NCBI GenBank assembly: GCA_964361705.1
Contig: CAYIBP010000004.1
Coordinates: forward strand, 1 to 59,998
Origin: an uncultured Candidatus Saccharibacteria bacterium
Lineage (GTDB): Bacteria > Patescibacteriota > Minisyncoccia > Phycocordibacterales > UBA9973
Direction: 5' to 3'
DNA length: 59,998 nt
The notes under the pieces: generated by a model
Databases searched by the model: none
What the model was told of the DNA's origin: nothing
The model's input: only the letters and a program-made list of their open reading frames with translations
Translations under genes and position numbers: made by a program
Shown here: one piece after another, positions 1 through 59,998 of the stretch
How positions within the stretch are numbered: the stretch's first letter is position 1
Layout: the number at the start of each line of letters is the position of its first letter

Positions 1-2
1 CT

Positions 3-482
3 AAACTTTTAAGAAAGTTGGATGAAGTTTTTAATGCGGGACGGGTGGGGAGATACGGAACGCACACAGTTCCTTTCTATCATCCAGTTCTTAAGATAAA
101 TACCACTGGTCCAGCAGATATTGCTCACGCTTGGACTCACTACGCTGAACTTGAGAAAATATATCCAACAGTAAAAATAAATCCGGCTACAGTTGGAGAA
201 GTCACAGCTGTAAAAAATCTGAATGCGCTTACCCAATCCTTTGTCTCCACCAAAATATCGACAAAGAGGTTTTTGCAGAGTATGCCGGGAGGAAAAGATC
301 AAACTCGCATAGGCAGAACAATGGTATACGATACCACCACCAAAGAATTTGCAACATTTACCCCAAAAATTGATGGTTCAGTACAGATACATACTCACTT
401 TGTACCAGATAATCCCGATGATTATGTGTTCAACTTGGTCGATGGACAAATTAAAGTATTTAATTACATCGAAATAAAGTAG
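3..482 (+). CDS. Partial CDS (5' truncated by window edge); probable polymorphic-toxin C-terminal domain, possibly RNase-like
   Basis: The frame is open from base 3 (KLLRKLDEV...), so the TTG at 18 is not the true start. The VYDTTTKEF...G..IHTHFVP...DDY tail resembles BECR-type toxin tips. A small acidic ORF starts 1 nt after the stop. Confidence 0.5.
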   Translation, partial: KLLRKLDEVFNAGRVGRYGTHTVPFYHPVLKINTTGPADIAHAWTHYAELEKIYPTVKINPATVGEVTAVKNLNALTQSFVSTKISTKRFLQSMPGGKDQTRIGRTMVYDTTTKEFATFTPKIDGSVQIHTHFVPDNPDDYVFNLVDGQIKVFNYIEIK

Positions 483-483
483 T

Positions 484-834
484 ATGGAAAAACAAAATTT
501 TGGAATTATTCACGAAAGTAGATTTGAGCCTCCCTTTTCTTATTACACAGCAAGAAATGCATTTTATGCACTAGTAAATAATTACGCAGACAAAAAGAAC
601 ATAAAGCTCATCACCTCTGAAGGTGAAGGCAATAGGTGGCTCCTCATCCTCAAGGATGGAACCAAGGTGTTGGCGGAGGATATGAGTTTTGAAGGAGATC
701 CTATAGGCATGTGGACAAAATATGTACCAGGAATAGGTCTTACAAACGGAGACGACATCCTCATCCCCCAATCTGATATCAAAGAAGTTTTAAATCCTTA
801 CAAATACGATTGGAGCAAAGAAGAAAAGAAATAA
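484..834 (+). CDS. Hypothetical 116-aa protein, candidate cognate immunity protein
   Basis: Small, aromatic and acidic-rich ORF starting 1 nt after the upstream stop (TAG-T-ATG); assignment by context only. Confidence 0.45.
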   Translation: MEKQNFGIIHESRFEPPFSYYTARNAFYALVNNYADKKNIKLITSEGEGNRWLLILKDGTKVLAEDMSFEGDPIGMWTKYVPGIGLTNGDDILIPQSDIKEVLNPYKYDWSKEEKK

Positions 835-867
835 TATTTTATTAAAATTAACGGAAAAAGAAAAGAT

Positions 868-1260
868 ATGGATTACATAAAGAATTTATACAGTGGACGA
901 ATAGGAAGAAAGAATTATATTTTAGGTTATTTTGTTTTTACATTACCTCTTTTAGTTTTGTATTTTAGCCTGTTTTCTGATACAGAAACGGCAGATTTGT
1001 TTTCAACATTATATATAATCCCTTATTTACTGGTTTCCTTTTATGTTTACGCCTTAATGGTTCGTCGTCTTCACGATATTGGTAAAAATGGCTGGTTTAT
1101 ATTTTTGATGGCTATTCCATTTGTGGGTGTTATTTATTTTTTTATTCTTTTGTTCAAAAAAAGCCAACCAATCGTCAACAAGTATGGTGAAGTTCCAGAC
1201 AAAAACAAAAAGTTTCTTGATGATATTTTAAACAGGAAACCATTGTCAAATCAAGATTAA
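868..1260 (+). CDS. DUF805 (YhaH/YhaI-like) inner membrane protein
   Basis: GRIGRKNY N-terminal motif, VRRLHDIGKNGW motif and NKYG C-terminal motif, with about 3 TM segments. Confidence 0.85.
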   Translation: MDYIKNLYSGRIGRKNYILGYFVFTLPLLVLYFSLFSDTETADLFSTLYIIPYLLVSFYVYALMVRRLHDIGKNGWFIFLMAIPFVGVIYFFILLFKKSQPIVNKYGEVPDKNKKFLDDILNRKPLSNQD

Positions 1261-1340
1261 GAACAAAAAATAATCAACAGTTCTCTAGAGGAAAAGTAAT
1301 TGAATGATACATTTATCAAAATTAACATAAAAGAAAAAAT

Positions 1341-1958
1341 ATGTATTGTCAAAATTGTGGATCAAAAAATGAAAGTGACTCTAAGTTCTGTCAAAACTGC
1401 GGAGTAAAATTATCAAATAGCCAACAGGAAAAGAAAGAAGAAAAACAGATAGCTAACATTGAATACTTTGCTATATCTCCCAAACGCCTTGCTCTATTTT
1501 CTATTCTTACATCTGGTATTTATCAGGTTTATTGGTTTTATAAAAATTGGGAAGCAATAAAGAAAGCAGAAAGGCAGAATATTTCGCCATTATTGAGATC
1601 GCTTTTTGCTGTATTTTTTTGTCATGGTTTATTCAAAAGAGTTTTGGGATCATCAAAAAGCCATGGATATAAGGAATTGTATTCGCCGGGTTGGCATGCA
1701 GCAGCATATATCGTACTTCTTTTGTTTGGAAATATTCTGAGCATAGATGAGTCAACCAATGCTAGTATTGTTTGGTTGGTTGCTGTATCAGTTAGTTTTA
1801 TTCCCTTGTTGTCGGTTCAAAGAGCAATTAATTTTAACAACGAAAAGTTAAAAGAAGGTAGTAGTTTTAAACAAGGATTTTCTGGTGGTGAAGTTGCATT
1901 GATCGTAATTGGAGTCATTTGGTCTTTGTTGATATTAATTGGCATATTTTTATCTTAA
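1341..1958 (+). CDS. Zinc-ribbon domain membrane protein
   Basis: N-terminal CxxC-x10-CxxC (MYCQNCG...FCQNCG), then several hydrophobic segments (T.GIY..YWFYKNW). Confidence 0.75.
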   Translation: MYCQNCGSKNESDSKFCQNCGVKLSNSQQEKKEEKQIANIEYFAISPKRLALFSILTSGIYQVYWFYKNWEAIKKAERQNISPLLRSLFAVFFCHGLFKRVLGSSKSHGYKELYSPGWHAAAYIVLLLFGNILSIDESTNASIVWLVAVSVSFIPLLSVQRAINFNNEKLKEGSSFKQGFSGGEVALIVIGVIWSLLILIGIFLS

Positions 1959-2097
1959 ATAATTTATAAAATGTTAAATAAATAAATGGATATCAGAATC
2001 TAGATATTTCTTAGTGATGTTGTTTACCAGTTGTTTGATTAAAGTTGCGAGAAGACAGAGATTTGCCTTAAAAATAAAAGATGCTATCATATCTAAC

Positions 2098-2454
2098 ATG
2101 CTTGATAAGAAGAAAATAAAAGAGAAATTAGAAAAGGAGAGGGATATGCTACTTGAGCAAATGCGTGGTATGGGCAAGTTGAATCCAGAAACAAATGACT
2201 GGGAAGCCACCCCTGAAGACAAGGGTTACAGAGATACTGATCAGAACGACATGGCAGATAGATTTGAGGATTTTGAAGAGAGAAGCTCAATGATAAAGGT
2301 TTTAGAAAGCCGATTGAATAACATTTTGATCGCCCTAAAAGGTTTAAATCGAGAGTCTTTCGGTAAATGTGAAGTCTGTAAGAAAGATATAGAAAAAGAC
2401 CGCATAGAAGCCAATCCTGCAGCCCGTACCTGCAAGAAACATCTAGAAAAATAA
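2098..2454 (+). CDS. DksA/TraR family C4-type zinc finger protein
   Basis: Coiled coil with DxxDxA (DQNDMA) and a C-terminal CEVC...RIEANPAARTCKKH finger (CxxC/CxxH). Start moved to ATG 2098, 7 nt after TGc-TATCAT. Confidence 0.85.
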   Translation: MLDKKKIKEKLEKERDMLLEQMRGMGKLNPETNDWEATPEDKGYRDTDQNDMADRFEDFEERSSMIKVLESRLNNILIALKGLNRESFGKCEVCKKDIEKDRIEANPAARTCKKHLEK

Positions 2455-2489
2455 TAAATCTTCCTGAATTAACCCCCACCTAAAATAAT

Positions 2490-4052
2490 ATGAGCTTCGC
2501 AAGAGTGTATTCCGCACAGGTCAATCTGCTTTCTGGACAAATAGTCACTATAGAGGTTGATCTATCTAAAGGCCTGCACACTTTTAATGTCGTAGGTTTA
2601 CCTGACAAAGCAGTAGATGAATCAAAAGATCGTGTAAGCTCGGCTATAAAAAATTCTGGTTTTAAATCTCCAAAAGCAAAAAATCAGAAAATAATAGTTT
2701 CTTTATCACCGGCTGATTTGAAAAAAGAAGGGCCGTTTTTTGATTTAGCTATAGCACTCGCCTACATGCTTGCGGCGGGAGATTTAAAATTTAACGGAGA
2801 GAAAAGGATTTTCTTAGGTGAACTGTCTTTGGACGGCACACTGCGTGGTATCAGAGGATCTTTGCCCCTCGTTATGGAAGCTAAAAAGAAAGGATTTGAG
2901 GAAATATATTTGCCGAAAGAAAATGCAGTAGAAGCGGCTCTTGTAGATGGCATAAAAATTTTTGGCGCTGGGAGTTTAAGGGAAGTGGTAGAGCATATCA
3001 ACGAGATAAAATCTTCTCATTTGGAAGCAAAGCAAAAACAAAATAAAAAAATACCACCTCAAGTAAAAACAAAAATAGCATACAAACTAGAAAAAAGAAT
3101 TTCTGATTTTTCTGATATTAAAGGGCAAGAAGGAGCAAAAAGAGGTCTAGAAATAGCGGCAGCCGGCGGACACAACATCGCTATGTATGGTCCGCCTGGT
3201 ACAGGTAAGACGATGCTGGCTAGAGCGTTTTCACAGCTTTTGCCTGATTTGGAAATAGATGAAGTACTTGAGATCACAGGAATACATTCCGTGGCGGGAG
3301 CTATACGAGGAGAGCTTGTGTCTTCTCCTCCTTTTCGTTCACCTCATCACACTTCTTCGTATGTATCTATAATAGGCGGAGGCACTTATCCGAAACCAGG
3401 TGAAGTGACTTTGGCGCACAGAGGAGTGCTTTTCTTAGATGAATTTCCAGAATTTGAAAAAAGGGTTATCGAATCCTTGCGTCAGCCTCTTGAAGACAAT
3501 ATCGTATCGATTTCTCGCGCTAAGGGCACTGCTACTTTTCCATCCAATTTTATTTTGGTTGCGGCTATGAATCCATGTCCATGCGGTAATGCCACTTCTA
3601 AACAGCGGGCCTGTATTTGTAAGCCTTCGGATTTAGACAGATACAAAAGGAAACTCTCCGGCCCGATAATGGATAGGATAGATTTGTGGGTTTCTGTAGG
3701 TAATGTGGATTATAAAAAATTAAGCGAAGAGGGGAACGGAGAAAAAAGCGACAAGATAAAACAGAGGGTAATGAACGCGCGCAAAATTCAGAAAAAAAGA
3801 TTTGAAAAATTTGGCCGAAATATAAGTATGAACAGTGAAATGAATGTGAAAGATTTGGCAAGCATGGCTAAACTCGATGAAGAAGTGAGACGTATCCTAG
3901 ACGATAGCGCCGAACATTTAGCTCTCTCCGCTCGTGCTTATCACCGAGTAATCAAGATCGCCCGAACAATAGCGGACCTAGAAAATTCAGAAGAGATAGA
4001 AGCAAATCATATCCTTGAAGCTCTGCAATATAGGCCAAGAGTGAATTCGTAG
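2490..4052 (+). CDS. comM: YifB/ComM family Mg-chelatase-like AAA+ ATPase
   Basis: N-terminal Lon-like domain (VVGLPDKAVDES), Walker A GPPGTGKT, LAHRGVLFLDEFPEF, AAMNPCPCG and LSARAYHRVIKIARTIADL. Confidence 0.92.
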   Translation: MSFARVYSAQVNLLSGQIVTIEVDLSKGLHTFNVVGLPDKAVDESKDRVSSAIKNSGFKSPKAKNQKIIVSLSPADLKKEGPFFDLAIALAYMLAAGDLKFNGEKRIFLGELSLDGTLRGIRGSLPLVMEAKKKGFEEIYLPKENAVEAALVDGIKIFGAGSLREVVEHINEIKSSHLEAKQKQNKKIPPQVKTKIAYKLEKRISDFSDIKGQEGAKRGLEIAAAGGHNIAMYGPPGTGKTMLARAFSQLLPDLEIDEVLEITGIHSVAGAIRGELVSSPPFRSPHHTSSYVSIIGGGTYPKPGEVTLAHRGVLFLDEFPEFEKRVIESLRQPLEDNIVSISRAKGTATFPSNFILVAAMNPCPCGNATSKQRACICKPSDLDRYKRKLSGPIMDRIDLWVSVGNVDYKKLSEEGNGEKSDKIKQRVMNARKIQKKRFEKFGRNISMNSEMNVKDLASMAKLDEEVRRILDDSAEHLALSARAYHRVIKIARTIADLENSEEIEANHILEALQYRPRVNS

Positions 4053-4053
4053 G

Positions 4054-4062
4054 TTATCCACA
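4054..4062 (+). promoter_or_regulatory. Consensus DnaA box (TTATCCACA)
   Basis: Perfect 9-mer in the intergenic region, 8 bp upstream of a -35 element. Confidence 0.55.
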
Positions 4063-4070
4063 GTTTTTGT

Positions 4071-4099
4071 TTGACAGTGAACGAACGTTCACTTATACT
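4071..4099 (+). promoter_or_regulatory. Sigma70 promoter of the small-ORF/lexA operon with a LexA (SOS) box in the spacer
   Basis: TTGACA (4071-4076), 17 bp, TATACT (4094-4099). The spacer holds the perfect palindrome AGTGAAC-GAAC-GTTCACT (4076-4093), which matches GAAC-N4-GTTC. Confidence 0.85.
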
Positions 4100-4140
4100 T
4101 ATCTACATAAGATTATCAGTAATTAAGTATATATAATTTT

Positions 4141-4335
4141 ATGTCGCAAAAACAATATCTAAAAATTATAGAGAAAGAGATCAATAGGGTAAACAAGATA
4201 ATTGACCTCAAGATCCTTCGCGGAGAGGAATACTGGAAGGAAGCCCGAGATCACAAACTCCTTTTGAGGAAGATTCGTTTCTATAATAGGCAGAGCTTTC
4301 TCAAGAGATTATTTCCCAGCTTTCTTTTCAGCTAA
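4141..4335 (+). CDS. Small basic protein (64 aa) with amphipathic C-terminus, first gene of the lexA operon
   Basis: Clean ORF between the LexA-box promoter and lexA (5-nt gap); ends SFLKRLFPSFLFS. Confidence 0.7.
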   Translation: MSQKQYLKIIEKEINRVNKIIDLKILRGEEYWKEARDHKLLLRKIRFYNRQSFLKRLFPSFLFS

Positions 4336-4340
4336 ATTTT

Positions 4341-4907
4341 ATGGTCAATCAGTATCAGAAAAAATTAGAATCTTTCTACGAAAACAATAAAAGAATGCCC
4401 ACATATTCCGAGATGATGGAGTTGTTTGATTTTAAATCCAAAAATGCAGTCTTTAAAATCGTTCAAAAGCTCATAGATGGGGGAATGGTAGCCAAAGACC
4501 ACCTTGGAAGACTGGTACCCTCAAAATCTTTCGGTGAAGTGCCAATGCTCGGTTTTGTGACTGCTGGATTTCCTGCAACTGTAGAAGAAGAGCTTACTGA
4601 TACTGTAAACCTCGATGATCTTTTAGTAAAAAATAAATCAATAACATATATGCTCGAAGTAGATGGAGATTCTATGATAGATGCTCATATAGAAAAAGGC
4701 GACATGGTACTGGTAGAGAAAACAAATCAGGCCAAAGACGGACAAATAATAATAGCTGAAGTAGATGGGGAGTTTACTATGAAATATTTTCGTAAAGACG
4801 GAAGCAAAGTCTGGCTCGAACCCGCAAATAAAAACTACAAGCCCATTTATCCAAAACACTCTTTAAATATAAACGCCGTGCTAAAAGCGGTGATAAGAAG
4901 ATACTAA
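4341..4907 (+). CDS. lexA: LexA repressor
   Basis: N-terminal wHTH (MPTYSEM...KSKNAV), Ala-Gly cleavage site (VTAGFP) and S24 Ser/Lys dyad (GDSM...TMK). Confidence 0.93.
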   Translation: MVNQYQKKLESFYENNKRMPTYSEMMELFDFKSKNAVFKIVQKLIDGGMVAKDHLGRLVPSKSFGEVPMLGFVTAGFPATVEEELTDTVNLDDLLVKNKSITYMLEVDGDSMIDAHIEKGDMVLVEKTNQAKDGQIIIAEVDGEFTMKYFRKDGSKVWLEPANKNYKPIYPKHSLNINAVLKAVIRRY

Positions 4908-4920
4908 ATAACTCAAAATT

Positions 4921-4952
4921 AAAAAACACTCCAAATTATGGGAGTGTTTTTT
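4921..4952. terminator. Bidirectional intrinsic terminator between lexA and HU
   Basis: AAAAAACACTCC-8nt-GGAGTGTTTTTT between convergent genes. Confidence 0.85.
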
Positions 4953-4973
4953 AATTTAATCTCGAGATTAAAA

Positions 4974-5246
4974 CTATGCAACCGCGTCTTTAAGAGCTTT
5001 TGCTGGTCTGAATTTTGGAACTTTCTTTGCAGCAACTTTGACTTGCTCTCCTGTCTTTGGATTGCGAGCCATTCTAGCTGCGCGAGCCTTAACAGAAAAG
5101 ATTCCAAAACCGGCAATTGAAACATCCATGCCTTTTTTCATACCGCCAACGATTGCATCGAACAATCCATCAACGATTTCCTCAGCTTGTACTTTTGTAC
5201 CTCCAAGCTTTGCCTGTACCCATTCAACCAATGATTGTTTATTCAT
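4974..5246 (-). CDS. hup: HU family DNA-binding protein
   Basis: IAGFGIF...ARMARNPKTGEQVKVAAKKVPKFRPAKALKDAV signature. Confidence 0.96.
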   Translation of the reverse strand: MNKQSLVEWVQAKLGGTKVQAEEIVDGLFDAIVGGMKKGMDVSIAGFGIFSVKARAARMARNPKTGEQVKVAAKKVPKFRPAKALKDAVA

Positions 5247-5435
5247 GTTATTAAAAGATAATTCTTGTAATATTTCGACCCTACCACCTTAGTATCATAC
5301 CAAGACGGCGATTTACTTATAAAATCAATACCCCTATATTATATATCAAGGGTTTTTTAGCGCAAGAGCACAAGGGTTTTTCCTCAGAATTAGGTTTTTG
5401 TAATTTTTATGCTGGATTAAGAGCAGAAAAATGAA

Positions 5436-6965
5436 TTATCTTGCGTATTCTATCACTCTTGTTTCTCTTATCAGTATTACTTTTATTTCACCGGGGTATT
5501 TTAGCTCTTGCTCTATTTTTACAGCGATATCACGGCCCATTATTTTAGCTTCTGCGTCGGAGACTTTGTCTGGAGTTACGAATATCCTTATTTCACGGCC
5601 TGCCTGCAGAGCGTAGGACTTTTCTACAGCAGGGAAGGCGTTTACTAGAGCCTCAAGTTCTTGTAGTCTCTTCAAGTAATTCTCGACTGAATCGCGTCTA
5701 GCGCCCGGTCGTCCTCCTGATATAGCATCTGCGGTCTGCACTATTACTGATTCAATTGTTTCATAAGGATAATCTTCATGGTGCGATTTCATCGCGGTTA
5801 TAATACGCTCATCTGCGCCGAATTTTTGAAGGATGCGTATGCCTATTTCTATGTGAGTACCTTGGACCTCGTGATCAAGGGCTTTTCCTATGTCGTGTAC
5901 TAATGCGCCGGCTTTTGCTATAGCTACATCCGCTCCGAGTTCTTCGGCTATCATACCAGCGATATGCGTCATTTCTATGGAATGTTGCAAAACATTTTGT
6001 CCATAACTTGTACGGAAGTAGAGTCTGCCGATTATTGCTACTATTCTAGGATCGAAATTCAAGATTCCGCATTCGTAAACAGCTTGTTCACCCTTTTCTT
6101 TTATTATTTTGTTTATATCTTCTTTTGCTTTTTCAACCAATTCTTCTATCTTTGCAGGTTGAATTCGCCCGTCTAATATGAGGTTTTCCAGCGCAAGGCG
6201 CGCAACTTGTCTTCTGACAGGATCAAAGGAGGAAATAACTATAGTACCAGGAGTGTCATCAACTATGAGCTCTACTCCTGATGCGCGTTCAAAAGCGCGA
6301 ATATTACGGCCTTCTTTTCCTATTATTTTCCCCTTGATTTCGTTGTTTGGTATGCTGACCGAAGTCACCATGAGTTCAGCGGCAGTGCTGGATGCTAGGC
6401 GTTGGATAGAAGTGGATAATATGTCTTTTGCTCTGCGGTCAAGCTTTTCTTCATTGTTATTTTCGAGTTTTTGAATTCTTATCAAAAGGTCTTCCTCGTA
6501 TTTTTTCTCTATATCCTTGATCAAGAGCTCTTTTGCCTCGGATTCGCTTAACTTTGAAATTCTTTCAAGTTCTGTTTTCTTGTCTTCTTCTATCTTAGAA
6601 ACTTTTTCTTGTACCTTTTTTACTTCTTCTATCTTGAGTTTGATATTCTCGGTTTCTTTGTCTATATCAAGCTGTCTCGCGTCCAAGAACTCATCTTTTT
6701 TTATGAGCCTTTTTTCTTTTTCTTTAAACTCTTGGTCGTGCTTTTTTTCTTCCTCTTTTAATTCAATGAGCCTTTTTTCAGCTTTACTGTTTGCTTCGTC
6801 TAATATCTTTTGCGCTTCTTCTTTGGCAGAGAGCGTCATCTGTTTGATATCTATTTCTATGGATTTCCTTTTACCTAAAGCGACGATGACTCGCAGGTAG
6901 TATCCGATCCCAACGCCTAAAAGGAGTACTCCGACTCCAATTAGTATTATAATTAATGAGCTCAT
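5436..6965 (-). CDS. rny: Ribonuclease Y
   Basis: N-terminal TM, coiled coil, KH domain (KGKIIGKEGRNIR) and HD domain (LVHDIGKA). Confidence 0.97.
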   Translation of the reverse strand: MSSLIIILIGVGVLLLGVGIGYYLRVIVALGKRKSIEIDIKQMTLSAKEEAQKILDEANSKAEKRLIELKEEEKKHDQEFKEKEKRLIKKDEFLDARQLDIDKETENIKLKIEEVKKVQEKVSKIEEDKKTELERISKLSESEAKELLIKDIEKKYEEDLLIRIQKLENNNEEKLDRRAKDILSTSIQRLASSTAAELMVTSVSIPNNEIKGKIIGKEGRNIRAFERASGVELIVDDTPGTIVISSFDPVRRQVARLALENLILDGRIQPAKIEELVEKAKEDINKIIKEKGEQAVYECGILNFDPRIVAIIGRLYFRTSYGQNVLQHSIEMTHIAGMIAEELGADVAIAKAGALVHDIGKALDHEVQGTHIEIGIRILQKFGADERIITAMKSHHEDYPYETIESVIVQTADAISGGRPGARRDSVENYLKRLQELEALVNAFPAVEKSYALQAGREIRIFVTPDKVSDAEAKIMGRDIAVKIEQELKYPGEIKVILIRETRVIEYAR

Positions 6966-7223
6966 AAGCTTTGTTTCAGCTTATAAAAACAGCCCCTATG
7001 CTTTGTTTTGCTTCTGTTTTAGACGCAGATTTGCATTCATGCACAAAATACCAAAATCTTCTTTTAACGATCTTTCTTGTATTTTATCTCGCAACGACAT
7101 AGATGGGAATTTCTATAAACCAATTGAAAATAAATTTGTAAAATCAACATTTACAATATAACAAATGTTAAAGACTTTGTCTATGTTTGTGTTTCTAATG
7201 AAAATCATCAAAAATCTGACAGT

Positions 7224-7823
7224 CTAAGCCTTAGATGGTGGAGTTTTGGTCTTAGTGAGAACTTCGTCTATGATGCCGTATTTTTTGGCTTCTTCTGCGT
7301 CCATAAAGAAATCTCGTTCTACATCTTTCTCTATTTGAATGAGAGACTTGCCTGTATTTTTAGCAAGTATTTTGTTTAAGCTATCTCTTGTTTTTAAGAT
7401 ATGTTTTGCAGAAATAGCAATATCTGTGGCTTGACCTTCTACTCCGCCGAGAGGTTGGTGGATCATAACTTCGGCATTTGGCAAGATAAATCTTTTGCCT
7501 TTTTTGCCAGCAGAGAGCACTAAGGCGGCGCCGGATGCTGCGAGCCCTACACAAAAAGTAGAAACATCTGGACGGATGTGGCTCATAGTGTCTACTATGG
7601 CCAATGTGGAAGTGACGGATCCGCCGGGAGAATTGATATACAAGAAGATATCTTTTTTGGGATCTTCGGACTCTAAAAACAAAAGTTGAGCGATGACGAT
7701 GTTTGCCACATTGTCATCTATTGGCCCTGCCAGAAAAACTATGCGCTCGCGCAAAAGGCGAGAGTAAATATCATAAGCTCTCTCTCCAAACTGCGATTTT
7801 TCTATAACTGTTGGTATTAACAT
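7224..7823 (-). CDS. clpP: ATP-dependent Clp protease proteolytic subunit
   Basis: [27 protein letters not shown] (Ser), MIHQP (His) and ERDFF (Asp). Confidence 0.97.
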
Positions 7824-7917
7824 ATTTTTATTTAAGATTTAAAGTTAGTAAGTAAGAGGTATTTTATAAGACCACTTCTCGCCCCGCTGTGGCGGGGTAA
7901 CTGTTGGTATTAACATA
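7805..7917. repeat. 20-bp direct repeat of the clpP start (7805-7824 and 7898-7917) flanking 73 bp that contain a GC palindrome
   Basis: TAACTGTTGGTATTAACATA occurs twice; CCCCGC-TGTG-GCGGGG lies at 7882-7897. Confidence 0.85.
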
Positions 7918-7923
7918 ATGGTA

Positions 7924-9000
7924 TTATACTAAATTTTCCAAGAACTGGAAGACTCTTTCGTTGGTTAGGACATTTTCTGCATGGATGGTGGCGCGTTCTT
8001 TGTCTGCATCTTTATAAATTTCTAAAATTTGCGTTACCTCTCTTTCTACTTGTTCTTTATCGGCAAAAAGTTTCTCAATTTCCGCTATCTTATTTAATGC
8101 CATAGATAATTTGGCTTTTTTCTCCGCATCTTTTCTGAATTCTCCTTTTAAATCTTCCATCGTCTTATTCAGATGTTTCAAATAGTCTTCAAACTTCAAA
8201 CCCATCTGATTAATATCTGATTCCATTCTGTATAAAATCTTATTTAGTTCTATATCTACTAGTATATCTGGAAGGTCAGTCTTGATTTCATCTATGATTT
8301 CCTCAACTATTTTTAACCTAGTTTTTTCTTTTAGCTGATTTTCTTTTTCCAGTTTTATATTTGTTTTTAGCTTCTCCTTAAAGTCAGCGATATTTTCAAA
8401 AGGACCGAGAGCTTTTACGAATTCATCATTAAGTTCTGGCAAGGCTTCTTTATTTGGAGAATCTGTTTCATCTTCCTTGTCTTTAGCCCCTTCTTTTACT
8501 TGTTCGGCAATGTGTTTTTTGGGAGCGCGAGATTTTCTGATGTCTAAAATAGTGTCTTCTAGTTCTTTTTCTGTTACTTCGAGATTTTTATCTTCTTTGC
8601 TAGTTTTAGTGATTACTTTTTTTGCTATTGATTTGTAATCAGGCAATTCTATTTCAGGCATGACTGAAAGTTTTATTTTGAAATTAAGAGGATTTTTGCG
8701 TACGAGTTTAGTGATGGATATTTCTGGTCTGCTTATGGCATCAATTTTATTTTCTTCTAAAATCTTGGGATAATGCTCATTGAGAGCCATATCTGCCATC
8801 TCTGTAAGAATTTGAGATTCGGGAATTTTAGAGAGCAGGACACTTTCCGGCGCTTTACCTTTTCTGAAACCAGGTAATTCAATATTTTCAGCGATCTTTT
8901 TTACAGCTCTACTGAAGTATTCCTCAAAGATTTCAGCTCCAAGCTCTGCCTCTATTTCTATTTCGCTTTTAGGCAACTTTTTTATATCTATTTTTAGCAT
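7924..9000 (-). CDS. tig: Trigger factor (appears to lack the FKBP/PPIase domain)
   Basis: Ribosome-binding signature GFRKGKAP, LPELNDEF and a C-terminal SurA-like region; only 358 aa. Confidence 0.92.
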   Translation of the reverse strand: MLKIDIKKLPKSEIEIEAELGAEIFEEYFSRAVKKIAENIELPGFRKGKAPESVLLSKIPESQILTEMADMALNEHYPKILEENKIDAISRPEISITKLVRKNPLNFKIKLSVMPEIELPDYKSIAKKVITKTSKEDKNLEVTEKELEDTILDIRKSRAPKKHIAEQVKEGAKDKEDETDSPNKEALPELNDEFVKALGPFENIADFKEKLKTNIKLEKENQLKEKTRLKIVEEIIDEIKTDLPDILVDIELNKILYRMESDINQMGLKFEDYLKHLNKTMEDLKGEFRKDAEKKAKLSMALNKIAEIEKLFADKEQVEREVTQILEIYKDADKERATIHAENVLTNERVFQFLENLV

Positions 9001-9040
9001 ACAACTATATTATATTTATCACTTGCGTTTGTCAAAAAAT

Positions 9041-9071
9041 AAAAAACCTTCCAACTATTGGAAGGTTTTTT
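9041..9071. terminator. Intrinsic terminator downstream of the 9084-9326 gene
   Basis: Perfect 14-bp stem AAAAAACCTTCCAA-CTA-TTGGAAGGTTTTTT. Confidence 0.85.
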
Positions 9072-9083
9072 ATTTTTTGATAT

Positions 9084-9326
9084 CTAGTTTACTGAATTTA
9101 TATCAAGATCAATCTCAGAATCTAGTCCTCCAGCTTCTTCTTCTAGAGTGTTAAGTTCTGCATCATCTAAAGTGGTGGTTGCTTCTTCTTTGTAGTTACT
9201 GTCAGTTGCCTTCTTTACTTTTGATTGCCAAACATAGATCCCGCCAACTACCAATATGATGATGATAATGATCGATCCGACAAGTGCCCCATTTGATTTT
9301 TTATCTTCTTGTGACATTGATTCCAT
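9084..9326 (-). CDS. Small single-pass membrane protein with acidic tail
   Basis: GALVGSIIIIIILVVGGIYVW TM segment followed by a D/E-rich region. Confidence 0.75.
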   Translation of the reverse strand: MESMSQEDKKSNGALVGSIIIIIILVVGGIYVWQSKVKKATDSNYKEEATTTLDDAELNTLEEEAGGLDSEIDLDINSVN

Positions 9327-9363
9327 AATGTTTTTAAAAGTTATTTATAATAAATTGATAATT

Positions 9364-10296
9364 TTATTGTGTTGCACCGGTATTTCCCGTAGTAGTGTTC
9401 ATTGTTGATTCAGTGCTCTTTTCCATTTCTCTCTTTAGCTTGAATTCTTCCTTGAGTGATTTTATAGCATCATTTAAGGCTTTATGAGCTTCTTTTAAAA
9501 GGGTTTGCGTTTCTCCTGCAAGAGTTCGCAATTTTGTTTTTTGTTCTGCCGTTAACTGTTCAAGGGAAATAGCTAATAATGCATTTGCTTCCGCTACTTT
9601 TGTCTTTGCTTCAGTTAATTTTGTTTCAGCCAAGGTGACAAAAGTCTTTGCGCTTGTTACATTTACACCTTCTGCTCCAAGTCTTGTAATGTGTTCGTTT
9701 ACTCTATTTTTTAATACATTAATTCTCTCTATTGCATTGTCAAACCTCTCAAGAGCTCTTTCACGACCCTCAACTCTCAATTCTTTTATTTTCGCTTTAG
9801 CCTCATCTTTCTCTTCTTTTAATTTTTCTCTCAGGTTCTCAAACTTTTGTTTTGCTTCTTCTCTCTGTAACTCCATCTTTGCCCTGAGACTTTCCATTTC
9901 TTTCTTCATCTCCTCTCTCTTTGCTTCCATTTCTTTGAAGAGGGCTTCTCTTTTCAACTTCATATCTTCCCTTATCTCTTCCATTTTTTCTCGTTCTTCT
10001 GCGGTCTCTTCTTTACCAGCCTCTCTTTTAGCTCTTAGCTCGGCCTCTATTGCTTCACGCTTTGCTTTCAGATCATCTTGCATTTTAAACTGAGCTTCCA
10101 ATCTTGCTTCCATTTCTGCCCGTCTTTGCTCGGGAGTGATACCTATATTTGCTTTTACACCAACACCAGCTTTCAACCTCAATCCAGATCCTGTGCTGTA
10201 CGGTGAAGAACCACTACCACTGTCTTCTGCGTACGCATTAGAACTCAGAGTAAATGCTATGGCTAAAACCAAAAACAAACTTAAATATTTTTTCAT
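9364..10296 (-). CDS. Secreted long coiled-coil protein, function unknown
   Basis: Signal peptide (…SSNAYA|ED) and a long E/K/R/A-rich helical body. Promoter TTGTGT-17bp-TATAAT on the minus strand ends at 10373. Confidence 0.75.
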   Translation of the reverse strand: MKKYLSLFLVLAIAFTLSSNAYAEDSGSGSSPYSTGSGLRLKAGVGVKANIGITPEQRRAEMEARLEAQFKMQDDLKAKREAIEAELRAKREAGKEETAEEREKMEEIREDMKLKREALFKEMEAKREEMKKEMESLRAKMELQREEAKQKFENLREKLKEEKDEAKAKIKELRVEGRERALERFDNAIERINVLKNRVNEHITRLGAEGVNVTSAKTFVTLAETKLTEAKTKVAEANALLAISLEQLTAEQKTKLRTLAGETQTLLKEAHKALNDAIKSLKEEFKLKREMEKSTESTMNTTTGNTGATQ

Positions 10297-10411
10297 AATT
10301 TTCTCTTTTAATTTATAAAATCTACCTTAGCTTATAATCAAAACAACAACCAGCCCGTTACCGGACCAGCTAATTATACATGGAGGGTGTTTTTGACACA
10401 ACAGGTCATTT

Positions 10412-10999
10412 TCACTGTTCAAATTTTGGTAGATACAATTCCTCGTATCTTTTTTCACATTCTTTGATGACTTTTACTGCTTCGTCTTTGTCGTAAAAAC
10501 CTTTTGTTACTCCTGTGCCCGGTTTCTTCAAATATTTTATATGTTCCCAGAAATATGTTGTCTCTTTTTTGAATTGTTCACCGAGATCTTCTACTGATTG
10601 TATATGATCGCTTCGTCTGTCATCTGCGAGCACTGCTATGATTTTGTCATCAACTTCGCCACCATCTACGAATTTCATAACACCTATAACACGAGCTTCA
10701 ACAACGCACCCAGGCACGAGGGGTTCTATGACATTTACTATTTCTACATCGAGTGGATCACCATCATAATCCCAAGTCTTTGGTATTGCGCCATACGCGA
10801 AAGGATAGGCGAGTGAAGAATACCCTACACGGTCGAGTTTGAGCTGACCGCTCTCGGTGATGATTTCGTATTTATTTATAGAGCCAGAATTTATCTCTAC
10901 GATGGTATTTATCACGCCGTCTTTGCCCTCTACGAAAGGAGGAAGGACATGCAATAAATTTAACATGTATTTAGAAGGTTTGTGATTTATATTTGCCAT
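10412..10999 (-). CDS. ppa: Family I inorganic pyrophosphatase
   Basis: KYE...LDRV...YP..YG..P.T...DGDPLD motif and DDK.IAV. Confidence 0.95.
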   Translation of the reverse strand: MANINHKPSKYMLNLLHVLPPFVEGKDGVINTIVEINSGSINKYEIITESGQLKLDRVGYSSLAYPFAYGAIPKTWDYDGDPLDVEIVNVIEPLVPGCVVEARVIGVMKFVDGGEVDDKIIAVLADDRRSDHIQSVEDLGEQFKKETTYFWEHIKYLKKPGTGVTKGFYDKDEAVKVIKECEKRYEELYLPKFEQ

Positions 11000-11040
11000 A
11001 TGAGGATTATAGTATAGTTTTTTATTTTTTCAAAATATTA

Positions 11041-11493
11041 TTACTGAAGACTTTTTATTAAGATTTCTATTCTTTGACTATCTTTGGGATATTTTTTTAA
11101 AAGCTTATCGTGTAGGGTTTTTAATGTTTCTTTTTTATTTTGTACATATTCTAAAATCCCCTTCATATATTCTATAGAATCATTAATATGATTTTGTAAT
11201 AGATCATAGTTTTCAATGTTTAAAACCAGCATATCTGGAATCAAGCCTTCTTGATCTATATAAAGAACATATTTTTGAAATTCTTCTTGATTTTTTGCTC
11301 CTCGTATATCCAAAAGAAATTCTTGTAAAATCTCTATACGAGCCTTTTCCTCCTGTCTTTTGGAGTCTTGATATCTTAGAATCCATCTGTTTATTTCTTT
11401 GTCTGGATTGGTTAATAAGAATATCATTATGAAAACAAGCCATCTTTTCATTTTTTCGAAACTCGCTCCAGAGGGAAATTTTTCATGATTCAT
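11041..11493 (-). CDS. Hypothetical protein
   Basis: Full-length ORF with AT-rich codon usage and a TAnnnT element 8 nt upstream; no family recognised. Confidence 0.6.
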   Translation of the reverse strand: MNHEKFPSGASFEKMKRWLVFIMIFLLTNPDKEINRWILRYQDSKRQEEKARIEILQEFLLDIRGAKNQEEFQKYVLYIDQEGLIPDMLVLNIENYDLLQNHINDSIEYMKGILEYVQNKKETLKTLHDKLLKKYPKDSQRIEILIKSLQ

Positions 11494-11540
11494 ATATGAA
11501 AATAATACTATTTATTTATACCGATTACAAAAATTTAAAG

Positions 11541-11599
11541 TTACCAAATTACCAAAGGTTACCAAAGGTGCCCTTTGGTAATTTGGTAAGGTGGTAACC
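11541..11599. repeat. Nested inverted repeat built from TTACCAAA units
   Basis: Perfect 18-bp arms TTACCAAATTACCAAAGG (11541-11558) and CCTTTGGTAATTTGGTAA (11572-11589), with a third TTACCAAAGG unit in the loop. Confidence 0.85.
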
Positions 11600-11651
11600 A
11601 CAGAAGAAGTTTGATTTGCATTTTTTTCTATATTTTGTACAATATGTACAT

Positions 11652-11903
11652 ATGAAAACAATAAGCATAACAAATGCCAGAAGCAGCATGAAAGCTTTGA
11701 TAGATCGTGTCAAATACCGTGGGGAGGTTTTTGCGATAGGTAGGCGCAATTCTATAGATGCTGTGATTGTTCAGTTTCCTTCAAATTACAACAAAAACAT
11801 TGATGACATTACCAACATCAATGCCAATTCTAGGAGTTTTGATTTTTTGAAAGACGAGCCGGATATTTATAGCAGAGAAGATTTAAAGAAGATATATGCA
11901 TAA
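11652..11903 (+). CDS. Putative antitoxin, Phd/YefM-like N-terminus
   Basis: MKTISITNARSSMKALIDRV..GEVFAI resembles the Phd fold; acidic tail DFLKDEPDIYS; overlaps the toxin start by 8 nt. Confidence 0.7.
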   Translation: MKTISITNARSSMKALIDRVKYRGEVFAIGRRNSIDAVIVQFPSNYNKNIDDITNINANSRSFDFLKDEPDIYSREDLKKIYA

Positions 11904-12225
11904 AGGCAAGATTGTGCTGGTTCCGTTTCCGTTTACTGATTTATCTGGTCAGAAAATTCGTCCTGCTCTGGTATTGAGTGTTGAGAGTAAAGGAGATGAT
12001 TTTATAGCGTGTTTTATCTCCTCAAAGTCAAACGACAAGGTCGGAGCTTTTGATCTGAAAGTCAAAGCAGATAAACAAAATGGTTTGAAAGCAGACTCAA
12101 TCATAAAAGTTTCCAAAATTGCCACACTAGAGAAAAAGATAGCTATAGGAGAGATAGGCGGTTTAGACAGAGCTACCTTCCTAGAATTAAACTTGAAACT
12201 AAAAAAAGTTTTTGGGTTGGAATAG
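11896..12225 (+). CDS. PemK/MazF family toxin (endoribonuclease)
   Basis: GKIVLVPFPFTDLSGQKIRPALVLS...GL..DS.I...KIATL is a typical PemK-like pattern. Confidence 0.88.
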   Translation: MHKGKIVLVPFPFTDLSGQKIRPALVLSVESKGDDFIACFISSKSNDKVGAFDLKVKADKQNGLKADSIIKVSKIATLEKKIAIGEIGGLDRATFLELNLKLKKVFGLE

Positions 12226-12356
12226 GGAGATAAGTGTTTTGTATATTGGTGATCATGATGTATATAAATAGGAAATAATAAATTTCGCCCTAAACGAAAA
12301 ACAGCCCCTCACAAAAACCGGGTGGTAGGGTGTTTTGATGGGGCCGATCGCGCGTG

Positions 12357-12896
12357 TTATCGCCAATCGTCCCTTGTCACCGCGAAGATATTCTGTCCAG
12401 AAGTTGTGATGTTCACATCTTCTTCGTAGACGAACACCTTTGTCATTTCAGCGGCTTTTGCCTCGATCTTTATCCGGCGTTTTCCTGCAAGAACCCCTTT
12501 CAGAGTCTTGGCAAGGGTTCCGTAGCCACTGGATCCTCCAAGCAACTCTTGCTTGCCGTCGACAAAGACGGTAAACGAGATGCCGCTTTTGCCGGAAAGC
12601 GCTTCCGGTGTCGAGGCCGAAATCATGAGGTTTGCCGTTATAGTTTGGTTGGCAGGATCGAGGATCAGACTCGAGTATTTGGCAAACAGGGTCACGACGT
12701 TTCCATCGCTCCCTATTGTGACAAAATACTCTCGGTCGGCAAAGGTGAAAAGCAAAGTGTCGCCCTCGATTTCAATGTTGTGCACTTGCCTTGGCTGCGC
12801 CCAGCCGGTGCCGGTGAGAATGAAAAAAGCAAGGAGGGAAAAAATGAAAAGGCAGACGCGGCCGAAGCCAGAGGTGAGGGTAATTAGCTGGCGCAT
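12357..12896 (-). CDS. GC-rich orphan secreted or membrane-anchored protein (179 aa)
   Basis: ATG 12896 is preceded by AAAAGGAGGTTTCCC; signal-peptide-like N-terminus (…GTGWA|QP); about 50% GC by eye; hairpin plus T-run after the stop. Confidence 0.7.
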   Translation of the reverse strand: MRQLITLTSGFGRVCLFIFSLLAFFILTGTGWAQPRQVHNIEIEGDTLLFTFADREYFVTIGSDGNVVTLFAKYSSLILDPANQTITANLMISASTPEALSGKSGISFTVFVDGKQELLGGSSGYGTLAKTLKGVLAGKRRIKIEAKAAEMTKVFVYEEDVNITTSGQNIFAVTRDDWR

Positions 12897-13056
12897 GGGA
12901 AACCTCCTTTTGCGCTGAGTGAAAATCGGTGAAGCGTGATTTGTTTGGTTTGTAGCAAGCAAACATCGATCTATATAGAATAATCAATATCTATTTGCTA
13001 CAACCCACATTTCAAGGTACTAATACTATACCTGTATATTATCGCACAATATAGGT

Positions 13057-14208
13057 CTATTTGTCAATAGTTGAAGTTGTTTCTTCATTTTCTTCTTCTT
13101 TTTCGCTGTCGCCCTTGATATCTATCTTCCAGCCGGTGAGTTTGGCGGCAAGGCGCACATTTTGGCCACCTTTGCCGATGGCGAGAGATAGCTGATCATT
13201 TGCGACTTCTACTGTCGCGCGGTGCTCTTTTTCATCTACTTCTATAGAAAGCACTTTAGCTGGAGAGATGGCATTTGAAATGAATTCTTTTGGATCTTCT
13301 GACCAAGGTATGATGTCTATTTTTTCCCCGACTAATTCTTGGGTGATGGTGTTTACTCGGGTACCTTTTTGTCCTACGCAAGATCCGACTGCGTCTATGT
13401 GTTCATCATTTGAATGGACCGCGATCTTGGAACGGGAACCAGATTCTCTGGCTACGGATTTTATTTCTACTATTCCATTTTCTATTTCTGGTGCTTCTAT
13501 GGCAAAAAGTTTTTCCAAGAATTTCGGATGAGTGCGAGAGAGACGGAGATTTATTCCTCTTGGTGTGTCTTCAACAGAATACAAGTAAGCCCTTATGCGT
13601 TGGCCTCTTTGTAAATATTCTCTGGGAATTTGTTCTTCTACGGGGAGGATGCCAGTGGCACGATTGAAATCCACAAAGACATTACCTCGTTCTATTTTCT
13701 GTACGATACCTGTGACTATCTCTCCTTCTTTTGTGCCGTATTCATCAAGGATAGATGTTCTCTCTGCTTCGCGGATTTTTTGGATTATGACTTGCTTAGC
13801 TGTTTGTGCTGCTATGCGTCCGTAGTCGTCTTGATTTGGAAGAGGGAATACGATTTCGTCGTTGAGCTCTACATCTTTTTTAATTCTTCGCGCGTCTTCT
13901 AGCATGATATGGTGCTCGCTATTAAAACGCACGCGCTCATCAGCATCTTCTTTTATAGAATATTCAGAATCTTCTTCGCTTTCTGTTTTTGCGATAGTTT
14001 CATCCACAGCTATTTTGATTTGGAAAAATTCAGTTTTACCTGTCTCAAGATCAAGCTTGGCGCGCACTATCTGGCCTTTCTTGCCGTAGTCTTTCTTGTA
14101 GGCGGCAGCCATCGCGGCCTCTATAGCGTCTATGATCTTTTCTTTTGGGATCTTTTTCTCTTCCTCAAGTTGTTCCAAGGCTGATTTGAATGTTTTTATA
14201 TCTAGCAT
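13057..14208 (-). CDS. nusA: Transcription termination/antitermination factor NusA
   Basis: GRIAAQTAKQVI, S1 domain, KH domains (ARESGSRSKIAV, GSCVGQKG) and LSLAIGKGGQNVRLAAKLTGWKIDI. Start set to MLDIK. Confidence 0.97.
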   Translation of the reverse strand: MLDIKTFKSALEQLEEEKKIPKEKIIDAIEAAMAAAYKKDYGKKGQIVRAKLDLETGKTEFFQIKIAVDETIAKTESEEDSEYSIKEDADERVRFNSEHHIMLEDARRIKKDVELNDEIVFPLPNQDDYGRIAAQTAKQVIIQKIREAERTSILDEYGTKEGEIVTGIVQKIERGNVFVDFNRATGILPVEEQIPREYLQRGQRIRAYLYSVEDTPRGINLRLSRTHPKFLEKLFAIEAPEIENGIVEIKSVARESGSRSKIAVHSNDEHIDAVGSCVGQKGTRVNTITQELVGEKIDIIPWSEDPKEFISNAISPAKVLSIEVDEKEHRATVEVANDQLSLAIGKGGQNVRLAAKLTGWKIDIKGDSEKEEENEETTSTIDK

Positions 14209-14297
14209 ATTTTGTTTTTTGTTAAAAATAAAAGCCCTGTTTCGACAGGACTTATACATACAAAACTATATCATTATTGAAGATTTTTTGCAATAGT

Positions 14298-14317
14298 TTA
14301 TCCAGACTTTATCCACA
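14298..14317 (+). promoter_or_regulatory. Tandem DnaA-box-like sites in the divergent nusA / surface-cluster intergenic region
   Basis: TTATCCAGA (14298-14306, one mismatch) and TTATCCACA (14309-14317, perfect). Confidence 0.5.
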
Positions 14318-14363
14318 GTAAGTGTGTAAAGGGAAGGAATAGCATTGTATAATGAAATACAAT

Positions 14364-14642
14364 ATGCAATCGCCCAAGAAAAATATGATCTTAGTTTTTT
14401 TGATTTTAGGTTTCATTGCTTTGGCTATTGCTTTATATCTTTTCAATCAGGGGCAGGATTATCGAGGTGTTTCTTCTGAAGAGAAGAAAGTATTGAAAGA
14501 ACTTGAAGACCTTAAACGCCGTCCGAATGATACCAAAACAGAAGAAGAAGTTTTGAAAGAGCTTTATTCTTTAAAAGCGCCTTTAAAAAATAAGGCAGAA
14601 GAGGAAAGAGTCCTTAAAGAATTAGAGAGCTTAAAGCCATAA
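14364..14642 (+). CDS. Small membrane-anchored protein with three EE.VLKEL..LK repeats
   Basis: N-terminal TM and three helical repeats. The ATG at 14352 overlaps the TATAAT, so the second ATG is preferred. Confidence 0.65.
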   Translation: MQSPKKNMILVFLILGFIALAIALYLFNQGQDYRGVSSEEKKVLKELEDLKRRPNDTKTEEEVLKELYSLKAPLKNKAEEERVLKELESLKP

Positions 14643-14666
14643 ATAATTTTTATAGATTAAATTCAA

Positions 14667-15950
14667 ATGAATAATTCAAAAAAAAAGAAACATTTTTTTA
14701 TAGGCGGTCTGATGGCGCTGGCGCTTTTTTTAGGCTTTACCATAAGGGTTAATTCTAGTGCTTCTGACAATGTATCCGGTTTTGCTTGGGGCGCTGATTG
14801 GTTTACAGTTGGTGGCAACAGCTCTCTGGGCGGTATGGGCTGGCTTTCTTTTAATTCTATTAACGATCACAACCCAAATACCGATGGTGTACAACCATCC
14901 TCATATGATTATGGGGTAAAAGTGGACAGTAGTGGCAATATCACAGGTTATGCTTGGGCAGGGAATAGCGTGGATTCAAATATTAATGGTATTGGATGGA
15001 TAAGATTTGGAGGACTTTCTGGTTTTCCTTCTGGACCTGGTACTACGCCCGTGAATGCTAAAATCGTGAATGGCACTCTCGTAGGATGGGCAAGGGTTTG
15101 CAGTGTACTGGCAACCACGAATTGTACTGGTAATACATTAAAGCCAAGTACTTCTACTGGCGGATGGGACGGATGGATAAGTCTTAATGGTTCTGGTTAT
15201 GAAGTTGTCTTGAATGAAACCACAGGCGCTTTTTCTGGTTTTGCTTGGGGCGGACCCGATGTTTTGGGCTGGATTAATTTCAGTCAAGTGCTTAAAGACG
15301 CTCCTATAGTACCGCCGATTGGTTCTCTAATTTTCTCGGCTGATTCCTTTGTGGTGTATCCGCCAAGTTATCAAACTATTCTGCATTGGAGTTCTTCTCT
15401 CCCCCTTACTGATTGTGAGGCAAAAAACAATGGCACTCCTTCGACTTCCACATGGTCAGGCACAGTTGCAAATCCATCAGTGCTTCCAGCACCTCCCGCA
15501 TCAAAAACGGTCAGCGTGCCCGCGGTTCCTACGTCCACGATTTACAATCTAAAATGTTTCAATGGTGGAATTGCAGTGTCTGCTGAAGCCGTGACTCTTA
15601 CCAGAGGTGTTATACTGGAAGATGTCTCTTTAGGGTATACCAAGCCAGTTTTGAACAATGGAATTTACACAACCAAACTTTCATGGACTACTAAAAATAT
15701 AGTTCCAAACTCCTGCAAGGCGTCGGGTGGTTGGAGTGGAAATAAAACCACTGTTCCCGCAGGTTCACAAGATGGCACTGGCTCTGAATCAGATGTTGTT
15801 GTACCGGCAATAGCTCCTCTTCTCACTCGATATACTCTGACATGTACTGGTTTCTATACGACGCAACAAGAAATATCTACATATGTGGATATAAACGAAA
15901 AAAGTAGCAGTGGAGGAAGTAATAGAAAACCTCGTTATGAAGAAGATTAA
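14667..15950 (+). CDS. Secreted surface protein with G(F/Y)AW...GW(I/L)(S/R/N)F repeats and Cys-paired Ig-like modules
   Basis: Signal anchor; repeats SGFAWG..GWLSFN, TGYAWAG..GWIRFG and SGFAWGG..GWINFS; C-terminal L.W...C....W.G...Y.L.C modules. Confidence 0.7.
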   Translation: MNNSKKKKHFFIGGLMALALFLGFTIRVNSSASDNVSGFAWGADWFTVGGNSSLGGMGWLSFNSINDHNPNTDGVQPSSYDYGVKVDSSGNITGYAWAGNSVDSNINGIGWIRFGGLSGFPSGPGTTPVNAKIVNGTLVGWARVCSVLATTNCTGNTLKPSTSTGGWDGWISLNGSGYEVVLNETTGAFSGFAWGGPDVLGWINFSQVLKDAPIVPPIGSLIFSADSFVVYPPSYQTILHWSSSLPLTDCEAKNNGTPSTSTWSGTVANPSVLPAPPASKTVSVPAVPTSTIYNLKCFNGGIAVSAEAVTLTRGVILEDVSLGYTKPVLNNGIYTTKLSWTTKNIVPNSCKASGGWSGNKTTVPAGSQDGTGSESDVVVPAIAPLLTRYTLTCTGFYTTQQEISTYVDINEKSSSGGSNRKPRYEED

Positions 15951-16018
15951 AAAAGTCAAAAGTCGGTTTATTTAAAATTAAAAGTAAGATAAGAAATTTT
16001 ATTAGTTAATCAAAATAT

Positions 16019-17638
16019 ATGTCCAAAAAAGCAAAAATATTTTTACAATCGTTCATAACCCTAGCGTTGTTTGCCGTAGCCGTGCAGGTGATGGCTACAT
16101 GGCAAGCTCCTTCTACTTCCGCGCCAGCAGGTAACCCAGAACCTCCGATAAATGTAGGAAGCACTGCTCAAACAAAATCCGGTTCTTTGGCGGTGAACGG
16201 ACTTAGAGTTTTCACGGGTTCGATTTTTGATGGAACAGTTCAAATCAAAACAGGCACTCCAGCAGAGGGTAAGGTTCTGACTTCAGATGCAACTGGTTTG
16301 GTAAGATGGGAGGATCCTGCAACAGGAAGCACTAATAACTATTGGACAAAAAGAGGCAAGAATATTTGGTATGGGACAACAAGTGAAGGCAAGGTAGGCG
16401 TCGGTACAGGAGACAAAGATCCAGATGCAAAACTTCATGTTCAAGGAAATTTTAAAGTAGAAGATTACAGTCAGGGTGTAATAGAGACAGGAATGGTACT
16501 AACCGCTATGAATGACAAAGGTCTTGCCAAGTGGGCAAAGTTGCCAGTGGGTGGAGGAGGGGGAGAGCCAGGATCACAGACACCATGGACGCAGGATGTG
16601 AATGCCAATGGTTTTAAATTGTATGGCAATGGCACTCTTGTTTTGGATTCAAGCCAAAATGGTACGAATGGGGTTATTTTATTAAACACAACTAGAGGAG
16701 GGGTTATAATAGGAGGTTCTAATTATGGATATACTGGTCGCGCTTTGCATGTGGCGCAAGATATAAACGGAACGATGTTAGGACAAGGAAAAGCTCAGCT
16801 TTTTTTGTCCGGTAGTACTCAAAATGCAGATGGTCTTTTGCTTGGATATCAAAGTACTGCAGGGTTTACTTTTCTTCAATCAACAACCAATCAAAATTTG
16901 GCTTTACAACATTTAGGCGGTAATGTGGGTATAGGGACTTCTACTCCCACTAGTAAGCTTACCGTCGCTGGTATGATAGAAACAACAAAAGACGGTATAA
17001 AGTTTCCAGACGATACAGTACAGACAACAGCTTCTACGACTCCTCGAATAGCGCGTTATAGTGTTGGTCAATATGGTTTCAATAATGCATTATATACTTT
17101 CACAGTGCCTGATTATATTACAAAGGTATGGATTACAATGTCTGGTGGAGGTGGAGGTGGAGGATGCTCTAATGCTTCTGAGCGTTATGGTGGCGGAGGT
17201 GGTGGCGCGCACGCAATACTTGCTCAACAAATAAATGTAACACCAGGAGAAAATGTAAATGTTCAGGTTGGAGGTTTCGGTATTGGAGGCATTTCGGGTG
17301 GTGGTTGCAATGGAACAGCTGGAGGCGATTCAAAGTTTGGAACTTTGATAGTTCAAGGAGGCGGTGGAGGTGAAAGATATCTAGGGAGTGGACATGGCGC
17401 GGCTGGACAGAAAGGTGGTATGGGTGGTACTGATGGTATGAGTGCTCATGATCTTTTTGGTACAGGTTTTTATAGTGAAACACCTATACAAGTACCAAAA
17501 GGAGGTAGTAGTATTTTTGGCAATGCCAATCATTATGTAGCTAATAGTGGTACAGGTTATGGTAGTGGTGGTAATGGTGCTGGTCCTGCTGCCGATGGTG
17601 GTGATGGCGCTCCGGGCTTTGTGCTTGTGGAATGGTAA
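16019..17638 (+). CDS. Tail-fibre-like surface protein with glycine-rich C-terminal domain
   Basis: Signal peptide, W.AP...P.GN..PPINVG..Q.K.G motif, VG(V/I)GT and GKVLTSDATG modules, and a GGGGGGG...GFVLVEW tip. Confidence 0.7.
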   Translation: MSKKAKIFLQSFITLALFAVAVQVMATWQAPSTSAPAGNPEPPINVGSTAQTKSGSLAVNGLRVFTGSIFDGTVQIKTGTPAEGKVLTSDATGLVRWEDPATGSTNNYWTKRGKNIWYGTTSEGKVGVGTGDKDPDAKLHVQGNFKVEDYSQGVIETGMVLTAMNDKGLAKWAKLPVGGGGGEPGSQTPWTQDVNANGFKLYGNGTLVLDSSQNGTNGVILLNTTRGGVIIGGSNYGYTGRALHVAQDINGTMLGQGKAQLFLSGSTQNADGLLLGYQSTAGFTFLQSTTNQNLALQHLGGNVGIGTSTPTSKLTVAGMIETTKDGIKFPDDTVQTTASTTPRIARYSVGQYGFNNALYTFTVPDYITKVWITMSGGGGGGGCSNASERYGGGGGGAHAILAQQINVTPGENVNVQVGGFGIGGISGGGCNGTAGGDSKFGTLIVQGGGGGERYLGSGHGAAGQKGGMGGTDGMSAHDLFGTGFYSETPIQVPKGGSSIFGNANHYVANSGTGYGSGGNGAGPAADGGDGAPGFVLVEW

Positions 17639-17663
17639 AAATTTAAAAAATAAAAAATAACTT

Positions 17664-17700
17664 AGCACAAAAAATCCGCCCTTGGCGGATTTTTTGTGCT
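17664..17700 (+). terminator. Intrinsic terminator
   Basis: Perfect 17-bp stem AGCACAAAAAATCCGCC-CTT-GGCGGATTTTTTGTGCT. Confidence 0.85.
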
Positions 17701-17763
17701 TACTTGCTTTTTTTTCTTAAAGTTGTAGAAATAGGGTATTAGTAAATTAACTTTTCGTATTTT

Positions 17764-19257
17764 ATGGATAAAAAAGTAAAAATAATTTTACAATCGGTTT
17801 CTGTTTTGATTTTGGGTGCTATGTTTTTCGGAATTGCTCTTGATCTACAAGCGCAAGGCGGTCCGGTATTATGGACGGCTGACAACAATGCAGATGGTTT
17901 TACATTGTTTGGTGATAATGTTTCAGGTGGCAATCTGATTTTGGATTCAACATCGGTCGGAACAAAAGGGAATATTATTTTAAATCCTACTAATGGAAAT
18001 GTAGGTATCGGCACAAATACACCAACGGTGAAGTTAGAAGTTGCAGGGAGAATCAAAATTACCGGTGGTAGTCCTGGCGCAGGTAAGGTGTTGACTTCTG
18101 ACGCGACTGGTCTTGCGAATTGGCAACCAAGACAATGGAATCCCATAGGTCAAACACAAGATATTTATAGGACTAATGGAAATATCGGTATAGGTACTGG
18201 TACTCCCACTGCCAAACTTGATTTAGTTGGTCAAATAAAAATTTCTGGTGGAAATCCCGGAGTAGGTAAAGTTTTGACTTCAGATGTAAATGGTCTAGCT
18301 TCTTGGGTCACTCCGCAAGCAAGTTCTAGCCAGTGGGTTACTTCTGGTACAAATATTTATTATAATAATGGTAATGTCGGTATTGGCACTACAGCTCCAG
18401 TTACTAAACTGCATCTAGGAGGCGATGGTTCTATTTTTGCAAATGGCAATGTGGGTTCAGGTTTTATCTTGGGTGGTGGCGGAGAAGCAGGCACGATGAT
18501 GCTCTGGTATGCGAGAAAGGCCTCTTTTCGATCTGGTATAGGTCGCTGGTCTGATTCTACGATAGGTAAATATTCTTTTGCTACTGGTTTTTTGACTACA
18601 GCAAACGGTGAAAGATCTGTAGCTATGGGTGATAATACCAACGCAAACAGTCATGTATCAGTTGCTTTAGGTAGGTACAATGTCGGTGGTGGAGCATCTG
18701 ATGTTTGGAATTCTGCGGATCCTCTCTTAGAGGTTGGCATAGGGGTTGATTCTGATAACAAAGCAAACGCTCTCACTATTTTAAAGAACGGCAATGTAGG
18801 TATAGGCACAGCGACTCCGGTTTATAGTTTGGAACTTACTACTGATTCAGCTGCAAAACCAAATGGTGGTTCTTGGTCTAGTACTTCGGACTCTCGTCTG
18901 AAAAAAGATGTGGCTACATACACAGGCGCACTAGAAAAATTGACACAGCTTCGTGGCGTAAATTTCAAATGGATCAATCCTGAAAATCATGGCGATGAAT
19001 CCGACACACAAGGCGGTTTCATCGCGCAGGAAGTTGCAAAAGTTTTCCCTGAATGGGTAAAAGAAGTAAACGCCAAAGGCTCAGACGCAACGCTTGTCGG
19101 TTCTGGTGAAAAAGTAAAAAGTATCAGCCTTCCATTTGAGTTTGATGCGGTTGTCGTAGAAGCTATTAAGGAACAACAAGAGATGATAAAGATTCAACAG
19201 GAAAAAATAGACGAACTTACAAAAAGATTGGAAGTGTTGGAGAGTATAACAAAATAG
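17764..19257 (+). CDS. Trimeric fibre/adhesin with YadA-head-like repeats and C-terminal intramolecular chaperone (peptidase S74)
   Basis: NVGIGT repeats; S.A.G..T.A.G..S.A.G repeats; TSDSRLKK...L.GV.F.W...GFIAQEV S74 signature followed by a coiled coil. Confidence 0.85.
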   Translation: MDKKVKIILQSVSVLILGAMFFGIALDLQAQGGPVLWTADNNADGFTLFGDNVSGGNLILDSTSVGTKGNIILNPTNGNVGIGTNTPTVKLEVAGRIKITGGSPGAGKVLTSDATGLANWQPRQWNPIGQTQDIYRTNGNIGIGTGTPTAKLDLVGQIKISGGNPGVGKVLTSDVNGLASWVTPQASSSQWVTSGTNIYYNNGNVGIGTTAPVTKLHLGGDGSIFANGNVGSGFILGGGGEAGTMMLWYARKASFRSGIGRWSDSTIGKYSFATGFLTTANGERSVAMGDNTNANSHVSVALGRYNVGGGASDVWNSADPLLEVGIGVDSDNKANALTILKNGNVGIGTATPVYSLELTTDSAAKPNGGSWSSTSDSRLKKDVATYTGALEKLTQLRGVNFKWINPENHGDESDTQGGFIAQEVAKVFPEWVKEVNAKGSDATLVGSGEKVKSISLPFEFDAVVVEAIKEQQEMIKIQQEKIDELTKRLEVLESITK

Positions 19258-19270
19258 ATATATAAAAAAA

Positions 19271-19310
19271 CTAAAAAAATCGCTCCTGTATCGAGGAGCG
19301 ATTTTTTTAG
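19271..19310 (+). terminator. Intrinsic terminator
   Basis: Perfect 17-bp stem CTAAAAAAATCGCTCCT-6nt-AGGAGCGATTTTTTTAG. Confidence 0.85.
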
Positions 19311-19324
19311 TGTATAATATCTAG

Positions 19325-21082
19325 ATGCAGATAGATGAGGGTCAGTTAAAAAAAGTTCTATTGTATTCAAAACTCATATCTCGAGAAGATCTGGAGACTC
19401 TGTCAGAAAAAGCGAAAAGTAAAAACCAAAAACTTGGCAATTTGCTGTTGTCTGAAGGCAAGATATCTGAGGTGGATCTCGCGCGTATGGAGGCATTTGT
19501 TTTAGGCATACCCTTTATAAATCTGGCAGACAAAAAGATAGAACCGGCGGTATTATCTTTGATTCCCGAGCCTATAGCTCGCAATCACAATATTATCGCT
19601 TATGAAAAAAGTAAACTTGGGCTTGAAGTTGCGATGCTTGATGTAGACGATCTCCCTATAATTGATTTTATAAAGAAAGGTTCTGGCACAAAAATATTGC
19701 CTCGTCTCACAGATAGTGTTTCCATAAAGTATGCCTTGACTCAATATAGGAAAAGTTTACAGGCGGATTTTGATAATATAATTAAAAAAGAAGCAGCCAC
19801 TTTAAAAGCATCTACAAATAAAGAAAGCAAAGAAACAGAAAAAACTGAAGAAGAATTGAAAGCGATGGCAGAGGATTTGCCTGTGATCAAAATAGTTGAT
19901 TCGCTTATTTCCCATGCCATATTGCAGAATGCTTCAGATATTCATGTAGAGCCCAGCGCAGAGAATCTCATAGTGAGGTATCGCATAGATGGCATACTGC
20001 ATGACGCCATGATTCTTGATAAAAGTATTGCGCCGGGAATCACTACACGCATAAAAGTTTTGTCCAATCTAAAACTTGATGAAAAAAGACTTCCGCAAGA
20101 TGGCAGATTTAAAATAGAGCAAAATGGTGAAAAAGTTTCTTTTCGCGTATCCACTTTGCCGACTTTTTACGGAGAAAAAACAGTGATCAGAGTTCTTAAA
20201 GAAGATTCGCACGGTTTTTCTTTGGAGACACTTGGTTTTCATGGGGAGGGGCTAGAAAGAATTCATGATTCACTAAAGCAAAAGATAGGTATGATACTTG
20301 CCACTGGCCCCACGGGTTCTGGCAAGACCACGACTCTTTACACGATGCTTGATATTTTGAACAAGCCAGAGGTAAACATTTCTACCGTTGAAGATCCGAT
20401 CGAATATCAGATGCAGAGGGTAAATCAAACTCAAGTGAAATCAGAAATAGGACTTACTTTTGCAAACGGACTTCGTTCTCTTCTTCGTCAAGACCCAGAT
20501 ATTATAATGGTAGGAGAGGTTCGCGATGGAGAAACTGCTAGCCTTGCCATAAATGCCGCTCTAACGGGTCATCTTGTACTTTCTACTATTCATACGAATT
20601 CTGCGGCAGGGGCAATACCAAGATTGATGGACATGGGAGTTATGCCTTTTTTGATGATTTCAACTTTAAAAACAATTATCGCGCAAAGACTTGTACGCCA
20701 GCTTGTTGAAAATAAAGAAAAATACACCCTATCTAAAGACGAAATAAAGAACCTTGGAAAGCTAGTGGATCTCGATAGAATGCTTACAATTTTGAAAAAT
20801 GAAAAAATTGTGGAGGAGTCTATTACTTGGGATAAAATTTCATTTTACAAGCCAGTCAAAAGTTCTGAATATCCAGATGGATATTCAAATCGCATAGGTA
20901 TTCATGAAGTTTTGAAAGTGACTTCTTCAATAAAAGAAATGATTATTCGAGGGAGTTCGCAAGACGAGATCGAAGTTCAAGCCAAGAAAGAGGGGATGAT
21001 GACCATACTTGAAGATGGAGTGTTTCAGGCTGTTTTAGGGCATACTTCTTTAGAAGAAGTGCTCCGTGTTGTGTCGGAATAG
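19325..21082 (+). CDS. pilB: Type IV pilus assembly ATPase (PilB/GspE family)
   Basis: ASDIHVEP, RLPQDGR, Walker A GPTGSGKT, LRQDPDIIMVGEVRD and TGHLVLSTIHTN. Confidence 0.93.
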   Translation: MQIDEGQLKKVLLYSKLISREDLETLSEKAKSKNQKLGNLLLSEGKISEVDLARMEAFVLGIPFINLADKKIEPAVLSLIPEPIARNHNIIAYEKSKLGLEVAMLDVDDLPIIDFIKKGSGTKILPRLTDSVSIKYALTQYRKSLQADFDNIIKKEAATLKASTNKESKETEKTEEELKAMAEDLPVIKIVDSLISHAILQNASDIHVEPSAENLIVRYRIDGILHDAMILDKSIAPGITTRIKVLSNLKLDEKRLPQDGRFKIEQNGEKVSFRVSTLPTFYGEKTVIRVLKEDSHGFSLETLGFHGEGLERIHDSLKQKIGMILATGPTGSGKTTTLYTMLDILNKPEVNISTVEDPIEYQMQRVNQTQVKSEIGLTFANGLRSLLRQDPDIIMVGEVRDGETASLAINAALTGHLVLSTIHTNSAAGAIPRLMDMGVMPFLMISTLKTIIAQRLVRQLVENKEKYTLSKDEIKNLGKLVDLDRMLTILKNEKIVEESITWDKISFYKPVKSSEYPDGYSNRIGIHEVLKVTSSIKEMIIRGSSQDEIEVQAKKEGMMTILEDGVFQAVLGHTSLEEVLRVVSE

Positions 21083-21113
21083 CATTTTTGTGTGAAATAT
21101 TTACAAACTGACA

Positions 21114-22331
21114 ATGCTTTTTTCTTATAAAGCAAAATTAAAAAATGGAGAAATTCTTGAAGGGACGATGGAGGCGATCGATCGTTTTGCTCTTGCCCAC
21201 GAACTCAAGGCAAAGGGTAGCATGCCTATTTCTATAAAGGAAAAGAATAACCGATCTTTTGATCTTACTTCTATTTTTGGCGATATGTTTGGCAAGATAA
21301 ATATTGAAGAACAAATTCTTTTCACAAAGAATTTGAGCGGAATGCTAAAGGCAGGGCTTTCACTCGATCGCGCGCTTTCCGTGTTAAAAAAACAAACCAA
21401 GAATCAAGCATTTATAAAAATCTTGACCTCACTTTCTGACGAGATAAACTCTGGTGGCAATCTTTCCGCAGGACTTGCTAAATTCCCAAAAGTTTTCTCG
21501 AAACTTTTCGTATCCATGACCAAGGCAGGTGAAGAATCGGGTAATATAGTCGTGTCACTTTCAGAAATCGGGGTGAATTTGGAAAAAGCTCATTCTTTAA
21601 ATAAGAAAGTAAAAAGCGCGCTCATTTATCCTGGGGTTATTTTTTGCGCCATGATCATAATAGGTGTTCTGATGTTTGCTTTTGTTGTGCCGACCTTGGC
21701 GGGCACATTCAAGGAACTCGGAGTTGTATTACCTACTTCCACAAGAGCCATCATTGCTCTCGGTACATTTTTTTCTGAACACTTATTACTGTCTTTTGTG
21801 ATCATTATTTCATCTGGGGTTGGAGTTTTTTCTTTAGTCCGAGCTCCTTTTATGAAAAAATATGTGGATTTTATTATACTTCGCCTGCCTGTCTTGGGCA
21901 CTATCGCGAAAGAATTAAACACTGCGCGCACTGCGCGTACACTCGCGTCACTTTTATCTTCAGGTGTGTCTATAGGCAGAGCGATAGAGATAGCCGAAGA
22001 TGTGGTACAAAATACTTATTACAAAGATACTCTAAATAAGGAAAAAGTTGCCATAGAAAAAGGAGAATCTTTTACTAAAATTTTCTCAGAAAATTTAAAT
22101 CTTTATCCTGTGATGATGGTGGAAATGATAGAGGTAGGAGAGGAGACAGGCAAGCTTTCTGAAATGCTATCTGAGGTCGCTCTTTTCTATGAGGGAGAGA
22201 TAGAAAACAAAACCAAAAATCTTTCCGTAATCATCGAACCCGTATTGATGATTTTCATAGGTGGAGCCGTCGGTTTTTTCGCCATATCCATGATTTCGCC
22301 ACTTTATTCAATATTAGGTAGTATTAGCTAG
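21114..22331 (+). CDS. pilC: Type IV pilus platform protein (PilC/GspF family)
   Basis: Two GspF domains (AGEESG..., VGEETGKL) and EPVLMIFIGGAVGFFAISMISPLY. Confidence 0.93.
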   Translation: MLFSYKAKLKNGEILEGTMEAIDRFALAHELKAKGSMPISIKEKNNRSFDLTSIFGDMFGKINIEEQILFTKNLSGMLKAGLSLDRALSVLKKQTKNQAFIKILTSLSDEINSGGNLSAGLAKFPKVFSKLFVSMTKAGEESGNIVVSLSEIGVNLEKAHSLNKKVKSALIYPGVIFCAMIIIGVLMFAFVVPTLAGTFKELGVVLPTSTRAIIALGTFFSEHLLLSFVIIISSGVGVFSLVRAPFMKKYVDFIILRLPVLGTIAKELNTARTARTLASLLSSGVSIGRAIEIAEDVVQNTYYKDTLNKEKVAIEKGESFTKIFSENLNLYPVMMVEMIEVGEETGKLSEMLSEVALFYEGEIENKTKNLSVIIEPVLMIFIGGAVGFFAISMISPLYSILGSIS

Positions 22332-22334
22332 AAT

Positions 22335-22805
22335 ATGACATATCTTTTTTATCAAAAAGGAATAACAATGTTGGAAACCTTAGTAGTCGTGGCTATCATC
22401 GGTATTTTGGTAATGATCGTGTCTCCTGGATTTTCAGATATAAGAGAAACTCAAGTTCTAAAAAATACGTTAGAGGATATTACTTCATCTTTGCACAGCG
22501 CTCAATCTCAAAGTCTTGCTTCAGTGGATTCTTCAGAATACGGGGTACATTTCAAATCGGATCAGGTTATTATTTTTAAAGGCAAGATTTTTGCAGAAGG
22601 GGCTATAGACAATAAAGTTATAAATGTAGTTTATCCAGCTAGTATTTCAAATGTTACATTGGGTGGAGTTAGCGCATCTTCTGGGAATCTATATTTTGAA
22701 CGACTCTCTGGCGCTCCCAGCAAGATTGGCACAATAACTGTTCTTACCCCTTCTTCTACAAAGATTATTACAATCTCCGCTACTGGCGCAACAAGTGTGA
22801 ATTAA
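22335..22805 (+). CDS. Minor pilin (FimU/GspH-like)
   Basis: Class III signal peptide KG|ITMLE with E5 and a hydrophobic helix. Confidence 0.85.
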   Translation: MTYLFYQKGITMLETLVVVAIIGILVMIVSPGFSDIRETQVLKNTLEDITSSLHSAQSQSLASVDSSEYGVHFKSDQVIIFKGKIFAEGAIDNKVINVVYPASISNVTLGGVSASSGNLYFERLSGAPSKIGTITVLTPSSTKIITISATGATSVN

Positions 22806-22840
22806 ATTTGCTCATTATTTAATATAATTTTATTAATCAG

Positions 22841-23323
22841 GTGAAAAGAAATATAAAAATTAAAACAAGAGGATTTATGATGGTCGAAGTTCTAGTATCT
22901 TTGTCTATTATTGTGGTTTCGATTCTAGCAGCGATGTCTGTCACAGAAAAATCCATGGCTGTGTCTCGCCAAGCTCTGCATACTGCCCAATCCTCTTTTC
23001 TTTTAGATGAGGGGGCTGAAGCGGTACGTATACTTCGAGATGGTTCGTGGAATAATATTTCAAATCTATCTGTTGGGACTCCTTACTATCTTGTATTTGC
23101 AAATGGTAATTGGTCTTTGTCCGCTACGCCTTCTACTGTGGGGAATTTTACGCGCACAATCATCATGTCCAGCGTTAATCGTGATGCTAATTCCTCAGAT
23201 ATCGTTGTTTCTGGAGTAAATGACCCACTAACGAGACTAGTAACGGTAAATGTATCTTGGAATGAAAGCGGACAAATCAAAAACAAGACTTTACCATTTT
23301 ATATAATGGATATTTTCTCATGA
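22841..23323 (+). CDS. Minor pilin (PilV-like)
   Basis: RG|FMMVE prepilin motif; TRLVTVNVSW C-terminal strand. Confidence 0.85.
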   Translation: MKRNIKIKTRGFMMVEVLVSLSIIVVSILAAMSVTEKSMAVSRQALHTAQSSFLLDEGAEAVRILRDGSWNNISNLSVGTPYYLVFANGNWSLSATPSTVGNFTRTIIMSSVNRDANSSDIVVSGVNDPLTRLVTVNVSWNESGQIKNKTLPFYIMDIFS

Positions 23324-23826
23324 TAAAAGGCAAAAAAAATATTAATAATGGCTATGCGCTAATGGAAACCCTTTTTTACATCGCTCTATTTTCGATTCTA
23401 TCTATTCTTATTATTAATTCAATGATTGTAATGATGGGGTCCTTTAAAGAAACGGCTATCCAAGCTGAATTAAGACAAGGTGCGGATATTTTAAAAAAAA
23501 TGACTCAAGAAATCAGAAGCGCGCATCGTATAGATGAGATAAGTACGAATGCTTTAAAGATTGGGACCTTAGATGAAGATAATAATGAAAGAGATGTGGA
23601 TTTTTTGCTCTCTGGCACTGATGTAAGGTTTCTGGAAAGTGATGACTTTATAGCGAATCTAAATTCTCAGAATTTGGAGGTAACAAACTTGTCTTTTACA
23701 GAGATTAACACCACGAATAGCGTAGCGATCAAAATATCTGTCTCTGTAAGATCCAAACGAGATAAGCAAAATCGAGTTGTAGATTTTTATGACACGGTCG
23801 TCCTTCGCGGGTCTTATTGGTATTAA
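23320..23826 (+). CDS. Minor pilin (PilW-like)
   Basis: NG|YALME prepilin motif; overlaps the upstream stop (ATGA). Confidence 0.82.
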   Translation: MIKGKKNINNGYALMETLFYIALFSILSILIINSMIVMMGSFKETAIQAELRQGADILKKMTQEIRSAHRIDEISTNALKIGTLDEDNNERDVDFLLSGTDVRFLESDDFIANLNSQNLEVTNLSFTEINTTNSVAIKISVSVRSKRDKQNRVVDFYDTVVLRGSYWY

Positions 23827-23846
23827 GTTTAATTTATAAATAACAA

Positions 23847-25112
23847 ATGAAAATATATAAAAAAAGAAAAATAAACAATCAGTCTGGCGCGGCAATGCTG
23901 ATATCTATAGTTTTTTTCCTCTTTATTTCCTTGGCTATTATTTCTGGTCTTGTATCTCCAGTAGTTCGTGGGTTTAAAGATACCAGTGACTTAACAAAAT
24001 CCCATCAGAGCTTTTTTCTTTCGGAGTCAGCGATTGAAGATTCATATTTTCGCTTGAAAACAGGAAAGAACATTGGAACCACGAATACGATCACCTTGAG
24101 TGGTAGTTCTGCTACAGCCACGATAACGGATTCGGGTTACAATGAAAAAATTATTTCTTCCTTGGGTGATGTTTCTTCTAGACAGAGAAGAAATGAAATT
24201 TTATTAAACACTGGAAGCGGAGTTTCTTTTAATTATGGCATTCAAGCTGGTCTGGGAGGTTTTGAGATTGGTGGTAATGCAGTGGTTAATGGCAATGTCT
24301 ATTCCAATGGTCCAATTGATGGTTCAAATGGAGCTACTATCACAGGCTCTGCTTTTTCGGCTGGTGCCTCTGGTTTTATCAATAATATTATTATTGGCAC
24401 TCTAGGTCAGGGAGATGCCAGAGCGCATTATATAGAGGATTCTACTGTCGCAGGCAATCTGTACTGTCAAATTGGTGATGACAACAACAAGGATTGTGAC
24501 ACATCGCAACCAGATCCTGAAGAAGCCGCAATGCCTATCACACAAGAAATGATAGACGGATGGAAAGCAGATGCTCTGTTGGGTGAGGTTATCAATGGTA
24601 ATTTGACTATTTCTTCACCAGGAACTTTAGGTCCTAAAAAGATTACTGGTGATCTAGCTATCAATGCTGATTTAGTCATTACTGGAACGATCCATGTTGT
24701 TGGTAATATAACAACAAAAAATGGAGCGAAGATTTCTTTAGACGAATCGTATGGTTCGACAGGTGGCATTATTGTTACTGACGGACGAGTCACCCTGTCC
24801 AACAATGTGCAGTTTTATGGTACCGGAGAGCCTAATAGTTATGTGTTGCTTGTGTCCACTAGCGCTTGTCCTTCAAATTGTTCAGGTTCAAATGCTATAG
24901 AAATTTTAAATAATGTTGGCGCTATCCTTGTAAATGCTCAAAATGGCACAGTACATTTGAATAATAATGTAGAGCTGAGTGAGGTTGTAGGCAAGATGGT
25001 TGATATAGATAATGGCGCAAATATTACTTATACATCTGGTCTTGCAAATACCTTGTTTACGTCTGGTCCAACTGGTGGGTGGGAGATCACTTCTTGGAAA
25101 GAGGTTAAGTAA
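23847..25112 (+). CDS. PilX/GspK-like minor pilin with large C-terminal beta-rich domain
   Basis: SG|AAMLI motif lacking E5, which is typical of PilX/GspK; G/N-rich beta-helix-like repeats; ends GWEITSWKEVK. Confidence 0.75.
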   Translation: MKIYKKRKINNQSGAAMLISIVFFLFISLAIISGLVSPVVRGFKDTSDLTKSHQSFFLSESAIEDSYFRLKTGKNIGTTNTITLSGSSATATITDSGYNEKIISSLGDVSSRQRRNEILLNTGSGVSFNYGIQAGLGGFEIGGNAVVNGNVYSNGPIDGSNGATITGSAFSAGASGFINNIIIGTLGQGDARAHYIEDSTVAGNLYCQIGDDNNKDCDTSQPDPEEAAMPITQEMIDGWKADALLGEVINGNLTISSPGTLGPKKITGDLAINADLVITGTIHVVGNITTKNGAKISLDESYGSTGGIIVTDGRVTLSNNVQFYGTGEPNSYVLLVSTSACPSNCSGSNAIEILNNVGAILVNAQNGTVHLNNNVELSEVVGKMVDIDNGANITYTSGLANTLFTSGPTGGWEITSWKEVK

Positions 25113-25140
25113 CTTTGAATTACGTGATACAATTCTCTGT

Positions 25141-25899
25141 ATGAAAAAAATTGTCGTTGGTAATTGGAAAATGAACCCATCTTCTTTAAAAGAGGCAGAA
25201 AATCTGTTTGAAAAAATAGTTAAACTGATGCCGAGATTGAAGAATACTGAAGTGGTAGTTTGTCCGCCGGTGCTTTTTATAGAAGAGCTCGAAGAGATTT
25301 CTAAAAAAATCAAAATTGGCGCGCAAAATGTTTCTTCTGAAAAAGAAGGGTCTTATACCGGTGAAGTTTCCGCTAAAATGCTGAAAAACATGAGAGTAAA
25401 GCATGTGATAGTTGGGCACTCCGAAAGAAGAAAGATAGGAGAAACTGATATTGATGTAAATAGAAAGATAAAAGCCACGCTTAGTTCTTCACTTGTCCCA
25501 GTGCTTTGTATAGGGGAAGAAGTACGAGATGAAGATAACAAATATTTTGATTTTATAAAAACACAATTAAGAGATTCACTAGAAAACATATCAAAATCAG
25601 ATATTACTAAAATCATTGTAGCTTACGAGCCTGTATGGGCTATAGGTACTGGCGCTTCTGCTGCGACAGCGACGGAATTTTTTGAAATGGGAATTTTTAT
25701 AAAGAAAGTATTGAGCGATAAGTTTGGTCTAAAAGTTGTATCCAAAATACGCATAATATACGGAGGTTCGGTAGATGAAAAGAATGCGGAAGAATTTATA
25801 AAAATTGGCAAAGCAGACGGTTTTCTTATTGGTCGCGCGAGTTTAAATGCGGAAAAGTTTTCTAAAATCATAAAAACATGCGAAGTATCAAACAGGTAA
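25141..25899 (+). CDS. tpiA: Triosephosphate isomerase
   Basis: VVGNWKMN, GHSERR, AYEPVWAIGTG and YGGSV. Start set at MKKIVVG. Confidence 0.97.
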   Translation: MKKIVVGNWKMNPSSLKEAENLFEKIVKLMPRLKNTEVVVCPPVLFIEELEEISKKIKIGAQNVSSEKEGSYTGEVSAKMLKNMRVKHVIVGHSERRKIGETDIDVNRKIKATLSSSLVPVLCIGEEVRDEDNKYFDFIKTQLRDSLENISKSDITKIIVAYEPVWAIGTGASAATATEFFEMGIFIKKVLSDKFGLKVVSKIRIIYGGSVDEKNAEEFIKIGKADGFLIGRASLNAEKFSKIIKTCEVSNR

Positions 25900-26984
25900 A
25901 AGATTTAAAGGGCAAAAAGATTCTAGTGCGTGTGGACTTTAATGTACCCATCAAAGATGGGAAGGTAGAAGACGATTTTAGAATTCAAAAAGCATTGCCG
26001 ACCATAAAATACTTGTCGAATGCTGGGGCAAGGATAATTTTAATTTCTCATTTGAGCAAAGCAAGAGAAACCCTCCTTCCTGTTTCCAGATTCTTAAATA
26101 AATATATCAAGCATGTTTTTGTTTCTGAAGTTCTTGGTGAGAAGGTTTCAAAATCCGTAGCCGAAATGAAAAATGGCGAAGTCATCCTGCTCGAGAATTT
26201 AAGGAATGATATAGGTGAAAAAGAATGCGATAAAATATTTGCTCTGAATCTTGCAAAGCTGGCAGATATATATGTAAATGAAGCGTTTTCTGTGTCTCAC
26301 AGAGAAGATGCCTCGATAATTCTTTTACCAAAACTCTTATCTGCTTATGCGGGATTGCAATTTCTAGAAGAAATAAAATATTTATCCAGAGCGTTTGAAA
26401 AACCCAAGCACCCATTCCTTTTTATCTTAGGTGGAGCCAAATTTTCTACTAAAGTACCCTTGATCAACAAATATTTGAAACTCGCCGACTTGGTTTTTGT
26501 GGGTGGAGCGTTGGCAAATAATCTTTTAAAAGCCAAGGGAAACGAAGTGGGTAAGTCTTTGGTAGACGAAAACTCTTATGATTTTTATGAAATTTTAAAA
26601 AACAAAAAACTTGTCTTACCTGATGACGTAGTGGTGGAGTCCGAAAGTAAATTGCTAAATAAAAATATTGATGAAGTCGAAAAACATGATGTAATAGTGG
26701 ATATTGGCAGAGAGTCCACAGCATTCTTGGTTGAATTAGTTAAAAAATCCAAATTTGTGGTTTGGAATGGACCTTTAGGTAAATCTGAATTGGGCGATAA
26801 TAGCGCTACAAGCACAGTATTGAAAAGTTTTTCGAAATCAAAACAAGAGAGTGTTCTCGGTGGGGGAGATTTGGTGTCTTTTGTAAAAGATGAGAAAGAT
26901 TTTTCTTTTGTTTCTACTGGAGGTGGAGCGATGTTGGAGTTTTTAGTAAATGGCACTCTGCCGGGTATCAAAGCGCTTGAATAA
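25878..26984 (+). CDS. pgk: Phosphoglycerate kinase
   Basis: VRVDFNVP, LLENLR, LGGAK, WNGPLG, GGGD and STGGGAMLE. Confidence 0.96.
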   Translation: MRSIKQVKDLKGKKILVRVDFNVPIKDGKVEDDFRIQKALPTIKYLSNAGARIILISHLSKARETLLPVSRFLNKYIKHVFVSEVLGEKVSKSVAEMKNGEVILLENLRNDIGEKECDKIFALNLAKLADIYVNEAFSVSHREDASIILLPKLLSAYAGLQFLEEIKYLSRAFEKPKHPFLFILGGAKFSTKVPLINKYLKLADLVFVGGALANNLLKAKGNEVGKSLVDENSYDFYEILKNKKLVLPDDVVVESESKLLNKNIDEVEKHDVIVDIGRESTAFLVELVKKSKFVVWNGPLGKSELGDNSATSTVLKSFSKSKQESVLGGGDLVSFVKDEKDFSFVSTGGGAMLEFLVNGTLPGIKALE

Positions 26985-27378
26985 TTTTCTTTGCTTCTTT
27001 TTCTAGTTCTTCTTTACTTGGATTTTTCTTTGGCCAAGGCATTAAGCCATCGTCTTTATATCTAGGCATGATATGTATATGCGAGTGAAAAATAGTCTGT
27101 CCTGCAACAATGCCGTTATTTGTATTTATATTTATTCCCTCTGCTCCTGTGTCTCGCAATGCGTGACTTACCTTTTTCGCTATTTTTATCATGTGTGCCA
27201 AAGTGTCCTCTGGCAGTTCAAATATATTTTCCAAATGATCTTTAGGTATTACGAGTGTATGTCCTACGTGCACAGGCTCGATGTCCAGGAACGCTATGGC
27301 CAAATCGTCCTCATAAATCTTGTAACAAGGGATATCGCCAGTTGCGATTTTGCAAAATAGGCAGTCATCTTTTTTCAT
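26968..27378 (-). CDS. HIT family hydrolase
   Basis: CLFCKI N-terminus, GHTLVIPK and FHSHIHIMPR histidine triad. Confidence 0.93.
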   Translation of the reverse strand: MKKDDCLFCKIATGDIPCYKIYEDDLAIAFLDIEPVHVGHTLVIPKDHLENIFELPEDTLAHMIKIAKKVSHALRDTGAEGININTNNGIVAGQTIFHSHIHIMPRYKDDGLMPWPKKNPSKEELEKEAKKIIQAL

Positions 27379-27414
27379 ACAGTGTATTTTAGCATATATG
27401 TTATTATTTGGTCT

Positions 27415-29085
27415 ATGTATTCGGAACTGATTTCGTCTTTACTAGAAAAGAGAGGCCTAAAAACCAAAGAGGAGATTGAAGTATTTTTAAATCCAGATTA
27501 CGAGCGTGATATGCGTGACCCTTTTTTAATGCGTGATATGGAGCGCGCCTGCGTGAAGTTGTTTGAAGTTATTGATGCAAACGAAAAGACCGTGATTTAT
27601 TCCGACTATGATTGTGATGGTATTCCTGGCGCTGTGATCTTGGAAGATTTATTTAAAAAAGTTGGTTACAAAAATTACGAAATTTATATTCCAAAGAGAA
27701 ATTCAGAGGGGTATGGTTTAAATTTATCTGCAATAAAACAATTTGCAGAAAAAAAAGTAAAATTGCTCGTTACTATTGATCTGGGTATCACGGCTGTAGC
27801 AGAAGTTGCTCAAGCTACCGTAGATGGCATGGAAGTGATAATCACAGACCATCACTTGCCACGCATTGGTGTAAACGGGTTTGTTGATATTGTTTTACCT
27901 CGTGCGTATGCGATTTTAAATCCAAAAATAGATGATTATCCTGAAAAGATGCTCTGTGGTGCGGGAGTTATATTTAAATTTGTGCAGGGTTTTGTAAAAA
28001 AATATGGAGAATATTTTAAAATAAATAATGGCTGGGAAAAATGGTTGCTCGATATGGCTGGACTTGCGACCTTGTCCGATCAGGTCCCTTTGATTGGTGA
28101 AAACAGAGTGATCGCTTATTTTGGTATGAAAGTTTTGCGTAAATCGCCTCGTCCGGGTTTGCAAAAGCTTTTGACTAAAATGAATATTGAACAAAAGCAT
28201 CTCGCAGAAGACGATGTGGGTTTTATGATTACACCTAGATTAAATGCTGCCTCCAGAATGGATGATCCTTTACGCGCTTATGAGTTGCTCGCGACTAGCG
28301 ATGTGGGTGAAGCTGGAGTCCTCGCAGATCATCTGTCAAAAATAAATGACGAGAGGAAGCTAATGGTTACGAATATTATGCGTGAAGTTAATAAAAACTT
28401 TTCAAAAAGAGAACAAAGCGATGTAGTGGTACTAGGCAATCCAAAATGGAAGATAGGAGTGTTGGGTTTGATAGCGGGCAAGGTGATGGATAAATATAAA
28501 AAACCGGTTTTTGTTTGGGGCAGAGACGAGAATGATTTGATAAAAGGTTCGTGTCGTAGTGATGGCTCTGTCTCTGTGGTAGAGCTCATGACAGAGACCA
28601 AAGAATTTTTTGCAGAATTTGGCGGGCATGAGCTCGCTGGAGGGTTTACTGTGCACAATGAAAAGATTCATTTCTTAGAAGAGTCTTTATCTATTTCTTT
28701 TCAAAAAGTGAAACGAGAAAAAAAGACAGACAGTGTGACATATGATGTAGAGACTGGTTTAGATTCTGTGAATATGAAGAATTGGAAAGATTTAGAAAAA
28801 TTAGCGCCATTTGGCATGAGCAACGAGAAACCGATCTTTCTTTTTAATAATGTGAAAGTCGAAAAAATAAAACAATTTGGCAAGAATGGTTCAGGGGAAC
28901 ATCTGGAGATAGTCGTCTCTGACCAAAGTGGCAAAGAAATAAAAGCCGTTGCATTTTTCTCGGGCTTGGATTCTTTTAAAATCCCCATTTTAAATCAAAA
29001 TAAAATAAATCTTTTGGGAACTTTTGATCTTTCTCGTTTCGGCGGACGCACCGAGCTCCGATTGCGGATAGTTGATATAATATAA
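27415..29085 (+). CDS. recJ: ssDNA-specific exonuclease RecJ
   Basis: DYDCDG, TDHH, PRLNAASR, GGHELAGG and L.PFG..N.KP. Start set to MYSELIS. Confidence 0.95.
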   Translation: MYSELISSLLEKRGLKTKEEIEVFLNPDYERDMRDPFLMRDMERACVKLFEVIDANEKTVIYSDYDCDGIPGAVILEDLFKKVGYKNYEIYIPKRNSEGYGLNLSAIKQFAEKKVKLLVTIDLGITAVAEVAQATVDGMEVIITDHHLPRIGVNGFVDIVLPRAYAILNPKIDDYPEKMLCGAGVIFKFVQGFVKKYGEYFKINNGWEKWLLDMAGLATLSDQVPLIGENRVIAYFGMKVLRKSPRPGLQKLLTKMNIEQKHLAEDDVGFMITPRLNAASRMDDPLRAYELLATSDVGEAGVLADHLSKINDERKLMVTNIMREVNKNFSKREQSDVVVLGNPKWKIGVLGLIAGKVMDKYKKPVFVWGRDENDLIKGSCRSDGSVSVVELMTETKEFFAEFGGHELAGGFTVHNEKIHFLEESLSISFQKVKREKKTDSVTYDVETGLDSVNMKNWKDLEKLAPFGMSNEKPIFLFNNVKVEKIKQFGKNGSGEHLEIVVSDQSGKEIKAVAFFSGLDSFKIPILNQNKINLLGTFDLSRFGGRTELRLRIVDII

Positions 29086-29088
29086 AAT

Positions 29089-29568
29089 ATGAAAAATGAA
29101 AAAATCACAATTTACACAGATGGGGCGGCGAAAGGAAATCCGGGGAAGGCTGGCTGGGCAGTAATTTTATTTATAGATAAAAAGGTTATTGAGCTTGGCG
29201 GATTTTCTCCTCACGCTACCAATAATCAGATGGAGCTAACCGCGCCTATAGAAGCATTGAAATATTTGCAAAAGAACATCGCTAGGCAAGGCCTAACGAC
29301 AAGAGAAATTGAAATTTTCTCAGATTCAAAATATGTGATTCTAGGTATAACCGAATGGATATTTAATTGGCAGAAGAATAATTGGCGAAATGCTGCAAAA
29401 AAACCTGTTTTAAACAAAGAACTCTGGCAAGAACTTTTTGATCTTACGCAAAATTTCAAAATAAAATGGAAATATGTAGAAGGGCATAGTGGAGATAAAT
29501 GGAACGAAAGAGCCGATGAAATAGCTACTAGCTTTGCGGATGGAGTATCGGTTGATTTATCAGCATGA
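29089..29568 (+). CDS. rnhA: Ribonuclease HI
   Basis: YTDGAAKGNPG, TNNQMEL, DSKYV and GHSGDKWNERAD. Confidence 0.96.
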   Translation: MKNEKITIYTDGAAKGNPGKAGWAVILFIDKKVIELGGFSPHATNNQMELTAPIEALKYLQKNIARQGLTTREIEIFSDSKYVILGITEWIFNWQKNNWRNAAKKPVLNKELWQELFDLTQNFKIKWKYVEGHSGDKWNERADEIATSFADGVSVDLSA

Positions 29569-31040
29569 AAGAAAAAATATTTTTTACGGTTTGTTTTGGC
29601 TTTATTTTTGGTGTGCTTGCGCGCTCTATGTTTTTTATTGATTTTCATCTGGCTTTATTTTTAAGCGTGATGTCTTTGGCGTTTCTTTTATTTTTTAAAT
29701 TTGTTTCCAAACATGATATTGGGATTTTGATTTCTGTTTTGATGTTACTTTTTTCTTTTGGTACCATCAGATTTCATTTCAGTAATATTGCGCCTCCTCT
29801 TTTGTTTGAAAGCAAACTTGATCAAGAAGTTGTGCTTATGGGTAAAATAATAGATGAGCCAGATATCAGAGAAAATAACAAAAAAGTTCTTTTTGAGGCA
29901 AAAGAAGATGGATATAAAGTTAGAGTTTTAATTACGGCGGATTTTGGTCTTGATTTGAGATACGGAGATGAGATAAAGGTCCGAGGAGTCTTAGAGAAAC
30001 CAGAAAATTTCATTACAGATCAAGGCAAAGAGTTTGATTATGTAAATTATTTGCGAAAGGACGAGATTTTCTATCTTATGAGATATGTGGATGTTGAGGT
30101 TTTATCAAGTGGGCACGGGAACTTTTTGAAGGTTTTTTTGTTTTCGATAAAGGAGAAATTTTCAAGCAAAATAAATCTTGCTGTCAGAGAACCTGAATCA
30201 TTGCTTTTGGGCGGGCTCATCTTAGGAGAAAAATCCGCCTTTAGTGATTCTTTGAGAAAAAACTTTGTGGATACTGGCACGATACACATCGTTTCTCTTT
30301 CTGGCTACAATATTACTATAATTGCCGAGTGGATAATGAAAGTCTTCTCTGTGTTTCCACAAACTTTTGCTATTGGAGCTGGGATTCTTTCTATTTTACT
30401 TTTTATTTTGATGACAGGCGGAGCTTCTACTGCTATTCGCGCGGGAATAATGGCAGTTTTAGCTTTGTACGCTCGCGCCTCTGGCAGGAATTATGATGTG
30501 GCGCGAGCGCTTTTGCTTGCGGGCGTGGTGATGACATTGATCAATCCATTTGTACTCTACTATGATGTGTCTTTCCAGCTTTCTTTCTTGGCTACTATTG
30601 CTGTGATATTTTTTGCGCCTAGAGTGGAGAAGTATTTTCAATGGATTACAAAGAGTTTCGGTCTGCGAGATATTATTTCTGTCACCAGCGCTGTGTATAT
30701 TTTTGTCCTACCTTTTATTTTGTACAAGATGGGTAATCTATCCCTTGTCGCCTTGCCTGCGAATATTTTTATATTGCCTTTTATTCCTATCACTATGGGT
30801 ATTGGATTCCTGACTGGTTTTGCAGGATTGTTCTCTTATTTTCTTTCTGTGCCGTTTGGATATTTATCATACCAACTGCTTCATTATGAGCTCGCTGTTG
30901 TTGATTTCTTTGCGCGTGTTCCATTTGCCTCTCTGTCTATCCCAGATTTTCCACTAGTTTTGACGGTTCTTATCTATGCTTGTTTTGCATACAAGCTTTT
31001 CGGAAGAGATATAAAAGAATCTTTTACTTCACCTCGTTAA
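29565..31040 (+). CDS. comEC: ComEC/Rec2 competence channel, membrane (N-terminal) part
   Basis: OB-like region followed by GTIHIVSLSGYNI, RAGIM and DVSFQLSFLAT. Confidence 0.92.
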   Translation: MKEKIFFTVCFGFIFGVLARSMFFIDFHLALFLSVMSLAFLLFFKFVSKHDIGILISVLMLLFSFGTIRFHFSNIAPPLLFESKLDQEVVLMGKIIDEPDIRENNKKVLFEAKEDGYKVRVLITADFGLDLRYGDEIKVRGVLEKPENFITDQGKEFDYVNYLRKDEIFYLMRYVDVEVLSSGHGNFLKVFLFSIKEKFSSKINLAVREPESLLLGGLILGEKSAFSDSLRKNFVDTGTIHIVSLSGYNITIIAEWIMKVFSVFPQTFAIGAGILSILLFILMTGGASTAIRAGIMAVLALYARASGRNYDVARALLLAGVVMTLINPFVLYYDVSFQLSFLATIAVIFFAPRVEKYFQWITKSFGLRDIISVTSAVYIFVLPFILYKMGNLSLVALPANIFILPFIPITMGIGFLTGFAGLFSYFLSVPFGYLSYQLLHYELAVVDFFARVPFASLSIPDFPLVLTVLIYACFAYKLFGRDIKESFTSPR

Positions 31041-31617
31041 AGTTTTCTTCAACAACTTCCCAATTCAGATTTTTAAAAAATGTTTCCACATATTTTTTCT
31101 TTTCGGAGGTTGGGTAGTCGTACACAAATGCATGTTCCCACATATCGAGCGCGAGGATAAGAGTGCAGTCTTGTAGTTGGCCTATATGCTGTTCGTCTAT
31201 CCAAGTCATCAGCAACCTTTTTTCTTTTCTGTCGTAGTAGAGCATTGCCCAGCCTATGCCTCGGGTGAGGGCTATGGATTTGAAACGATTGAGCCATGAA
31301 TCAAATGAGCCCCATTCTTCTGTAATCGCTTTTTTTAATTCATTCATCTCTGTAAGATCTTTTGGACCATTTTCAAGTGAAGAAAAATAAACTTCGTGAT
31401 TTCTCATACCATTGTATTCAAAACCAAATCTTCTTTGTACTTCGCCTAAAGCATAGGCATTCTTTTCCGCATCTTGCGCGAGCTCATTTATCTTTTCCAA
31501 TATTAAATTGCTATTTTTTACATAGCCCGCATAGAGTTTCAAGTGCTCCTCTATGTTTTTATTAGAAATGCCTTTTAATGTTCCAATATTAAACTTTTTT
31601 TCTTCAAATGTTTTCAT
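31024..31617 (-). CDS. sod: Fe/Mn superoxide dismutase
   Basis: EEHLKLY.GYV, NHEVYF, GSFDSW and DMWEHAFVYDY metal ligands. Confidence 0.92.
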   Translation of the reverse strand: MKTFEEKKFNIGTLKGISNKNIEEHLKLYAGYVKNSNLILEKINELAQDAEKNAYALGEVQRRFGFEYNGMRNHEVYFSSLENGPKDLTEMNELKKAITEEWGSFDSWLNRFKSIALTRGIGWAMLYYDRKEKRLLMTWIDEQHIGQLQDCTLILALDMWEHAFVYDYPTSEKKKYVETFFKNLNWEVVEENFNEVK

Positions 31618-31634
31618 ATGCTAGCATTATACCA

Positions 31635-32501
31635 ATGTTTCAGAATTGTAAGAAATATTGGTTGTTTTGGCTGACATTGGCACTTATCGCCGTGAATGTT
31701 TTTATCTTTCGTCTTGATTGGCAAAGCTCTAATAAGGGTTTTACTTTTGCGATGCTAGATGTAGGTCAAGGCGATGCTCTCTTTGTAGAATCTCCCACTG
31801 GTACGCAAGTACTGATAGATGGGGGTGGTGAAAGAAAAATATTAAGCCAACTTTCACGCATCATGAGTCCTTTTGACAGGAGTATAGATGCTCTAATAAT
31901 TACAAATCCAGATCAAGATCACATAGGTGGATTTCTGGATGTTTTGAAAGTTTACAAAGTGGGCAGAGTCTTTGAACCAGGCACAATCAATGATTCAAGA
32001 GTTTATCGAAATTTAAAAAATGAAATAAACAAAAATAAAATACCAAATATTTTGGCAAAAAAGGGAATGATATTGGATCTTGGGGCTGGAGTCAAAATAG
32101 AAATCTTGTTTCCTGATCGTGATGTGTCTTTGTTCTCTACCAACGATGGTTCAGTGGTTGCTCGACTTTCTTATGGAGAAAATTCCATGATGCTTATGGG
32201 AGACTCAACTGTAAAAACAGAAAAAATAATTTTACAAAATTACAAAAAAGAAAATTTAGAAAGTGATATTTTAAAAGTAGGACATCACGGTTCGCGCACT
32301 TCAACCAGTGATAAGTTTCTAGAAGCCGTTTCTCCCAAATATGCTTTTGTTTCAAATAGTAAGAATAATAAATATGGTCATCCGCACAAGGAAATCTTGG
32401 ATATTTTAGGCTCTTTTGGAGTGGATATACTGAGGACGGACCAGCTTGGTACTATCATCTTTAGGTGTGATACAATAAAGCAATGCAAGATAAAAAAGTA
32501 G
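31635..32501 (+). CDS. ComEC-type metallo-beta-lactamase domain protein (separate C-terminal part of ComEC)
   Basis: LDVGQGDA, ITNPDQDHIGG, NDGSVV, GD, LKVGHHGS and NKYGHPH. Confidence 0.9.
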   Translation: MFQNCKKYWLFWLTLALIAVNVFIFRLDWQSSNKGFTFAMLDVGQGDALFVESPTGTQVLIDGGGERKILSQLSRIMSPFDRSIDALIITNPDQDHIGGFLDVLKVYKVGRVFEPGTINDSRVYRNLKNEINKNKIPNILAKKGMILDLGAGVKIEILFPDRDVSLFSTNDGSVVARLSYGENSMMLMGDSTVKTEKIILQNYKKENLESDILKVGHHGSRTSTSDKFLEAVSPKYAFVSNSKNNKYGHPHKEILDILGSFGVDILRTDQLGTIIFRCDTIKQCKIKK

Positions 32502-33727
32502 AAAAACTAATACAGGGGGAGCAAAAGAGACAGTCAGAAGGGTTGGAACTCATTCCTTCTGAAAATTATGTTTCGGCAGATGTCTTGGCGGCAAACGGTT
32601 CTATTTTTACAAATAAATATTCCGAAGGTTATCCGGGTAGGCGATATTATGGTGGGCAGGAGTTTACTGATCAAGTAGAAACTCTGGCGATAGAACGCGT
32701 AAAGAAACTTTTTAAATGTAAATTTGCAAATGTGCAGGCGCATTCCGGCGCACCGGCGAATCTGGCTGTGTATTCTGCACTCCTTGAGCCGGGTGACACT
32801 GTGCTCGGTATGGATCTCTCTCACGGCGGACATCTGACCCATGGACACCCGATGACATTGCCGGCAAAGATATATAAATTTGTCACATACAAGATGAAAG
32901 ACCCTGACACTGGAGAAATAGATTATGAAAATCTCCGCAAGGTTGCTTTGGAAACAAAACCAAAAATAATTCTTGCTGGATTTTCCGCGTATCCTCGTAC
33001 TTTGAACTATAAAAAATTTGTAGACATAGCACGTGAAGTCGGAGCGATAACCATGGCAGATATGGCACACATTGCAGGGCTCATAGCGGCGGGAGTTTTA
33101 CGCAATCCTTTCGCTGATGGTTTTGATATTATCACTTCCACTACACACAAGACGCTCCGCGGACCAAGAGGAGGTTTGATACTCACTAGAGAAAACGAAG
33201 AGATTGCCAAAAAAATAGACAAAGCAATTTTCCCCGGTATTCAAGGTGGTCCGCATATGCATACCATAGCTGCTAAGGCAGTGGCATTTGGCGAGGCAAT
33301 GAGCCCAAAATTTAAAGTTTACGCAAAACAAATTTTGAAAAATGCCAAAGCGATGGAAAAAGTTTTCAAGAAAAATAAAATCCGCATGATCGGCGGAGGC
33401 ACGGACAATCATTTATTACTCGTAGATGTTTTTGGTTCACTCGGAGTTACAGGCAAAGAAGCGCAGAGTGTGCTCGATGAAGTGGGTATAACTTTGAATA
33501 TGAACAGCATAGCAGGGGATACAAGAAAACCACTTGACCCTTCAGGTATTCGCTTCGGCACACCAGCCATCACAACTCGAGGTTTCAAAGAACCACAGTG
33601 TGCTCGCGTGGCAGAGCTGATGCTAGAGGTCCTGAAAAGTAAAGATAACAAAAAAGTAAAAGAAAAAGCGCACAAAGAAATAATTAAGCTCGCCAAAAAG
33701 TTCCCAATACCCAAAAAGTTTGTATAG
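32483..33727 (+). CDS. glyA: Serine hydroxymethyltransferase
   Basis: LIPSENY, NKYSEGYPG, GGHLTHG and STTHKTLRGPRGG. Confidence 0.97.
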   Translation: MQDKKVEKLIQGEQKRQSEGLELIPSENYVSADVLAANGSIFTNKYSEGYPGRRYYGGQEFTDQVETLAIERVKKLFKCKFANVQAHSGAPANLAVYSALLEPGDTVLGMDLSHGGHLTHGHPMTLPAKIYKFVTYKMKDPDTGEIDYENLRKVALETKPKIILAGFSAYPRTLNYKKFVDIAREVGAITMADMAHIAGLIAAGVLRNPFADGFDIITSTTHKTLRGPRGGLILTRENEEIAKKIDKAIFPGIQGGPHMHTIAAKAVAFGEAMSPKFKVYAKQILKNAKAMEKVFKKNKIRMIGGGTDNHLLLVDVFGSLGVTGKEAQSVLDEVGITLNMNSIAGDTRKPLDPSGIRFGTPAITTRGFKEPQCARVAELMLEVLKSKDNKKVKEKAHKEIIKLAKKFPIPKKFV

Positions 33728-33733
33728 TATAAT

Positions 33734-34333
33734 ATGCTTCCACAAGAAATAGTATTTATATCAATTGCTACTTCGCTCTTTGCTGGATTTTTCTATCTTC
33801 GCGATACCTTGAAAGGGGAAACAAAACCGAATCGTATAACTTGGCTTATCTGGGTTATAGCTCCAGCCGTAGCGGCCGGAGTGCAGTTTCAAAAAGGAGC
33901 TGGGCTCTCTGCTTTGCCAATTTTTATGGCAGGAGTTGTACCATTTTTTGTTTTTCTTGCTTCTTTTAAAAACAAGAATTCATATTGGAAGTTAGGTGTT
34001 TTTGATTATGTGTGTTTGGCATTGTCACTTCTGGCGATTTTCTTCTGGCTTTATCTGAAAGAGGGAGTTCTGGCGACGATTCTCGCGATACTAGCTGATC
34101 TGATAGCTTTTGCTCCAACATACAAAAAATCTTGGGACTATCCTAATACAGAAACCATAACTCCATATCTTTCAGGTTCTTTTAACGCATTACTTAGTCT
34201 TTTTACGCTTTCATTTTTCAGTTTTAATACCGCCGGCTTTGCCGTGTATCTGTTTTTTTGTAATTTAATCGAAGTTATATTAGTATTGTATAGACGAAAA
34301 GTGTTAGCAAAAGATTTATCCAAAGTATTATGA
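33734..34333 (+). CDS. Multi-pass membrane protein of unknown function
   Basis: About 7 hydrophobic segments; KGETKPNRITW and PTYKKSW..P..E motifs. Confidence 0.7.
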   Translation: MLPQEIVFISIATSLFAGFFYLRDTLKGETKPNRITWLIWVIAPAVAAGVQFQKGAGLSALPIFMAGVVPFFVFLASFKNKNSYWKLGVFDYVCLALSLLAIFFWLYLKEGVLATILAILADLIAFAPTYKKSWDYPNTETITPYLSGSFNALLSLFTLSFFSFNTAGFAVYLFFCNLIEVILVLYRRKVLAKDLSKVL

Positions 34334-35028
34334 AAAAAAAGAAAGGCAAACTCATAGTGATAGATGGTACAGATGGTTCTGGTAAACATACACAGGTCGA
34401 GCTTTTGGCGAAGACCCTGAGGGACGAAGGGTGGAGAATTAAGATTATAGATTTTCCTGAATATTACAAAAATTTTTTCGGAGCTTTTATTGGGCATTGT
34501 TTGTCAAAGCAGTATTACAATTGGGTCGGCGTGCATCCAAAGATTGCTTCTATCGCCTATGCGGCAGATCGTTTTGAATCAAGCAAAGATATTAGAAAGT
34601 TTTTGGATCAAGGTTACATTGTGATAGCCAATAGGTATGTTTCTGCAAATCAAATACATCAAGGAGGTAAAATAAAAAGCGCGAAAAAAAGAGAAGCATT
34701 TATAAAATGGCTGGATCAGATGGAGTATGGAGTTTTTGGTATACCGAAACCTGATGTTACTTTTTATTTGAGTTTGCCTATTGATATAGTGATGGATTTG
34801 ATAAAGAATCGCGAGAGTAGCAAGACGAAACGCGCGTATTTAAAAAAGAAAAAGGATATTTATGAAGCCGATATAGAATTTCAAAAAAATTCTATAAATA
34901 GTGCTCTCTGGCTTGTAAAAAAAGTTCCAAATTTTATAAAAATAGAATGTGCGGAAAAAGGGGAGATTCTGCCGAGAGAAGTGATACACGAAAAAATTTA
35001 CGAAAAGGTGAAGAAAGTTATAAAATAG
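34330..35028 (+). CDS. tmk: Thymidylate kinase
   Basis: DGTDGSGK.TQ P-loop, DRF, NRYVSAN.IHQG and PKPDVTFYL. Confidence 0.9.
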   Translation: MKKKKGKLIVIDGTDGSGKHTQVELLAKTLRDEGWRIKIIDFPEYYKNFFGAFIGHCLSKQYYNWVGVHPKIASIAYAADRFESSKDIRKFLDQGYIVIANRYVSANQIHQGGKIKSAKKREAFIKWLDQMEYGVFGIPKPDVTFYLSLPIDIVMDLIKNRESSKTKRAYLKKKKDIYEADIEFQKNSINSALWLVKKVPNFIKIECAEKGEILPREVIHEKIYEKVKKVIK

Positions 35029-35035
35029 GTTTATT

Positions 35036-35518
35036 ATGCAGATTCCGATTGTAAACGAACAAGACGAGATGATAGGGTATCAAGAGAGAGAAACTAGGAA
35101 TCCTAAAGATATTTGTCGTGTTACAAGTCTTTGGCTTACCGATACAGCTGGCAATATTTTGCTCGCGCAGAGATCTTTTGAAAAGAAAAATGGTCCTGGA
35201 CTTTGGGGCACAGCTGTTTCTGGTACAGTAGAGGAGGGTGAGACTTACGAATCAAATATAATAAAAGAAGCGGAAGAAGAAATAGGATTGAAAGATTTAA
35301 AGCCCCTGATAGGACCGAAATTTAGAAGGTCTACTACTCATGAATATTTTGGACAATGGTTTACTGCGATGGTGTCACACGATTATCCTTTTGTGAAAAA
35401 AGACGATGAGGTTGAGCAAATCAAGTGGTTTACAAAAGACGAAATAAAAAAGTTACTAGAAGAAAAACCAGAGATTTTTTTGAAAAATTTTAAGCAATAT
35501 AATTTTTGGCTGGAATAA
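35036..35518 (+). CDS. NUDIX hydrolase (IDI-like subgroup)
   Basis: LLAQRS..K...PGLW, GTVEEGETY...KEAEEEIG Nudix box. Confidence 0.85.
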   Translation: MQIPIVNEQDEMIGYQERETRNPKDICRVTSLWLTDTAGNILLAQRSFEKKNGPGLWGTAVSGTVEEGETYESNIIKEAEEEIGLKDLKPLIGPKFRRSTTHEYFGQWFTAMVSHDYPFVKKDDEVEQIKWFTKDEIKKLLEEKPEIFLKNFKQYNFWLE

Positions 35519-35519
35519 A

Positions 35520-35942
35520 ATGCAAATCAAAGTAAAAAAATTAAAAGAAAATGCAAAATTACCGCAATATCACCATCCTGGAGATGTGGGTATGGATGTG
35601 TACGCCATGGAGACAGTGACCATCGCGCCGATGGAGCATTATCGTTTTTGGCATGGATTTGCTCTAGAATTTCCAGAGGGTTACGGGGCGATTATCATGG
35701 ATAAAAGCAGTATTTCAAAAGCAGGGCTTGCTCACATGGGAGGTGTGTTTGATGCGGGATATCGGGGAGAGTACAATACTCATCTGGTCAATTTGTCTGA
35801 TAGACCTTATACTGTTGAGGAAGGAGATAAAGTGGCTCAGATTTTAATTTTGCCCGTAATGCGTGCAGATATCTTGGAAGTTGAAGAATTGAGTGAATCC
35901 GCCCGTGGAGACGGAAAGTTTGGTAGCACCGGTCGTAAATAA
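35520..35942 (+). CDS. dut: dUTP diphosphatase
   Basis: GMDV, GVFDAGYRGE, GDKVAQ and RGDGKFGSTG motifs. Confidence 0.95.
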   Translation: MQIKVKKLKENAKLPQYHHPGDVGMDVYAMETVTIAPMEHYRFWHGFALEFPEGYGAIIMDKSSISKAGLAHMGGVFDAGYRGEYNTHLVNLSDRPYTVEEGDKVAQILILPVMRADILEVEELSESARGDGKFGSTGRK

Positions 35943-35943
35943 A

Positions 35944-37683
35944 ATGGAAATAAATTTTAAAATAAAAAATCTAATAAAAGAGGCGTTAAAAAATCTCGGC
36001 TTGGGAGAAGTGGATTTTGTGGTTGAACATCCAGCAGATTTGAAAATGGGGGATTATTCTACAAATGTGGCTATGGTTTTGGCGAAAGCTCAAAAGACAA
36101 ATCCAAAAGAATTGGCAGAAAAAATACTGCAGGAGATGTCAAAGAGTCTCTTTGACACTGATTCTGACATAGAGAGGGTGGTGTCCGCAGGAAATGGATT
36201 TATAAATTTCTATCTTTCGAAAGAATTTTTGCAAAATAGTGTTATCGCGATAGTGGATACAAAAAATCACAATGAAAATTTTGGACACAATGAAATTTTT
36301 GCCGGTAAAAAAGTGATGGTGGAATACACTGATCCGAATCCTTTCAAACCTTTTCACATAGGACACTTGATGACGAATGTTATAGGCGAATCCGTTTCCA
36401 GGTTTATAGCTTTTTCTGGGGGTGAAGTTTTACATGCAAATTATCAGGGAGATGTGGGGCTTCATGTAGCGAAAGCTATTTATGGACTTTTGAAAAAAGG
36501 AAAGCCAGAAAATGATCTTTCAATAAAAGAACAAGCAGAATATATAGGCAAATGTTATTCTTTTGGTTCGGGTGAATATGAAGAAAATGAAGGAGCGAAG
36601 AAAGAAATAGACGCAATAAATAAAAAAGTCTATGAAAAAAATGACGAGAGGATAAACGAACTTTATGATTGGGGGCGCAGGATTACACTTGAAGCTTTTG
36701 AAAAGATTTACGAGATGCTCGGCACAAAATTTGAATATTATTTTTTTGAATCAGAAATGGCGCCGATAGGCATGAAGATGGTAAAGGAAAATATCGGTAA
36801 AGTATTTGAAGAATCCGATGGCGCGATAGTTTTTAAAGCGGAAAAACATGATCCAAAACTTCATACTCGTGTATTTATAAACTCCCAAGGTTTGCCTACA
36901 TACGAGACAAAAGACATCGGACTAAATATTACAAAGTTTGAAAAAGAAAATCTTGATTTGTCTGTCATCGTCACTGCCAGTGAACAAGCCGACTATATGC
37001 GCGTGGTACAAAAAGCTCTGTCGTTTATCAAGCCTGAAGTAGAAAATAAGATGAGGCACATCACTCACGGAATGCTCCGTTTTGCCTCTGGCAAGATGAG
37101 TTCGCGTAAAGGCAATGTGGTGACTGGTGAGTCATTGATAAATGATGTCAGGCACATGGTGTATGAAAAGATTCGAGATAGAGGTTTTTCGGAAGATGAA
37201 AAGGAAAAGATCGCGACAGATGTCGGCGTGTCAGCCCTAAAGTTTTCCGTTTTAAAGCAAGCTTCCGGCGGAGACATTGTTTACGATTTTGATAAATCAA
37301 TATCTTTTGAAGGCGATTCAGGCCCGTATTTGCAATATGCTTACACGCGAGCGAAAGCAGTTTTTAAAAAAGCGCAGGCAGGAAATTTTGAAGCTAAGCT
37401 TCAAAATTTCCTGCCTGCCGAATTTCCAATAACTGAAGTAGAAAAACTTTTATACAGATTCCCCGAAGTGGTAGAAAGGAGCGCCAAAGAATTTGAACCT
37501 CACTATATGACGAATTATTTGATAGAGATAGCTCGCGCATTTAATTCATTTTATGGAAACAACAAAATAATAGATGAAAAAGATGCGAACTCTCCATACA
37601 AAGTCGCCATCTGCGAGGCATTTTCCGTAGTTATGAAAAACGGCCTCCATCTCCTCGGCATCTCTACGCCGGAGAAGATGTAG
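35944..37683 (+). CDS. argS: Arginine--tRNA ligase
   Basis: GDYSTN, EYTDPNPFKPFHIGH, ANYQGDVG, KMSSRKG and GPYLQYAYTR. Confidence 0.97.
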   Translation: MEINFKIKNLIKEALKNLGLGEVDFVVEHPADLKMGDYSTNVAMVLAKAQKTNPKELAEKILQEMSKSLFDTDSDIERVVSAGNGFINFYLSKEFLQNSVIAIVDTKNHNENFGHNEIFAGKKVMVEYTDPNPFKPFHIGHLMTNVIGESVSRFIAFSGGEVLHANYQGDVGLHVAKAIYGLLKKGKPENDLSIKEQAEYIGKCYSFGSGEYEENEGAKKEIDAINKKVYEKNDERINELYDWGRRITLEAFEKIYEMLGTKFEYYFFESEMAPIGMKMVKENIGKVFEESDGAIVFKAEKHDPKLHTRVFINSQGLPTYETKDIGLNITKFEKENLDLSVIVTASEQADYMRVVQKALSFIKPEVENKMRHITHGMLRFASGKMSSRKGNVVTGESLINDVRHMVYEKIRDRGFSEDEKEKIATDVGVSALKFSVLKQASGGDIVYDFDKSISFEGDSGPYLQYAYTRAKAVFKKAQAGNFEAKLQNFLPAEFPITEVEKLLYRFPEVVERSAKEFEPHYMTNYLIEIARAFNSFYGNNKIIDEKDANSPYKVAICEAFSVVMKNGLHLLGISTPEKM

Positions 37684-37717
37684 CTTTTTTGGTTTATTTT
37701 TGTTACATTGTTAATGT

Positions 37718-37948
37718 ATGAAAACACCGATGAGGCAGTTTACAGCATTATATAAGAAATCCGGCAGATGGTATGCTGGTTCTATTGAAGAGATTCCAGG
37801 GGTTAATACTCAGGGCAGGACATTAGCTGAAGTTAAAGAAAATCTCAAAGAAGCGCTTCTGCTTATTTTAGAAACCAATCGTTTTTTAGCCAACAAAGAC
37901 AAGAACACTTCATCTGTTACTAGGGAAGTTCTTTTTGTTCCGGCGTAG
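37718..37948 (+). CDS. hicB: HicB family antitoxin (short form)
   Basis: Y.G...EIPGVNTQG.TL.E..ENL.EAL.L pattern. Confidence 0.85.
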   Translation: MKTPMRQFTALYKKSGRWYAGSIEEIPGVNTQGRTLAEVKENLKEALLLILETNRFLANKDKNTSSVTREVLFVPA

Positions 37949-37952
37949 ACCT

Positions 37953-38147
37953 ATGAAACTTGTAGACCTGCTTAAACACCTTCGCAATAATAATTGTATT
38001 TTTGTGAGGGAGGGTGGTTCACATAGTGTCTGGTATAACACGATAACTGGCAGGACTTCTACCGTGCCAAGGCATATTGAAATAAATACTTATACTGGAA
38101 GAAAGATTTGTGAAGATTTGGGAATTCCAATAATCAAAAAGAAATAA
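37953..38147 (+). CDS. hicA: HicA family toxin
   Basis: VREGGSHSVWYN...TVPRH...T...IC..LG dsRBD-like HicA motif. Confidence 0.88.
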   Translation: MKLVDLLKHLRNNNCIFVREGGSHSVWYNTITGRTSTVPRHIEINTYTGRKICEDLGIPIIKKK

Positions 38148-38221
38148 AATCTCCGCTCCGGAGAGGATGTAGCGCCAAAATTTAGGGTGTTAAAACTCCA
38201 GAAATATGGTATAATTAGCTT

Positions 38222-38770
38222 ATGAAAAATGTTGATGAAATCAGCAAAGAGCGAGCCCTGAAACTTTTTGGTAGCTCTGAAATTGAGGTTTTTGAAGTTG
38301 GCACCACGAGGGGTTTGCAACAAATTCATGTCTATCTTTTTGATGGCCTTTATGATTTTGCCGGAGAAATTCGCAAAAAAGATTTAAGCAAAGGTGGTTT
38401 TCGTTTTGCATCTCATTTGTATTTGACTGAAAGTTTGGCGAAGGTGGAGAAAATGCCGGAGGATACATTTGAGGAAATTGTGGCTAAATATGTAGAGATG
38501 AATATAGTACATCCATTTATGGAGGGTAATGGTCGCAGTATGCGGATTTGGCTGGATTTGATTTTGAAAAAAAATCTGAAAAAATGTGTGGACTGGGCGA
38601 AGGTTGATAAAATGGATTATCTGAATGCTATGGGGCGTAGTCCAATAAATGATTTAGAAATTCGTGAGCTTTTGCGTGGCGCTTTGACTGATAAGACAGA
38701 CGATCGTGAAGTTTTTATGAAAGGCATTGAACAATCATACTATTACGAAGAAGTTGATTTGTATAAATGA
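38222..38770 (+). CDS. fic: Fic family protein adenylyltransferase, class III (self-inhibited)
   Basis: Canonical [12 protein letters not shown] motif and C-terminal [10 protein letters not shown] inhibitory-helix-like motif. Confidence 0.9.
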
Positions 38771-38815
38771 AATTGAAGCAGAAAATTCAATATTTAGTAT
38801 TGGGTGTACGAAAAC

Positions 38816-38844
38816 TTGACAAGACATTCTCTGTATGCTATACT
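38816..38844 (+). promoter_or_regulatory. Strong sigma70 promoter
   Basis: TTGACA, 17 bp, TGc-TATACT. Confidence 0.8.
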
Positions 38845-38974
38845 ATAAAAGTAAGTTAATTTTGTACCTTAAAAATTGTGGTTTTGACGAAAAAGTGTTT
38901 ATTTGTAAGGTTAAATGAATCTTTTTTCGTCTAAATCACACAGTTTCTTATCACATAACTCCAAAGGAGGAGCT

Positions 38975-39112
38975 ATGGGTTTTATCGTTGGAGTACTGGC
39001 ATTCCTTACGGTTTCGTATCTTTTCCCTGAAGCTCATCTTCTCCTTCGTTGCTTGGGGGGGCTTGGGCTTGGAGCCGTAGTAACTATTGCTGTGAAAGAA
39101 TTTCAAAAGTAA
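38975..39112 (+). CDS. Small hydrophobic protein (45 aa, two predicted TM segments)
   Basis: AAAGGAGGAGCT-ATG start, its own promoter and terminator, and higher GC than the flanks. Confidence 0.65.
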   Translation: MGFIVGVLAFLTVSYLFPEAHLLLRCLGGLGLGAVVTIAVKEFQK

Positions 39113-39132
39113 GAATATTCTTTCACAATTTG

Positions 39133-39174
39133 CAGCCCATGATTGATCAGAAATGATTGGTCGTGGGCTGTTGT
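39133..39174 (+). terminator. Terminator-like RNA hairpin
   Basis: 17-bp stem with four G-U pairs and a GAAA loop, followed by TTGT-ATTT. Confidence 0.65.
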
Positions 39175-39200
39175 ATTTATAGGAGGAATTTTTCTAGTTT

Positions 39201-40187
39201 ACTTTGAATTACGAAACTCCACAAGACCACTTTTCCCCAACCAAGCAAAATAACCTCAAGAGTCCTTGATTTTTAAAACGGAAGTTTAATTTTTCTTGTT
39301 AACAACTTTCTCTACCTAAGCACATAGGCGAGAATCGAATAAATGTAATTAGCAAAGTAACCATCAATAGATCTGGGAAACGAGGTTAGAAAAGCGTACA
39401 GCATTTTCAGATTTCTGAAGTTCAACTCAATCAGCATTCTGGTATTGTAGAGATGATACTGGAACTCAGTAATGATTTTCTTCATATTCTTTCTTGGCTT
39501 AGCAAACAGAATTCTTTTGTTTTCAATGTAGAATTCTTTTTCTAAATTTTCTGAAGAATATCCTGCGTCAGCCACAAATATACCATCAATATTTTTGTTC
39601 ATCTTCTGGAATGTTTTTCGATCATTCCCATTTGCAGAAGTAAATGAAATAGCTAAAACATTGCGATTTAAATCAGAGGTCAATGACATTTTAAGCCCAT
39701 AATAGAAGCCTTTTCCTGAATGTCCCCAAGAAGAGAGCATTTTCATAATTTTGTTGTGTCTGAAATTTTTGTTCAGACAAACCGGAATATCGGTGGAGTC
39801 GGTGTATTTAACTATATGAGCATTTTTCTGATTCCATTTTAGAATTGCGTTTAAGACCCTAAGCGCTTGCAATGCAAATCGATTCATCTGAATACAAAGT
39901 GTCTTGTAACATTCCTTAAGTTGGAATATCTCCCAGATTTTTTTCTTGGTGGGGATGCCAGTATTTTGTTTGAAGAGAGCGAGCGCGATTGTTTCTTCTC
40001 CAGAGATTGCCAATTTTCGACCAGTGCTTTTGCTTAATTTCAGTTGTAATTGTTTTGAGAAAAATTGAACTTTTGTTAATATGTCAGTATACAGTTGAAT
40101 GACTGTGTTCATAACAAAAAGCACCTCACGGCGCTTTTTGTATTTTAACCTATTTTAATTGAAAAGTGGAGTTTCGTAATTCAAAGT
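39201..40187 (-). mobile_element. Insertion sequence, IS982-like (987 bp)
   Basis: Perfect 22-bp terminal IRs ACTTTGAATTACGAAACTCCAC (39201-39222 and 40166-40187). Flanking direct repeat AGTTT, or TAGTTTA if the ends are drawn 1 bp inward. Confidence 0.88.
39312..40112 (-). CDS. DDE transposase, IS982-like
   Basis: DSTDIPVC, G.YYGLK, ADAGY and Y..R..IE..F..LK motifs; GAGGTG upstream of ATG 40112. Confidence 0.85.
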   Translation of the reverse strand: MNTVIQLYTDILTKVQFFSKQLQLKLSKSTGRKLAISGEETIALALFKQNTGIPTKKKIWEIFQLKECYKTLCIQMNRFALQALRVLNAILKWNQKNAHIVKYTDSTDIPVCLNKNFRHNKIMKMLSSWGHSGKGFYYGLKMSLTSDLNRNVLAISFTSANGNDRKTFQKMNKNIDGIFVADAGYSSENLEKEFYIENKRILFAKPRKNMKKIITEFQYHLYNTRMLIELNFRNLKMLYAFLTSFPRSIDGYFANYIYSILAYVLR

Positions 40188-40225
40188 AGTTTACTTTTCC
40201 ATATTTTTTAGTATTATATAAACAT

Positions 40226-40445
40226 AAGCGTTGAAGAGGCTATCACCTCAGAGCTTTTGGGAAGAAATACTTTGTTGATATAGCCCGCCTGCGCGCGAGG
40301 CTACGGCGAGGTAAAGTAGAACCCTATGAATTAAGTGTCTGCCCAGCGCAAGTTGGTTTGGGCGGAAATTAAGGTGGTACCGCGGGAGAGTCCCGTCCTT
40401 AGATAGTAATTTTTTAATTATTATTTTAGGACGGGATTTTTTATT
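40226..40445 (+). ncRNA. T-box riboswitch leader of ileS (Ile AUC specifier)
   Basis: GAGG-CUAUCA-CCUC mini stem I; GGAAGAA/AGUAGAACC stem II elements; AAGG-UGGUACC-GCGGGA antiterminator (40371-40400); alternative terminator at 40391-40436 plus U-run. Confidence 0.9.
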
Positions 40446-40523
40446 TATCAATTTGACCTTTCCCCTCTCCTTTGGGGAGGGGAAAGGGGTGGGGTGTATT
40501 GTAAGGAATATATTTTAAAACAC

Positions 40524-43500
40524 ATGCAAGAAAAAGAAGAAAACCACCGCCAAGGCGGGGTGAACACAAAATCAGAAGTAGCTCTGAGGGAAGAAAAGAT
40601 TATGTATTTTTGGCGCGAGCATAAGACTTTTGAAAAAAGTTTGGAAAAGGATTCGCCAAAGGGCAATTATGTTTTTTATGATGGACCGCCTTTTGCCACG
40701 GGACAGATGCATTATGGGCATATATTGGGCAGTACTGCCAAGGATGTCATCGGGCGGTATCAGACGATGCGTGGATATCATGTGCCTCGCAAGTGGGGTT
40801 GGGATTGTCATGGTTTGCCGATAGAAAATATTGTAGAGAAAGAGCTCGGCATCGCAGGACACAATGAGATAGAAAAATACGGCATAGACAAATTCGTGGA
40901 GTATGCGCGGAGCAAAGTTTTGGAATACGATGCGGATTGGCGAGTGGGCATAGAGCGCATAGGCAGATGGGTAGATTTTGATGGTGGGTACAAGACGATG
41001 GACAATGATTTCATTGAGTCTGTGTGGTGGGCGCTCGCGGAATTAAATAAAAAAGGTTTGATATACGAGGGCGTGCGAGTGCTGGCGTATTGCGCGAGAT
41101 GCGAGACGCCGATAGCAAACTCCGAAATAGCGATGGACAACAGCTACAAAGACATCGCTGATATTTCTGTGTATGTGAAGTTTGAGTTGGAAGATGAGTT
41201 TGGTACAGAAAGTCCCTCGCTTCGCTCGGGACGATCAAATACTTCGTATTTGATCGCGTGGACCACAACGCCGTGGACATTGCCGGGCAATACTGCCATA
41301 GCGGTGAATAAAGATATTGAATATGTGAAAGTGGAAGCTGATGGGGTGAATTATATTTTGGCAGAAGCAACATTAGGAAATGTTTTTAAAGAAAAAAGTT
41401 TCAAAATTTTGGAAAAATTCAAAGGTGATAAACTTGTCGGCAGAAAATACAAGCCGGTTTTTCCATATTATCTGGATGCCGACATGCCGAACAAAGAAAA
41501 TATTTACAAAGTCTGGCATGCGGATTTTGTGACGACAGATATGGGTACAGGGATAGCGCACGAGGCGCCGGCTTTTGGCGAAGACGATATGAACCTCGCT
41601 CGAGAACACAAAATACCTTGGATCATACATGTGGACGAGACGGGCAGATTTAAAAGCGAAGTAAAAGATTTCTCAGGTCTCAAAGTAAAACCAAAGGACA
41701 CTGCTGAAGACAAAGACATGCATCTGCGCTCTGATATAGAGGTCATAAAATATTTACAGGCAAATGGATCGTATTTTGCCAAAGAAAAAATAACACACTC
41801 ATATCCGCATTGTATGCGTTGTGATACGCCGATCATTTACTACGCGCTTCCGTCTTGGTTTGTGGATATACAAAAATCAAAACCGATAGTGCAAAAAACT
41901 GCCGAATTTATAAATTGGGTACCGGAGCACTTGAAAGAGGGCAGATATAAAAATATTGTAGATAGCGCGCCAGACTGGAATATCTCGCGCAATAGATATT
42001 GGGCTTCGCCTTTGCCTGTGTGGAAGTGTGACACTTGCGACAATCAAGAATTTATAAGCTCTCTGGAAGACTTAAAAGAAAAATCCGTAAAATCCGGCAA
42101 CAAATATTTCGTGATGCGACATGGGGAATCTGAAGGAAATATAACAGGCGTAATTAGTTCATACTCTGAGCACACAGATCATTTAACAGAATTGGGCAAG
42201 AAACAAGTATTTGAAACATCGCAAAAGTTAAAAGATAAAAATATAAATTTGATTATTTATTCTGATTTGGCTCGAACAAGAGAAACCGCCGAGATAATAA
42301 AAAAGGAACTCGGTATTCTGGATGAGAATTTTATTTCAACTAAAAAAATTAGGGAAATTTCCACTGGAGTTTGGGACGGAAAAAGATGGACTGAATATGT
42401 TGCTTTTATAAAGAACGAGGGAATGCAGAGGTATCTTTATCGCCCAGACAATGGTGAATCGGGAGAAGATGTAAAAGCCAGGATGGCTAGGTTTCTTTAT
42501 GAAATAGATAGCGAATATAGAGATAAAAATATTCTGATAATAACTCACGAAGGTCCAGCTAGGATACTTTATGTAGGTGCTCTCGGTTTGAGCTCTTCTC
42601 AAATGGAGGAGAAATTAAATAATAAAGAGATAATCGTTTTTAAAAATGCGGAAGTTAATGGGTTGAATTTTGTCCCATTTCCCCACAATGCAAACTTTGA
42701 GCTTGATATGCACAGGCCATATATAGACGCTGTAAAATTAAAATGTAAATGCGGTGGTGAGATGACGCGTATCACGGAGGTTTTGGATTGTTGGTTTGAG
42801 TCAGGGTCTATGACTTTTGCGGAGGATCATTATCCTTTTGAGAGTGCTGACTGGCAAGAAAAGAATTTCCCAGCTGGATTCGTGGCGGAATACATAGCGC
42901 AGACTCGTACGTGGTTTTATTATATGCATGTTGTTTCGGCTCTGCTTTTCAATCACGCGCCGTTTAAAAATGTCGTGACCACAGGCACCCTTCGCGCTGA
43001 AGACGGACAAAAGATGTCCAAGTCCAAGCACAATTATCCTGATCCGTGGGTTTTCATAGACAAATACGGCGTGGATGCTTTGCGTATATATCTGATGTCT
43101 TCACCACTGATGAAAGGCGAAGATGCGAATTTCTCTGAAAAGCTCGTGCAGGAAATATCTAGTAAGATTGTCGGCAGATTTCACAACACGATGCTTTTTT
43201 ATGAATTGTATCGAGATAAAAATCTAGAAGATGTTTTTGAAAAAGATTTAAAAAATGTTTTGAACAAATGGATAGTCGGCAGACTCGATGAAGTGATAAC
43301 AGAAGTGACAAAAGGCATGGAAGCGTACGATATGGCGATGGCTACTAGGCCGCTTGATCTGTTTGTGGACGATCTCTCTACTTGGTATTTGCGTAGATCA
43401 CGTGATGCCATCAAAGATGGTGATAAAGAAACAAAACAAACACTGTATTTCGTACTAAAAACTTTTGCCAGACTGATGGCTCCATTTGCGCCGTTTATAG

Positions 43501-44078
43501 CAGAAGAAGTTTGGAGAAATTTGCGCGGAGATACGGATGAGGAGAGCGTGCATTTGGTAGAATGGCCAGAGGCAGGTTCTCTCGTGTCAGATAAAAATAA
43601 AATAACGCAAGATATGGCAGATGCTAGGCGCATTGTGTCGCTAGGGCTTGAAGCTCGACAGAGAACGAATATAAAAGTCCGTCAGCCATTGTCAAAAATA
43701 AGCGTAAAGACGTATTCGCTCTCGCGAGAATACGAAGAACTTATAAAAGACGAGTTGAATGTCAAAGAATTAAAAGAAGATAAAAATTTGGAAAATGAAG
43801 TCCTGCTCGATACAGATATAACAGAAGAATTAAAACAAGAAGGCGACTATCGCGAGCTCTTGCGCGGTCTGCAAGATTTGCGAAAGAAACTCGGACTCAC
43901 ACCGAAAGACCTCGTCACCTTGTCCCTAGAATGCGATGATGCTGGTAAAAGACTTGTCTCAAAATACGAAGAGAATTTATTGAAAACTGTGCTTGTCTCA
44001 AAAGTAACTTACGAGAAAAATAACGGCGAAGAAATTCTCGTCGGCGAATTATCTTTTAAGGTGAAGATGGAGAAATAA
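40524..44078 (+). CDS. ileS: Isoleucine--tRNA ligase (type 2) with inserted histidine-phosphatase domain
   Basis: FYDGPPFATG.MHYGH, GWDCHGLP, WTTTPWTLPGN, DWNISRNRYW and KMSKS; insert with RHGE...SDLARTRETA...THEG. Confidence 0.95.
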   Translation: MQEKEENHRQGGVNTKSEVALREEKIMYFWREHKTFEKSLEKDSPKGNYVFYDGPPFATGQMHYGHILGSTAKDVIGRYQTMRGYHVPRKWGWDCHGLPIENIVEKELGIAGHNEIEKYGIDKFVEYARSKVLEYDADWRVGIERIGRWVDFDGGYKTMDNDFIESVWWALAELNKKGLIYEGVRVLAYCARCETPIANSEIAMDNSYKDIADISVYVKFELEDEFGTESPSLRSGRSNTSYLIAWTTTPWTLPGNTAIAVNKDIEYVKVEADGVNYILAEATLGNVFKEKSFKILEKFKGDKLVGRKYKPVFPYYLDADMPNKENIYKVWHADFVTTDMGTGIAHEAPAFGEDDMNLAREHKIPWIIHVDETGRFKSEVKDFSGLKVKPKDTAEDKDMHLRSDIEVIKYLQANGSYFAKEKITHSYPHCMRCDTPIIYYALPSWFVDIQKSKPIVQKTAEFINWVPEHLKEGRYKNIVDSAPDWNISRNRYWASPLPVWKCDTCDNQEFISSLEDLKEKSVKSGNKYFVMRHGESEGNITGVISSYSEHTDHLTELGKKQVFETSQKLKDKNINLIIYSDLARTRETAEIIKKELGILDENFISTKKIREISTGVWDGKRWTEYVAFIKNEGMQRYLYRPDNGESGEDVKARMARFLYEIDSEYRDKNILIITHEGPARILYVGALGLSSSQMEEKLNNKEIIVFKNAEVNGLNFVPFPHNANFELDMHRPYIDAVKLKCKCGGEMTRITEVLDCWFESGSMTFAEDHYPFESADWQEKNFPAGFVAEYIAQTRTWFYYMHVVSALLFNHAPFKNVVTTGTLRAEDGQKMSKSKHNYPDPWVFIDKYGVDALRIYLMSSPLMKGEDANFSEKLVQEISSKIVGRFHNTMLFYELYRDKNLEDVFEKDLKNVLNKWIVGRLDEVITEVTKGMEAYDMAMATRPLDLFVDDLSTWYLRRSRDAIKDGDKETKQTLYFVLKTFARLMAPFAPFIAEEVWRNLRGDTDEESVHLVEWPEAGSLVSDKNKITQDMADARRIVSLGLEARQRTNIKVRQPLSKISVKTYSLSREYEELIKDELNVKELKEDKNLENEVLLDTDITEELKQEGDYRELLRGLQDLRKKLGLTPKDLVTLSLECDDAGKRLVSKYEENLLKTVLVSKVTYEKNNGEEILVGELSFKVKMEK

Positions 44079-44163
44079 AGTCTCTAAAGGATGCAAAGGC
44101 AGAACTATACAAATCTAGACTATAAGATAGACACGGCCGTATCTATATGATAGCATCATGTTT

Positions 44164-44724
44164 ATGAGAACAATTGATAAAGAGTCGGTTTCAGGTAAAA
44201 TAATCAGAGCATTGGGATATGGTATAGGTATAGCTGTGGCGCTTTCTAATAGAAGGACGAGTTATCGATTGAGTAAGGAAATTTTAAAAAAGTCCTTTAA
44301 CCTAAATGAGAAACCCAAGAATCTTTCGCAGTATTTCTTAAAGTTAAGAAAACAAAAGTTGATAACTCTCAAAAGAGAGGGGGATTTTCATAAAATAATT
44401 CTCACCGAAAGTGGTAGAGAATTGTTTTTGAGATTTAATTATAATGAATTGAAAATAAAAAATCCCAAAATTTGGGATAGACTTTTTCGAGTCATAGTAT
44501 TTGATGTGCCGGAAACTAAAAGACAAGCCAGGGATGCCCTCAGAGAAAAAATAAAAGAATTAGGATTCGTAAAATTCAATGACAGTGTCTGGGTGTATCC
44601 TTATCCATGCCAAAAAGAAATAGATTTTATTGCAAACTACTGGAGGATAGGGAAATTCGTACATTTTATTTTAGCTAAAGATATAACCAATAGGGAACTT
44701 CTAGAAAAAGCTTTTAATCTGTGA
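44164..44724 (+). CDS. wHTH plus PaaX-C/Cas2-like ferredoxin-fold protein, probable transcriptional regulator
   Basis: WD..FRVIVFDVPE..R..RD.LR...KELGF...N.SVWV domain preceded by a wing motif (LTESG). No cas genes or array nearby. Confidence 0.75.
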   Translation: MRTIDKESVSGKIIRALGYGIGIAVALSNRRTSYRLSKEILKKSFNLNEKPKNLSQYFLKLRKQKLITLKREGDFHKIILTESGRELFLRFNYNELKIKNPKIWDRLFRVIVFDVPETKRQARDALREKIKELGFVKFNDSVWVYPYPCQKEIDFIANYWRIGKFVHFILAKDITNRELLEKAFNL

Positions 44725-44867
44725 TTCCTACCTTCCTTAATTTTTCATAGTATTATAATGTTATGTTTATCCCGCGGACGTGGGAAAGACATAGTAATAA
44801 TGTGTATTGTATGTTTTAACTTTAATACAATCTTCAGACTCTGATGAATGTGTTAAAATATCTAAAT

Positions 44868-45452
44868 ATGAAAAAAGTTTTTATCGTGCATGGATTTGGT
44901 GGTATCCCCAATGGTGGTTGGTTTCCTTGGCTTATGAAAGAATTGGCAAAAAAGGGTGTACCTGTTTGCTCTCTCCTTATGCCCCACACAAATGATCCTG
45001 TTGTTTCGGAATGGGTTGACCACATAAGTTCCAATGTTGTAGGAGAAGAAGAAAATGCGATACTGCTGGGGCACAGTCTGGGAGTGCCGGCGATTTTGCG
45101 TTATCTAGAATCTTTACCGGAAGGCAGACGAATAGGTGGCGTGGTCCTTGTCTCTGGATTTATAGAACCTTTAGATACGGAAGATCCAAATAGTGCTTTC
45201 CGAAAGATAGACGCATTTGCAGTACCAGAAATTAATTTTGAAAAAATAAAAGATATTCCAAAGTCGGCAGTTATCTTGCATGGATCGGAAGACAAGCTCG
45301 TGCCATTCTCTCATGCTGAAAGAATTGCAAAAGGTTTGAACTGTAAGCTCGTGAGAATAGAAGGAGGAACTCACTTTAGTCAGATCACAGAACCTATTTG
45401 TTACGAACTACCGGAAGTTTTGGAAGCAGTATTGGAGATAGCCAACTCTTAA
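44868..45452 (+). CDS. RBBP9/YdeN family alpha/beta hydrolase
   Basis: VFIVHG, WFPWL, GHSLG nucleophile, SEDKLVP and GGTHF. Confidence 0.88.
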   Translation: MKKVFIVHGFGGIPNGGWFPWLMKELAKKGVPVCSLLMPHTNDPVVSEWVDHISSNVVGEEENAILLGHSLGVPAILRYLESLPEGRRIGGVVLVSGFIEPLDTEDPNSAFRKIDAFAVPEINFEKIKDIPKSAVILHGSEDKLVPFSHAERIAKGLNCKLVRIEGGTHFSQITEPICYELPEVLEAVLEIANS

Positions 45453-45458
45453 TAAAAA

Positions 45459-46037
45459 ATGCATCACATATATCACACAGAGGGGATCATATTGGATAGC
45501 AAGGATTTCGGTGAGGCAGGGAGATATTATTTTGTTTTCACGCGGGAGTTTGGGATGTTGATGGCTTCTGCTCAAGGTGTCAGAAAGATGTCTTCGAAAT
45601 TGCGTTTTGTTTTGCAAGATTTTGCTTATGTGAAGATAGATTTGGTAAAAGGCCGAGATTTGTGGCGCATTACTAGCGCTTCAAAGACAAATCAGCTTGA
45701 AAGTATAAAAGAAAAACATATACTTGAAGTTTTTTCAAAAATCGCAAAACTTTTAAGGCGTTTGTTGGTGGGAGAAGATGCGAATCAAATACTTTTTGAT
45801 GATGTGTTAAGAGGGTTTCTTGTTTTGGAAAAAACAAAAAGCAAAGAAGAAGCCTATAACACAGAAGCTGTGATTGTGCTGCGTATCTTGCATAACCTTG
45901 GATATATCGGTGGTGACGAAGCAACAAAAGATTTGATTTGCTCACCATTTGAAAAAGATTTGATCTTTATGGCGTCTAATAATCGGACGAGGATTTTAAA
46001 TCAGATTAACAAAGCACTTAAGGAAACTCACTTATAA
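45459..46037 (+). CDS. recO: DNA repair protein RecO (short form)
   Basis: TEGIILDS...GEA.....FTREFG....AQGVRK..SKL N-terminal OB fold. Confidence 0.85.
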   Translation: MHHIYHTEGIILDSKDFGEAGRYYFVFTREFGMLMASAQGVRKMSSKLRFVLQDFAYVKIDLVKGRDLWRITSASKTNQLESIKEKHILEVFSKIAKLLRRLLVGEDANQILFDDVLRGFLVLEKTKSKEEAYNTEAVIVLRILHNLGYIGGDEATKDLICSPFEKDLIFMASNNRTRILNQINKALKETHL

Positions 46038-46056
46038 TTTGTGCTACAATTAGAAG

Positions 46057-47988
46057 ATGGATCTGGGGGATAAAAACAAGCTTAATAAATTAGAAGATTT
46101 GAAGAAAAAACTTTTTGATAAGAACTATCAGGTAAAGTTTGAACATCGAGAGAACTTTCCTCATTTTCACAGCAAAGAAGTGACAGATTCCTGGGAGAAG
46201 AGAGAAGTATCTTCACCTGATACTAGATTTAACATGTACGGTAAAACATCCATTTTTAAAAAATTTTTTGTGTTCTCAATGATTTTTTTTGTGTTGGCGC
46301 TCGTTTATGCTTCTTTTATGTTTTTTATCAGAAGCAATACCGTTTCTAATGAAAATATAGATATTTCGATTCAAAGCAATGCCTTTACTGCTGGTGGAGA
46401 GGAATATTCATTATTGCTTGAAGTTGTGAATAAAAATAATTCGGCATTGCAACTTGCTGATCTTGTAGTGGAGTATCCCAAAAGTTCAGCCTCTAGTCTA
46501 TCGAAAGACAATGAACACATAAGACTTTCTCTAGGCACTATCCCCGCTGGTGGCAAAAAGAATGAGAATGTTAAATTTATACTTTTTGGTGAACAAGGCA
46601 CGATAAGGCCAGTGAACGTTTCTCTTGAATATAGAATTGAAGGTTCAAACGCGATTTTCGTAAAGAAAAAAATTTACGATGTGACAATAAGTTCTACCCC
46701 GATAAATATTTTAGTGGATGCGCCTTTAGAGGCAAATTCAAATCAGGACTTGATATTAGAAGTAAGTACGATTTTAAATGCTACTAAACCGGCTTCTAGG
46801 ATGTTGCTCAAGGTTGATTATCCTATAGGTTTTCAATTTATAAGAGCAACACCGATGCCATCTTCGAATAACAATGTTTGGAGTTTAGGAGATTTGGCTC
46901 CTGGTGCTGAAAGAAAAATATCCATAGTGGGCAAGATGCTAGATGTCTTTGAAGGTGAAGAGAAGATTTTTCGAGTGTGGAGTGGTTCACAGTCTGTGAG
47001 TGATAAGTCCGTCATTGAAACAATTTTTAATTCCTTTGAACACAAGATGGTAGTCAGAGAATCCGCGATTGAAGCGAGATTAAGCATAAACGGCGTATCA
47101 AACAGAGAATACGCGGTGGATACAAAAACTGGTATTGAAGGTCAGATACAATGGAAAAATAATTTAGAAACAAAGATAAGCAATCTTGAAATCAAAGCTA
47201 GGATTTCTGGTAATGCTGTAAATAAAAAAACCATCTCAGCAAGGCAAGGGTTTTATAATTCTGCGCAGGATATAATAATATGGGACAAAAATTCCAATAG
47301 CCAACTTTTAGAAGCGGATCCCGGAGAGATCGGAGCGGTCTCTTTCTCTCTTTCCTCATTATCTCTGTTTTCGGCTTCTAGCGGTCTCTTGTCTTCACCC
47401 TCTATTAATATAGATGTTTTCATTACAGGAGAAAAAAGTGAAGCTGGAGGTTCGAGCGTGAACCTTGCAAGTAAGGAATCTAGAATTATAAAAATAATTT
47501 CAGATGTTGGTCTTTCAGCAAAAGCTCTTTATGCTTCAGGTCCATTTACAAATGTTGGACCATTGCCTCCAAAAGCTGAACAAACCACCAGCTATACCAT
47601 AACTTGGTTTTTATCTAATACCGCAAACCCTATTTCAAAAACCCAAGTTCGAGCGACGATACCTTCTTGGGTTAGCTTCAAAGGTACATTTTTGCCAGCT
47701 AACGAGGATTTGTCTTACAATGCTCCTACCAGAGAGATTGTCTGGAATGTGGGCAACATCACGAAAGGGGCTGGATTAGTTGGAGGCGGGCGAGAAGTGT
47801 CTTTCCAGCTTGATTTTAATCCATCGCTTTCCCAAGTGGATTCTTCACCTATCTTAATAAATGAATCAGTTTTGACTGGACACGATGATTTTGCTAATGT
47901 GGATGTGAGGGTTAGGAAATCCTCACTTGATATCAGACTTCTGAACGACCTTAATTTCCCTCCAGGAGGAGATAGGGTAGTTGAATAA
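46057..47988 (+). CDS. Membrane-anchored multi-Ig-like-domain protein, function unknown
   Basis: One TM segment near the N-terminus, then repeated beta-sandwich-like segments (W.LGDL.PG, W.VGNI..G). Confidence 0.7.
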   Translation: MDLGDKNKLNKLEDLKKKLFDKNYQVKFEHRENFPHFHSKEVTDSWEKREVSSPDTRFNMYGKTSIFKKFFVFSMIFFVLALVYASFMFFIRSNTVSNENIDISIQSNAFTAGGEEYSLLLEVVNKNNSALQLADLVVEYPKSSASSLSKDNEHIRLSLGTIPAGGKKNENVKFILFGEQGTIRPVNVSLEYRIEGSNAIFVKKKIYDVTISSTPINILVDAPLEANSNQDLILEVSTILNATKPASRMLLKVDYPIGFQFIRATPMPSSNNNVWSLGDLAPGAERKISIVGKMLDVFEGEEKIFRVWSGSQSVSDKSVIETIFNSFEHKMVVRESAIEARLSINGVSNREYAVDTKTGIEGQIQWKNNLETKISNLEIKARISGNAVNKKTISARQGFYNSAQDIIIWDKNSNSQLLEADPGEIGAVSFSLSSLSLFSASSGLLSSPSINIDVFITGEKSEAGGSSVNLASKESRIIKIISDVGLSAKALYASGPFTNVGPLPPKAEQTTSYTITWFLSNTANPISKTQVRATIPSWVSFKGTFLPANEDLSYNAPTREIVWNVGNITKGAGLVGGGREVSFQLDFNPSLSQVDSSPILINESVLTGHDDFANVDVRVRKSSLDIRLLNDLNFPPGGDRVVE

Positions 47989-47991
47989 TAT

Positions 47992-49338
47992 ATGGAAAAA
48001 GAAAAAAACAAAGATAATGATTTGATGAATAAAGTGGTTTCTCTATGCAAGAGGCGAGGTTTTGTGTTTCAGGGGTCCGAAATATATGGCGGTCTCGCGG
48101 GTACTTTTGACTGGGGTCATTTTGGCGTGGCCTTGAAAAATAATATCAAGCAGAATTGGTGGAGGAAATTCGTAGAGAGCAGGCGTGATATGTATGGAAT
48201 GGATGCGGCTATTCTGATGCGACAGGAAGTGTGGCAAGCGTCAGGGCATGTATCAAGCTTTTCTGATCCAATGGTCAGTTGTAAGTCTTGTGGTAAACAG
48301 TACAGGCCCGACCAGATAGGAGGTGTAGTTGATGATAAAGATTCAAAAAGATGGACACTGCGTCCTTGTCCGAATTGTGGTATGAGCGAATGGACTACAG
48401 TCAAAGAATTCAACATGATGTTCCAAACCAAAGTTGGCGCACTAGAGGATTCTTCGGCTGTTTCATATCTCCGTCCTGAAACGGCACAAGGTATGTTTGT
48501 GAATTTTAAGAATACAGTGGATGCTTTTCATCCAAAACTGCCCTTCGGTATGGCACAGATAGGTAAAGCATTCAGAAATGAGATAACTCCTCGCGATTTT
48601 CTTTTTCGTCAAAGAGAATTTGAACAGATGGAGATAGAATACTTTATTCGCGAATCTGAGTGGGAAAAACATTTTGAATACTGGAGAGATGAAATGAGTG
48701 AATGGATGGAGGGTGTGGGGATAGATATGGCGAAAGTCCACGAGCTTGAAGTGCCGGATTCTGACAGAGCTTTCTATTCAAAACGCACGATTGATTTTGA
48801 GTTTGATTATCCTTTTGGAAAAAAGGAGCTTTTTGGTTTGGCATATCGCACGGATTATGATCTTGGTGTACATAAACTTGATTATATAGATGAGGAAAAT
48901 AAGACAAAGATTGTGCCCCATGTCATAGAGCCTTCTTTTGGTTTGGATAGAGCAATACTGGCAGTGTTGTTTTCTGCTTACACTGAGGACGAGAAAGACG
49001 GTGAAGTGCGGGAATATTTAAAATTGAAACCTAGCATCGCGCCAGTCATTTGCGCTGTGTCTCCACTTTTGAAAAATAAACCAGAATTAGTGGAATATGC
49101 CAACACTAAAGTTTTTGCTCCCCTTAAAACAGAGTTTGGTAGAGTGGCTTGGGACGACAACGGCAACATTGGCAAAAGATACAGAAGGCAAGACGAGGTA
49201 GGTACACCATTTTGTATTGTTGTAGATTTCGATACTCTCACAGATGATACTGTTACTGTGCGTGACCGCGACACTGGTGCGCAAGAGAGGATAAAGGTGG
49301 TTGAACTGAATAAGTATATAAAAGAGAAAATAAGCTAA
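47992..49338 (+). CDS. glyQS: Glycine--tRNA ligase (alpha2, GlyRS-1 type)
   Basis: SEIYGG, YLRPETAQG, GKAFRNEITP, REFEQME, VIEPSFG and IGKRYRRQDEVGTP. Confidence 0.96.
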   Translation: MEKEKNKDNDLMNKVVSLCKRRGFVFQGSEIYGGLAGTFDWGHFGVALKNNIKQNWWRKFVESRRDMYGMDAAILMRQEVWQASGHVSSFSDPMVSCKSCGKQYRPDQIGGVVDDKDSKRWTLRPCPNCGMSEWTTVKEFNMMFQTKVGALEDSSAVSYLRPETAQGMFVNFKNTVDAFHPKLPFGMAQIGKAFRNEITPRDFLFRQREFEQMEIEYFIRESEWEKHFEYWRDEMSEWMEGVGIDMAKVHELEVPDSDRAFYSKRTIDFEFDYPFGKKELFGLAYRTDYDLGVHKLDYIDEENKTKIVPHVIEPSFGLDRAILAVLFSAYTEDEKDGEVREYLKLKPSIAPVICAVSPLLKNKPELVEYANTKVFAPLKTEFGRVAWDDNGNIGKRYRRQDEVGTPFCIVVDFDTLTDDTVTVRDRDTGAQERIKVVELNKYIKEKIS

Positions 49339-49351
49339 ATAAAAAAATAGA

Positions 49352-50620
49352 ATGAAATTCACAAAAAAGATTTTACCGAATGGTTTGCGGGTTGTGGTGG
49401 TGCCCATGAAAGACAACCCCACTGTGACAGTGCTTGTCTTGGTGGAGGCGGGGAGTAAGTACGAAGATAAAAAGGTCAATGGTATATCTCACTTTTTGGA
49501 ACATATGTGCTTCAAGGGTACAACAAAGAGACCCAAAGCCATAGATATTTCTCGCGAGCTTGACGCTATAGGTAGCCAGTACAATGCTTTTACTGCGCAA
49601 GAATACACGGGATATTACGCAAAAGCAGACGCGAAACATTTCAAAAAGATATTTGATGTCGTGTCAGATATTTATTTGAACTCTACTTTCCCAGAAGCAG
49701 AAATGGAAAAAGAAAAAGGTGTGATAATAGAGGAAATAAATATGTATGAAGATTTGCCAAATAGACACGTGCAGGACTTGATGATGAAGTTGTTGTACGG
49801 AGATCAGCCAGCAGGGTGGAACATTGCTGGAGAAAAAAAGAATATCACTGCTATGAAGCGAGGTGATTTTGTAAAATACAAAGGCGAACATTATCTACCA
49901 GAGGCGACGACGATAGTGGTAGCAGGCAAGGTGAGTGAGGCGGATGTGATGCAAAAGGTAAAGAAAGTTTTTAGTTCTCTTTCAAAAGGTAAAAAATCTC
50001 AAAAATTAAAAACCATAGAATCGCAGAAAAAACCGGAGGTGCTAGTGTCTTTTAAAAAGACAGACCAGACACATTTTATCTTGGGTGTGAGAAGCTATGA
50101 TCTTTTTAGTAAGAAAAATGCTGTACTTTCTGTCTTGGGTGGAGTGCTTGGTGGAGGGATGAGCTCTAGACTTTTTCAAAAGCTTCGCGAGGAAATGGGT
50201 GTTGGCTACTATGTGCGCGCGGGTAATGACGCATATACTGATCACGGATTTTTTGATGTTTCTGCCGGAGTGGATAACAAAAGAATTTATGAAGTCATAG
50301 AAGTAGTGTTAAATGAATTTCGAAAGCTAGTTACAGAAAAAGTAAGAGCAGAAGAGTTGGAAAAAGTAAAAGAATGCCTGATAGGCAATATGAAGCTCTC
50401 TCTAGAAGCAAGCGATGATATTGCCAACTTTTATGGTGGACAAGAGCTTTTGAAAAAAGAAATAAAAAATGCCGAAGAAAAAGCAAGTGAATTGCGTAAG
50501 GTTACAAGTGAGCAAATTCAAAGTTTGGCCAAAGAAATCTTCAAAAACGAAAGACTTAACCTCGCCCTCATAGGGCCGTTTAAAGAAAAAGCAAAATTCA
50601 CACAAATACTAAAGTTCTAA
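49352..50620 (+). CDS. M16 family zinc peptidase
   Basis: GISHFLEHMCFKGT (HxxEH), NAFT and GGMSSRLF. Confidence 0.93.
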   Translation: MKFTKKILPNGLRVVVVPMKDNPTVTVLVLVEAGSKYEDKKVNGISHFLEHMCFKGTTKRPKAIDISRELDAIGSQYNAFTAQEYTGYYAKADAKHFKKIFDVVSDIYLNSTFPEAEMEKEKGVIIEEINMYEDLPNRHVQDLMMKLLYGDQPAGWNIAGEKKNITAMKRGDFVKYKGEHYLPEATTIVVAGKVSEADVMQKVKKVFSSLSKGKKSQKLKTIESQKKPEVLVSFKKTDQTHFILGVRSYDLFSKKNAVLSVLGGVLGGGMSSRLFQKLREEMGVGYYVRAGNDAYTDHGFFDVSAGVDNKRIYEVIEVVLNEFRKLVTEKVRAEELEKVKECLIGNMKLSLEASDDIANFYGGQELLKKEIKNAEEKASELRKVTSEQIQSLAKEIFKNERLNLALIGPFKEKAKFTQILKF

Positions 50621-50660
50621 GCATTTTAGACTTGCTTGATTTTATGATATTATAATAAGC

Positions 50661-51731
50661 ATGAATGGACAGAATAATTCTATGCCAATGTTTATAAGTA
50701 CTGGCACGATCATTCGTTTCTTTTTGGTTGCTATAGGATTTTTATTGATTTGGGTCTTGAGAGACCTGCTTTTGGTCATTTTGACCGCTATCATGCTTGC
50801 TTCATTTGTGGAGTCGGCGGTTCCTTATTTCAAGAAAATTAAACTCAATAGGGTGTTTGGTGTAGTAGTGCTTTATGTTTCTACTATATCTGTTTTGACA
50901 GTTTTATTTTATTTGTTTGCTCCGCTTTTGATCACTGAAGTTTATAATTTCTCGGTATTCTTGTCTTCGTATGCACCTAATTCTCCATTGCTCAATTATT
51001 TCAGCCAAGACGCTTTCGGAGGAGCAAAGGATATTTTGAGCAATCTCTCGCACAGTCTTTCACTGACCAATCTCCTCGCTACTTCCAAAGCCTTTATCAC
51101 AAATCTTTCCGGAGGATTTTTCCAAGTTTTGTCTGTTGCCTTTGGAAGTATATTCAATGTAATACTTATCGTGTTGCTCTCATTCTATCTTTCAATACAA
51201 GAGAAGGGGATAGAAAATTTTCTGCGTATCATTCTGCCGTTACAATATGAAGACTATGCCGTAGATCTATGGGAACGTTCTCGCAGAAAGATTGCCTTGT
51301 GGATGAAAGGACAGATGTTGCTTGGTATTTTGATTGCGGTTTTGACTTATTTAATACTCTCCCTGCTTGGTATACAATACGCGCTTTTGCTTGCTATTAT
51401 CGCAGGGGTGATGGAGCTCATACCTTATGGAGTTTTGATAGCTTTGATTCCGGCTGTCTCTTTCTCCTATCTGTCTGGCGGAATCTCGAGCGCTTTTATG
51501 GTATTCGGAGCTTATATCATCCTGCATCAATTTGAAGCTTTTCTTTTTGGTCCACTTATTATCAAAAGCGTAGTTGGGCTTTCTCCTCTTGTCGTTATTT
51601 TAGCGGCGGTGATAGGCTTTGAACTTGGCGGATTTTGGGGTTTGGTTTTAGGTATTCCAGTCTCGGTGATTATTATGGAATTAATGGGTGATCTTGAGAA
51701 AAAGAAAATCTCTGCTAGAACCGGAAAATGA
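50661..51731 (+). CDS. AI-2E family transporter
   Basis: Multi-TM protein; W.KGQ, ELIPYG and GL.PLVVILA..IG.ELGG..G..L.IP. Confidence 0.88.
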   Translation: MNGQNNSMPMFISTGTIIRFFLVAIGFLLIWVLRDLLLVILTAIMLASFVESAVPYFKKIKLNRVFGVVVLYVSTISVLTVLFYLFAPLLITEVYNFSVFLSSYAPNSPLLNYFSQDAFGGAKDILSNLSHSLSLTNLLATSKAFITNLSGGFFQVLSVAFGSIFNVILIVLLSFYLSIQEKGIENFLRIILPLQYEDYAVDLWERSRRKIALWMKGQMLLGILIAVLTYLILSLLGIQYALLLAIIAGVMELIPYGVLIALIPAVSFSYLSGGISSAFMVFGAYIILHQFEAFLFGPLIIKSVVGLSPLVVILAAVIGFELGGFWGLVLGIPVSVIIMELMGDLEKKKISARTGK

Positions 51732-53191
51732 AAAAAGATAGCTTTTATATTACCACCACACTGCCTTATGTAAACGCTCCACTTCATATGGGGCATGCGC
51801 TAGAATTTGTGCGCGCAGATGCGATAGTTCGCTACAAGAAACTTTTAGGGTTTGATGTGTTTTTCAATACTGGTACAGATGAGCACGGAATAAAGATTTA
51901 CAACAAGGCAAAGGAGCAGGGTCTAGATCCGCAGGAGTTTGTGGATAGGGGTTTTGAGATTTTTAAAGAACAGCTCAAGATGTTTGGTATCAGTGAAGAC
52001 GTGCATTTTGTGCGTACGACGGACACGCATCACATCGAAGCTGCGCAGGAATTTTGGAAACGCGTAGATAAGAATGGATATATCTATAAAAAAAACTACG
52101 AGGCAAAGTATTGCGTGGGTTGCGAGAGTGAAAAGACAGACAGCGAGCTAGACGAAGCAGGTGAATGCCCACTGCACCCCGGACGCAAACCCGAAACTAT
52201 CAGTGAAGAGAATTATTTCTTCAAATATTCAGCTTTTAGCGAGAAACTTTTAGAGTTTTATAAAAAGAATCCGACATTTATCGTGCCTGATTTTCGTTTC
52301 AATGAAATTAAAAATTTCGTAAAAAACGGCTTGCAGGATTTTTCTATATCAAGGTTGAAAAGCAAAATGCCTTGGGGTGTGGGTGTGCCAGGGGACGATG
52401 AACATGTGATGTACGTGTGGTTTGATGCGCTTACGAATTATATTTCTACCTTGGGTTGGCCCTTTGCTGACGCTCAGGGTAAACCAGAAGAAAGTTCTTT
52501 TGAAAAATATTGGATAAATGGTAATCCTACTCAATACTGTGGCAAAGACAATACACGTTTCCAAGGTGCTATGTGGCAGGCGATGTTGATGGCATCTGGG
52601 CTACCGAATTCACACCAGATAGTGGTAAATGGTTTTATCACCGGTGAGGGCGGAATACGAATGTCTAAAACTATAGGCAATGTCGTGGATCCGCGCGATG
52701 TCGTAGCCCTATACGGCACAGACGCTCTGCGATATTTTCTACTTCGAGAAATTAGTAGTTTTGAAGACGGTCCTTTTACACTTGAACGATTCAAAGATGC
52801 TTATAATTCCGGCCTTGCAAATGGGCTGGGGAATCTGTCTTCGAGGATTTTAACTTTATCGGAAAAACATCTGGAAAGGACGCCTGAGATCCCAGAGAAC
52901 ACAATACCCCAAGAATTTTTTGAATATTTAGAAAAGTTTGATCTGCAAAAAGCGACAGAATTCATCTGGAGCAAGATAACAGAGCTAGACAAAAGAATCC
53001 AAGAGACCGAACCGTTCAAGATCATAAAGTTCGATGAAGCTAAAGGCAAAGAAATGATAAAAAATTTAGTTTTGGATTTGTACACCATAGCCAGAATGTT
53101 AAATCCACTTCTACCCGAAACTTTCGAAAAAATAAAAAATTTAATAAAACAAAACAAAAAACCCGAAGACCCGCTTTTTTTGCGAAAATAA
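51728..53191 (+). CDS. metG: Methionine--tRNA ligase
   Basis: YITTTLPYVNAPLHMGH, TGTDEHG, YVWFDAL, RMSKTIG and DALRYFLL. Confidence 0.96.
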   Translation: MKKDSFYITTTLPYVNAPLHMGHALEFVRADAIVRYKKLLGFDVFFNTGTDEHGIKIYNKAKEQGLDPQEFVDRGFEIFKEQLKMFGISEDVHFVRTTDTHHIEAAQEFWKRVDKNGYIYKKNYEAKYCVGCESEKTDSELDEAGECPLHPGRKPETISEENYFFKYSAFSEKLLEFYKKNPTFIVPDFRFNEIKNFVKNGLQDFSISRLKSKMPWGVGVPGDDEHVMYVWFDALTNYISTLGWPFADAQGKPEESSFEKYWINGNPTQYCGKDNTRFQGAMWQAMLMASGLPNSHQIVVNGFITGEGGIRMSKTIGNVVDPRDVVALYGTDALRYFLLREISSFEDGPFTLERFKDAYNSGLANGLGNLSSRILTLSEKHLERTPEIPENTIPQEFFEYLEKFDLQKATEFIWSKITELDKRIQETEPFKIIKFDEAKGKEMIKNLVLDLYTIARMLNPLLPETFEKIKNLIKQNKKPEDPLFLRK

Positions 53192-53192
53192 T

Positions 53193-54152
53193 ATGTATGA
53201 AAGAGTAACAAATTTTAATATAAAGAAAGGAGAAAAACAACCAAATGATTTCGATAGCTTTTTTCAAAAGTCTTCATTTGGAAAAGCAATCAATAAAGAA
53301 ATTAACAGGAAAGGAAGAGATGATACAGGGGTTTTTTTTGATAAGAGTTTAGAAAAAAGATTAACAGAAAAAGAAAAACAAGAATTAATTAATACTATAA
53401 AACAAATTTTTTCTTTACTTGAAAAATTACTACCAGATTTTTTAGAAGAGCTGGGTTTAAGCACAGAATATTTTGAGGCTATGCCTAAGCTTGGTATTGA
53501 AATCAAAAATTCATTTCTCTCCAATCTTTTTAAAGAAGGTTATCATATTCCAGTTTTTGACAAGTTGATTTTATCTGAAAAGATAATTAACAGCAAGTTC
53601 TTTTTTAGGACATTGATCCATGAATTTTCTCATAGTATATGTAAAAGCGTTATTAAATATTCGCCAGATTTTAAAAGGACAATTATGCAGACGGGTTTAT
53701 CTATAAGAATGACCGAAGGTAAACCGGATAAAAGATTGGGTCATACAGAAACTGTAAACGAAGGCATGACTGATATTTTTGCGAACAGATTATATTTATA
53801 TTTAATTGAAAAAGATCCGTCTTTGTTTGAAAAATATAATCAACCGAAGACTTATGAGCCTGGGTACAAAGAGGAAGTTCAATTTATTGAAAGAATGGCA
53901 GTTTTGATTTCTAGTGAAAATGAACCATATGAACAAGTTTTAAAAGAACTGATGCAACATTATTTGGATGGTAATGCTGGTTTGTTTTACAAAAAACTCT
54001 TTTTGAAGTTTAATCCAGATGATAAGAAAAGAATTTTAAAACTTTTAAATAAATCCAATTTTAGGAATATGTCTCTTTTTTCATCTAAAAAGATAATGTT
54101 TAGAAAAATTCATAAGGCAATTGATTCAATTACACAGGGTAGCCCTGTGTAA
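53193..54152 (+). CDS. Putative zinc metallopeptidase (HExxH...NEGxT, gluzincin-like)
   Basis: TLIHEFSH, with a downstream VNEGMTD third-ligand motif. Confidence 0.6.
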   Translation: MYERVTNFNIKKGEKQPNDFDSFFQKSSFGKAINKEINRKGRDDTGVFFDKSLEKRLTEKEKQELINTIKQIFSLLEKLLPDFLEELGLSTEYFEAMPKLGIEIKNSFLSNLFKEGYHIPVFDKLILSEKIINSKFFFRTLIHEFSHSICKSVIKYSPDFKRTIMQTGLSIRMTEGKPDKRLGHTETVNEGMTDIFANRLYLYLIEKDPSLFEKYNQPKTYEPGYKEEVQFIERMAVLISSENEPYEQVLKELMQHYLDGNAGLFYKKLFLKFNPDDKKRILKLLNKSNFRNMSLFSSKKIMFRKIHKAIDSITQGSPV

Positions 54153-54157
54153 TTTAC

Positions 54158-54328
54158 ATAAAAACTGACGAAACCAAAGGCAGGGAAATGATAAAAAATT
54201 TAGTTTTGGATTTGTACACCATAGCCAGAATGTTAAATCCACTTCTACCCGAAACTTTCGAAAAAATAAAAAATTTAATAAAACAAAACAAAAAACCAGC
54301 GACACCTTTGTTTTTAAGGAAAGAATAA
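54158..54328 (+). pseudogene. Duplicated 3' end of metG (56 codons)
   Basis: The 113-bp core at 54185-54297 is identical to 53051-53163. Flanks are homologous but diverged (IKTDETKGRE vs IKFDEAKGKE; KPATPLFLRKE vs KPEDPLFLRK). Confidence 0.88.
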
Positions 54329-54330
54329 AA

Positions 54331-54666
54331 TTATTTTTTTGTAGATTTTTCGTAAATACTTAACGCTTTTAGTAATCCCTCGTGTTCATTTCCGCAAAGT
54401 GCTTTTGCCAAGTCTCTGTAAACTCTCGCCAATTCATCATATCTTTTATTTCCTAAAAATATCTCAGCTTGTTTTAATACTCCAGAGGCATGGAATTTTA
54501 ATTCCGGAGCATCTTTTTCTGAAAGTTTCTCATAAACATCTTTTATATTTTTTAATAAACTAGAAAAGTCTTCATGACGCTCAGCATATTTCTTCTTTCT
54601 GCGACGCCACCATTCTAAAGGTGTTTTTGCTATACCTTCGATCTCACCCCCTATATTTCCAAGCAT
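54331..54666 (-). CDS. Hypothetical helical protein (111 aa)
   Basis: Open frame. The longer ORF-track version overlaps tatD and its promoter, so start MLGNIGG is preferred. Confidence 0.5.
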   Translation of the reverse strand: MLGNIGGEIEGIAKTPLEWWRRRKKKYAERHEDFSSLLKNIKDVYEKLSEKDAPELKFHASGVLKQAEIFLGNKRYDELARVYRDLAKALCGNEHEGLLKALSIYEKSTKK

Positions 54667-54732
54667 ATCAACATATGTACCATAAACTAATAAAAAAAGT
54701 ATTGTAATGGTATAATACAACTCAAATATCTT

Positions 54733-55572
54733 ATGCCCCGCTATATAGACATACACAGCCATGTGAATTTAAATGCTTTCAAAGATGATGCTGATCTGGT
54801 TTTAAGGCGCGCACTGGACAATGATACTTGGGTTATAAATGTAGGTACGCAGATAGATACTTCTAAGAAAGCGATAGAGCTAGCAGAAAAATATGATGAA
54901 GGCGTATATGCAATAGTTGGGCTTCATCCGGTGCATACCAGCGCGTCTTTTCACGATGAGCAAGAGCTCGGCGGTGAAGGCAAGGCTTTTACTTCGCGTG
55001 GAGAGATTTTTGACAAAGAAAAATATCGTGAGCTTTTGAAAAATCCAAAAGTGGTGGCGATAGGCGAGTGTGGGTTGGACTATTATCATTTAGACGATAC
55101 AGCAATACAAAAAGAAAAGGAAGCATTTATAGAACAGATAGAACTCGCAAATGAATTTGGTAAGCCACTGATGTTGCACATTCGGAATAATCCAAAAGAT
55201 AAAACCAATAATGCATATACGGATGCGCTGGAGATTTTGAAAAAGTATTCAAAAGTAAAAGGAGATGTGCATTTTTTTGCTGGCAATGCAGATATAGCGC
55301 AAGCGTATTTGGATTTTGGTTTTACTCTTTCGTTTACGGGCGTCATTACTTTTACGCATGATTATGATGAAGTCATAAAAATGACTCCGCTAGATATGAT
55401 AATGTCCGAGACTGATGCGCCATATGTGACTCCTGTGCCACATAGGGGCAAGAGGAATGAACCTGTCTATGTAAAAGAAGTTGTCAAAAAAATCGCCGAA
55501 ATAAAGGGTTTACCTGAAGAAGAAGTGGCGAGGGTCATAGTGCAGAATGCAAAGAGGGTATTTGGTTTGTAA
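54733..55572 (+). CDS. tatD: TatD family nuclease
   Basis: IDIHSH, GLHP, IGECGLDY, LHIR, SETDAPY and RGKRNEP. Confidence 0.95.
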   Translation: MPRYIDIHSHVNLNAFKDDADLVLRRALDNDTWVINVGTQIDTSKKAIELAEKYDEGVYAIVGLHPVHTSASFHDEQELGGEGKAFTSRGEIFDKEKYRELLKNPKVVAIGECGLDYYHLDDTAIQKEKEAFIEQIELANEFGKPLMLHIRNNPKDKTNNAYTDALEILKKYSKVKGDVHFFAGNADIAQAYLDFGFTLSFTGVITFTHDYDEVIKMTPLDMIMSETDAPYVTPVPHRGKRNEPVYVKEVVKKIAEIKGLPEEEVARVIVQNAKRVFGL

Positions 55573-55609
55573 CTTTACTTTTGCTAACTCTTTTGATAGT
55601 ATGGGATTT

Positions 55610-56122
55610 ATGCAAGAGGACGAAAATAAAGAAGATGTTTTGATGTCTTCAAACACAAAAGAGTCAGGAGATGGACGAGTTTATGAGCTCGGTTATCTTA
55701 TCGTGCCTACTATTTCAGATGAAAATATACCGGCCAAATATAGCGCGCTTAAAGACCTCATAGTAAATATGAGTGGTGAGCTTATTTCTGACGAAATGCC
55801 CAAGCTGATAAATCTGGCTTATACTATGGATAAGGTCATACAAAACGTTCACAACAAATTTGACACTGCATATTTTGCTTGGATAAAGTTTGACATGGAT
55901 CCTAAAAAAGTCGGTGAACTCAAGAAAAAGCTCGATCTAGATGTTGAATTGGTTAGATTTTTGATATTGAAGACTGTCCGTGAAAATACCATTGCCGCTA
56001 AGAGATTCATAGGTAAAGATTCAAGGAGAAAGATACCAAGCACAAAGAAAGAAGGCGAAGCGGAGATACCTATAGACAAAGAAGAAATAGACAAAGAAAT
56101 AGATGCGATGGTTGCGGTATAA
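55610..56122 (+). CDS. rpsF: 30S ribosomal protein S6 with terminal extensions
   Basis: YELGYLIVP, LAY.M, AYF.W..F and LVRFLI; followed by ssb and rpsR in the conserved order. Confidence 0.88.
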   Translation: MQEDENKEDVLMSSNTKESGDGRVYELGYLIVPTISDENIPAKYSALKDLIVNMSGELISDEMPKLINLAYTMDKVIQNVHNKFDTAYFAWIKFDMDPKKVGELKKKLDLDVELVRFLILKTVRENTIAAKRFIGKDSRRKIPSTKKEGEAEIPIDKEEIDKEIDAMVAV

Positions 56123-56164
56123 TCGAATAAAACCATCCAGTTAGCTTAAACAAAAAACAAAAAT

Positions 56165-56620
56165 ATGTATTTGAATAAAGCAATAATAATAGGCAACCTG
56201 ACTCGCGATCCAGAACTCCGATCTTTACCATCGGGGATCAAGGTCTGCTCATTTTCTTTAGCTACAAACCGCGTATGGAAAGACAAGAATGGCGCTCGTC
56301 AGGAATCTGCTGATTATCACAATGTAGTAATTTTTGGCAGACAAGCAGAGACGGTTGCCCAGTACATGAAGAAAGGTAATTCTATGCTGGTAGAAGGTAG
56401 AATGCAGACTAGAAGCTGGGATGACAAAAACAGCGGAGAGAAGAAATATCGCACCGAAATAGTAGCAGATCGTGCGCAATTTGGTCCTAAAGGTAGCGTT
56501 GGCGGAGGATCTTCTTATCAAAACAATTCGTCAAAATCAGAAGCCCCAAAAGATTCAGGTGAAGTCGATACCATAGAATATCCGGAAGAAGACATAAATC
56601 CAGAAGATATACCATTTTAA
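56165..56620 (+). CDS. ssb: Single-stranded DNA-binding protein
   Basis: GNLTRDPELR, VEGRMQTRSW and C-terminal EDIPF. Confidence 0.97.
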   Translation: MYLNKAIIIGNLTRDPELRSLPSGIKVCSFSLATNRVWKDKNGARQESADYHNVVIFGRQAETVAQYMKKGNSMLVEGRMQTRSWDDKNSGEKKYRTEIVADRAQFGPKGSVGGGSSYQNNSSKSEAPKDSGEVDTIEYPEEDINPEDIPF

Positions 56621-56639
56621 TAAAATTTAAAAACATCAT

Positions 56640-56840
56640 ATGAAACAAGACTTTTTTTCAGCCAATAATATAAAATACATAGATTACAAAGATTTAGATA
56701 TTCTAAAGAAATTTCTAAATCCAAATGCCAAGCTGATAGGGCATAGGCGTACTGGTATAACCATGAAGAATCAACGCCAGCTAGCCAGCGCCATCAAAAT
56801 CGCTCGATTCTTCGGCCTCTTGCCTTTTGTTGCAAAATAG
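56640..56840 (+). CDS. rpsR: 30S ribosomal protein S18 (Zn-free type)
   Basis: IDYKD...L.KF......I..RRTG....QRQLA.AIK.AR..GLLPF; no CxxC. Confidence 0.95.
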   Translation: MKQDFFSANNIKYIDYKDLDILKKFLNPNAKLIGHRRTGITMKNQRQLASAIKIARFFGLLPFVAK

Positions 56841-56925
56841 TTTTTTTTATGTTTTTATACTATAAAAAGAAGTTGTCTCCAAGGCAACTTCATGGTTCCT
56901 AACAATATGACAACCGGAGAAGACC

Positions 56926-57099
56926 ATGTCTATCATCAGCGATGAATCTTCTACGACGCCCAAGACCGAGGCCGAGATTGCAGCCGAGGTCAAGGCCGCG
57001 GAGGAATTCAGAAGATGGATCACTCAGGTGGCGGTGTTTTCCCCCTTCAACCCACCACCGGAAGCTCCAAAAGAAAAAAGCACAGGTTACATTTTTTGA
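56926..57099 (+). CDS. GC-rich orphan small protein (57 aa), below the ORF-track cutoff
   Basis: GGAGAAGACC-ATG start; MSIISDESSTTPKTEAEIAAEVKAAEEFRRWITQVAVFSPFNPPPEAPKEKSTGYIF; upstream TATACT and a downstream hairpin with T-run (about 57118-57146). Confidence 0.55.
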   Translation: MSIISDESSTTPKTEAEIAAEVKAAEEFRRWITQVAVFSPFNPPPEAPKEKSTGYIF

Positions 57100-57175
57100 A
57101 TTTCTTTCTTTGCCATGAAAGGTCATTCTACGAATGGCCTTTTTTAACTTTGATTTTGTATTGATTAAAAAGTAT

Positions 57176-57757
57176 CTACACCCTCTCCACATATTCGCCA
57201 GTTTCGGTGTTGATGCGGATGCTGTCGCCTTCGCTTATGAACATAGGCGCGTTTAGGGAATAGCCGTTTTCTAGAACTATCATTTTGTTGCCACCTTTTG
57301 AAGTGTCTCCGCGCACGGCAGGGGGAGCCTCTTTTACTTTAAACTCCATTTTGATAGGTAGCTCTACCTTTATTATTCTTTCTACTTCATCCTCATCGGT
57401 CCAGACTAGCGCGTTGACAAGGCCGTTGTCTTTCAAGAATTTTCCTTTTTCACCTATGATACTCGCCTCGAGCTTGAATCTGTTTTTTGGATCTTCTGGA
57501 GGGCAGAACCAGTATTCGCCTTTATTGTGGTATAGGAATTTTGTTTCTTTTTTTTCTATACCTGCTTCATCTGCGCTGTCTGACACATGAAATGTAGCCG
57601 CTACGGTCTTGCCAGAAATAAGACTTTTTAATTTTACCTGATTTTGAGGTTTGCGTTGCTGGGTTCTGGCTACATGTGAGTCTATGACTTCATAAGGTTC
57701 GCCGTCATGAATGATAATCTTTTTTTCGCGTATTTCATTGTATTGAAGTTGTGACAT
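57176..57757 (-). CDS. efp: Elongation factor P
   Basis: KOW/OB architecture, PPAVRGDT..GG.K...LENG....P.FI.EGD.IRINT..GEYVER. Start set to MSQLQYNE. Confidence 0.93.
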   Translation of the reverse strand: MSQLQYNEIREKKIIIHDGEPYEVIDSHVARTQQRKPQNQVKLKSLISGKTVAATFHVSDSADEAGIEKKETKFLYHNKGEYWFCPPEDPKNRFKLEASIIGEKGKFLKDNGLVNALVWTDEDEVERIIKVELPIKMEFKVKEAPPAVRGDTSKGGNKMIVLENGYSLNAPMFISEGDSIRINTETGEYVERV

Positions 57758-57917
57758 AGCAAGTATATTAGCCCAAAAATGTGTTTTAGGCAACCTTTCA
57801 ACACCCACTAGGCAAGACCTCGTGGGTAACACCTTCAACTATTGCTTTTTTAGTCAGGATTTGGTATAATATATAAGTAACAATAAATCAAGGATATTTC
57901 ATGTTATCCTGAAAATC

Positions 57918-59998
57918 ATGCAAAAATCGTTTAGATTGCGTACTTCGGTCACATTTTTAATAATAATCTCAATGCTCCTGCCATCAGTCGGTCCTGTTTT
58001 AGCGCAGGAAGAAGTAAATGAACCTATCGCTAGGCAAGACCTAGTAATTGATTCTGCTCCTTCTGATACAGAAGATACTGCAGTAGATGAAAGTAATACA
58101 GAAACCGATGTCCCTAAAGAATCAGAAGATACTACTACTTCTGATCCAGCCTCTACTCTGGCTCCCGTACAGCCAAAGATTGATACAAAGATCCGTCCAG
58201 AAGTAGATGAGACTACAGGCGCTTTGCGGTATTCATATCCGATTGAAATTCCACAAGGCAGATCTGGCATGACTCCAAATTTGTCCTTGAATTACAATTC
58301 TGAAAACAAGGATAATCAGTCTGCATTCGGTTACGGTTGGGATTTATCCATCCCCCACATAAGTCGTATAAACAAACATGGAACAAATGAACTTCACGAT
58401 AGATATGATTTTGTTTCTTCTATAGATGGAGAGTTGGAAAAAGTAAATGATACTACATATAGAGCGAAAATAGAAAATGGTAGTTTCAATCAATACACAT
58501 TCATAGACAACGTCTGGACTCTAAAAACCAAAGACGGTCAGACGTATATCTTTGGAGACAATACTTCTAGCAGACAAGATGATACGACACAAGAAAAAAT
58601 ATATAAATGGATGCTCTCCAGAGAATTGGACGCAAATGAAAACATCATTAAATATTCATATTTCAAAGATCAAGGGCAGATATATCCTGAAAAGATTGCG
58701 TATACTTTAAGTTCAACAATAGGTGGGAAATTCGAGGTTGAGTTTGTGAGAGAAGGGAGGACAGACACCATAGAATCATACTCTACGGCTTTTTCTGTGA
58801 AAACAAATTACAGAGTGAACGAAATACAGGCGAAGATAAATGGAACGCAGAGCAGAAAATACATTCTTGATTACACAGTCGGAGACAATGGAGTGAGGTC
58901 TGTACTTTCTGGTATCACTAAATCAGCAGTCAGCGAGTCAGGCATTATCACGACTTTGCCGAGGATGGGGTTTGAGTATAGTAAAAGTGGTTCTACTATT
59001 TATGGTGACACAACCAGACTGAATACGGATGAATTGTATGCTTCAAGTGATATGAATGGACTTGTTGCAGGAGATATAAATGGAGATGCGTATCCTGATA
59101 TGCTAAAAGCTTACGAATATAACTGTTATAATTACTTTTTAAGTAAAAAAACATTTTTATTTAATCCTACTCTGAATCTGTTCCAGGAAAGTCCTACATA
59201 TTTAGTACCAGAAAGTATCATCAACCTTACTCGTTTTTGCTATAGTAAACTTTACGGAGGTACTAGGATTTTAGATGTGAATAGTGATGGTATGGGAGAT
59301 CTTATGAGGACCCCTAACTCTAATTCAAACCCAGCGAGAGAGATAAACAATGGTGATTCTTGGATCCAAGATGCTAAAGGAGATTATCGCGTGGACTACA
59401 ATTTAAATACCTCGTGGTCTTTACATTCACAAGATCTAAATGGAGATGGATTGATAGATTATATACAAGATTCTCCAGACAATGTGAGTGGATGGAACAC
59501 AACGACTTCTATGAACGACGGTTTTGGTTTTGAATACGTATCAAATATTAAACATCATGGAGCAGGGACTAAACCATATTCTTACACCCCAGTTTTTACC
59601 GGAAAGAATGATCATGCCGTGTTTGATATAAATGGTGACAACTTGCCGGATATCGTGGAATCTACAGAGAGGATTTGTTGTGGTTGGAATTCTACTGTCA
59701 CTATGATTCAAAATGTATATATCAATAAAGGGGACTCTTGGTATCTTGATCCATCTTATGTACTCCCAAGAGGATTGATTTTCTATTCAATTAATGCGAG
59801 TGGTGAGTCTAACCAACCTTTTGATATATCTGATTTTAATAATGATGGCTTGAATGATATCTTCAACAGAGAAAATATATACATTAATCAAGGGAAAAGT
59901 TTTATTCCTTATCTTATGAGGCCAAGTTTGCAAGGTGATCTGGGTTCTGCCCGAAATTGCTCGTGTCAAAATCCATATTTCTTGTTTGATATAAATGC
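57918..59998 (+). CDS. Partial (3' truncated) secreted SpvB/TcB-N plus FG-GAP-repeat protein, probable Rhs/YD-repeat polymorphic toxin
   Basis: Absent from the ORF track because there is no stop in the window; open for at least 693 codons by hand translation. Signal peptide (…PVLA|QEE); TGALRYSYPIEIP.GR.G.TP.LSL.YNS...G.GW; five D.N.DG/D..D repeats; promoter TTGCTT-17bp-TGgTATAAT (57842-57870). Confidence 0.85.
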   Translation, partial: MQKSFRLRTSVTFLIIISMLLPSVGPVLAQEEVNEPIARQDLVIDSAPSDTEDTAVDESNTETDVPKESEDTTTSDPASTLAPVQPKIDTKIRPEVDETTGALRYSYPIEIPQGRSGMTPNLSLNYNSENKDNQSAFGYGWDLSIPHISRINKHGTNELHDRYDFVSSIDGELEKVNDTTYRAKIENGSFNQYTFIDNVWTLKTKDGQTYIFGDNTSSRQDDTTQEKIYKWMLSRELDANENIIKYSYFKDQGQIYPEKIAYTLSSTIGGKFEVEFVREGRTDTIESYSTAFSVKTNYRVNEIQAKINGTQSRKYILDYTVGDNGVRSVLSGITKSAVSESGIITTLPRMGFEYSKSGSTIYGDTTRLNTDELYASSDMNGLVAGDINGDAYPDMLKAYEYNCYNYFLSKKTFLFNPTLNLFQESPTYLVPESIINLTRFCYSKLYGGTRILDVNSDGMGDLMRTPNSNSNPAREINNGDSWIQDAKGDYRVDYNLNTSWSLHSQDLNGDGLIDYIQDSPDNVSGWNTTTSMNDGFGFEYVSNIKHHGAGTKPYSYTPVFTGKNDHAVFDINGDNLPDIVESTERICCGWNSTVTMIQNVYINKGDSWYLDPSYVLPRGLIFYSINASGESNQPFDISDFNNDGLNDIFNRENIYINQGKSFIPYLMRPSLQGDLGSARNCSCQNPYFLFDIN

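Follow-up and report, generated by a model that had tools for sequence, protein, structure and literature searches.

What is the function of a 64-residue protein that is encoded directly beside lexA, under a candidate LexA box, in bacteria of the Patescibacteria? An earlier note on this DNA had proposed that the gene (termed here the small gene) specifies an SOS-induced inhibitor of cell division with a MinD-like membrane-targeting tail, and we followed up this proposal in the window (i.e., the whole stretch of 59,998 nucleotides that was analysed) and in related loci. The proposal has precedents, as in Bacillus, Listeria, Staphylococcus, Mycobacterium, and Corynebacterium small LexA-controlled genes beside lexA turned out to encode proteins that inhibit division (PMC6851548; PMC13396833), and adjacency to lexA was a successful lead to SosA, YneA, and others (PMC6851548). 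The sole prior study of the SOS network in Patescibacteria that is known to us is that of Sanchez-Osuna, Barbe and Erill 2017 (Environ Microbiol 19:3465), which is cited in PMC8565304 and PMC7739468. In these tiny, mostly uncultured organisms, the small protein, which is well delimited, conserved over a wide range, unannotated, and marked by an exceptionally clear regulatory signature, is an obvious candidate for coupling DNA damage to the cell cycle, and its 64 residues make it cheap to synthesize and cheap to test in other hosts.

The small gene is a real, conserved protein-coding gene. Counted directly from the sequence, its product contains 16 Lys or Arg residues versus 7 Asp or Glu residues (net charge, +9), and the net charge is +8 to +10 throughout the family; the earlier note was right that a basic reading frame of this length lies here and ends, over its last 13 residues, in SFLKRLFPSFLFS. 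A word-indexed search returned 170 relatives (57 to 88% identity), every one of which is called "hypothetical protein" and of which the named ones all belong to Candidatus Nomurabacteria, Paceibacterota, or the Patescibacteria group. Widening this search brought back largely the close relatives that were already listed. An exhaustive profile search covering 1.84 billion cluster representatives (clusters at 50% identity) yielded 322 clusters at E<=1e-3 and 61 at E<=1e-10, with lengths of 34 to 133 aa. Across 109 diverse members that are 30 to 63% identical to the window protein, residues M1, N18, I21, D22, and H38 are invariant, and I25, G28, and Y31 are >90% conserved. When 81 orthologues of the small gene were compared in pairs, nucleotides differed on average by 0.205, 0.146, and 0.51 at the first, second, and third codon positions, respectively; such an excess at third positions is the signature of selection on the small protein. 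AlphaFold2, run with the family alignment, modelled the window protein as a helix (residues 3 to 27), a turn at G28, and a second helix (residues 32 to 57), with pLDDT values of 89 to 97 up to residue 50, then 68 and 52 in the tail (mean, 87). The model predicts that residues 1 to 50 form a conserved basic helical hairpin, and it agrees with the helical nature that had been ascribed to the protein.

The family is unannotated and has no match to anything described in the libraries searched. Pfam, searched at E<=1 with the window protein and at E<=0.1 with 109 members, yielded no more than stray coiled-coil matches that we regard as noise (such as HisKA, DegS, and Lon_lid); NCBIfam returned nothing meaningful for the small protein, and PHROGs contained no match to the family. 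Among sequence profiles of PDB entries, the only hits were a GCN4 chimera (E 0.2) and coiled coils of haemagglutinin, Foldseek searches of PDB and BFVD found only generic hairpins (E>0.5), and no relative was present among GenBank phages, plasmids, or IMG/VR viral contigs. As every family and fold search was negative, the small protein does not belong, by the tests used, to the SulA, YneA/ChiZ (LysM), Sda, DinI, YnzC, or gp7 families.

The features of the locus are listed in Table 1.

Table 1. Features in and around the small gene-lexA operon (window coordinates)
Feature	Position	Strand	Remarks
Gene for ComM-type Mg-chelatase-like ATPase	2490-4052		Upstream of the small gene
Putative DnaA box, consensus TTATCCACA	4054..4062	+	8 nt upstream of the -35 hexamer
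-35 hexamer TTGACA	4071..4076	+	From promoter scan; kept in all loci
Predicted LexA operator GTGAACGAACGTTCAC	4077..4092	+	Perfect palindrome filling the promoter spacer; core GAAC-N4-GTTC at 4079-4090
-10 hexamer TATACT	4094..4099	+	From promoter scan
Small gene (64 aa)	4141..4335	+	ATG start; product MSQKQYLKIIEKEINRVNKIIDLKILRGEEYWKEARDHKLLLRKIRFYNRQSFLKRLFPSFLFS
C-terminal tail SFLKRLFPSFLFS (residues 52-64)	4294..4332	+	Phe/Arg-rich, without acidic residue
lexA (188 aa)	4341..4907	+	5 nt past the stop codon of the small gene; TIGR00498, Peptidase_S24
Bidirectional terminator hairpin	4917..4956	.	-20.7 kcal/mol, z = -6.7; between lexA and the convergent HU gene

The promoter (TTGACA-17 nt-TATACT), situated 42 bases 5' of the small gene, matches the consensus at 11 of 12 positions, and its spacer holds GAAC-N4-GTTC, which we take to be the Gram-positive-type LexA operator. 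This is the sole copy in the 60-kb window, also when three mismatches to the extended form are tolerated; as a single site per 60 kb is what chance would give (mean, 0.86), the window by itself is no proof of an operator, and it is conservation that provides it. More specifically, an operator within the same promoter precedes the small gene in 81 of 81 close (Nomurabacteria-type) loci, where it takes the form GAACG-NN-CGTTC in a TTGACA...TATACT promoter and lies within 160 nt of the small gene in 78 loci and within 400 nt in the remaining three; elsewhere in the flanking DNA of these loci (553 kb), GAAC-N4-GTTC occurs once. The operator is intact in five of six distant loci and has one mismatch in the sixth. 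An independent sign of the box in distant lineages comes from 14 database proteins whose wrongly extended N-termini contain ERSFTYT or a close variant, because this heptapeptide is the operator plus the -10 hexamer in translation (GAA CGN TCG TTC ACT TAT ACT). The claim that the small gene is the first gene under a LexA box is thereby confirmed. We thus find the arrangement of a LexA (SOS) regulon member, i.e., an operator of the lineage's own type placed so as to occlude the promoter, and this arrangement suggests that LexA binds GTGAACGAACGTTCAC and that DNA damage would induce the operon.

The lexA product scores 127.5 bits against TIGR00498 (cut-off, 110.95), covering model positions 15 to 201 of 203, and 5.9e-30 against Peptidase_S24; as the gene spans the full TIGR00498 model, a split LexA is ruled out. 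Given the promoter before the small gene, lexA a few bases beyond it, and the single terminator after lexA, the two genes constitute a two-gene operon in which the small gene comes first. The regulatory part of the answer, namely an autoregulated SOS operon, as predicted from these elements, with the small protein as its first product, is secure on comparative grounds.

The 5' leader, from the -10 hexamer to the start codon, varies between about 0 and about 370 nt owing to inserted elements. One insert of ~45 nt, TTTAAC-GGGTGAC-A-TTTTATAGTCGTTTCACTCCTT, recurs about 50 nt before the ATG in four loci (L005, L057, L070, and L080); GC-rich hairpins of the form CCCCTACC...GGGGGAGG are other inserts, and leader inserts were noted also in L001, L042, L051, L071, L073, and L078. 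Rfam gave no match in the window or in the long 5' leaders. In five further loci (L010, L015, L022, L025, and L033), the operator is just 27 nt from the ATG and the -10 hexamer ends about 6 to 7 nt before it, and the mRNA of the small gene is probably leaderless there. In the window, neither the small gene nor lexA is preceded by a visible Shine-Dalgarno sequence. Start-codon misannotations of the ERSFTYT kind were seen in P0130, P0150, P0157, P0175, P0214, P0224, P0231, P0238, P0263, and P0264, among others.

The earlier note had held that its proposal would fall if the small gene were not conserved, or not linked to lexA, in relatives. The proposal passed this test strongly: in each of the 88 places that we examined, which reach down to about 30-35% identity, the small gene adjoins a lexA of the same orientation, and the operator is conserved; in this respect it resembles the genes of the YneA/SosA/ChiZ/DivS type, which are small, LexA-controlled, and conserved beside lexA. 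A scan of one genome per species found a relative in 138 genomes, and in the best 80 loci of these, in which linkage was read, lexA lies immediately 3' of the small gene in every case. Likewise, seven distant members (profile E about 1e-14 to 1e-8) all stand beside a same-strand Peptidase_S24 gene, in quite different surroundings. Of 81 loci, 22 have an overlap of the two genes in ATGCGTAA at the junction, and 69 have a gap of <=30 nt; since comM upstream and the HU gene downstream lie at varying distances, the small gene-lexA pair is tighter than general gene order. One distant lineage (L086, 3924-4748) has the two genes the other way round, the small gene starting 15 nt behind lexA, and the DnaA box, the -35 hexamer, the operator (one mismatch, GTAC for GAAC), and the -10 hexamer all lie upstream of lexA.

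These data bear on the reading that the small gene is a leader ORF without a functional product, whose translation would merely control lexA expression. Such a leader would explain the position immediately upstream of lexA and the overlap of its stop codon with the lexA start in some genomes, but the gene persists in L086, where it is downstream of lexA, its amino-acid sequence is conserved to about 30% identity with invariant residues, its third codon positions are the most variable, and its fold is confidently predicted by AlphaFold. We consider the chance that it is a mere leader next to negligible.

A more substantial alternative, though one that we regard as somewhat unlikely, is that the protein modulates the SOS switch itself, its hairpin acting as a LexA co-repressor, as a modulator of LexA cleavage, or as a binder of RecA filaments; as its amount would be tied to that of LexA, it could set how readily the response starts or how it subsides. 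The strict operon partnership with lexA fits such a modulator equally well: the pairing is never broken, even in the reversed L086, the outer flanks differ between lineages, and the overlap at the junction in 22 of 81 loci would afford translational coupling. The small protein (57 to 82% identity) is also conserved nearly as well as LexA (62 to 86%), and the invariance of three polar residues (N18, D22, and H38) points to an interface with a particular protein partner. There are precedents as well: DinI and RecX act on RecA, and gp7 of Bacillus phage GIL01 is a ~50-aa helical protein that binds LexA as a co-repressor. The small protein is similar to gp7 in being small, helical, and tied to LexA; gp7, however, is phage-encoded, whereas the small-protein family has no relative in the phage and viral collections, and no sequence or fold match to gp7, DinI, or RecX was found among PDB entries. 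Moreover, such a modulator would leave unexplained the conserved hydrophobic, cationic helix that ends the protein behind a variable linker (see below), and genuine division inhibitors are just as conservedly adjacent to lexA (PMC6851548). Were the protein a LexA/RecA modulator, a strategy that has so far been described for a phage would have its equivalent on a chromosome.

Several observations were made on the wider neighbourhood. In the window (2014-9000), the conserved neighbourhood comprises genes for a DksA/TraR zinc-finger protein and the ComM-like ATPase, the small gene, and lexA, followed beyond lexA by the convergent HU gene and those for RNase Y, ClpP, and trigger factor, whereas in L086 (107-4748) the HU, RNase Y, ClpP, and trigger-factor block is on the other side of the operon. 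On the contig of another distant lineage (P0282; genes at 1305-3658), lexA is followed at a distance of about 460 nt by a gene for a Y-family polymerase (IMS, IMS_C; DinB-like), as is typical of SOS neighbourhoods, with an opposite-strand small gene between the two. A supposed division gene cluster at 44-54 kb of the window was rejected, as this region encodes a PaaX-like protein, RecO, tRNA synthetases, an M16 peptidase, and others.

Upstream of the promoter, TTATCCACA, which is identical to the textbook DnaA-box consensus, is present (with <=1 mismatch, mostly exact) before the -35 hexamer in 86 of 87 loci, at a distance of 8 to 10 nt in 81 of the 86. Other exact copies numbered 7 in 590 kb of loci, and our estimate from base composition is that chance would give ~7; as the remaining copies are at the chance level, the motif is specific to the lexA-operon promoter, and a general promoter element is ruled out on the same grounds. 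A consensus box close to the promoter is what a DnaA-controlled promoter has, and it suggests that DnaA binds TTATCCACA; the operon thus appears to read both DNA damage (through LexA) and replication status (through DnaA), two inputs that would converge on one promoter. A DnaA box at a lexA promoter is not mentioned in the open literature searched.

Apart from the box before the small gene, the window contains a single exact TTATCCACA, at 14309, where it is preceded by TTATCCAGA at 14298 (region 14298-14317) and stands 31 nt before a TATAAT, a spacing as at the lexA promoter. Downstream of this box (14352-14642) lies the gene for a protein of ~93 aa that has a single hydrophobic segment and recurring EE(K/E)VLKELE-LK units; its mRNA is probably leaderless.

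The DnaA box bears on a further reading, which we judge unlikely, namely that the basic hairpin binds DNA, DnaA, or the sliding clamp and pauses the initiation or elongation of replication after damage. The strongly positive net charge of the family and the tie between operon and replication status are both in line with such a factor. The sliding-clamp-binding motif is QL[SD]LF, and nine members (P0144, P0183, P0195, P0225, P0239, P0251, P0253, P0255, and P0265) end in the similar L[SATH][LI]F-COOH; this ending is, however, confined to that small subgroup, other subgroups ending in SF, FF, YA, QF, QY, MF, or F[MV]F. An analogue in form is Sda of Bacillus subtilis, a DnaA-controlled replication checkpoint protein that is induced by replication stress or DNA damage and consists of a 46-aa helical hairpin with a hydrophobic C-terminal degradation tail. 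The small gene and sda are alike in specifying a helical hairpin of about 50 aa with a hydrophobic C-terminal tail, from a promoter with DnaA boxes. In contrast, Sda targets sporulation histidine kinases, which are not expected in these organisms, and its gene is unlinked to lexA; the small protein has in common with Sda the general hairpin shape only, and it matched neither the Sda family in Pfam or PDB sequence profiles nor any DNA-binding family. Furthermore, a Phe-rich tail is atypical of DNA binders.

It is this tail that most directly concerns the proposed membrane targeting. In 258 members, the last 12 residues comprise 21 to 28% Phe, 13 to 14% Ser, 11 to 12% Leu, 11 to 16% Lys plus Arg, and 0.3 to 1.6% Asp plus Glu, and about half of the members end in Phe. 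The helical hydrophobic moment of the tail exceeds that of shuffled versions in 80 to 84% of members (median z, 0.8 to 1.3), which is a modest signal. The sequence of the tail drifts, but its composition and its amphipathic character persist. The model of a distant member contains the same hairpin, which has a pLDDT above 90 there as in the window protein, an unstructured linker (residues 49 to 55), and a separate terminal helix (residues 56 to 67); in that member's clade, the linker varies by 0 to 25 residues, and the last ~15 residues keep [GS]W[FL]x[RK]...[FM][VI]SxF[MV][FL]-COOH. By analogy, such a layout of domain, variable linker, and terminal peptide is that of membrane tethers (FtsA, MinD) and also that of protein-binding short linear motifs. 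The tail appears best described as a conserved type of peptide, i.e., cationic, aromatic, and amphipathic, and it is a putative amphipathic membrane-binding helix and/or degradation signal. Its longest stretch free of K, R, D, E, Q, N, and H has a median of 7 residues, which means that the tail cannot span a membrane; a transmembrane tail anchor, for which it is too short and too charged, is ruled out.

The same stretch weighs against a toxin that, like TisB or DinQ, is induced in the SOS response and acts on the membrane, depolarising it and bringing about dormancy. LexA control, small size, and a cationic aromatic tail are as would be expected of such a toxin, but a soluble hairpin, rich in charges and strongly conserved, makes up the bulk of the protein, the gene is constitutively co-expressed with lexA, and no antisense RNA or antitoxin arrangement was seen at the locus. 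We therefore hold a toxin to be highly unlikely, and both it and the mere leader ORF can be set aside as unlikely.

As to the likeness to MinD, KGFLKRLFGG is the membrane-targeting sequence of E. coli MinD (PMC5471200; PMC3189734), and PMC5471200 confirms it in the form that the earlier note had given. The hexamer FLKRLF is common to the window protein and MinD, and the composition of the tail is like that of membrane peptides; this part of the "MinD-like" claim stood. The other part did not, as the match amounts to six residues in one sequence and involves no homology. The hexamer is present in 10 of 308 family members, the family consensus at its position being F[FL][KR][KR]LF. As regards a terminal amphipathic helix of the MinD/ParA kind, the composition fits, but the moment for the window protein exceeds that of shuffles by only 0.7 sd, and its tail contains a helix-interrupting proline and has a pLDDT of 52 to 68. 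Like the C-terminal helices of MinD and FtsA, the tail is a short cationic, aromatic/hydrophobic, putatively amphipathic peptide at the extreme C-terminus, and it resembles the membrane-binding peptides of both FtsY and MinD. Unlike MinD and FtsA, the small protein, 64 aa as a whole, has no ATPase or actin-like domain and carries a proline in its tail helix; the hairpin gave no P-loop family match, and thus no deviant Walker A ATPase domain of the MinD/ParA kind was found. The likeness to MinD would be convergence at most. Binding of the small protein to the membrane is what the conserved character of the tail suggests.

A second role of the tail is also plausible. Phe-rich termini are typical recognition signals of proteases (Lon, ClpXP). 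The C-terminus of SosA doubles as a proteolysis signal (PMC6851548), and that of the small protein may likewise serve in its turnover.

Comparison with established SOS-controlled division inhibitors reveals both likenesses and differences. SosA, YneA, ChiZ, and DivS share with the small protein their small size, a lineage-restricted sequence, control by a LexA box, and a conserved place beside lexA. Their genes, however, are divergent from lexA, whereas the small gene is on the lexA transcript, and their products, anchored by a transmembrane segment at the N-terminus, exert their effect on the outer side of the membrane, some via a LysM domain; in the small protein, there is no transmembrane segment (the N-terminus is charged), no signal peptide, no LysM match, and no sequence similarity to them. 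To our knowledge, all known Gram-positive-type SOS inhibitors have a transmembrane segment, and such a segment sets YneA, SosA, ChiZ, DivS, SidA, and DidA apart from the small protein. SulA of Enterobacteria and Pseudomonas, a LexA-controlled inhibitor of FtsZ that is degraded by Lon, is likewise cytoplasmic and SOS-controlled, and a C-terminal degradation signal is plausible for the small protein too. In contrast, SulA measures about 160 aa and has an alpha/beta RecA-like fold, so that size and fold differ, and no match to the SulA family was obtained by sequence or fold (Pfam, PDB). In Pseudomonas aeruginosa, sulA is co-transcribed with lexA; there it lies downstream of lexA, whereas the small gene lies upstream.

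Our leading reading, which we hold tentatively and with less confidence than an even chance, is that the small protein inhibits division while its tail keeps it at the membrane. As a division inhibitor it is plausible by precedent, because small genes beside lexA have repeatedly proved to encode such inhibitors, and the division machinery as its target is suggested by the same analogy. The proposed sequence of events is as follows. The small gene and lexA would form a self-repressed two-gene SOS operon, in which LexA, seated on the operator between the -35 and -10 hexamers, would block RNA polymerase, and replication status probably feeds in as well, via the conserved DnaA box that lies a little further upstream. 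Upon DNA damage, RecA-stimulated self-cleavage of LexA would free the promoter, and one mRNA would then give rise to the 64-aa protein and to new LexA. The small protein, a cytoplasmic basic hairpin held on the inner membrane face by its Phe/Arg-rich C-terminal helix, would bind a division component (FtsZ/FtsA or the FtsW-FtsI synthase) and delay septation until re-accumulating LexA shuts off the operon; its hydrophobic tail may also mark it for rapid proteolysis.

Several points count against a division inhibitor. Besides lacking a transmembrane segment and having a tail that is only modestly amphipathic and interrupted by a proline in the window protein, the small protein shows no homology to any known inhibitor or to any family in the searches above. 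In addition, since the small gene is upstream of lexA on one transcript, its product is also made at the basal level needed to maintain LexA, which is awkward for an inhibitor unless it is short-lived or threshold-dependent. A LexA/RecA modulator or a replication-directed factor fits the observations almost as well as does a division inhibitor. Phrased more broadly, the family may be a new checkpoint effector of Patescibacteria (class Paceibacteria), i.e., a membrane-tethered hairpin that is co-translated with LexA from a LexA/DnaA-gated promoter and arrests division (or replication) after damage, a possibility that we again rate as falling short of even.

Small SOS-controlled effectors encoded beside lexA are already known as a kind. 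What appears to be new here is the lineage, the pairing of the operator with a DnaA box, the location of the gene on the transcript of lexA itself, and the predicted build of the protein, in which a soluble hairpin is combined with an amphipathic helix at the terminus. Should the small protein be a division inhibitor, it would be the first from Patescibacteria and of a new architecture, having no transmembrane segment and being encoded on the lexA transcript; should the reading as a checkpoint effector be true, a huge uncultured radiation would possess a non-homologous, differently built counterpart of SulA, YneA, and SosA.

Sequence divergence alone suggests that the family spreads beyond Nomurabacteria and Paceibacterota. 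A 277-kb contig labelled Burkholderiales (L013; JAMPXW010000001.1) carries a Nomurabacteria-type operon, as do many metagenome-assembled genomes labelled "uncultured Candidatus Saccharibacteria", and ComM and LexA are 74 to 85% identical in that contig and these genomes; the labels Burkholderiales and Saccharibacteria look wrong or generic.

Follow-up and report, generated by a model that had tools for sequence, protein, structure and literature searches.

A boxA-like, hairpin-bearing leader shared by two orphan genes of a Candidatus Nomurabacteria contig and by accessory genes of related species

How are solitary accessory genes expressed in a genome that largely does without Shine-Dalgarno (SD) sequences? 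This question is raised by the 59,998-nt stretch of DNA analysed here (referred to as the window), a Candidatus Nomurabacteria (Patescibacteria) contig originating from Hainich groundwater (Hainich assemblies of the MAG: ERZ1292623 and ERZ1292617). Patescibacteria (CPR) are uncultivated, and to our knowledge almost nothing is known about the control of gene expression in these organisms; no Patescibacteria work on SD or leaderless genes was found among the matches listed in our literature search. The initial annotation of the window grouped three orphan genes, i.e., orphan 1 (12357–12896, minus strand), orphan 2 (38975–39112, plus strand), and orphan 3 (56926–57099, plus strand), into one class of GC-rich, SD-led, exchangeable cassettes with boxA-like leaders. 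This observation was partly confirmed and its interpretation partly supported, in that two of the three genes share a leader module that locus 3 lacks.

An SD of the GGAG(G) type had been ascribed to all three orphans, which holds for orphans 1 and 2 but not for orphan 3, where only a weak GGAG (56916–56919) is present. In orphans 1 and 2, AAAGGAGG lies 4–6 nt before the ATG, with a predicted pairing energy of –12.5 and –11.8 kcal/mol, respectively, against an assumed CCUCC anti-SD. Both orphans carry a canonical SD (i.e., a CCUCC complement of at least 4 nt, located 4–9 nt before the start), and they are the only genes of the window with a real SD. None of the 51 native genes has a GGAG-type SD, and about one third of them look leaderless. 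The combination of a leader with an SD is real, and unusual in this SD-free genome.

Upstream of orphans 1 and 2, the same elements follow each other in the same order, i.e., a TTGACA-N17/18 promoter, a GTACCTTRAAA..TGTGG box, a hairpin of 23–27 bp, AAATCAC, TTWTCAC, AAAGGAGG, and the ATG. Both leaders are collinear across ~170 nt and share several independent motif matches, each of which is expected ~0.01 times by chance; the box and the AAATCAC-N20-28-AAGGAG pattern, for example, both yielded two matches against 0.01 expected, the former within the window. The boxA-like motifs had been placed correctly at GTACCTTGAAATGTGG (13005–13020, minus strand) and GTACCTTAAAAATTGTGG (38864–38881), 17 nt and 19 nt downstream of the –10, respectively. 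The likeness of both leaders exceeds what had initially been annotated, with a long hairpin being present at the equivalent site in each of them. The sequences of these two hairpins are unrelated and their flanks are conserved, and the shared element has a host-like, AT-rich composition.

Module 1 starts with a promoter (13038–13067, minus strand) of which the –35 box (TTGACA, 13062–13067) overlaps the nusA stop codon, followed by an 18-nt spacer with a TGn motif and a GATAAT –10 box (13038–13043). Module 2 starts with a TTGACA-17-TATACT promoter (38816–38844, plus strand) with a TG before the –10. Each orphan had been credited with a –10 of its own, and both these promoters are indeed near-consensus (TTGACA-18-GATAAT for orphan 1, each matching at 11/12 positions), whereas orphan 3 has a –10-like sequence but no –35. 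The boxA-like box, i.e., GTACCTTGAAAT in module 1 (13009–13020, minus strand; 17 nt after the –10) and GTACCTTAAAAA in module 2 (38864–38875, plus strand; 19 nt after the –10), reads GTACCTTGAAA and GTACCTTAAAA in the two window copies. The hairpin of module 1 (12946–13007, minus strand; 23 pairs, five of them G·U) starts in the GU-rich UGUGGGUUG right after the box and folds to –25.8 kcal/mol in the sense orientation vs. –14.1 kcal/mol in antisense. The hairpin of module 2 (38877–38940, plus strand; 27 pairs, five of them G·U; z-score of –4.3) has UGUGGUUUU and AAAUCACA at its base and folds to –25.9 vs. –12.7 kcal/mol. Further downstream, the 3′ leader of module 1 (12903–12942, minus strand) contains AAATCAC (12936–12942), TTTTCAC (12919–12925), and the SD AAAGGAGG (12903–12910), and that of module 2 (38933–38970, plus strand) contains AAATCAC (38933–38939), TTATCAC (38948–38954), and the SD AAAGGAGG (38963–38970).

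According to the partition function, the box is predicted to be largely single-stranded, with an unpaired probability of 0.65 in module 1 and 0.85 in module 2. Sequestration of the SD by the box was seen in one minimum free energy structure and was rejected, since in the partition function the box stays unpaired and the SD finds its pairing partner further downstream. No match of the window to Rfam 15 reached the gathering score, and at E-values up to 10 the hairpins attracted only sub-threshold miRNA/sRNA noise.

Locus 3 looks different. Its upstream region (56856–56925, plus strand) contains a –10-like TATACT without a –35, a 10-bp hairpin (56869–56891), and GTTCCTAACAAT (56895–56906). The latter had been proposed as a third boxA-like motif, but it has more than two mismatches to either of the boxes in modules 1 and 2 and shows no enrichment. 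Lacking a –35 and having a GTTCCTAACAAT unlike the other boxes, orphan 3 was dismissed as a member of the module. Loci 2 and 3 do have TATACTATAAAA exactly in common, as annotated before.

The compositional argument for a class applied to orphans 1 (GC 0.51, GC3 0.60) and 3 (GC 0.51, GC3 0.57), but not to the genome-like orphan 2 (GC 0.45, GC3 0.35), the GC content of which is reached by 12% of all 150-nt windows. High GC was discarded as a class trait, since orphan 2 and several of the members in relatives have a host-like GC. Orphan 1, the GC-richest 540 nt of the window, encodes a 179-aa protein with a signal peptide and with weak, repeat-level similarity to MBG_2 and Listeria-Bacteroides repeat domains. 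Its composition is foreign, and it was inserted, along with a mazEF-like module, in the interval from nusA to ppa. Orphan status stands for orphan 1 and for orphan 3 (a 57-aa ORF after rpsR), in that the former is known from its own population only and the latter has no homologue but itself; for orphan 2 it refers to an exact look-up, which returned Hainich contigs only. The annotated terminators are of the hairpin-plus-U type behind orphan 2 (39132–39181; an 18-bp stem with G·U pairs followed by a T-rich tail) and orphan 3 (57117–57145; a 12-bp stem followed by a T run), and of a looser type behind orphan 1 (12292–12345, minus strand; GGCCCC...GGGGCU followed by GUUUUUCGUUU).

As solitary, promoter-dependent, and unrelated small ORFs of foreign composition, the orphans resemble integron gene cassettes. 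Unlike such cassettes, however, each orphan comes with its own promoter and terminator, and the shared element is located 5′ of the ORF. The proposal of an exchangeable cassette pool was not borne out: no integrase (among the Pfam-annotated neighbours), attC-like sites, or flanking repeats were seen, the 3′ hairpins of the orphans look like terminators, and all that could be found was an insertion hot spot adjacent to toxin-antitoxin genes and an insertion sequence (IS).

Does the module occur outside this contig? In 853 kb of sequence from relatives (913 kb together with the window), five further leaders of the same build were found, with GTTCTTTGAAAA, GTTCTTTAAAAA, GTTCATTGAAAA, ATTCCTTGAAAA, and GTTCTTTGAGAG as boxes, each followed by a long hairpin. 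These full-architecture copies reside in L194 (CAZHUT01; two copies), L179 (CAYNHU01), L215, and L162 (CAZUAA01), and box-only versions are present in L150 (CAWJHU01; two copies), L171, L210, and L145. Sites that combine the box with an upstream TTGAC and, downstream, with a fold reaching –25 kcal/mol or lower occur seven times in the 913 kb vs. ~0.1 times per shuffle. Moreover, a match of at least 10/12 to the consensus of the box family, i.e., GTTCTTTGAAAA, lies behind 11 of 279 strong promoters vs. 12 of 5000 random sites. Allowing at most one mismatch to the 12-mer box gave 17 matches vs. ~7.5 expected, such a U/A-rich 12-mer being not very rare in a genome of 38% GC.

In every copy the box is located on the sense strand at the presumptive 5′ end of the transcript, 9–25 nt after a consensus –10. 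A long imperfect hairpin with a z-score between –4 and –6.4 comes next, its GU-rich 5′ arm lying 0–4 nt (13 nt in one case) behind the box. The stems contain three to five G·U pairs each, and in all six comparisons the sense strand folds more stably than the antisense strand, by 8–14 kcal/mol in five of them. This preference for the sense strand, together with the G·U pairs, points to structure at the RNA level. In three orthologous leaders, the stem is preserved by two-sided changes at three of nine positions (U-A/G-C, C-G/A-U, and U-A/U·G/C-G) as found by anchored manual pairing, sequence alignment and RNAalifold being unable to align the stems; the apical parts of these hairpins are unalignable. 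The orthologous boxes differ within their U-tract, which reads CUUU, CCUU, or CAUU. A strong SD follows the hairpin in the Nomurabacteria copies, and in copies without an SD the start codon comes only 3–15 nt after the stem. Most of the downstream products have signal peptides or lipoboxes, but "mostly exported" is descriptive only, since a crude Fisher test gave no significant association. Upon homologue expansion, the lipoprotein family downstream of the L194 and L179 leaders comprised three proteins only.

Such recurrence bears on whether the leaders do anything at all. The window holds just two copies in 60 kb, which might have arisen by a recent local duplication of a promoter-leader segment, with any resemblance to relatives or to boxA being due to chance. 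In keeping with this, the locus sequence was identical in DNA runs, reflecting a clonal population without variation, and scans with exact patterns disclosed no further copy: GTACCTTRAAA-N0-4-TGTGG-N40-70-AAATCAC had no match in GTDB species genomes, and the same box-to-AAATCAC pattern had one chance match in JGI metagenomes and IMG/VR, inside a phage-like contig. This exact pattern is too strict, however, because real relatives differ from it by 1–3 bases; the short pattern alone was swamped by chance matches, and a scan for the 3′-leader pattern returned one chance match. A recent duplication would not be expected to leave two unrelated hairpins between conserved flanks, nor would chance readily account for five more copies with compensatory stem changes in species whose NusA is only 63–71% identical. 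We consider it highly improbable that the leaders lack a dedicated function. Judged by sequence comparison, their sharing among related species points to a putative dedicated route by which leadered genes would be expressed in a genome that is otherwise largely leaderless.

The position of the box, 9–25 nt after the –10, is also a frequent one for repressor sites, and GTTCTTTGAAAA contains a TTC-N3-GAA inverted repeat, with the promoter spacers being alike between species. The box might bind a transcription factor as a DNA operator, or might belong to an envelope-gene regulon as a promoter-proximal element, next to which the hairpin would be incidental. Yet neither the window copies nor L162 retain the TTC/GAA symmetry, the spacing from the –10 is variable and the orientation always sense, and the adjacent structure with its G·U pairs is RNA-specific, making an operator a very improbable explanation.

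The likeness to boxA claimed for the window holds better than the window alone would suggest. The window boxes match a Gram-positive boxA, which may not equal that of the host itself, at 9/12 positions, are 2–3 positions off the published boxA consensus GYTCTTTAANA (PMC5725501), and come closest to the Listeria rrn leader boxA GACCTTTGAAAA, with one U fewer (the Priestia counterpart being GAACTTTGAAAA). The boxes of relatives, in contrast, are identical or near-identical to the Gram-positive rrn boxA: GTTCTTTGAAAA is identical to the boxA in the 16S-23S spacer of Priestia and Listeria, with the L179 box matching at 12/12, and the L162 box GTTCTTTAAAAA matches GYTCTTTAANA at 11/11. A mycoplasma spacer primer reads GTTCTTTGAAAACTGAAT. 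In the E. coli rrnB leader, boxA TGCTCTTTAACAA is followed by the GU-rich boxC TGTGTGGG, comparable to TGTGGGTTG directly behind the box in the window. Neither the window nor 80 related loci contain an rRNA gene, and a scan of viral contigs for the box and the start of 16S gave no match.

We favour, with a probability of roughly 45% (i.e., slightly below even odds), the reading that a conserved Paceibacteria/Nomurabacteria module, built like the leader of an rRNA operon and present in two copies, drives orphans 1 and 2. At the same level of confidence, such a module, resembling an rrn leader and comprising a Nus-factor boxA and a processing-type stem, may drive accessory genes whose products are mostly exported. 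The transcript would start from a consensus sigma-70 promoter (TTGACA with a TGn-extended –10), and the box, if acting as a BoxA, would load NusB-S10 together with NusA and NusG upon leaving RNA polymerase. As in rrn operons and lambda nut, this loading would allow the long and structured untranslated leader to be transcribed processively and with resistance to termination. The hairpin, which may correspond to the processing stem of rRNA or to the RNase III hairpin preceding lambda N, would bring the BoxA complex near the start site and probably set mRNA processing or stability. Finally, the SD may supply the 30S recruitment that a leadered mRNA would need among leaderless or SD-free genes. 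Of the factors concerned, nusA alone is present in the window, and nusB, rho, and rnc were not seen among its ORFs. No RNA-seq run was found to contain the locus.

As in an rRNA operon leader or spacer, a strong promoter is followed by a boxA-type sequence on the nascent RNA, and the GU-rich segment behind it forms the 5′ strand of a long helix. In contrast to rRNA operons, the module precedes short protein-coding genes, with an SD and start codon coming after it, its window boxes are degenerate (9/12), and the box is adjacent to a helix closing over 40–70 nt instead of ~1.5 kb. Stems closing over so short a distance have no need for a Nus-type long-range chaperone, an observation that speaks against a Nus reading.

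The order of promoter, BoxA-type box, large structured spacer, SD, and ORF equals that of the lambda nutL-N leader, in which autorepression by N is relieved by RNase III. Unlike nutL-N, the module has no BoxB/N-type partner and is a chromosomal, multi-copy element in Patescibacteria. Documented cases include BoxA elements ahead of protein-coding genes as well as a structured spacer that separates lambda nutL from the SD of N, across which a Nus-bound box can affect translation (PMC5725501). In cellular mRNAs (E. coli and Salmonella suhB, rpsJ, and ParE-like toxin genes; Baniulyte et al. 2017), a boxA similarly lies in the 5′UTR of a protein-coding gene, and the effective distance between box and start codon is likewise short in the module once the hairpin has folded; boxA elements also precede CRISPR arrays. 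Those cases, however, mostly concern Nus-factor autoregulation with the box at most 50 nt from the start and no long hairpin, whereas the targets of the module are unrelated accessory genes, mostly for exported proteins and several per genome.

The box varies at positions that are critical in the E. coli boxA, which leaves room for a lineage-specific 5′UTR element unrelated to Nus factors, its boxA likeness stemming from U/A-rich convergence. The single-stranded box and stable hairpin would then provide an mRNA stabiliser, a processing site (RNase III/Y/J), a ribosome standby site, or translation control for highly expressed exported proteins, as in ompA or S-layer mRNAs. Sense-specific, covarying hairpins behind consensus promoters would fit such a role, as would the signal peptides and lipoboxes on most downstream products and the start codons just 3–15 nt past the stem in SD-less copies. 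The stabiliser hairpins in the 5′UTRs of ompA and slpA belong to highly expressed envelope or S-layer genes, and, like the module, combine a strong promoter and a long structured leader with an accessible RBS and exported products. On the other hand, these classical stabilisers sit at or near the very 5′ end, unlike the hairpin of the module, and they have neither a conserved single-stranded box ahead nor any sequence relation to the module. Moreover, the link to exported proteins fell short of significance in the crude test, and the L179 (12/12 to the rrn spacer boxA) and L162 (11/11 to GYTCTTTAANA) matches would be a striking coincidence. An element of this kind is possible, albeit doubtful.

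Extending the Nus-factor reading, Paceibacteria might have placed copies of the rRNA-operon front end (i.e., a strong promoter, BoxA, and the GU-rich 5′ strand of the processing helix) before accessory genes, mostly for exported proteins, yielding a Nus-factor regulon in which transcription, processing, and SD-dependent translation would be coupled to the ribosome-synthesis machinery, although mRNAs of these organisms are otherwise translated leaderless and SD-free. We regard this extended scenario as rather unlikely. If true, a BoxA regulon would for the first time be described beyond Nus autoregulation, rRNA, phage, and CRISPR, and Patescibacteria would have their first defined class of cis-regulatory RNA. 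Should the box be a true BoxA, Nus-factor control would reach a new target class and a new phylum, and horizontally acquired genes would be seen to be plugged into a host-specific expression module. Should it not be a BoxA, the element would still be an uncatalogued conserved RNA motif with a clear covariation signal. Either way, the contrast is that of an essentially SD-free genome with many leaderless mRNAs, in which a few accessory genes nevertheless carry a conserved, structured, boxA-like leader and a perfect SD, and this leader is a candidate for driving expression in genetic tools yet to be built for Patescibacteria.

For locus 2 only, a further explanation is that orphan 2 encodes a small membrane peptide of the type I toxin kind, with the long structured 5′UTR controlling translation and an antisense RNA serving as antitoxin. 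Orphan 2 encodes a 45-aa hydrophobic peptide behind a strong SD and a long folded leader, amidst toxin-antitoxin genes (HicAB, Fic/Doc). Nevertheless, no promoter-like site was found on the opposite strand of the locus, orphan 2 has no Pfam match, and this leader also occurs ahead of lipoproteins and of a secreted protein of 179 aa. A type I toxin is considered unlikely. The locus is adjoined by the IS, which has 23-nt terminal inverted repeats and starts at position 39200.

The regions upstream of orphan 1 (12357-12896, minus strand) and orphan 2 (38975-39112, plus strand) were found to be collinearly similar over ~170 nt, and the 16–18-nt motif reported in the initial annotation, with correct positions and sequences, proved to be a piece of this similarity. 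Both copies begin with a TTGACA-N17/18 promoter and its –10 (11/12 each), after which the box GTACCTT(G/A)AAA starts 17 or 19 nt past the –10 and a UGUGG following the box opens a 23–27-bp hairpin. The 3′ part of both leaders then runs AAATCAC, TT(T/A)TCAC, AAAGGAGG, 4–6 nt and ATG. Exactly two occurrences in the window were counted both for the 5′ box motif and for AAATCAC-N20-28-AAGGAG (~0.01 expected for each). The leaders are AT-rich like the host (GC 0.30–0.36), the hairpin interiors of the two modules are unrelated in sequence, and the element had no Rfam match. Orphan 3 (56926-57099, plus strand), a 57-aa ORF whose sole match was itself, had been counted as a third member, but its upstream region lacks a –35, its GGAG is weak, the hairpin ahead of its box is short, and the box itself (GTTCCTAACAAT) is distant from the other two and not enriched. 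The class therefore comprises two genes rather than three, and the original observation is confirmed in part; the sequence said to be common to the second and third loci does exist, as the –10 context TATACTATAAAA, which is all they have in common.

The window covers nearly all of a 60.5-kb contig that stems from metagenomes of groundwater at Hainich (ENA ERZ1292623 and others), and has an overall GC of 38%; its NusA shares 83–85% identity with the protein of Candidatus Nomurabacteria MAGs (Paceibacteria, Patescibacteria). Searches of the window for tRNAs, rRNAs and Rfam families gave no match. A GGAG-type Shine-Dalgarno (SD) was present in 0/51 native genes, in keeping with the scarcity noted initially. 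Since 17 of these 51 genes have a –10 hexamer ending 4–12 nt before the ATG (vs. 5.5% of random positions), about one-third look leaderless, and leaderless mRNAs thus appear, from sequence, to be widespread in this Nomurabacteria genome. The genes clpP and ppa look leaderless in relatives too. Literature searches on Patescibacteria translation signals yielded no paper on that subject.

Scans for the exact pattern in GTDB genomes, JGI metagenomes and IMG/VR gave no real match. The architecture did recur in other species when the surroundings of nusA in 80 related species (853 kb in all; loci with L-numbers) were screened for leadered SD-led genes. In L194, two adjacent lipoprotein genes each follow a box (copy a, ATTCCTTGAAAA; copy b, GTTCTTTGAGAG) and a hairpin; box and hairpin are likewise found at the orthologs of copy a in L179 (GTTCTTTGAAAA) and L215 (GTTCATTGAAAA), and in L162 (GTTCTTTAAAAA). 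All five leaders have a TTGACA/TGn-TATAAT promoter, with 9–21 nt between box and –10. The long hairpin, with (U)GUUGG(G)UU ... AA(A)YCAAC at its base, begins 0–4 nt from the box in four of the five and in both window copies, the gap in L162 being 13 nt. Versions with the box alone or with a short hairpin lie upstream of genes for secreted proteins in L150 (two paralogues), L171, L210 and L145, and the 3′ part of the L150 copies (ATCACATTTAAC..AGGAGG) resembles window leader 2. Combining the box pattern with a TTGAC 25–60 nt upstream and a downstream fold at least as stable as –25 kcal/mol returned 7 matches in 913 kb (vs. ~0.1 in shuffles), i.e., six true members and one coding-region false positive. 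Moreover, a match of at least 10/12 to GTTCTTTGAAAA occurred past 11/279 strong promoters vs. 12/5000 random sites. The module is reused upstream of unrelated accessory ORFs, both within and between genomes. GC-rich SD-led exported-protein genes with their own promoters were also seen in other Paceibacteria, at L204 (8420-8520, GC 0.53 vs. 0.37, downstream of nusA-ppa, leader ...GACCTTGAAAGGAGGTC ATG) and L138 (2600-2700, minus strand, GC 0.55 vs. 0.43).

Every leader hairpin was much more stable than its shuffles (z –4 to –6.4). When the three orthologous leaders were aligned by anchoring on the conserved UUAAUUG/CAAUUAA core, 3/9 inner pairs proved altered on both sides yet still paired (U-A/G-C, C-G/A-U and U-A/U·G/C-G), and two further inner pairs were altered via wobble; the apical 38–66 nt were unalignable. 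A functionless duplication, which would account for collinear similarity as such, is less likely for a helix that changes in this manner. The stems contain 3–5 G·U pairs each, and the sense RNA fold beat the antisense fold in 6/6 cases tested, by 8–14 kcal/mol in five. The G·U pairs and the better sense fold point, in these models, to an RNA structure of the mRNA strand and not to a DNA palindrome, and a DNA operator is likewise less likely. Folding predictions leave the box mostly unpaired and pair the SD in part with the early coding region, not with the box. The module combines a promoter and a conserved single-stranded box with a conserved RNA helix next to it and, in a genome otherwise free of SDs, an SD.

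The box was compared with rrn sequences. In the E. coli rrnB operon, P2 and the boxB hairpin are followed by TGCTCTTTAACAA and, after 14 nt, by TGTGTGGGCAC, which in the established naming is boxC and provides the 5′ side of the stem for 16S processing. Priestia megaterium pBM400 and Listeria monocytogenes carry, in their rrn operons, GTTCTTTGAAAAC in the 16S-23S spacer and GAACTTTGAAAAC and GACCTTTGAAAAC in the leaders, and a conserved mycoplasma spacer primer reads GTTCTTTGAAAACTGAAT. The L179 box equals the Gram-positive spacer boxA at 12/12 positions (as read in the Priestia and Listeria operons), and the L162 box fits the published consensus GYTCTTTAANA (PMC5725501). The window box GTACCTTGAAA, directly followed by a GU-rich TGTGGGTTG, is a degenerate form, most like the box of the Listeria leader but one U shorter; the U-tract also varies among the orthologous leaders. 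Both boxA elements ahead of cellular mRNAs and, in the lambda nutL-N leader, a structured spacer separating nutL from the N ribosome-binding site have been described (PMC5725501). Given these matches and precedents, the initially proposed boxA is the best available reading of the box, although as a resemblance.

We tentatively favour an rrn-leader-like module (probability roughly 0.45). Nus factors would load at the box, so that the untranslated leader is transcribed processively and resists termination; the helix would serve as a processing or stability element and also place the box complex beside the start site; and the SD would provide the 30S recruitment needed by a leadered mRNA in an SD-free genome. 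The main rival, a 5′UTR stability or translation element acting independently of Nus factors, is somewhat less likely and would make the boxA matches of L179 and L162 a matter of coincidence. The initial interpretation is supported in part: boxA-like leaders and SD-led translation survive, whereas three members, high GC as a trait and exchangeable cassettes do not.

Both orphan loci are variable accessory islets next to toxin-antitoxin genes. In several relatives a leaderless ppa lies directly 3′ of nusA, its –35 inside the nusA 3′ end; in the window, ~2 kb are inserted between the two, holding orphan 1 with its module (the –35 overlapping the nusA stop codon), a Phd/MazF pair (11616-12225) and a low-GC 150-aa ORF. 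Across L133-L156, nusA is followed by either soluble pyrophosphatase (ppa) or, judging by N-terminal sequence, a putative membrane H+-pyrophosphatase, an apparent lineage-level swap at one locus. Orphan 2 lies between HicB/HicA and Fic/Doc genes (37718-38770) and a complete IS (39200-40188) inserted directly past its terminator. The IS is bounded by inverted repeats of 23 nt that match perfectly (39200-39222 and 40166-40188) and encodes a DDE_Tnp_1 transposase (39312-40124, minus strand). Neither an integrase nor anything resembling attC was noticed at either locus, and the cassette proposal was not borne out.

The ORFs behind the two leaders share no relationship. Orphan 1 encodes a protein of 179 aa with a signal peptide, which resembles the MBG_2/Flg_new domains of giant surface proteins at the repeat level only and has no homologue beyond that similarity; nowhere else in the window is GC as high as in this gene (GC 0.51, GC3 0.60). 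A 177-aa open frame on its opposite strand (12354-12887, plus) probably results from the high GC of this stretch and is not a gene; the minus-strand frame has the SD, the signal peptide and the GC3 of 0.60. Orphan 2 encodes a hydrophobic peptide of 45 aa, which exact look-up located in Hainich contigs only. Such a peptide beside toxin-antitoxin genes might suggest a type I toxin, a less likely explanation that would cover orphan 2 alone. The GC3 of orphan 2 (0.35) is host-like, and high GC is no trait of the class.

The true start of nusA is probably the ATG at 14208. In its leader region (14209-14300, minus strand), a hairpin GTCCTGTCGAAACAGGGC and then TTTTATTTTT immediately ahead of the start codon look like a putative attenuator-type terminator. 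Because the GTCCGTCGAAAG...GGGCTTTTATTTT element is also found upstream of nusA in L161, L165, L175 and L207, it suggests that NusA autoregulation may be conserved. Two strong hairpins, one at 40391-40436 and a G/C-rich one at 40457-40487 (CCTTTCCCCTCTCC/GGGGAGGGGAAAGG), lie a short way 5′ of ileS (40494-44078); Rfam gave no match for them, and they may form a leader or attenuator. Directly after metG, a 319-aa ORF (53193-54152, GC 28%, no Pfam match) is flanked by a 171-nt direct repeat (53023-53193 and 54157-54327, 87% identical), and the arrangement looks like a possible insertion that duplicated the metG 3′ end. Finally, 57919-59998 is empty in the ORF lists because a long signal-peptide ORF there continues beyond the right-hand boundary; the repeats in this ORF may be of the type found in large toxin or adhesin proteins.

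Follow-up and report, generated by a model that had tools for sequence, protein, structure and literature searches.

The window, as we call the whole 60-kb stretch of DNA analysed here (38% GC), derives from a Nomurabacteria-like Patescibacterium, an ultra-small CPR/Paceibacteria bacterium, and carries short palindromes both inside and between genes (Table 1). Every sequence quoted in the first-pass annotation lies at the position it gave. L022 (ENA) and L023 (Logan), assembled independently from the same organism, are 99.98-100% identical; both contain the argS palindromes, and the ileS palindromes are present in L022, which alone of the two extends to ileS. Hairpins and repeated GC-rich words exceed chance expectation: perfect hairpins number 13 for stems of at least 9 bp (2.6 expected from dinucleotide shuffles of the window) and 11 for stems of at least 10 bp (0.9 expected), and 19 GC-rich 13-mers occur repeatedly (4.8 expected). 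The hairpin elements are 19-57 nt long and add 4-19 aa to proteins. The T run of an intrinsic terminator is absent after the coding copies in the window and is present after some intergenic relatives (L027, L005, L012, L249 and L250).

Table 1 Palindromic and hairpin features of the window
Feature	Location	Coordinates	Strand	Sequence	Description
Intergenic palindrome	Intergenic	17664..17700	.		Bidirectional, terminator-like; centre CCGCC-CTTG-GCGG
Family a	rnhA	29280..29298	+	CGCTAGGCAAGGCCTAACG	Apex GGCAAGGCC; 7/8 stem pairs; in frame; encodes IARQGLT
AT-rich palindrome	Deoxynucleoside kinase (dNK) gene	34872..34896	+		Perfect 10-bp arms
Family b	argS	36137..36157	+	TGTCAAAGAGTCTCTTTGACA	Perfect 10+1+10 palindrome (ATGTCAAAG..CTTTGACA); in frame; encodes MSKSLFDT
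Perfect 45-nt palindrome	argS	37374..37418	+		22-nt arms; encodes AQAGNFEAKLQNFLPA
GC-rich hairpin	ileS	40545..40568	+	CCACCGCCAAGGCGGGGTG	Core CCGCCAAGGCGG at 40547-40558
Insertion	ileS	41208..41246 (feature to 41256)	+		39 nt (13 aa), directly before the WTTTPWTLP motif
Old insertion	metG	52460..52495	+		FADAQGKPEES; loop between TLGWP and FEKYW; hairpin decayed
Hairpin at stop codon	End of ORF 53193-54152	54128..54154	.	AATTACACAGGGTAGCCCTGTGTAATT	12-bp arms, over the stop
Family a	Intergenic	57804..57826	.	CCCACTAGGCAAGACCTCGTGGG	Core CTAGGCAAGACCT at 57808-57820; one T-C stem mismatch
Family a	SpvB/FG-GAP gene	58026..58044	+	ATCGCTAGGCAAGACCTAG	Core CTAGGCAAGACCT at 58030-58042; encodes IARQDLV

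Three of these features in the 60 kb of the window belong to one family, here called family a, with the consensus CGYTAGGCAAGRCCTARCG. Its apex, GGCAAG(A/G)CC, is conserved, and its lower stem varies while staying complementary, for a total of about 19-27 nt. The sister copies that had been claimed for the rnhA palindrome are real, the RQ[GD]L hairpin recurring at 57808 and 58030. The former lies between two divergent genes, efp (minus strand) and the SpvB/FG-GAP gene (start 57918); the latter, identical to the rnhA copy at 17 of 18 nt, is an in-frame part of the linker at the N-terminus of a secreted SpvB/FG-GAP (Rhs-like) protein. The rnhA 19-mer itself is the same as a copy that sits in another gene of L191. 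All three window copies represent a REP-like palindromic repeat in a somewhat degenerate form; their stems carry mismatches, and they may be relics. The rnhA insert is not recent, because the sister species, L020, has it too, which places its origin before the split from that species.

Beyond the window, family a is a real, lineage-specific repeat family. A search of 1.29 Mb of related loci with AGGCAAGNCCT gave 20 matches, and in about 15 of these the complementarity extends into the flanks. In a scan of GTDB genomes, which yields lower bounds, the 19-mer pattern occurred in at least 119 stretches, almost all from Nomurabacteria/Paceibacteria; we estimate a chance expectation of about 35 over all phyla. 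At least seven copies lie in a single MAG, CALRDL01, and several in others. With ORFs taken as at least 150 aa, the scan's copies, at least 138, comprise 73 intergenic ones and 55 sense plus 2 antisense copies in ORFs, an ORF-internal share of 57/138 (approximately 41%). The sense excess within ORFs is strong (p 2e-14), while between genes neither strand is preferred (15:11).

The rnhA copy occupies the link joining helix A and strand 4, a stretch in which 7-8 aa are missing from RNase HI of solved structure; in a structure model that is otherwise confident, no block has a lower pLDDT. The first-pass annotation had held that each coding copy falls where homologues have a shorter loop. This is borne out for rnhA, where 26 of 76 homologues are short-looped, as well as for metG and both ileS sites, and is weak for argS 36137, a variable loop in which the palindrome adds only 0-3 aa. 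Across the 76 genomes the rnhA loop carries at least six distinct hairpin families, with the family a type in the sister species and about 17 of the 76 homologous loci. A perfect stem of at least 7 bp is found in 58% of long loops, and a significant stem in 1 of the 26 short ones. Nearest relatives agree in loop type in just 42% of cases; between L120 and L140, which are 11% diverged, the hairpin family differs. Furthermore, all five indels of at least 6 aa between the window and the sister species are GC-rich hairpins, including a copy of an approximately 50-nt palindrome family inserted in the rnhA of the latter.

The argS MSKSLFDT palindrome is a member of a second recurrent family (family b), as the first-pass annotation had supposed: the palindrome and its peptide, MSKxxFD, recur in the rnhA loop of 8 of the 76 genomes and in another ORF of L106, and the argS of the sister species retains a decayed copy. 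An identical 23-mer is found in the argS of L006 and in the rnhA of L104, L106 and L149. The 45-nt argS palindrome, which the first-pass annotation had missed, lies in the linker ahead of the anticodon-binding domain and is missing from relatives at 69% identity or less. Its equivalent in the sister species is a 19+19 hairpin; two double changes there are compensatory, and no stem change is left uncompensated.

Both ileS hairpins are, on comparison with homologues, true insertions, of 7 and 13 aa, although the sister copies also claimed for them were not found in 1.7 Mb of related DNA. The first sits inside a 21-nt insertion close to the N-terminus (GC 0.67, z -3.6). The second, missing from 10 homologues and the sister species and matched by a gap in solved IleRS, contains an imperfect hairpin, GTCCCTCGCTTCGCTCGGGAC, at 41212-41232 (7/9 pairs) and, at 41232-41256, a perfect 11-bp hairpin whose left arm lies in the insertion and whose right arm is formed by the conserved YLIA codons. 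The two inserts are GC-rich hairpin insertions in the same style as the hairpin families above, with no known sisters. The metG indel is likewise real, but it is ancient and common to many relatives, and its hairpin has decayed: CCCTTTGCTGACGCTCAGGG at 52460-52479 pairs weakly, and better-kept forms are found in L024 (CTCAGGGTAAACCTGAG) and L069 (GGGCAAGCCC). The hairpin at 54128, reported as an in-frame insert at a peptidase end, instead spans the stop codon at a cassette junction, next to a second, duplicated metG 3' end, and is terminator-like; the ORF that it closes has no Pfam match, which leaves the peptidase label unsupported. Among lineage-specific insertions in metG, argS and ileS together, only 6 of 34 have a significant hairpin.

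The Y1/RAYT transposase with matching hairpins for which the first-pass annotation proposed a search exists in related genomes. In at least 11 genomes or loci, two inverted family a copies about 700-740 nt apart bracket a conserved ORF of approximately 220 aa, at about 22-26 nt beyond its ends. The encoded protein scores 27-36 bits against Pfam Y1_Tnp (cut-off 23) and matches the NCBIfam REP-associated tyrosine transposase at E 5.6e-10, with a score below the NCBIfam cut-off; its HUH and Tyr motifs are invariant, and its best PDB profile match, a weak one (E 0.099), is E. coli TnpA-REP 4ER8. More distant homologues have other hairpin families at their flanks, clades differing in hairpin subfamily. 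This arrangement of a predicted transposase between inverted hairpins in related Nomurabacteria/Paceibacteria is a REPtron layout. The first-pass idea that several micro-palindrome families are mobile therefore gains a dispersed family a with its transposase in relatives; no transposase is linked to family b, to family c or to the approximately 50-nt family. Pfam searches and tblastn found no RAYT homologue in the 60-kb window, and mobility in the source genome is therefore an inference rather than an observation.

We consider it probable that the palindromes are explained by a REP-like repeat spread by a RAYT-type transposase, together with template switching. The system is REP/RAYT-like with RPE-like in-frame insertions. 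The transposase would recognise the folded single-stranded hairpin and spread copies, with family b as a second such mobile hairpin family. Insertions would land anywhere in the genome; within genes, the survivors would be those in the single open frame of the hairpin and in the orientation giving a hydrophilic xxRQ(D/G)Lxx peptide, in tolerant surface loops only. Survival restricted to tolerant loops would lead to the repeated targeting and fast turnover of the rnhA loop between helix A and strand 4, the metG loop between GWP and FEKYW, and the argS loop. As a second process, template switching between arms would perfect and maintain palindromes, and would account for the argS 45-mer, the palindrome in the dNK gene and the ileS arm derived from its conserved flank. 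A more ambitious version, which we regard as doubtful, treats REP/RAYT hairpins as interchangeable cassettes that would keep rewriting a few surface loops of essential enzymes (RNase HI, MetRS, ArgRS, IleRS and ComEC), with alleles swapped by recombination. Such swaps may occur between species across highly conserved flanks in streamlined, competence-proficient CPR bacteria, and the intragenic hairpins might also have acquired a role as signals in the mRNA. Were this the case, new protein loops would regularly be supplied by a selfish repeat, in a phylum regarded as poor in mobile elements.

For some of the palindromes, template switching is a better explanation than mobility. Clustered or inserted arms or paired changes are found, relative to the sister species, at dNK 34872 (clustered substitutions confined to a single arm, with no insertion), at ileS 41232-41256 (left arm repeating the conserved right flank in inverted form) and in the argS 45-mer; a 12-nt insert in L004 and L011 consists of a loop plus an inverted flank copy. 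Spacer-less palindromes are also in excess: 7% of hairpins would be expected to be of this kind, and the observed shares are 35% between genes and 18% in coding sequence. Intra-strand template switching, by quasi-palindrome correction or fold-back copying, is documented in bacteria (PMC5941160, PMC8794818) and explains the homogenisation of arms, paired changes and the perfect AT-rich coding palindromes at 34872, 37374 and 41232 (PMC5941160, PMC8794818, PMC8604942). That palindromes arise and persist locally in this way with no mobile element is nevertheless unlikely: quasi-palindrome correction is a mutational process rather than an element, and it leaves unexplained why many genomes have identical 19-23-nt hairpins at loci unrelated to one another, why the apex is conserved when the stems vary, and why inverted copies flank the transposase.

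It is less likely again, and we think quite improbable, that selection maintains the hairpins as RNA or DNA structures with a local role such as processing, pausing or termination and that they recur as convergent stable caps. Most genomes do have a hairpin at the same rnhA site, the family a apex is also seen in the stem of a T-box leader, where one base pair has changed with compensation, and in terminator-like intergenic hairpins, and the argS 45-mer is conserved with compensation. Yet the rnhA loop is short and unstructured in 26 of 76 genomes, close relatives swap unrelated hairpins, copies decay (metG of the window, L120), the apex is not, to our knowledge, among known stable tetraloops, and the link to a transposase suggests spread rather than local function. 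Chance matches from codon usage or composition in variable Ala/Gly/Pro/Ser-rich loops, which would suit the 5-bp ileS stem and the metG pairing (each within chance if judged alone), the 99 GC-rich islands of mostly ordinary coding sequence in the window and the majority of indels that are not hairpins, are scarcely credible as a general account and contradicted for families a and b by the enrichment over shuffles, the extended flanks of about 15 of 20 apex matches and at least 138 lineage-restricted copies of the 19-mer pattern, and could hold for the weakest individual items only.

REPtrons composed of REPs and RAYTs are known in Proteobacteria such as E. coli and Pseudomonas (PMC3733652, PMC3116915). 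Family a resembles them as short, imperfect palindromes dispersed through the genome, in the Y1/HUH gene between two inverted copies, in having its own hairpin family per transposase clade and in its terminator-like intergenic copies; intragenic copies have been reported for the REPs of some species. On the other hand, described REPs carry a GTAG/CGTC tag, whereas family a reads CGTTAGG or CGCTAGG and its consensus has neither GTAG nor CGTC on either strand. An extragenic location is characteristic of REPs, while some 41% of sampled family a copies lie inside ORFs (55 of 57 in sense). The host is a CPR/Patescibacteria lineage, the transposase is longer and weakly similar to the E. coli enzyme, and the same protein loops are repeatedly invaded by different hairpin families.

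The analogy with Rickettsia RPEs drawn in the first-pass annotation applies to the RQ[GD]L hairpin, an in-frame loop insertion with intergenic sisters, and not to the hairpin at 54128. Like RPEs, the elements are palindromic repeats in frame within unrelated housekeeping genes, add peptide segments where the fold tolerates them, and coexist as several families in reduced genomes (PMC10969869). RPEs are longer (about 100-150 bp, with a conserved peptide of 30-50 aa) and belong to another lineage, the likeness noted here being one of features; no transposase is named for them in the same review (PMC10969869), whereas a RAYT-like gene is linked to family a.

These observations point to a lineage-wide REP/RAYT-like system in which hairpins in genes are about as frequent as those between genes and by which certain loops of essential enzymes are remodelled time and again. 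Descriptions of the small CPR/Patescibacteria genomes usually call them poor in mobile DNA, and we found no earlier description of such a system in CPR in the literature searched. The system joins REPs mobilised by RAYTs with in-frame RPEs, phenomena usually kept apart, and suggests a candidate enzyme-substrate pair. It may account for many odd GC-rich insertions in CPR protein alignments, and it cautions annotators and phylogeneticists to treat loop segments such as xxRQDLxx, MSKxxFD and SPLL..G(E/R) as repeat-derived rather than as homologous characters.

Other hairpin systems share single features with the one described here. Mobile GC-rich hairpins in an AT-rich genome, sometimes within coding sequence, are known as the GC-clusters of yeast mitochondria (PMC4478555), and perfect palindromes in translated coding sequence from the mitochondria of Nematomorpha (PMC6649704); both concern eukaryote organelles, with unrelated sequences and no RAYT link. 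In MITEs, terminal inverted repeats surround an internal segment, whereas here the hairpin is the whole element; no target-site signature was identified for its insertions, and no direct repeats or target-site duplications are evident beside filled sites, empty and filled pairs being too diverged for exact junctions. As with SPRITE and other small mobile repeats of terminator-like form, and with MITEs (PMC10969869, PMC2229807), the intergenic copies that have A and T runs look like rho-independent terminators and recur. As a separate observation within the window, the ileS insert at 40545 resembles the terminator-like hairpin at 17664-17700.

Perfect hairpins exceed expectation in the window, with 13 observed against 2.6 expected for stems of at least 9 bp and 11 against 0.9 for stems of at least 10 bp. 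The palindromes quoted in the first-pass annotation, which proposed in-frame insertions in rnhA, argS, ileS, metG and a peptidase end, were all found at their coordinates. Their quality varies: the palindromes at argS 36137 (10-bp arms) and at 54128 (12-bp arms) are perfect, the rnhA and ileS 41212 hairpins are imperfect, the stem at ileS 40545 is 5 bp long, and the metG hairpin is weakly paired. Missing from that list was the most striking pair, one palindrome in argS and one in ileS (see table). Scanning for GC-rich islands lacked specificity, with 99 matches in the window.

Coordinates of hairpins and neighbouring features in the window and in loci of related genomes (L numbers)
Feature	Location	Strand	Remark
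Family a hairpin	29280-29298		in rnhA
Family b palindrome	36137-36157		in argS
Perfect 45-nt palindrome	37374-37418		inside argS
HicB/HicA, Fic-domain gene and DDE transposase	37700-40130		between argS and ileS
DDE transposase	39312-40124	minus	sole transposase in window
T-box leader	40222-40403		5' of ileS
IleRS	40524-44078
Perfect 11-bp-arm hairpin	41232-41256		adjoins ileS 41212 hairpin
metG 3' end, two copies	53023-53193; 54157-54327
ORF of 319 aa	53193-54152
Hairpin	54128-54154
Family a hairpin	57804-57826		intergenic
Family a hairpin	58026-58044		in SpvB/FG-GAP gene
12-nt argS insert	L004:10196; L011:10207		completes a hairpin
~50-nt family	L020:499-555; L035:7509-7581, 7917-7989; L081:7456-7561, 8463-8568, 9378-9483; L133:1350-1418
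ComEC doublets	L126:3108-3160; L159:7460-7495; L163:2582-2620; L166:4837-4872; L174:4880-4915		family a

The closest relatives of the window are Nomurabacteria/Paceibacteria MAGs, the top GTDB representative sharing 63-71% amino-acid identity over ArgRS and IleRS. Two other assemblies of the organism, from Hainich groundwater, match at 99.98-100% identity over 6.6 and 13.1 kb. The argS palindromes are in each of them, and L022, which alone extends to ileS, has the ileS ones too. The window's own source also appears to be this groundwater, sample H52 (ERZ1292617 / ERR3858113). Because the same in-frame hairpins occur in these assemblies, and in-frame hairpins are found also in dozens of unrelated MAGs, an assembly artefact is ruled out. 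Among syntenic relatives the nearest is L020, a groundwater contig from JGI that represents a sister species and has 77% ArgRS identity; a scan of JGI metagenomes with argS returned distant relatives alone.

At 38% GC, the window has a gene content that family searches indicate to be ordinary for CPR: RNase Y, ClpP, trigger factor and NusA, type IV pilus genes and ComEC, RecJ, RNase HI and SHMT, ArgRS, IleRS, ProRS and MetRS, TatD, S6, SSB and EF-P, and a secreted SpvB/FG-GAP (Rhs-like) protein. The block with HicB/HicA, a Fic-domain gene and the DDE transposase is absent from L020 and is therefore a small inserted island. The T-box leader in front of ileS matches Rfam RF00230 at 57 bits (E 5e-12), short of the gathering score of 93, and with gathering thresholds applied the window gave no Rfam match. 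The closest solved structures to the window IleRS are of the eukaryote-type (cytoplasmic) enzyme.

Insertions were judged from codon alignments with L020, across the locus from rnhA to proS, and from alignments with 10-120 further homologues. Both ileS inserts are true, of 7 and 13 aa, and are missing from L020 and all other homologues; no sisters of the ileS hairpins were found in 1.7 Mb of related DNA. The rnhA hairpin is likewise an added loop, with a gap of 7-8 residues here in solved RNase HI structures; an AlphaFold model (mean pLDDT 91) places it between helix 45-63 and strand 73-78, in the block of lowest confidence. Since L020 shares the core GCTAGGCAAGGCCT (CARQGL), the window copy is not recent. 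The palindrome at argS 36137 sits in a variable loop and adds little net length. The metG insert (FADAQGKPEES) is common to many relatives; its hairpin has decayed in the window and is better kept in L024 and L069. It occupies a hot spot for insertions, between TLGWP and FEKYW, where most homologues have ~4 residues and about one-third carry unrelated inserts of 6-30 aa; several of the long inserts form strong hairpins.

The window and L020 differ by five indels of at least 6 aa in 13 orthologous genes, and every one is a GC-rich hairpin (0.54-0.67), two lying in the window and three in L020. The notion that indels are always hairpins is nevertheless ruled out by an unbiased survey: of 34 lineage-specific insertions in metG, argS and ileS, only 6 had stems exceeding those of their own shuffles in length (p <=0.05). 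Indels were also compared between close genome pairs by MAFFT alignment. An argS loop carries a 12-nt insert, CAAGGCTTCGGT, which completes the hairpin ACCGAAG-CAAGG-CTTCGGT. It is present in one member and not the other of the close pairs L003/L004 and L011/L012, so the insert must have been gained more than once, lost precisely more than once, or exchanged by recombination.

The rnhA loop is the most informative site. In a survey of 120 homologous proteins, with DNA for 76 loci, it is short, AT-rich and unstructured in 26 of the 76 and longer in the other 50; 58% of these longer loops have a perfect stem of at least 7 bp, and 56% are significant against their own shuffles (p <=0.01). The hairpins group into recurrent families: a (GGCAAGRCC, encoding RQ[DG]L), b (ATGTCAAAG..CTTTGACAT, encoding MSKxxFD), c (CCTGCCTGCGCAGGCAGG), e (GCAAGG..CCTTGC), f (ACGCCATGGCGT) and a ~50-nt CCTC type. 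Family b is the same palindrome as that at argS 36137. No one loop dominated a loop-sequence census, which led to rejection of a single stable cap shared by all. Nearest neighbours have the loop type in common in 42% of cases against 21% by chance (rnhA+ComEC alignment), and genomes 11-12% apart carry different hairpin families between ~90% identical flanks. The ~50-nt type is a nested palindrome (consensus ~GACCCCTACCCAACCTCCCCCTTAGTAAGGGGGAGG..GGGGGTC) with SD-like and anti-SD-like runs; it has multiple copies in related genomes, lies in frame in rnhA of L020 and L133, and has no copy in the window.

The sister copies of the rnhA hairpin belong to a real family, with 20 matches to AGGCAAGNCCT in 1.29 Mb of related loci, ~15 of them with extended complementary flanks. 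Family a has a conserved apex over a variable lower stem and occurs between genes as hairpins whose A and T runs resemble those of terminators, in a stem of the ileS T-box leader (L001, L003, L004) and in frame in argS of L006, where TGCGTTAGGCAAGACCTAACGCA encodes CVRQDLTQ. A GTDB scan with CGYTAGGCAAGRCCTARCG found at least 119 stretches, almost all in Nomurabacteria/Paceibacteria MAGs, with at least seven copies in one MAG. The 138 copies listed include 73 between genes and 57 within ORFs of at least 150 aa, the latter being 55 sense versus 2 antisense (p 2e-14). Strand-specific insertion is ruled out as the cause, because the intergenic copies are unbiased as to strand (15:11). A single frame is open in each orientation, and the sense bias is therefore best read, more simply, as selection for a hydrophilic VRQDLT-type peptide over VRSCLT. 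A DNA uptake sequence, as an account of the conserved apex, is rejected on density, as three copies in 60 kb are far too sparse and far below known DUS/USS densities.

In many loci of related genomes, two inverted family a copies lie 700-740 nt apart around a conserved ORF of 217-223 aa. This ORF scores 27-36 bits against Pfam Y1_Tnp (cut-off 23) and matches the NCBIfam model "REP-associated tyrosine transposase" at E 5.6e-10, below the model cut-off; its HUH (NHFH) and YxHxNP motifs are invariant. The top PDB profile match is weak (E. coli TnpA-REP 4ER8, E 0.099), and phmmer against the PDB gave no match. Transposase clades pair with hairpin subfamilies TGCGTTAGG, TCCGCTAGG and ATCGTTAGG, and more distant homologues (35-47% identity) have other hairpin families at their flanks, including family e. 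The suggested search for a Y1/RAYT transposase with matching hairpins is thus positive in related genomes; family and homology searches found no RAYT-like gene in the 60-kb window. The Y1 ORF with its inverted hairpins has the REPtron architecture of REP/RAYT systems (PMC3733652), and we infer mobility of the hairpins from their distribution. No target-site rule was found, nor an enzyme for families b and c, the ~50-nt family or the ileS hairpins. ComEC of several relatives contains two family a hairpins ~23 nt apart, in opposite orientation and in frame, a REPIN-like doublet within a gene.

REPs within genes are known from several species (PMC3733652), and RPEs of Rickettsia insert in frame (PMC10969869). 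Unlike described REPs, the family a system lacks the GTAG/CGTC tag, has ~41% of its listed copies within genes and resides in a CPR host; from RPEs the hairpin system is set apart by its size and by its candidate transposase. Full-text literature searches turned up no description of such elements from Patescibacteria/CPR.

Some palindromes look to have been made or maintained locally. L020 retains the 45-nt argS palindrome as a 19+19 hairpin, whose stem has two compensatory double changes and lacks any uncompensated one; left-arm changes alter amino acids (G/E swaps) and their right-arm partners are synonymous. Substitutions in the dNK palindrome relative to L020 cluster in one arm, and the end of an ileS insert is an inverted copy of conserved YLIA codons. 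Among hairpins with an 8-bp stem and 4-nt centre in 1.7 Mb of related loci, the palindrome continues across the centre in 35% of those between genes and 18% of those in coding sequence, versus ~7% expected, an excess that points to a symmetric process at the DNA level. All this is consistent with quasi-palindrome correction through template switching (PMC5941160, PMC8794818). Arms in partial tandem duplication (CVRQGLTQEGLTQE and ...CCTAACGCAAcctaacgc) indicate slippage at hairpins. In these related loci, terminator-like hairpins are unusually often spacer-less perfect palindromes, with centres such as CCATGG, AATT, CGATCG and GATATC.

The hairpin at 54128 is not an in-frame insert: it straddles the stop codon of the supposed peptidase ORF, which has no family match. 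The 3' end of metG is duplicated, with a ~117-nt core 100% identical, and the copies flank this ORF, which lacks a Pfam family, together with its hairpin; the block looks like a cassette recently inserted where metG ends. Just 3' of metG, relatives (L081, L035, L042, L062) have small-ORF arrays with palindromic repeats between them.

Follow-up and report, generated by a model that had tools for sequence, protein, structure and literature searches.

Can a T-box riboswitch that reads its tRNA with only a very short Stem I act by terminating transcription? This question is raised by the leader of ileS in an uncultured Candidatus Saccharibacteria bacterium, which we studied in a stretch of 59,998 nucleotides, below called the window. 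Four classes of T-box have been defined; class III has a short Stem I, places the specifier in an apical penta- or hexaloop and requires Stem II, and classes III and IV "mostly" regulate translation initiation (PMC10482949). The split between long and short Stem I has been explained by kinetics: transcriptional switches need a platform for the tRNA elbow to catch the tRNA before the terminator, translational ones do not (PMC7583486). A 2023 preprint with Henkin as co-author describes the ultrashort class as translational and all its members as regulators of ileS, TBDB labels leaders with a truncated Stem I "class II = translational" and seeks them in Actinobacteria, and further papers likewise equate the short stem with translational control. 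A sequence-only reading of the locus had described the ultrashort Stem I with an NNAUCA loop as the actinobacterial ileS type, with translational control by SD sequestration, and reviews and recent papers indeed present T-boxes with a short or ultrashort Stem I as translational, specific to ileS and mostly actinobacterial.

We find a T-box leader for tRNA-Ile at 40226-40442 of the window, based on the sequence of 39900-40700 and on the alignment to Rfam. It is probably a tRNA-Ile-sensing riboswitch that controls ileS by transcription attenuation. The features of the locus are listed in Table 1.

Table 1. Features of the ileS locus in the window, in order of position.
Feature	Position	Strand	Evidence or remark
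Promoter-like site: -35 TTTACT (40190-95), 16-nt spacer, -10 TATTAT (40212-17)	40190..40217	+	Consensus scan
Stem I domain	40226..40256	+	Rfam alignment, model R1, covariation in relatives
Specifier codon AUC (Ile)	40242..40244	+	Conserved purine A40245 next; IleRS downstream
Stem II	40257..40326	+	Conserved motif; lower helix covaries
GC-rich apical module of Stem II, CGCC-UGCG...CUAC-GGCG-A-GG	40284..40311	+	Recurrence in relatives, RNAalifold
Single-stranded linker UAUGAAUUAAGUG	40325..40337	+	13 nt; comparison with relatives
Stem III	40338..40366	+	Rfam alignment and MFE fold; 8 bp (40338-45 with 40359-66), 13-nt loop
Antiterminator (discriminator)	40371..40400	+	Rfam posterior near 1.0; A1 and A2 pairs covary
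Intrinsic-terminator-like hairpin (40391-40436) and U6 (40437-42)	40391..40442	+	Folding energy; conserved in 97/100 leaders
Perfect 14-bp GC-rich hairpin	40457..40487	+	-27.1 kcal/mol, z -3.3; between terminator and start codon
ileS, type 2 IleRS, 1184 aa	40524..44078	+	Pfam, NCBIfam, PDB comparison

Stem I stands on a basal helix of 4 bp, AAGC (40226-29) with GCUU (40253-56), and on a K-turn with a GUU bulge (40230-32) and an intact tandem GA (40233-34 and 40251-52). This putative GA motif, GC-GUU-GA...GA-GC over 40228-34 and 40251-54, aligns to the K-turn of RF00230. The upper helix also has 4 bp, GAGG (40236-39) with CCUC (40246-49), and is closed by the hexaloop CUAUCA (40240-45). The sequence-only reading had drawn the same stem, with the AUC codon at the same three positions. 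The codon matches the gene, as AUC is followed downstream by IleRS, and a loop of the NNAUCA type is found in most of 100 distinct leaders.

A short Stem I without the IDTM, with the specifier in an apical hexaloop (GAGG-CUAUCA-CCUC), is what characterizes class III (definition from PMC10482949). The long Stem I of classes I and II, with distal interdigitated T-loops that form the tRNA elbow platform, is absent; 4 bp and a hexaloop are all that is found.

Comparison with a T-box model, one of the checks proposed in the sequence-only reading, gives a match to RF00230 from end to end at 40222-40403, with 57.4 bits and an E-value of 5.5e-12 (E-value reporting). In this alignment 6 nt replace 76 positions of the Stem I model, and the posteriors approach 1 in the K-turn, in Stem III and in the antiterminator. 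The score lies below the gathering threshold of 93 bits because the 76-nt distal part of Stem I is missing. At that threshold Rfam gives no match in the window, nor in 15 related loci.

The antiterminator is canonical. Its parts are AAGG (40371-74), the bulge UGGUACC (40375-81), GCGGGA (40382-87), a GAG loop, UCCCGU (40391-96) and CCUU (40397-400); the strands and the bulge are those listed in the sequence-only reading. AAGG and CCUU form helix A1, GCGGGA and UCCCGU form helix A2, and both helices covary in relatives. The T-box sequence, a UGGN bulge, lies within this antiterminator helix (40371-40400).

The 3' strand of the antiterminator can instead form a hairpin of 46 nt. This had been described as a hairpin of 21 bp; its position and the shared strand stand, while the pairing is corrected to 20 pairs and one 1x1 mismatch. 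Its U6 was said to end about 80 nt before the start codon, and the distance to ATG 40524 is 81 nt. The antiterminator and the hairpin are mutually exclusive because both use 40391-40400. The hairpin has a folding energy of -25.6 kcal/mol (z = -8.2 versus shuffles) and the antiterminator one of -11.0 kcal/mol, a gap of 14 kcal/mol. As in classes I and II, a predicted terminator with a U-run (40391-40442) would thus compete with the antiterminator. A simple terminator scan does not list the hairpin at 40391-40436, but RNAfold and the comparative analysis do show it; the miss is probably caused by the internal mismatch and the AU-rich inner stem.

This arrangement is not peculiar to the window. 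Among 100 distinct leaders, one of them that of the window, 97 have a hairpin of at most -8 kcal/mol (median -25 kcal/mol) that shares sequence with the antiterminator 3' strand and runs into a stretch of 4-8 U. The three exceptions are a contig end, a mis-bounded match and one weak case. When the terminators are anchored on CCUU, their pairs vary on both sides: U-A/C-G at two positions, and G-C/A-U/G-U and U-A/A-U/C-G farther out.

The gene behind the leader had been called a type 2 IleRS, and NCBIfam and PDB comparison agree on this. The protein matches the family TIGR00392 with 828 bits and is of the MupA/MupB-like type 2; among solved structures it is closest to 8c8u, eukaryotic cytoplasmic IleRS and T. 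thermophilus 1ile, and S. aureus type 1 IleRS (1ffy) scores far lower. Residues 529-703 of the protein are an inserted His_Phos_1 domain. All homologues come from Patescibacteria, under the labels Nomurabacteria, Paceibacteria or Parcubacteria, and the start at ATG 40524 agrees with their N-termini, M-E/Q-E-K.

What could a sequestrator hide in this genome? A core of GGAG, GAGG or AGGA 4-20 nt upstream of the start is found in 3 of the 54 long ORFs of the window, compared with a background of 9.8% at random positions. This points to a genome essentially without use of Shine-Dalgarno (SD) sequences, where a sequestrator would have nothing to hide, and for the window it bears out the earlier description of the lineage as SD-less. 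There is no SD-like motif at normal spacing (~5-10 nt) before ATG 40524, where the sole candidate is AAGGAA, 16 nt upstream, and none was seen by eye at the ileS starts of relatives. The SD-hiding helix of class III is accordingly lacking, with no SD at ATG 40524 and a hairpin that ends 81 nt upstream. We found no tRNA genes in the window, and so no tRNA-Ile(GAU); nor was this tRNA found in related loci, which have only tRNAs for Arg, Val and Ser and one tRNA-Ile(UAU), with discriminator A.

To describe the distribution of the leader, 80 species-level ileS loci of Patescibacteria were taken, 74 of them with usable upstream sequence. A strict T-box motif lies directly upstream of ileS in 28 of the 80 loci, always with the same layout. 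We built a covariance model, R1, from 15 compact leaders (117 positions, 21 hand-assigned pairs). R1 scores 78 bits on the window, its single match in 60 kb, and matches upstream of ileS in 29 of the 74 usable loci, two of these matches being weak. For metagenome contigs we used a search pattern in which only Stem II and the T-box were fixed and Stem I was unconstrained, and obtained 104 stretches; R1 matched each of 73 non-duplicate further loci (L081 and L082 among them) exactly once. The survey of Patescibacteria ileS leaders that the sequence-only reading had suggested therefore returns the same layout in 29 of the 74 genomes with usable sequence and in another 73 contigs. The central claim of that reading, an ultrashort Stem I joined to a terminator/antiterminator platform, describes a layout conserved in ~100 distinct leaders, in which all helices covary.

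The covariation was computed from alignments fitted to R1, which favours pairing; with this in mind, 94.8% of the cells form a standard pair in the genome set and 94.9% in the second, mostly metagenomic, set. Changes on both sides are seen in 18 of the 21 pairs in the genome set and in 14 of 21 in the second set; for the modelled pairs of Stem I the numbers are 7/7 and 5/7. None of 500 shuffles reached the observed values in either set, and slid controls were at most 57% paired. However, neither Stem I nor helix A2 was constrained in the selection of the second set, and both covary in it.

The remaining 45 of the 74 usable loci, including the closest genome relative, L001, are free of a T-box. 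In these ileS follows the upstream gene, in many cases argS, at 40-70 nt, and the gap holds just a promoter. This suggests that the leader has often been gained and lost in Patescibacteria. The leader of the window is one member of a populous, unannotated Patescibacteria family, and full-text literature searches returned no report of a T-box in Patescibacteria, the candidate phyla radiation or Parcubacteria.

Stem II has a lower helix, GGG (40259-61) with CCC (40322-24), and an upper helix (40268-74 with 40307-13). Above the GGG/CCC helix lie the S-turn strands AAGAA (40262-66) and AGUAGAA (40315-21); the assignment of GAA/AGUA as an S-turn is based on the Rfam consensus and the literature. 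The motif GGGAAGAA...GUAGAACCC is near-invariant in the compact leaders nearest the window; in more distant relatives it shows slight variation. A Stem II S-turn beside Stem I is a mark of class III, and GGG-AAGAA...AGUAGAA-CCC, which would dock with Stem I, is kept in relatives.

The GC-rich insert noted earlier in Stem II is in place and is better described as a module conserved in sequence. Five other species have it, at the tip of Stem II in L003, L022, L054 and L057 and in Stem III in L012, with the form CGCC-UNYG...CUAC-GGCG-A-G(A/G). RNAalifold gives CGCC/GGCG, a bulged A and then 2 bp, with covariation in one pair only; this putative fold is weakly supported because its helix is invariant. 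A T-loop, a UNCG tetraloop and a K-turn were each considered for the module and rejected, since position 5 holds a pyrimidine, the closing pairs do not fit and the bulge is not followed by GA.

At the site of the linker (40325-37) more distant relatives have a Stem IIA/B pseudoknot (CGGGNNNGCCCGUNAUAGC), with the motif CGGG-N4-CCCG-UNAUAGC; the carriers include L003, L010, L025, L034, L047, L052, L058, L073 and L080. This class III element is absent from the window, which together with its nearer relatives shows a short linker only, and it has been lost in this subgroup. No complementarity that would give the linker an alternative pseudoknot was seen by eye. Stem III is present in some relatives and missing in many. 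In leaders that lack it the whole sensor measures just 108-110 nt (L096, L135, L136 and L040, the last with 109 nt). The loss of the pseudoknot, the K-turn and the breadth of the design had no place in the sequence-only reading.

The Stem-I-free metagenome scan also returned sister leaders with other codons. GUC loops (UUAGUCA, CUAGUCA) lie upstream of valS, the gene for ValRS, in L131 and L135. A GAC loop (CUGACA) lies upstream of aspS, the gene for AspRS, in L085, whose nearest named homologues are from Patescibacteria, Falkowbacteria and Parcubacteria. GAC or AAC loops precede a DUF1653 gene in L101 and L159; in L101 the next gene encodes a product with an OB-fold anticodon-binding domain, probably a class IIb synthetase, and in L159 the contig ends after the DUF1653 gene. 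Finally, L114 has an AAC loop before an ORF without a Pfam match. All five non-Ile leaders inspected (L085, L101, L114, L131 and L135) end in a hairpin with a U-run. These leaders with Val, Asp or Asn codons contradict the description of the ultrashort class as ileS-only.

How does the leader compare with known T-boxes? The nearest are the class III leaders of actinobacterial ileS in M. tuberculosis, M. smegmatis and N. farcinica (PDB 6UFG and 6UFM, cited in PMC7583486). In common with these it has a short Stem I that lacks the double T-loop platform, an Ile codon in an apical hexaloop followed by a purine, an adjacent Stem II S-turn, Stem III, the canonical UGGN discriminator and ileS as target; among relatives there are also lineage-specific insertions in Stem II/III and helix A2. 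However, the platform in the window is a predicted intrinsic terminator and not an SD sequestrator, the host belongs to Patescibacteria and is here without SD sequences, the Stem IIA/B pseudoknot is missing, an extra conserved GC-rich module is present in Stem II, and sister leaders carry codons for Val, Asp or Asn where class III is described as ileS-only. A leader sequence of M. tuberculosis ileS for alignment was not found in the papers searched.

With class I (the B. subtilis tyrS type, RF00230) the leader shares the K-turn at the base of Stem I, the Stem II S-turn, Stem III and the T-box sequence, as well as an exclusive antiterminator/terminator pair with a U-run and a default off state, the terminator being far more stable. 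It differs in the loss of ~76 nt of Stem I, which in class I hold the internal loop with the specifier, the AG bulge and the distal interdigitated T-loops used for stacking on the tRNA elbow; further, in the window the specifier is apical and there is no pseudoknot. Class II glyQS (B. subtilis, G. kaustophilus) is likewise a transcriptional T-box reduced in nature by the loss of entire domains. There, however, the long Stem I is kept and Stem II and IIA/B are dropped, whereas the window drops the distal Stem I and keeps Stem II. Class IV, with an intermediate Stem I and a side-bulge specifier (Actinomyces odontolyticus ileS), resembles close relatives of the window that have a hairpin 5' of the specifier in the Stem I loop (L081, L094, L111, L132, L150, L154, L158), all of them terminator-ended; the window itself has a plain hexaloop. 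Taken together, the comparisons describe the RNA of the window as one that appears to join the decoder of class III to a terminator platform in the style of class I, that lacks the pseudoknot and that is found in a new phylum. An abstract by Sherwood from 2015 reportedly predicts translational control only for "many" of the atypical leaders, and the paper may already include, as a minority, actinobacterial ultrashort leaders that end in terminators.

The promoter-like site upstream of the leader would place the transcript start a few nt upstream of the T-box, and relatives have TTGCAA/TGnTATAAT-like boxes at a similar distance upstream of AUAAGCG. An IS element adjoins the site. It has perfect terminal inverted repeats of 23 nt at 39200-22 and 40166-88, and its end at 40188 is 2 nt from the putative -35 box. 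Downstream, the second hairpin (40457-87) has no U-run after it on either strand, occurs once in the window and is missing from all of the first 80 loci; the hairpins that several relatives carry at the equivalent position are unrelated to it. It is probably outside the switch. The hairpin contains GGAGG, and we considered it as an SD sequestrator for GTG 40494; this was rejected in view of the N-termini of relatives, which support ATG 40524, and of its single occurrence in the window and absence from the first 80 loci.

If the attenuation reading holds, the switch could work as follows. Transcription would start just upstream of 40226, and the nascent RNA would fold the K-turn and the 4-bp Stem I, presenting AUC in the apical loop. 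There the codon would pair with the anticodon of tRNA-Ile(GAU), and the S-turn of Stem II would clamp the codon-anticodon helix, as in the solved actinobacterial ileS complexes (PMC10482949). The 3' ACCA of an uncharged tRNA would pair with UGGU (40375-78) and hold the weak antiterminator (-11 kcal/mol), giving read-through into ileS. When the tRNA is charged or absent, strand 40391-40400 would join the more stable hairpin and transcription would stop at the U6.

Some observations speak against this reading. The Rfam match stays under the gathering cut-off (57 versus 93 bits), the simple terminator scan passes over the hairpin, and neither the window nor the related loci gave a tRNA-Ile(GAU) gene with which to compare anticodon and discriminator base. 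The tRNA-elbow platform (IDTM), held necessary for fast co-transcriptional capture of the tRNA, is absent. Without the IIA/B pseudoknot the tRNA affinity of the window copy is uncertain. Finally, there are the IS end close to the -35 box and the second hairpin before the AUG.

A functional T-box might also use the same hairpin and U-tract after transcription, to hide or expose an SD-independent landing site for ribosomes (an AU- or U-rich standby site) or to direct mRNA decay; the leader would then be an ultrashort translational T-box adapted to a host without SD. In relatives the U-run lies only ~10-40 nt before the AUG, L119 and L151 bury an AGGAG(G) before the AUG in the hairpin, and short Stem I is linked to translational control in the literature. 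However, the AUG of the window is 81 nt downstream and behind another hairpin, which makes direct occlusion unlikely. A GC-clamped stem with 4-8 U in nearly all leaders is the signature of an intrinsic terminator, and no other constraint obviously explains the U-run. Further, in the leaders compared there is no conserved sequence from the hairpin to the AUG. We therefore regard post-transcriptional action as unlikely, yet as the strongest of the competing explanations.

The intactness of the conserved positions in the window (GA pairs of the K-turn, NNAUCA loop, S-turn strands, UGGUACC bulge, A1/A2) speaks against the idea that this copy is a relic, decaying or silenced, which has ceased to respond to tRNA and is either a constitutive attenuator or read through. 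Such decay would fit the IS terminal repeat next to the -35 box, the absent pseudoknot and the ease with which T-boxes are lost in the lineage, L001 included. The form without a pseudoknot is, however, common to many species and still covaries, and a constitutive terminator of -25 kcal/mol ahead of an essential single-copy ileS would meet strong counter-selection, so that we consider a relic very improbable. That the resemblance to a T-box is fortuitous and the leader an ordinary 5' UTR with a hairpin can practically be dismissed: the Rfam score under the gathering threshold is the sole point in its favour, and it is refuted by the comparative data, with an E-value of 5.5e-12 over the full model and ~100 homologous leaders that show covariation and concordance of codon and gene.

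Transcription attenuation by an ultrashort T-box thus remains the preferred reading, and the covarying family of short decoders with terminators offers a direct test of the kinetic Stem I rule, in hosts that are unable to use SD sequestration. It does not open a new category of regulation. With this family the short-stem class comes to include Val, Asp and Asn codons, and structural and synthetic studies gain the smallest T-box scaffolds found in nature. A further consequence is that annotation at the Rfam gathering cut-off misses tRNA-sensing leaders of a major uncultivated bacterial radiation.

A more general idea is tempting, although for us the balance tips slightly against it: one minimal T-box chassis (K-turn, 4-bp Stem I, apical codon and Stem II S-turn, often without the pseudoknot and even without Stem III, ~108-110 nt before the terminator) may serve as a co-transcriptional switch for Ile, Val and Asp/Asn synthetase operons. 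If this is true, contact with the tRNA elbow is not needed for kinetic, transcription-coupled sensing of tRNA charging, and the ultrashort class is neither ileS-specific nor inherently translational. The GC-rich module of Stem II (40284-40311) might be a substitute tRNA contact.

In the SD-bearing, GC-richer contigs L119 and L151 the buried AGGAG(G) lies right before the AUG, and the hairpin is the same as the one that elsewhere has the form of a terminator. Sequestrator and terminator are therefore one structural element, tuned differently. Peripheral elements, on the other hand, turn over quickly. L081, whose IleRS is 81% identical to that of the window, is without the GC module, has a UGGUAUC bulge and carries an extra hairpin within the loop of Stem I, so that the junction resembles that of class IV.

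On the same chassis (K-turn, 4-bp Stem I with apical codon, Stem II S-turn), ultrashort Stem I T-boxes with non-Ile specifiers are found in the metagenome loci L085, L095, L101, L114, L131, L135 and L159. A GAC specifier precedes aspS in L085, and GUC specifiers precede valS in L131 and L135. GAC or AAC specifiers stand upstream of a DUF1653 gene in L101 and L159; in L101 the product of the next gene has the OB-fold anticodon-binding domain and is probably a class IIb synthetase. In L114 the AAC-specifier T-box lies upstream of an ORF without Pfam match. Terminators are predicted in all five non-Ile leaders inspected (L085, L101, L114, L131, L135).

Two further metagenome loci, L119 and L151, carry ultrashort ileS T-boxes within contigs that use Shine-Dalgarno motifs. 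Here a single hairpin is terminator-like, with a U-run, and also buries AGGAG(G) immediately 5' of the AUG; these leaders are candidates for control at both the transcriptional and the translational level. In the window, only 3 of 54 long ORFs have a Shine-Dalgarno motif. At many start codons a TATAAT-like box lies 5-10 nt upstream, an arrangement suggestive of widespread leaderless or near-leaderless mRNAs.

In 12 loci (L013, L088, L091, L099, L109, L120, L126, L128, L132, L141, L142, L150), a long hairpin of some 100 nt is conserved in the interval that separates the T-box terminator from the start codon of ileS. The window is without it. The element is laid out as ACUUCACAAAUUAUAUUCU...GUCCUCGG-[variable hairpin]-GCCAGACAUUUUU...AAAAUAAUUUGUUUCG. 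Compensatory changes are seen in the outer stem, and L128 has a second copy elsewhere in the locus. No Rfam family matches the element at the gathering score; it is a structured RNA or, alternatively, a miniature mobile element. The window has a GC-rich hairpin in this interval; this hairpin has a single copy in the window and is missing from all of the first 80 loci (the Patescibacteria ileS genome loci). Unrelated perfect hairpins occupy the equivalent position in relatives, e.g. L019, L086, L160, L084 and L081.

Coordinates of features in the window and, for the shared leader, in the close relative L081
Feature	Position	Strand	Remark
Example starts behind TATAAT-like boxes	19325, 29089, 31617, 33734, 38222	minus for 31617	
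Conserved non-coding leader	38818-39112 region		also in L081 (730-1100)
Small membrane ORF, 45 aa	38976-39112		downstream of the leader
IS element, 989 bp	39200-40188		terminal inverted repeats around a transposase gene
IS terminal inverted repeats	39200-39222 and 40166-40188		perfect, 23 nt each
DDE transposase of the IS element	39312-40124	minus	
Perfect 14-bp hairpin	40457-40487		CCUUUCCCCUCUCC-UUU-GGGGAGGGGAAAGG; between terminator and ileS start
Histidine-phosphatase domain	42108-42632		aa 529-703 of the IleRS (gene at 40524-44078)

The histidine-phosphatase domain (His_Phos_1, RHG motif) inserted in the IleRS is common to all 120 best IleRS homologues (Paceibacteria/Nomurabacteria), some of which additionally have an HD domain. 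A literature search on this insertion found no paper.

Upstream of the T-box, the IS element ends 2 nt before the -35 box of the putative T-box promoter; L081, whose IleRS is 81% identical, has no IS at the corresponding position. The non-coding leader that L081 shares has a TTGACA-17-TATACT promoter, followed by the conserved hairpin UUUGACGAAAAAG/CUUUUUUCGUC.

Small membrane protein ORFs directly follow the T-box in some relatives, L016 (1610-1912) and L103. These encode proteins of about 90 aa (M..KTI..LG.LGT..AI.MFV.LLEIA), which may be co-regulated transporters; in L016 the order is T-box, small membrane protein ORF, ileS.
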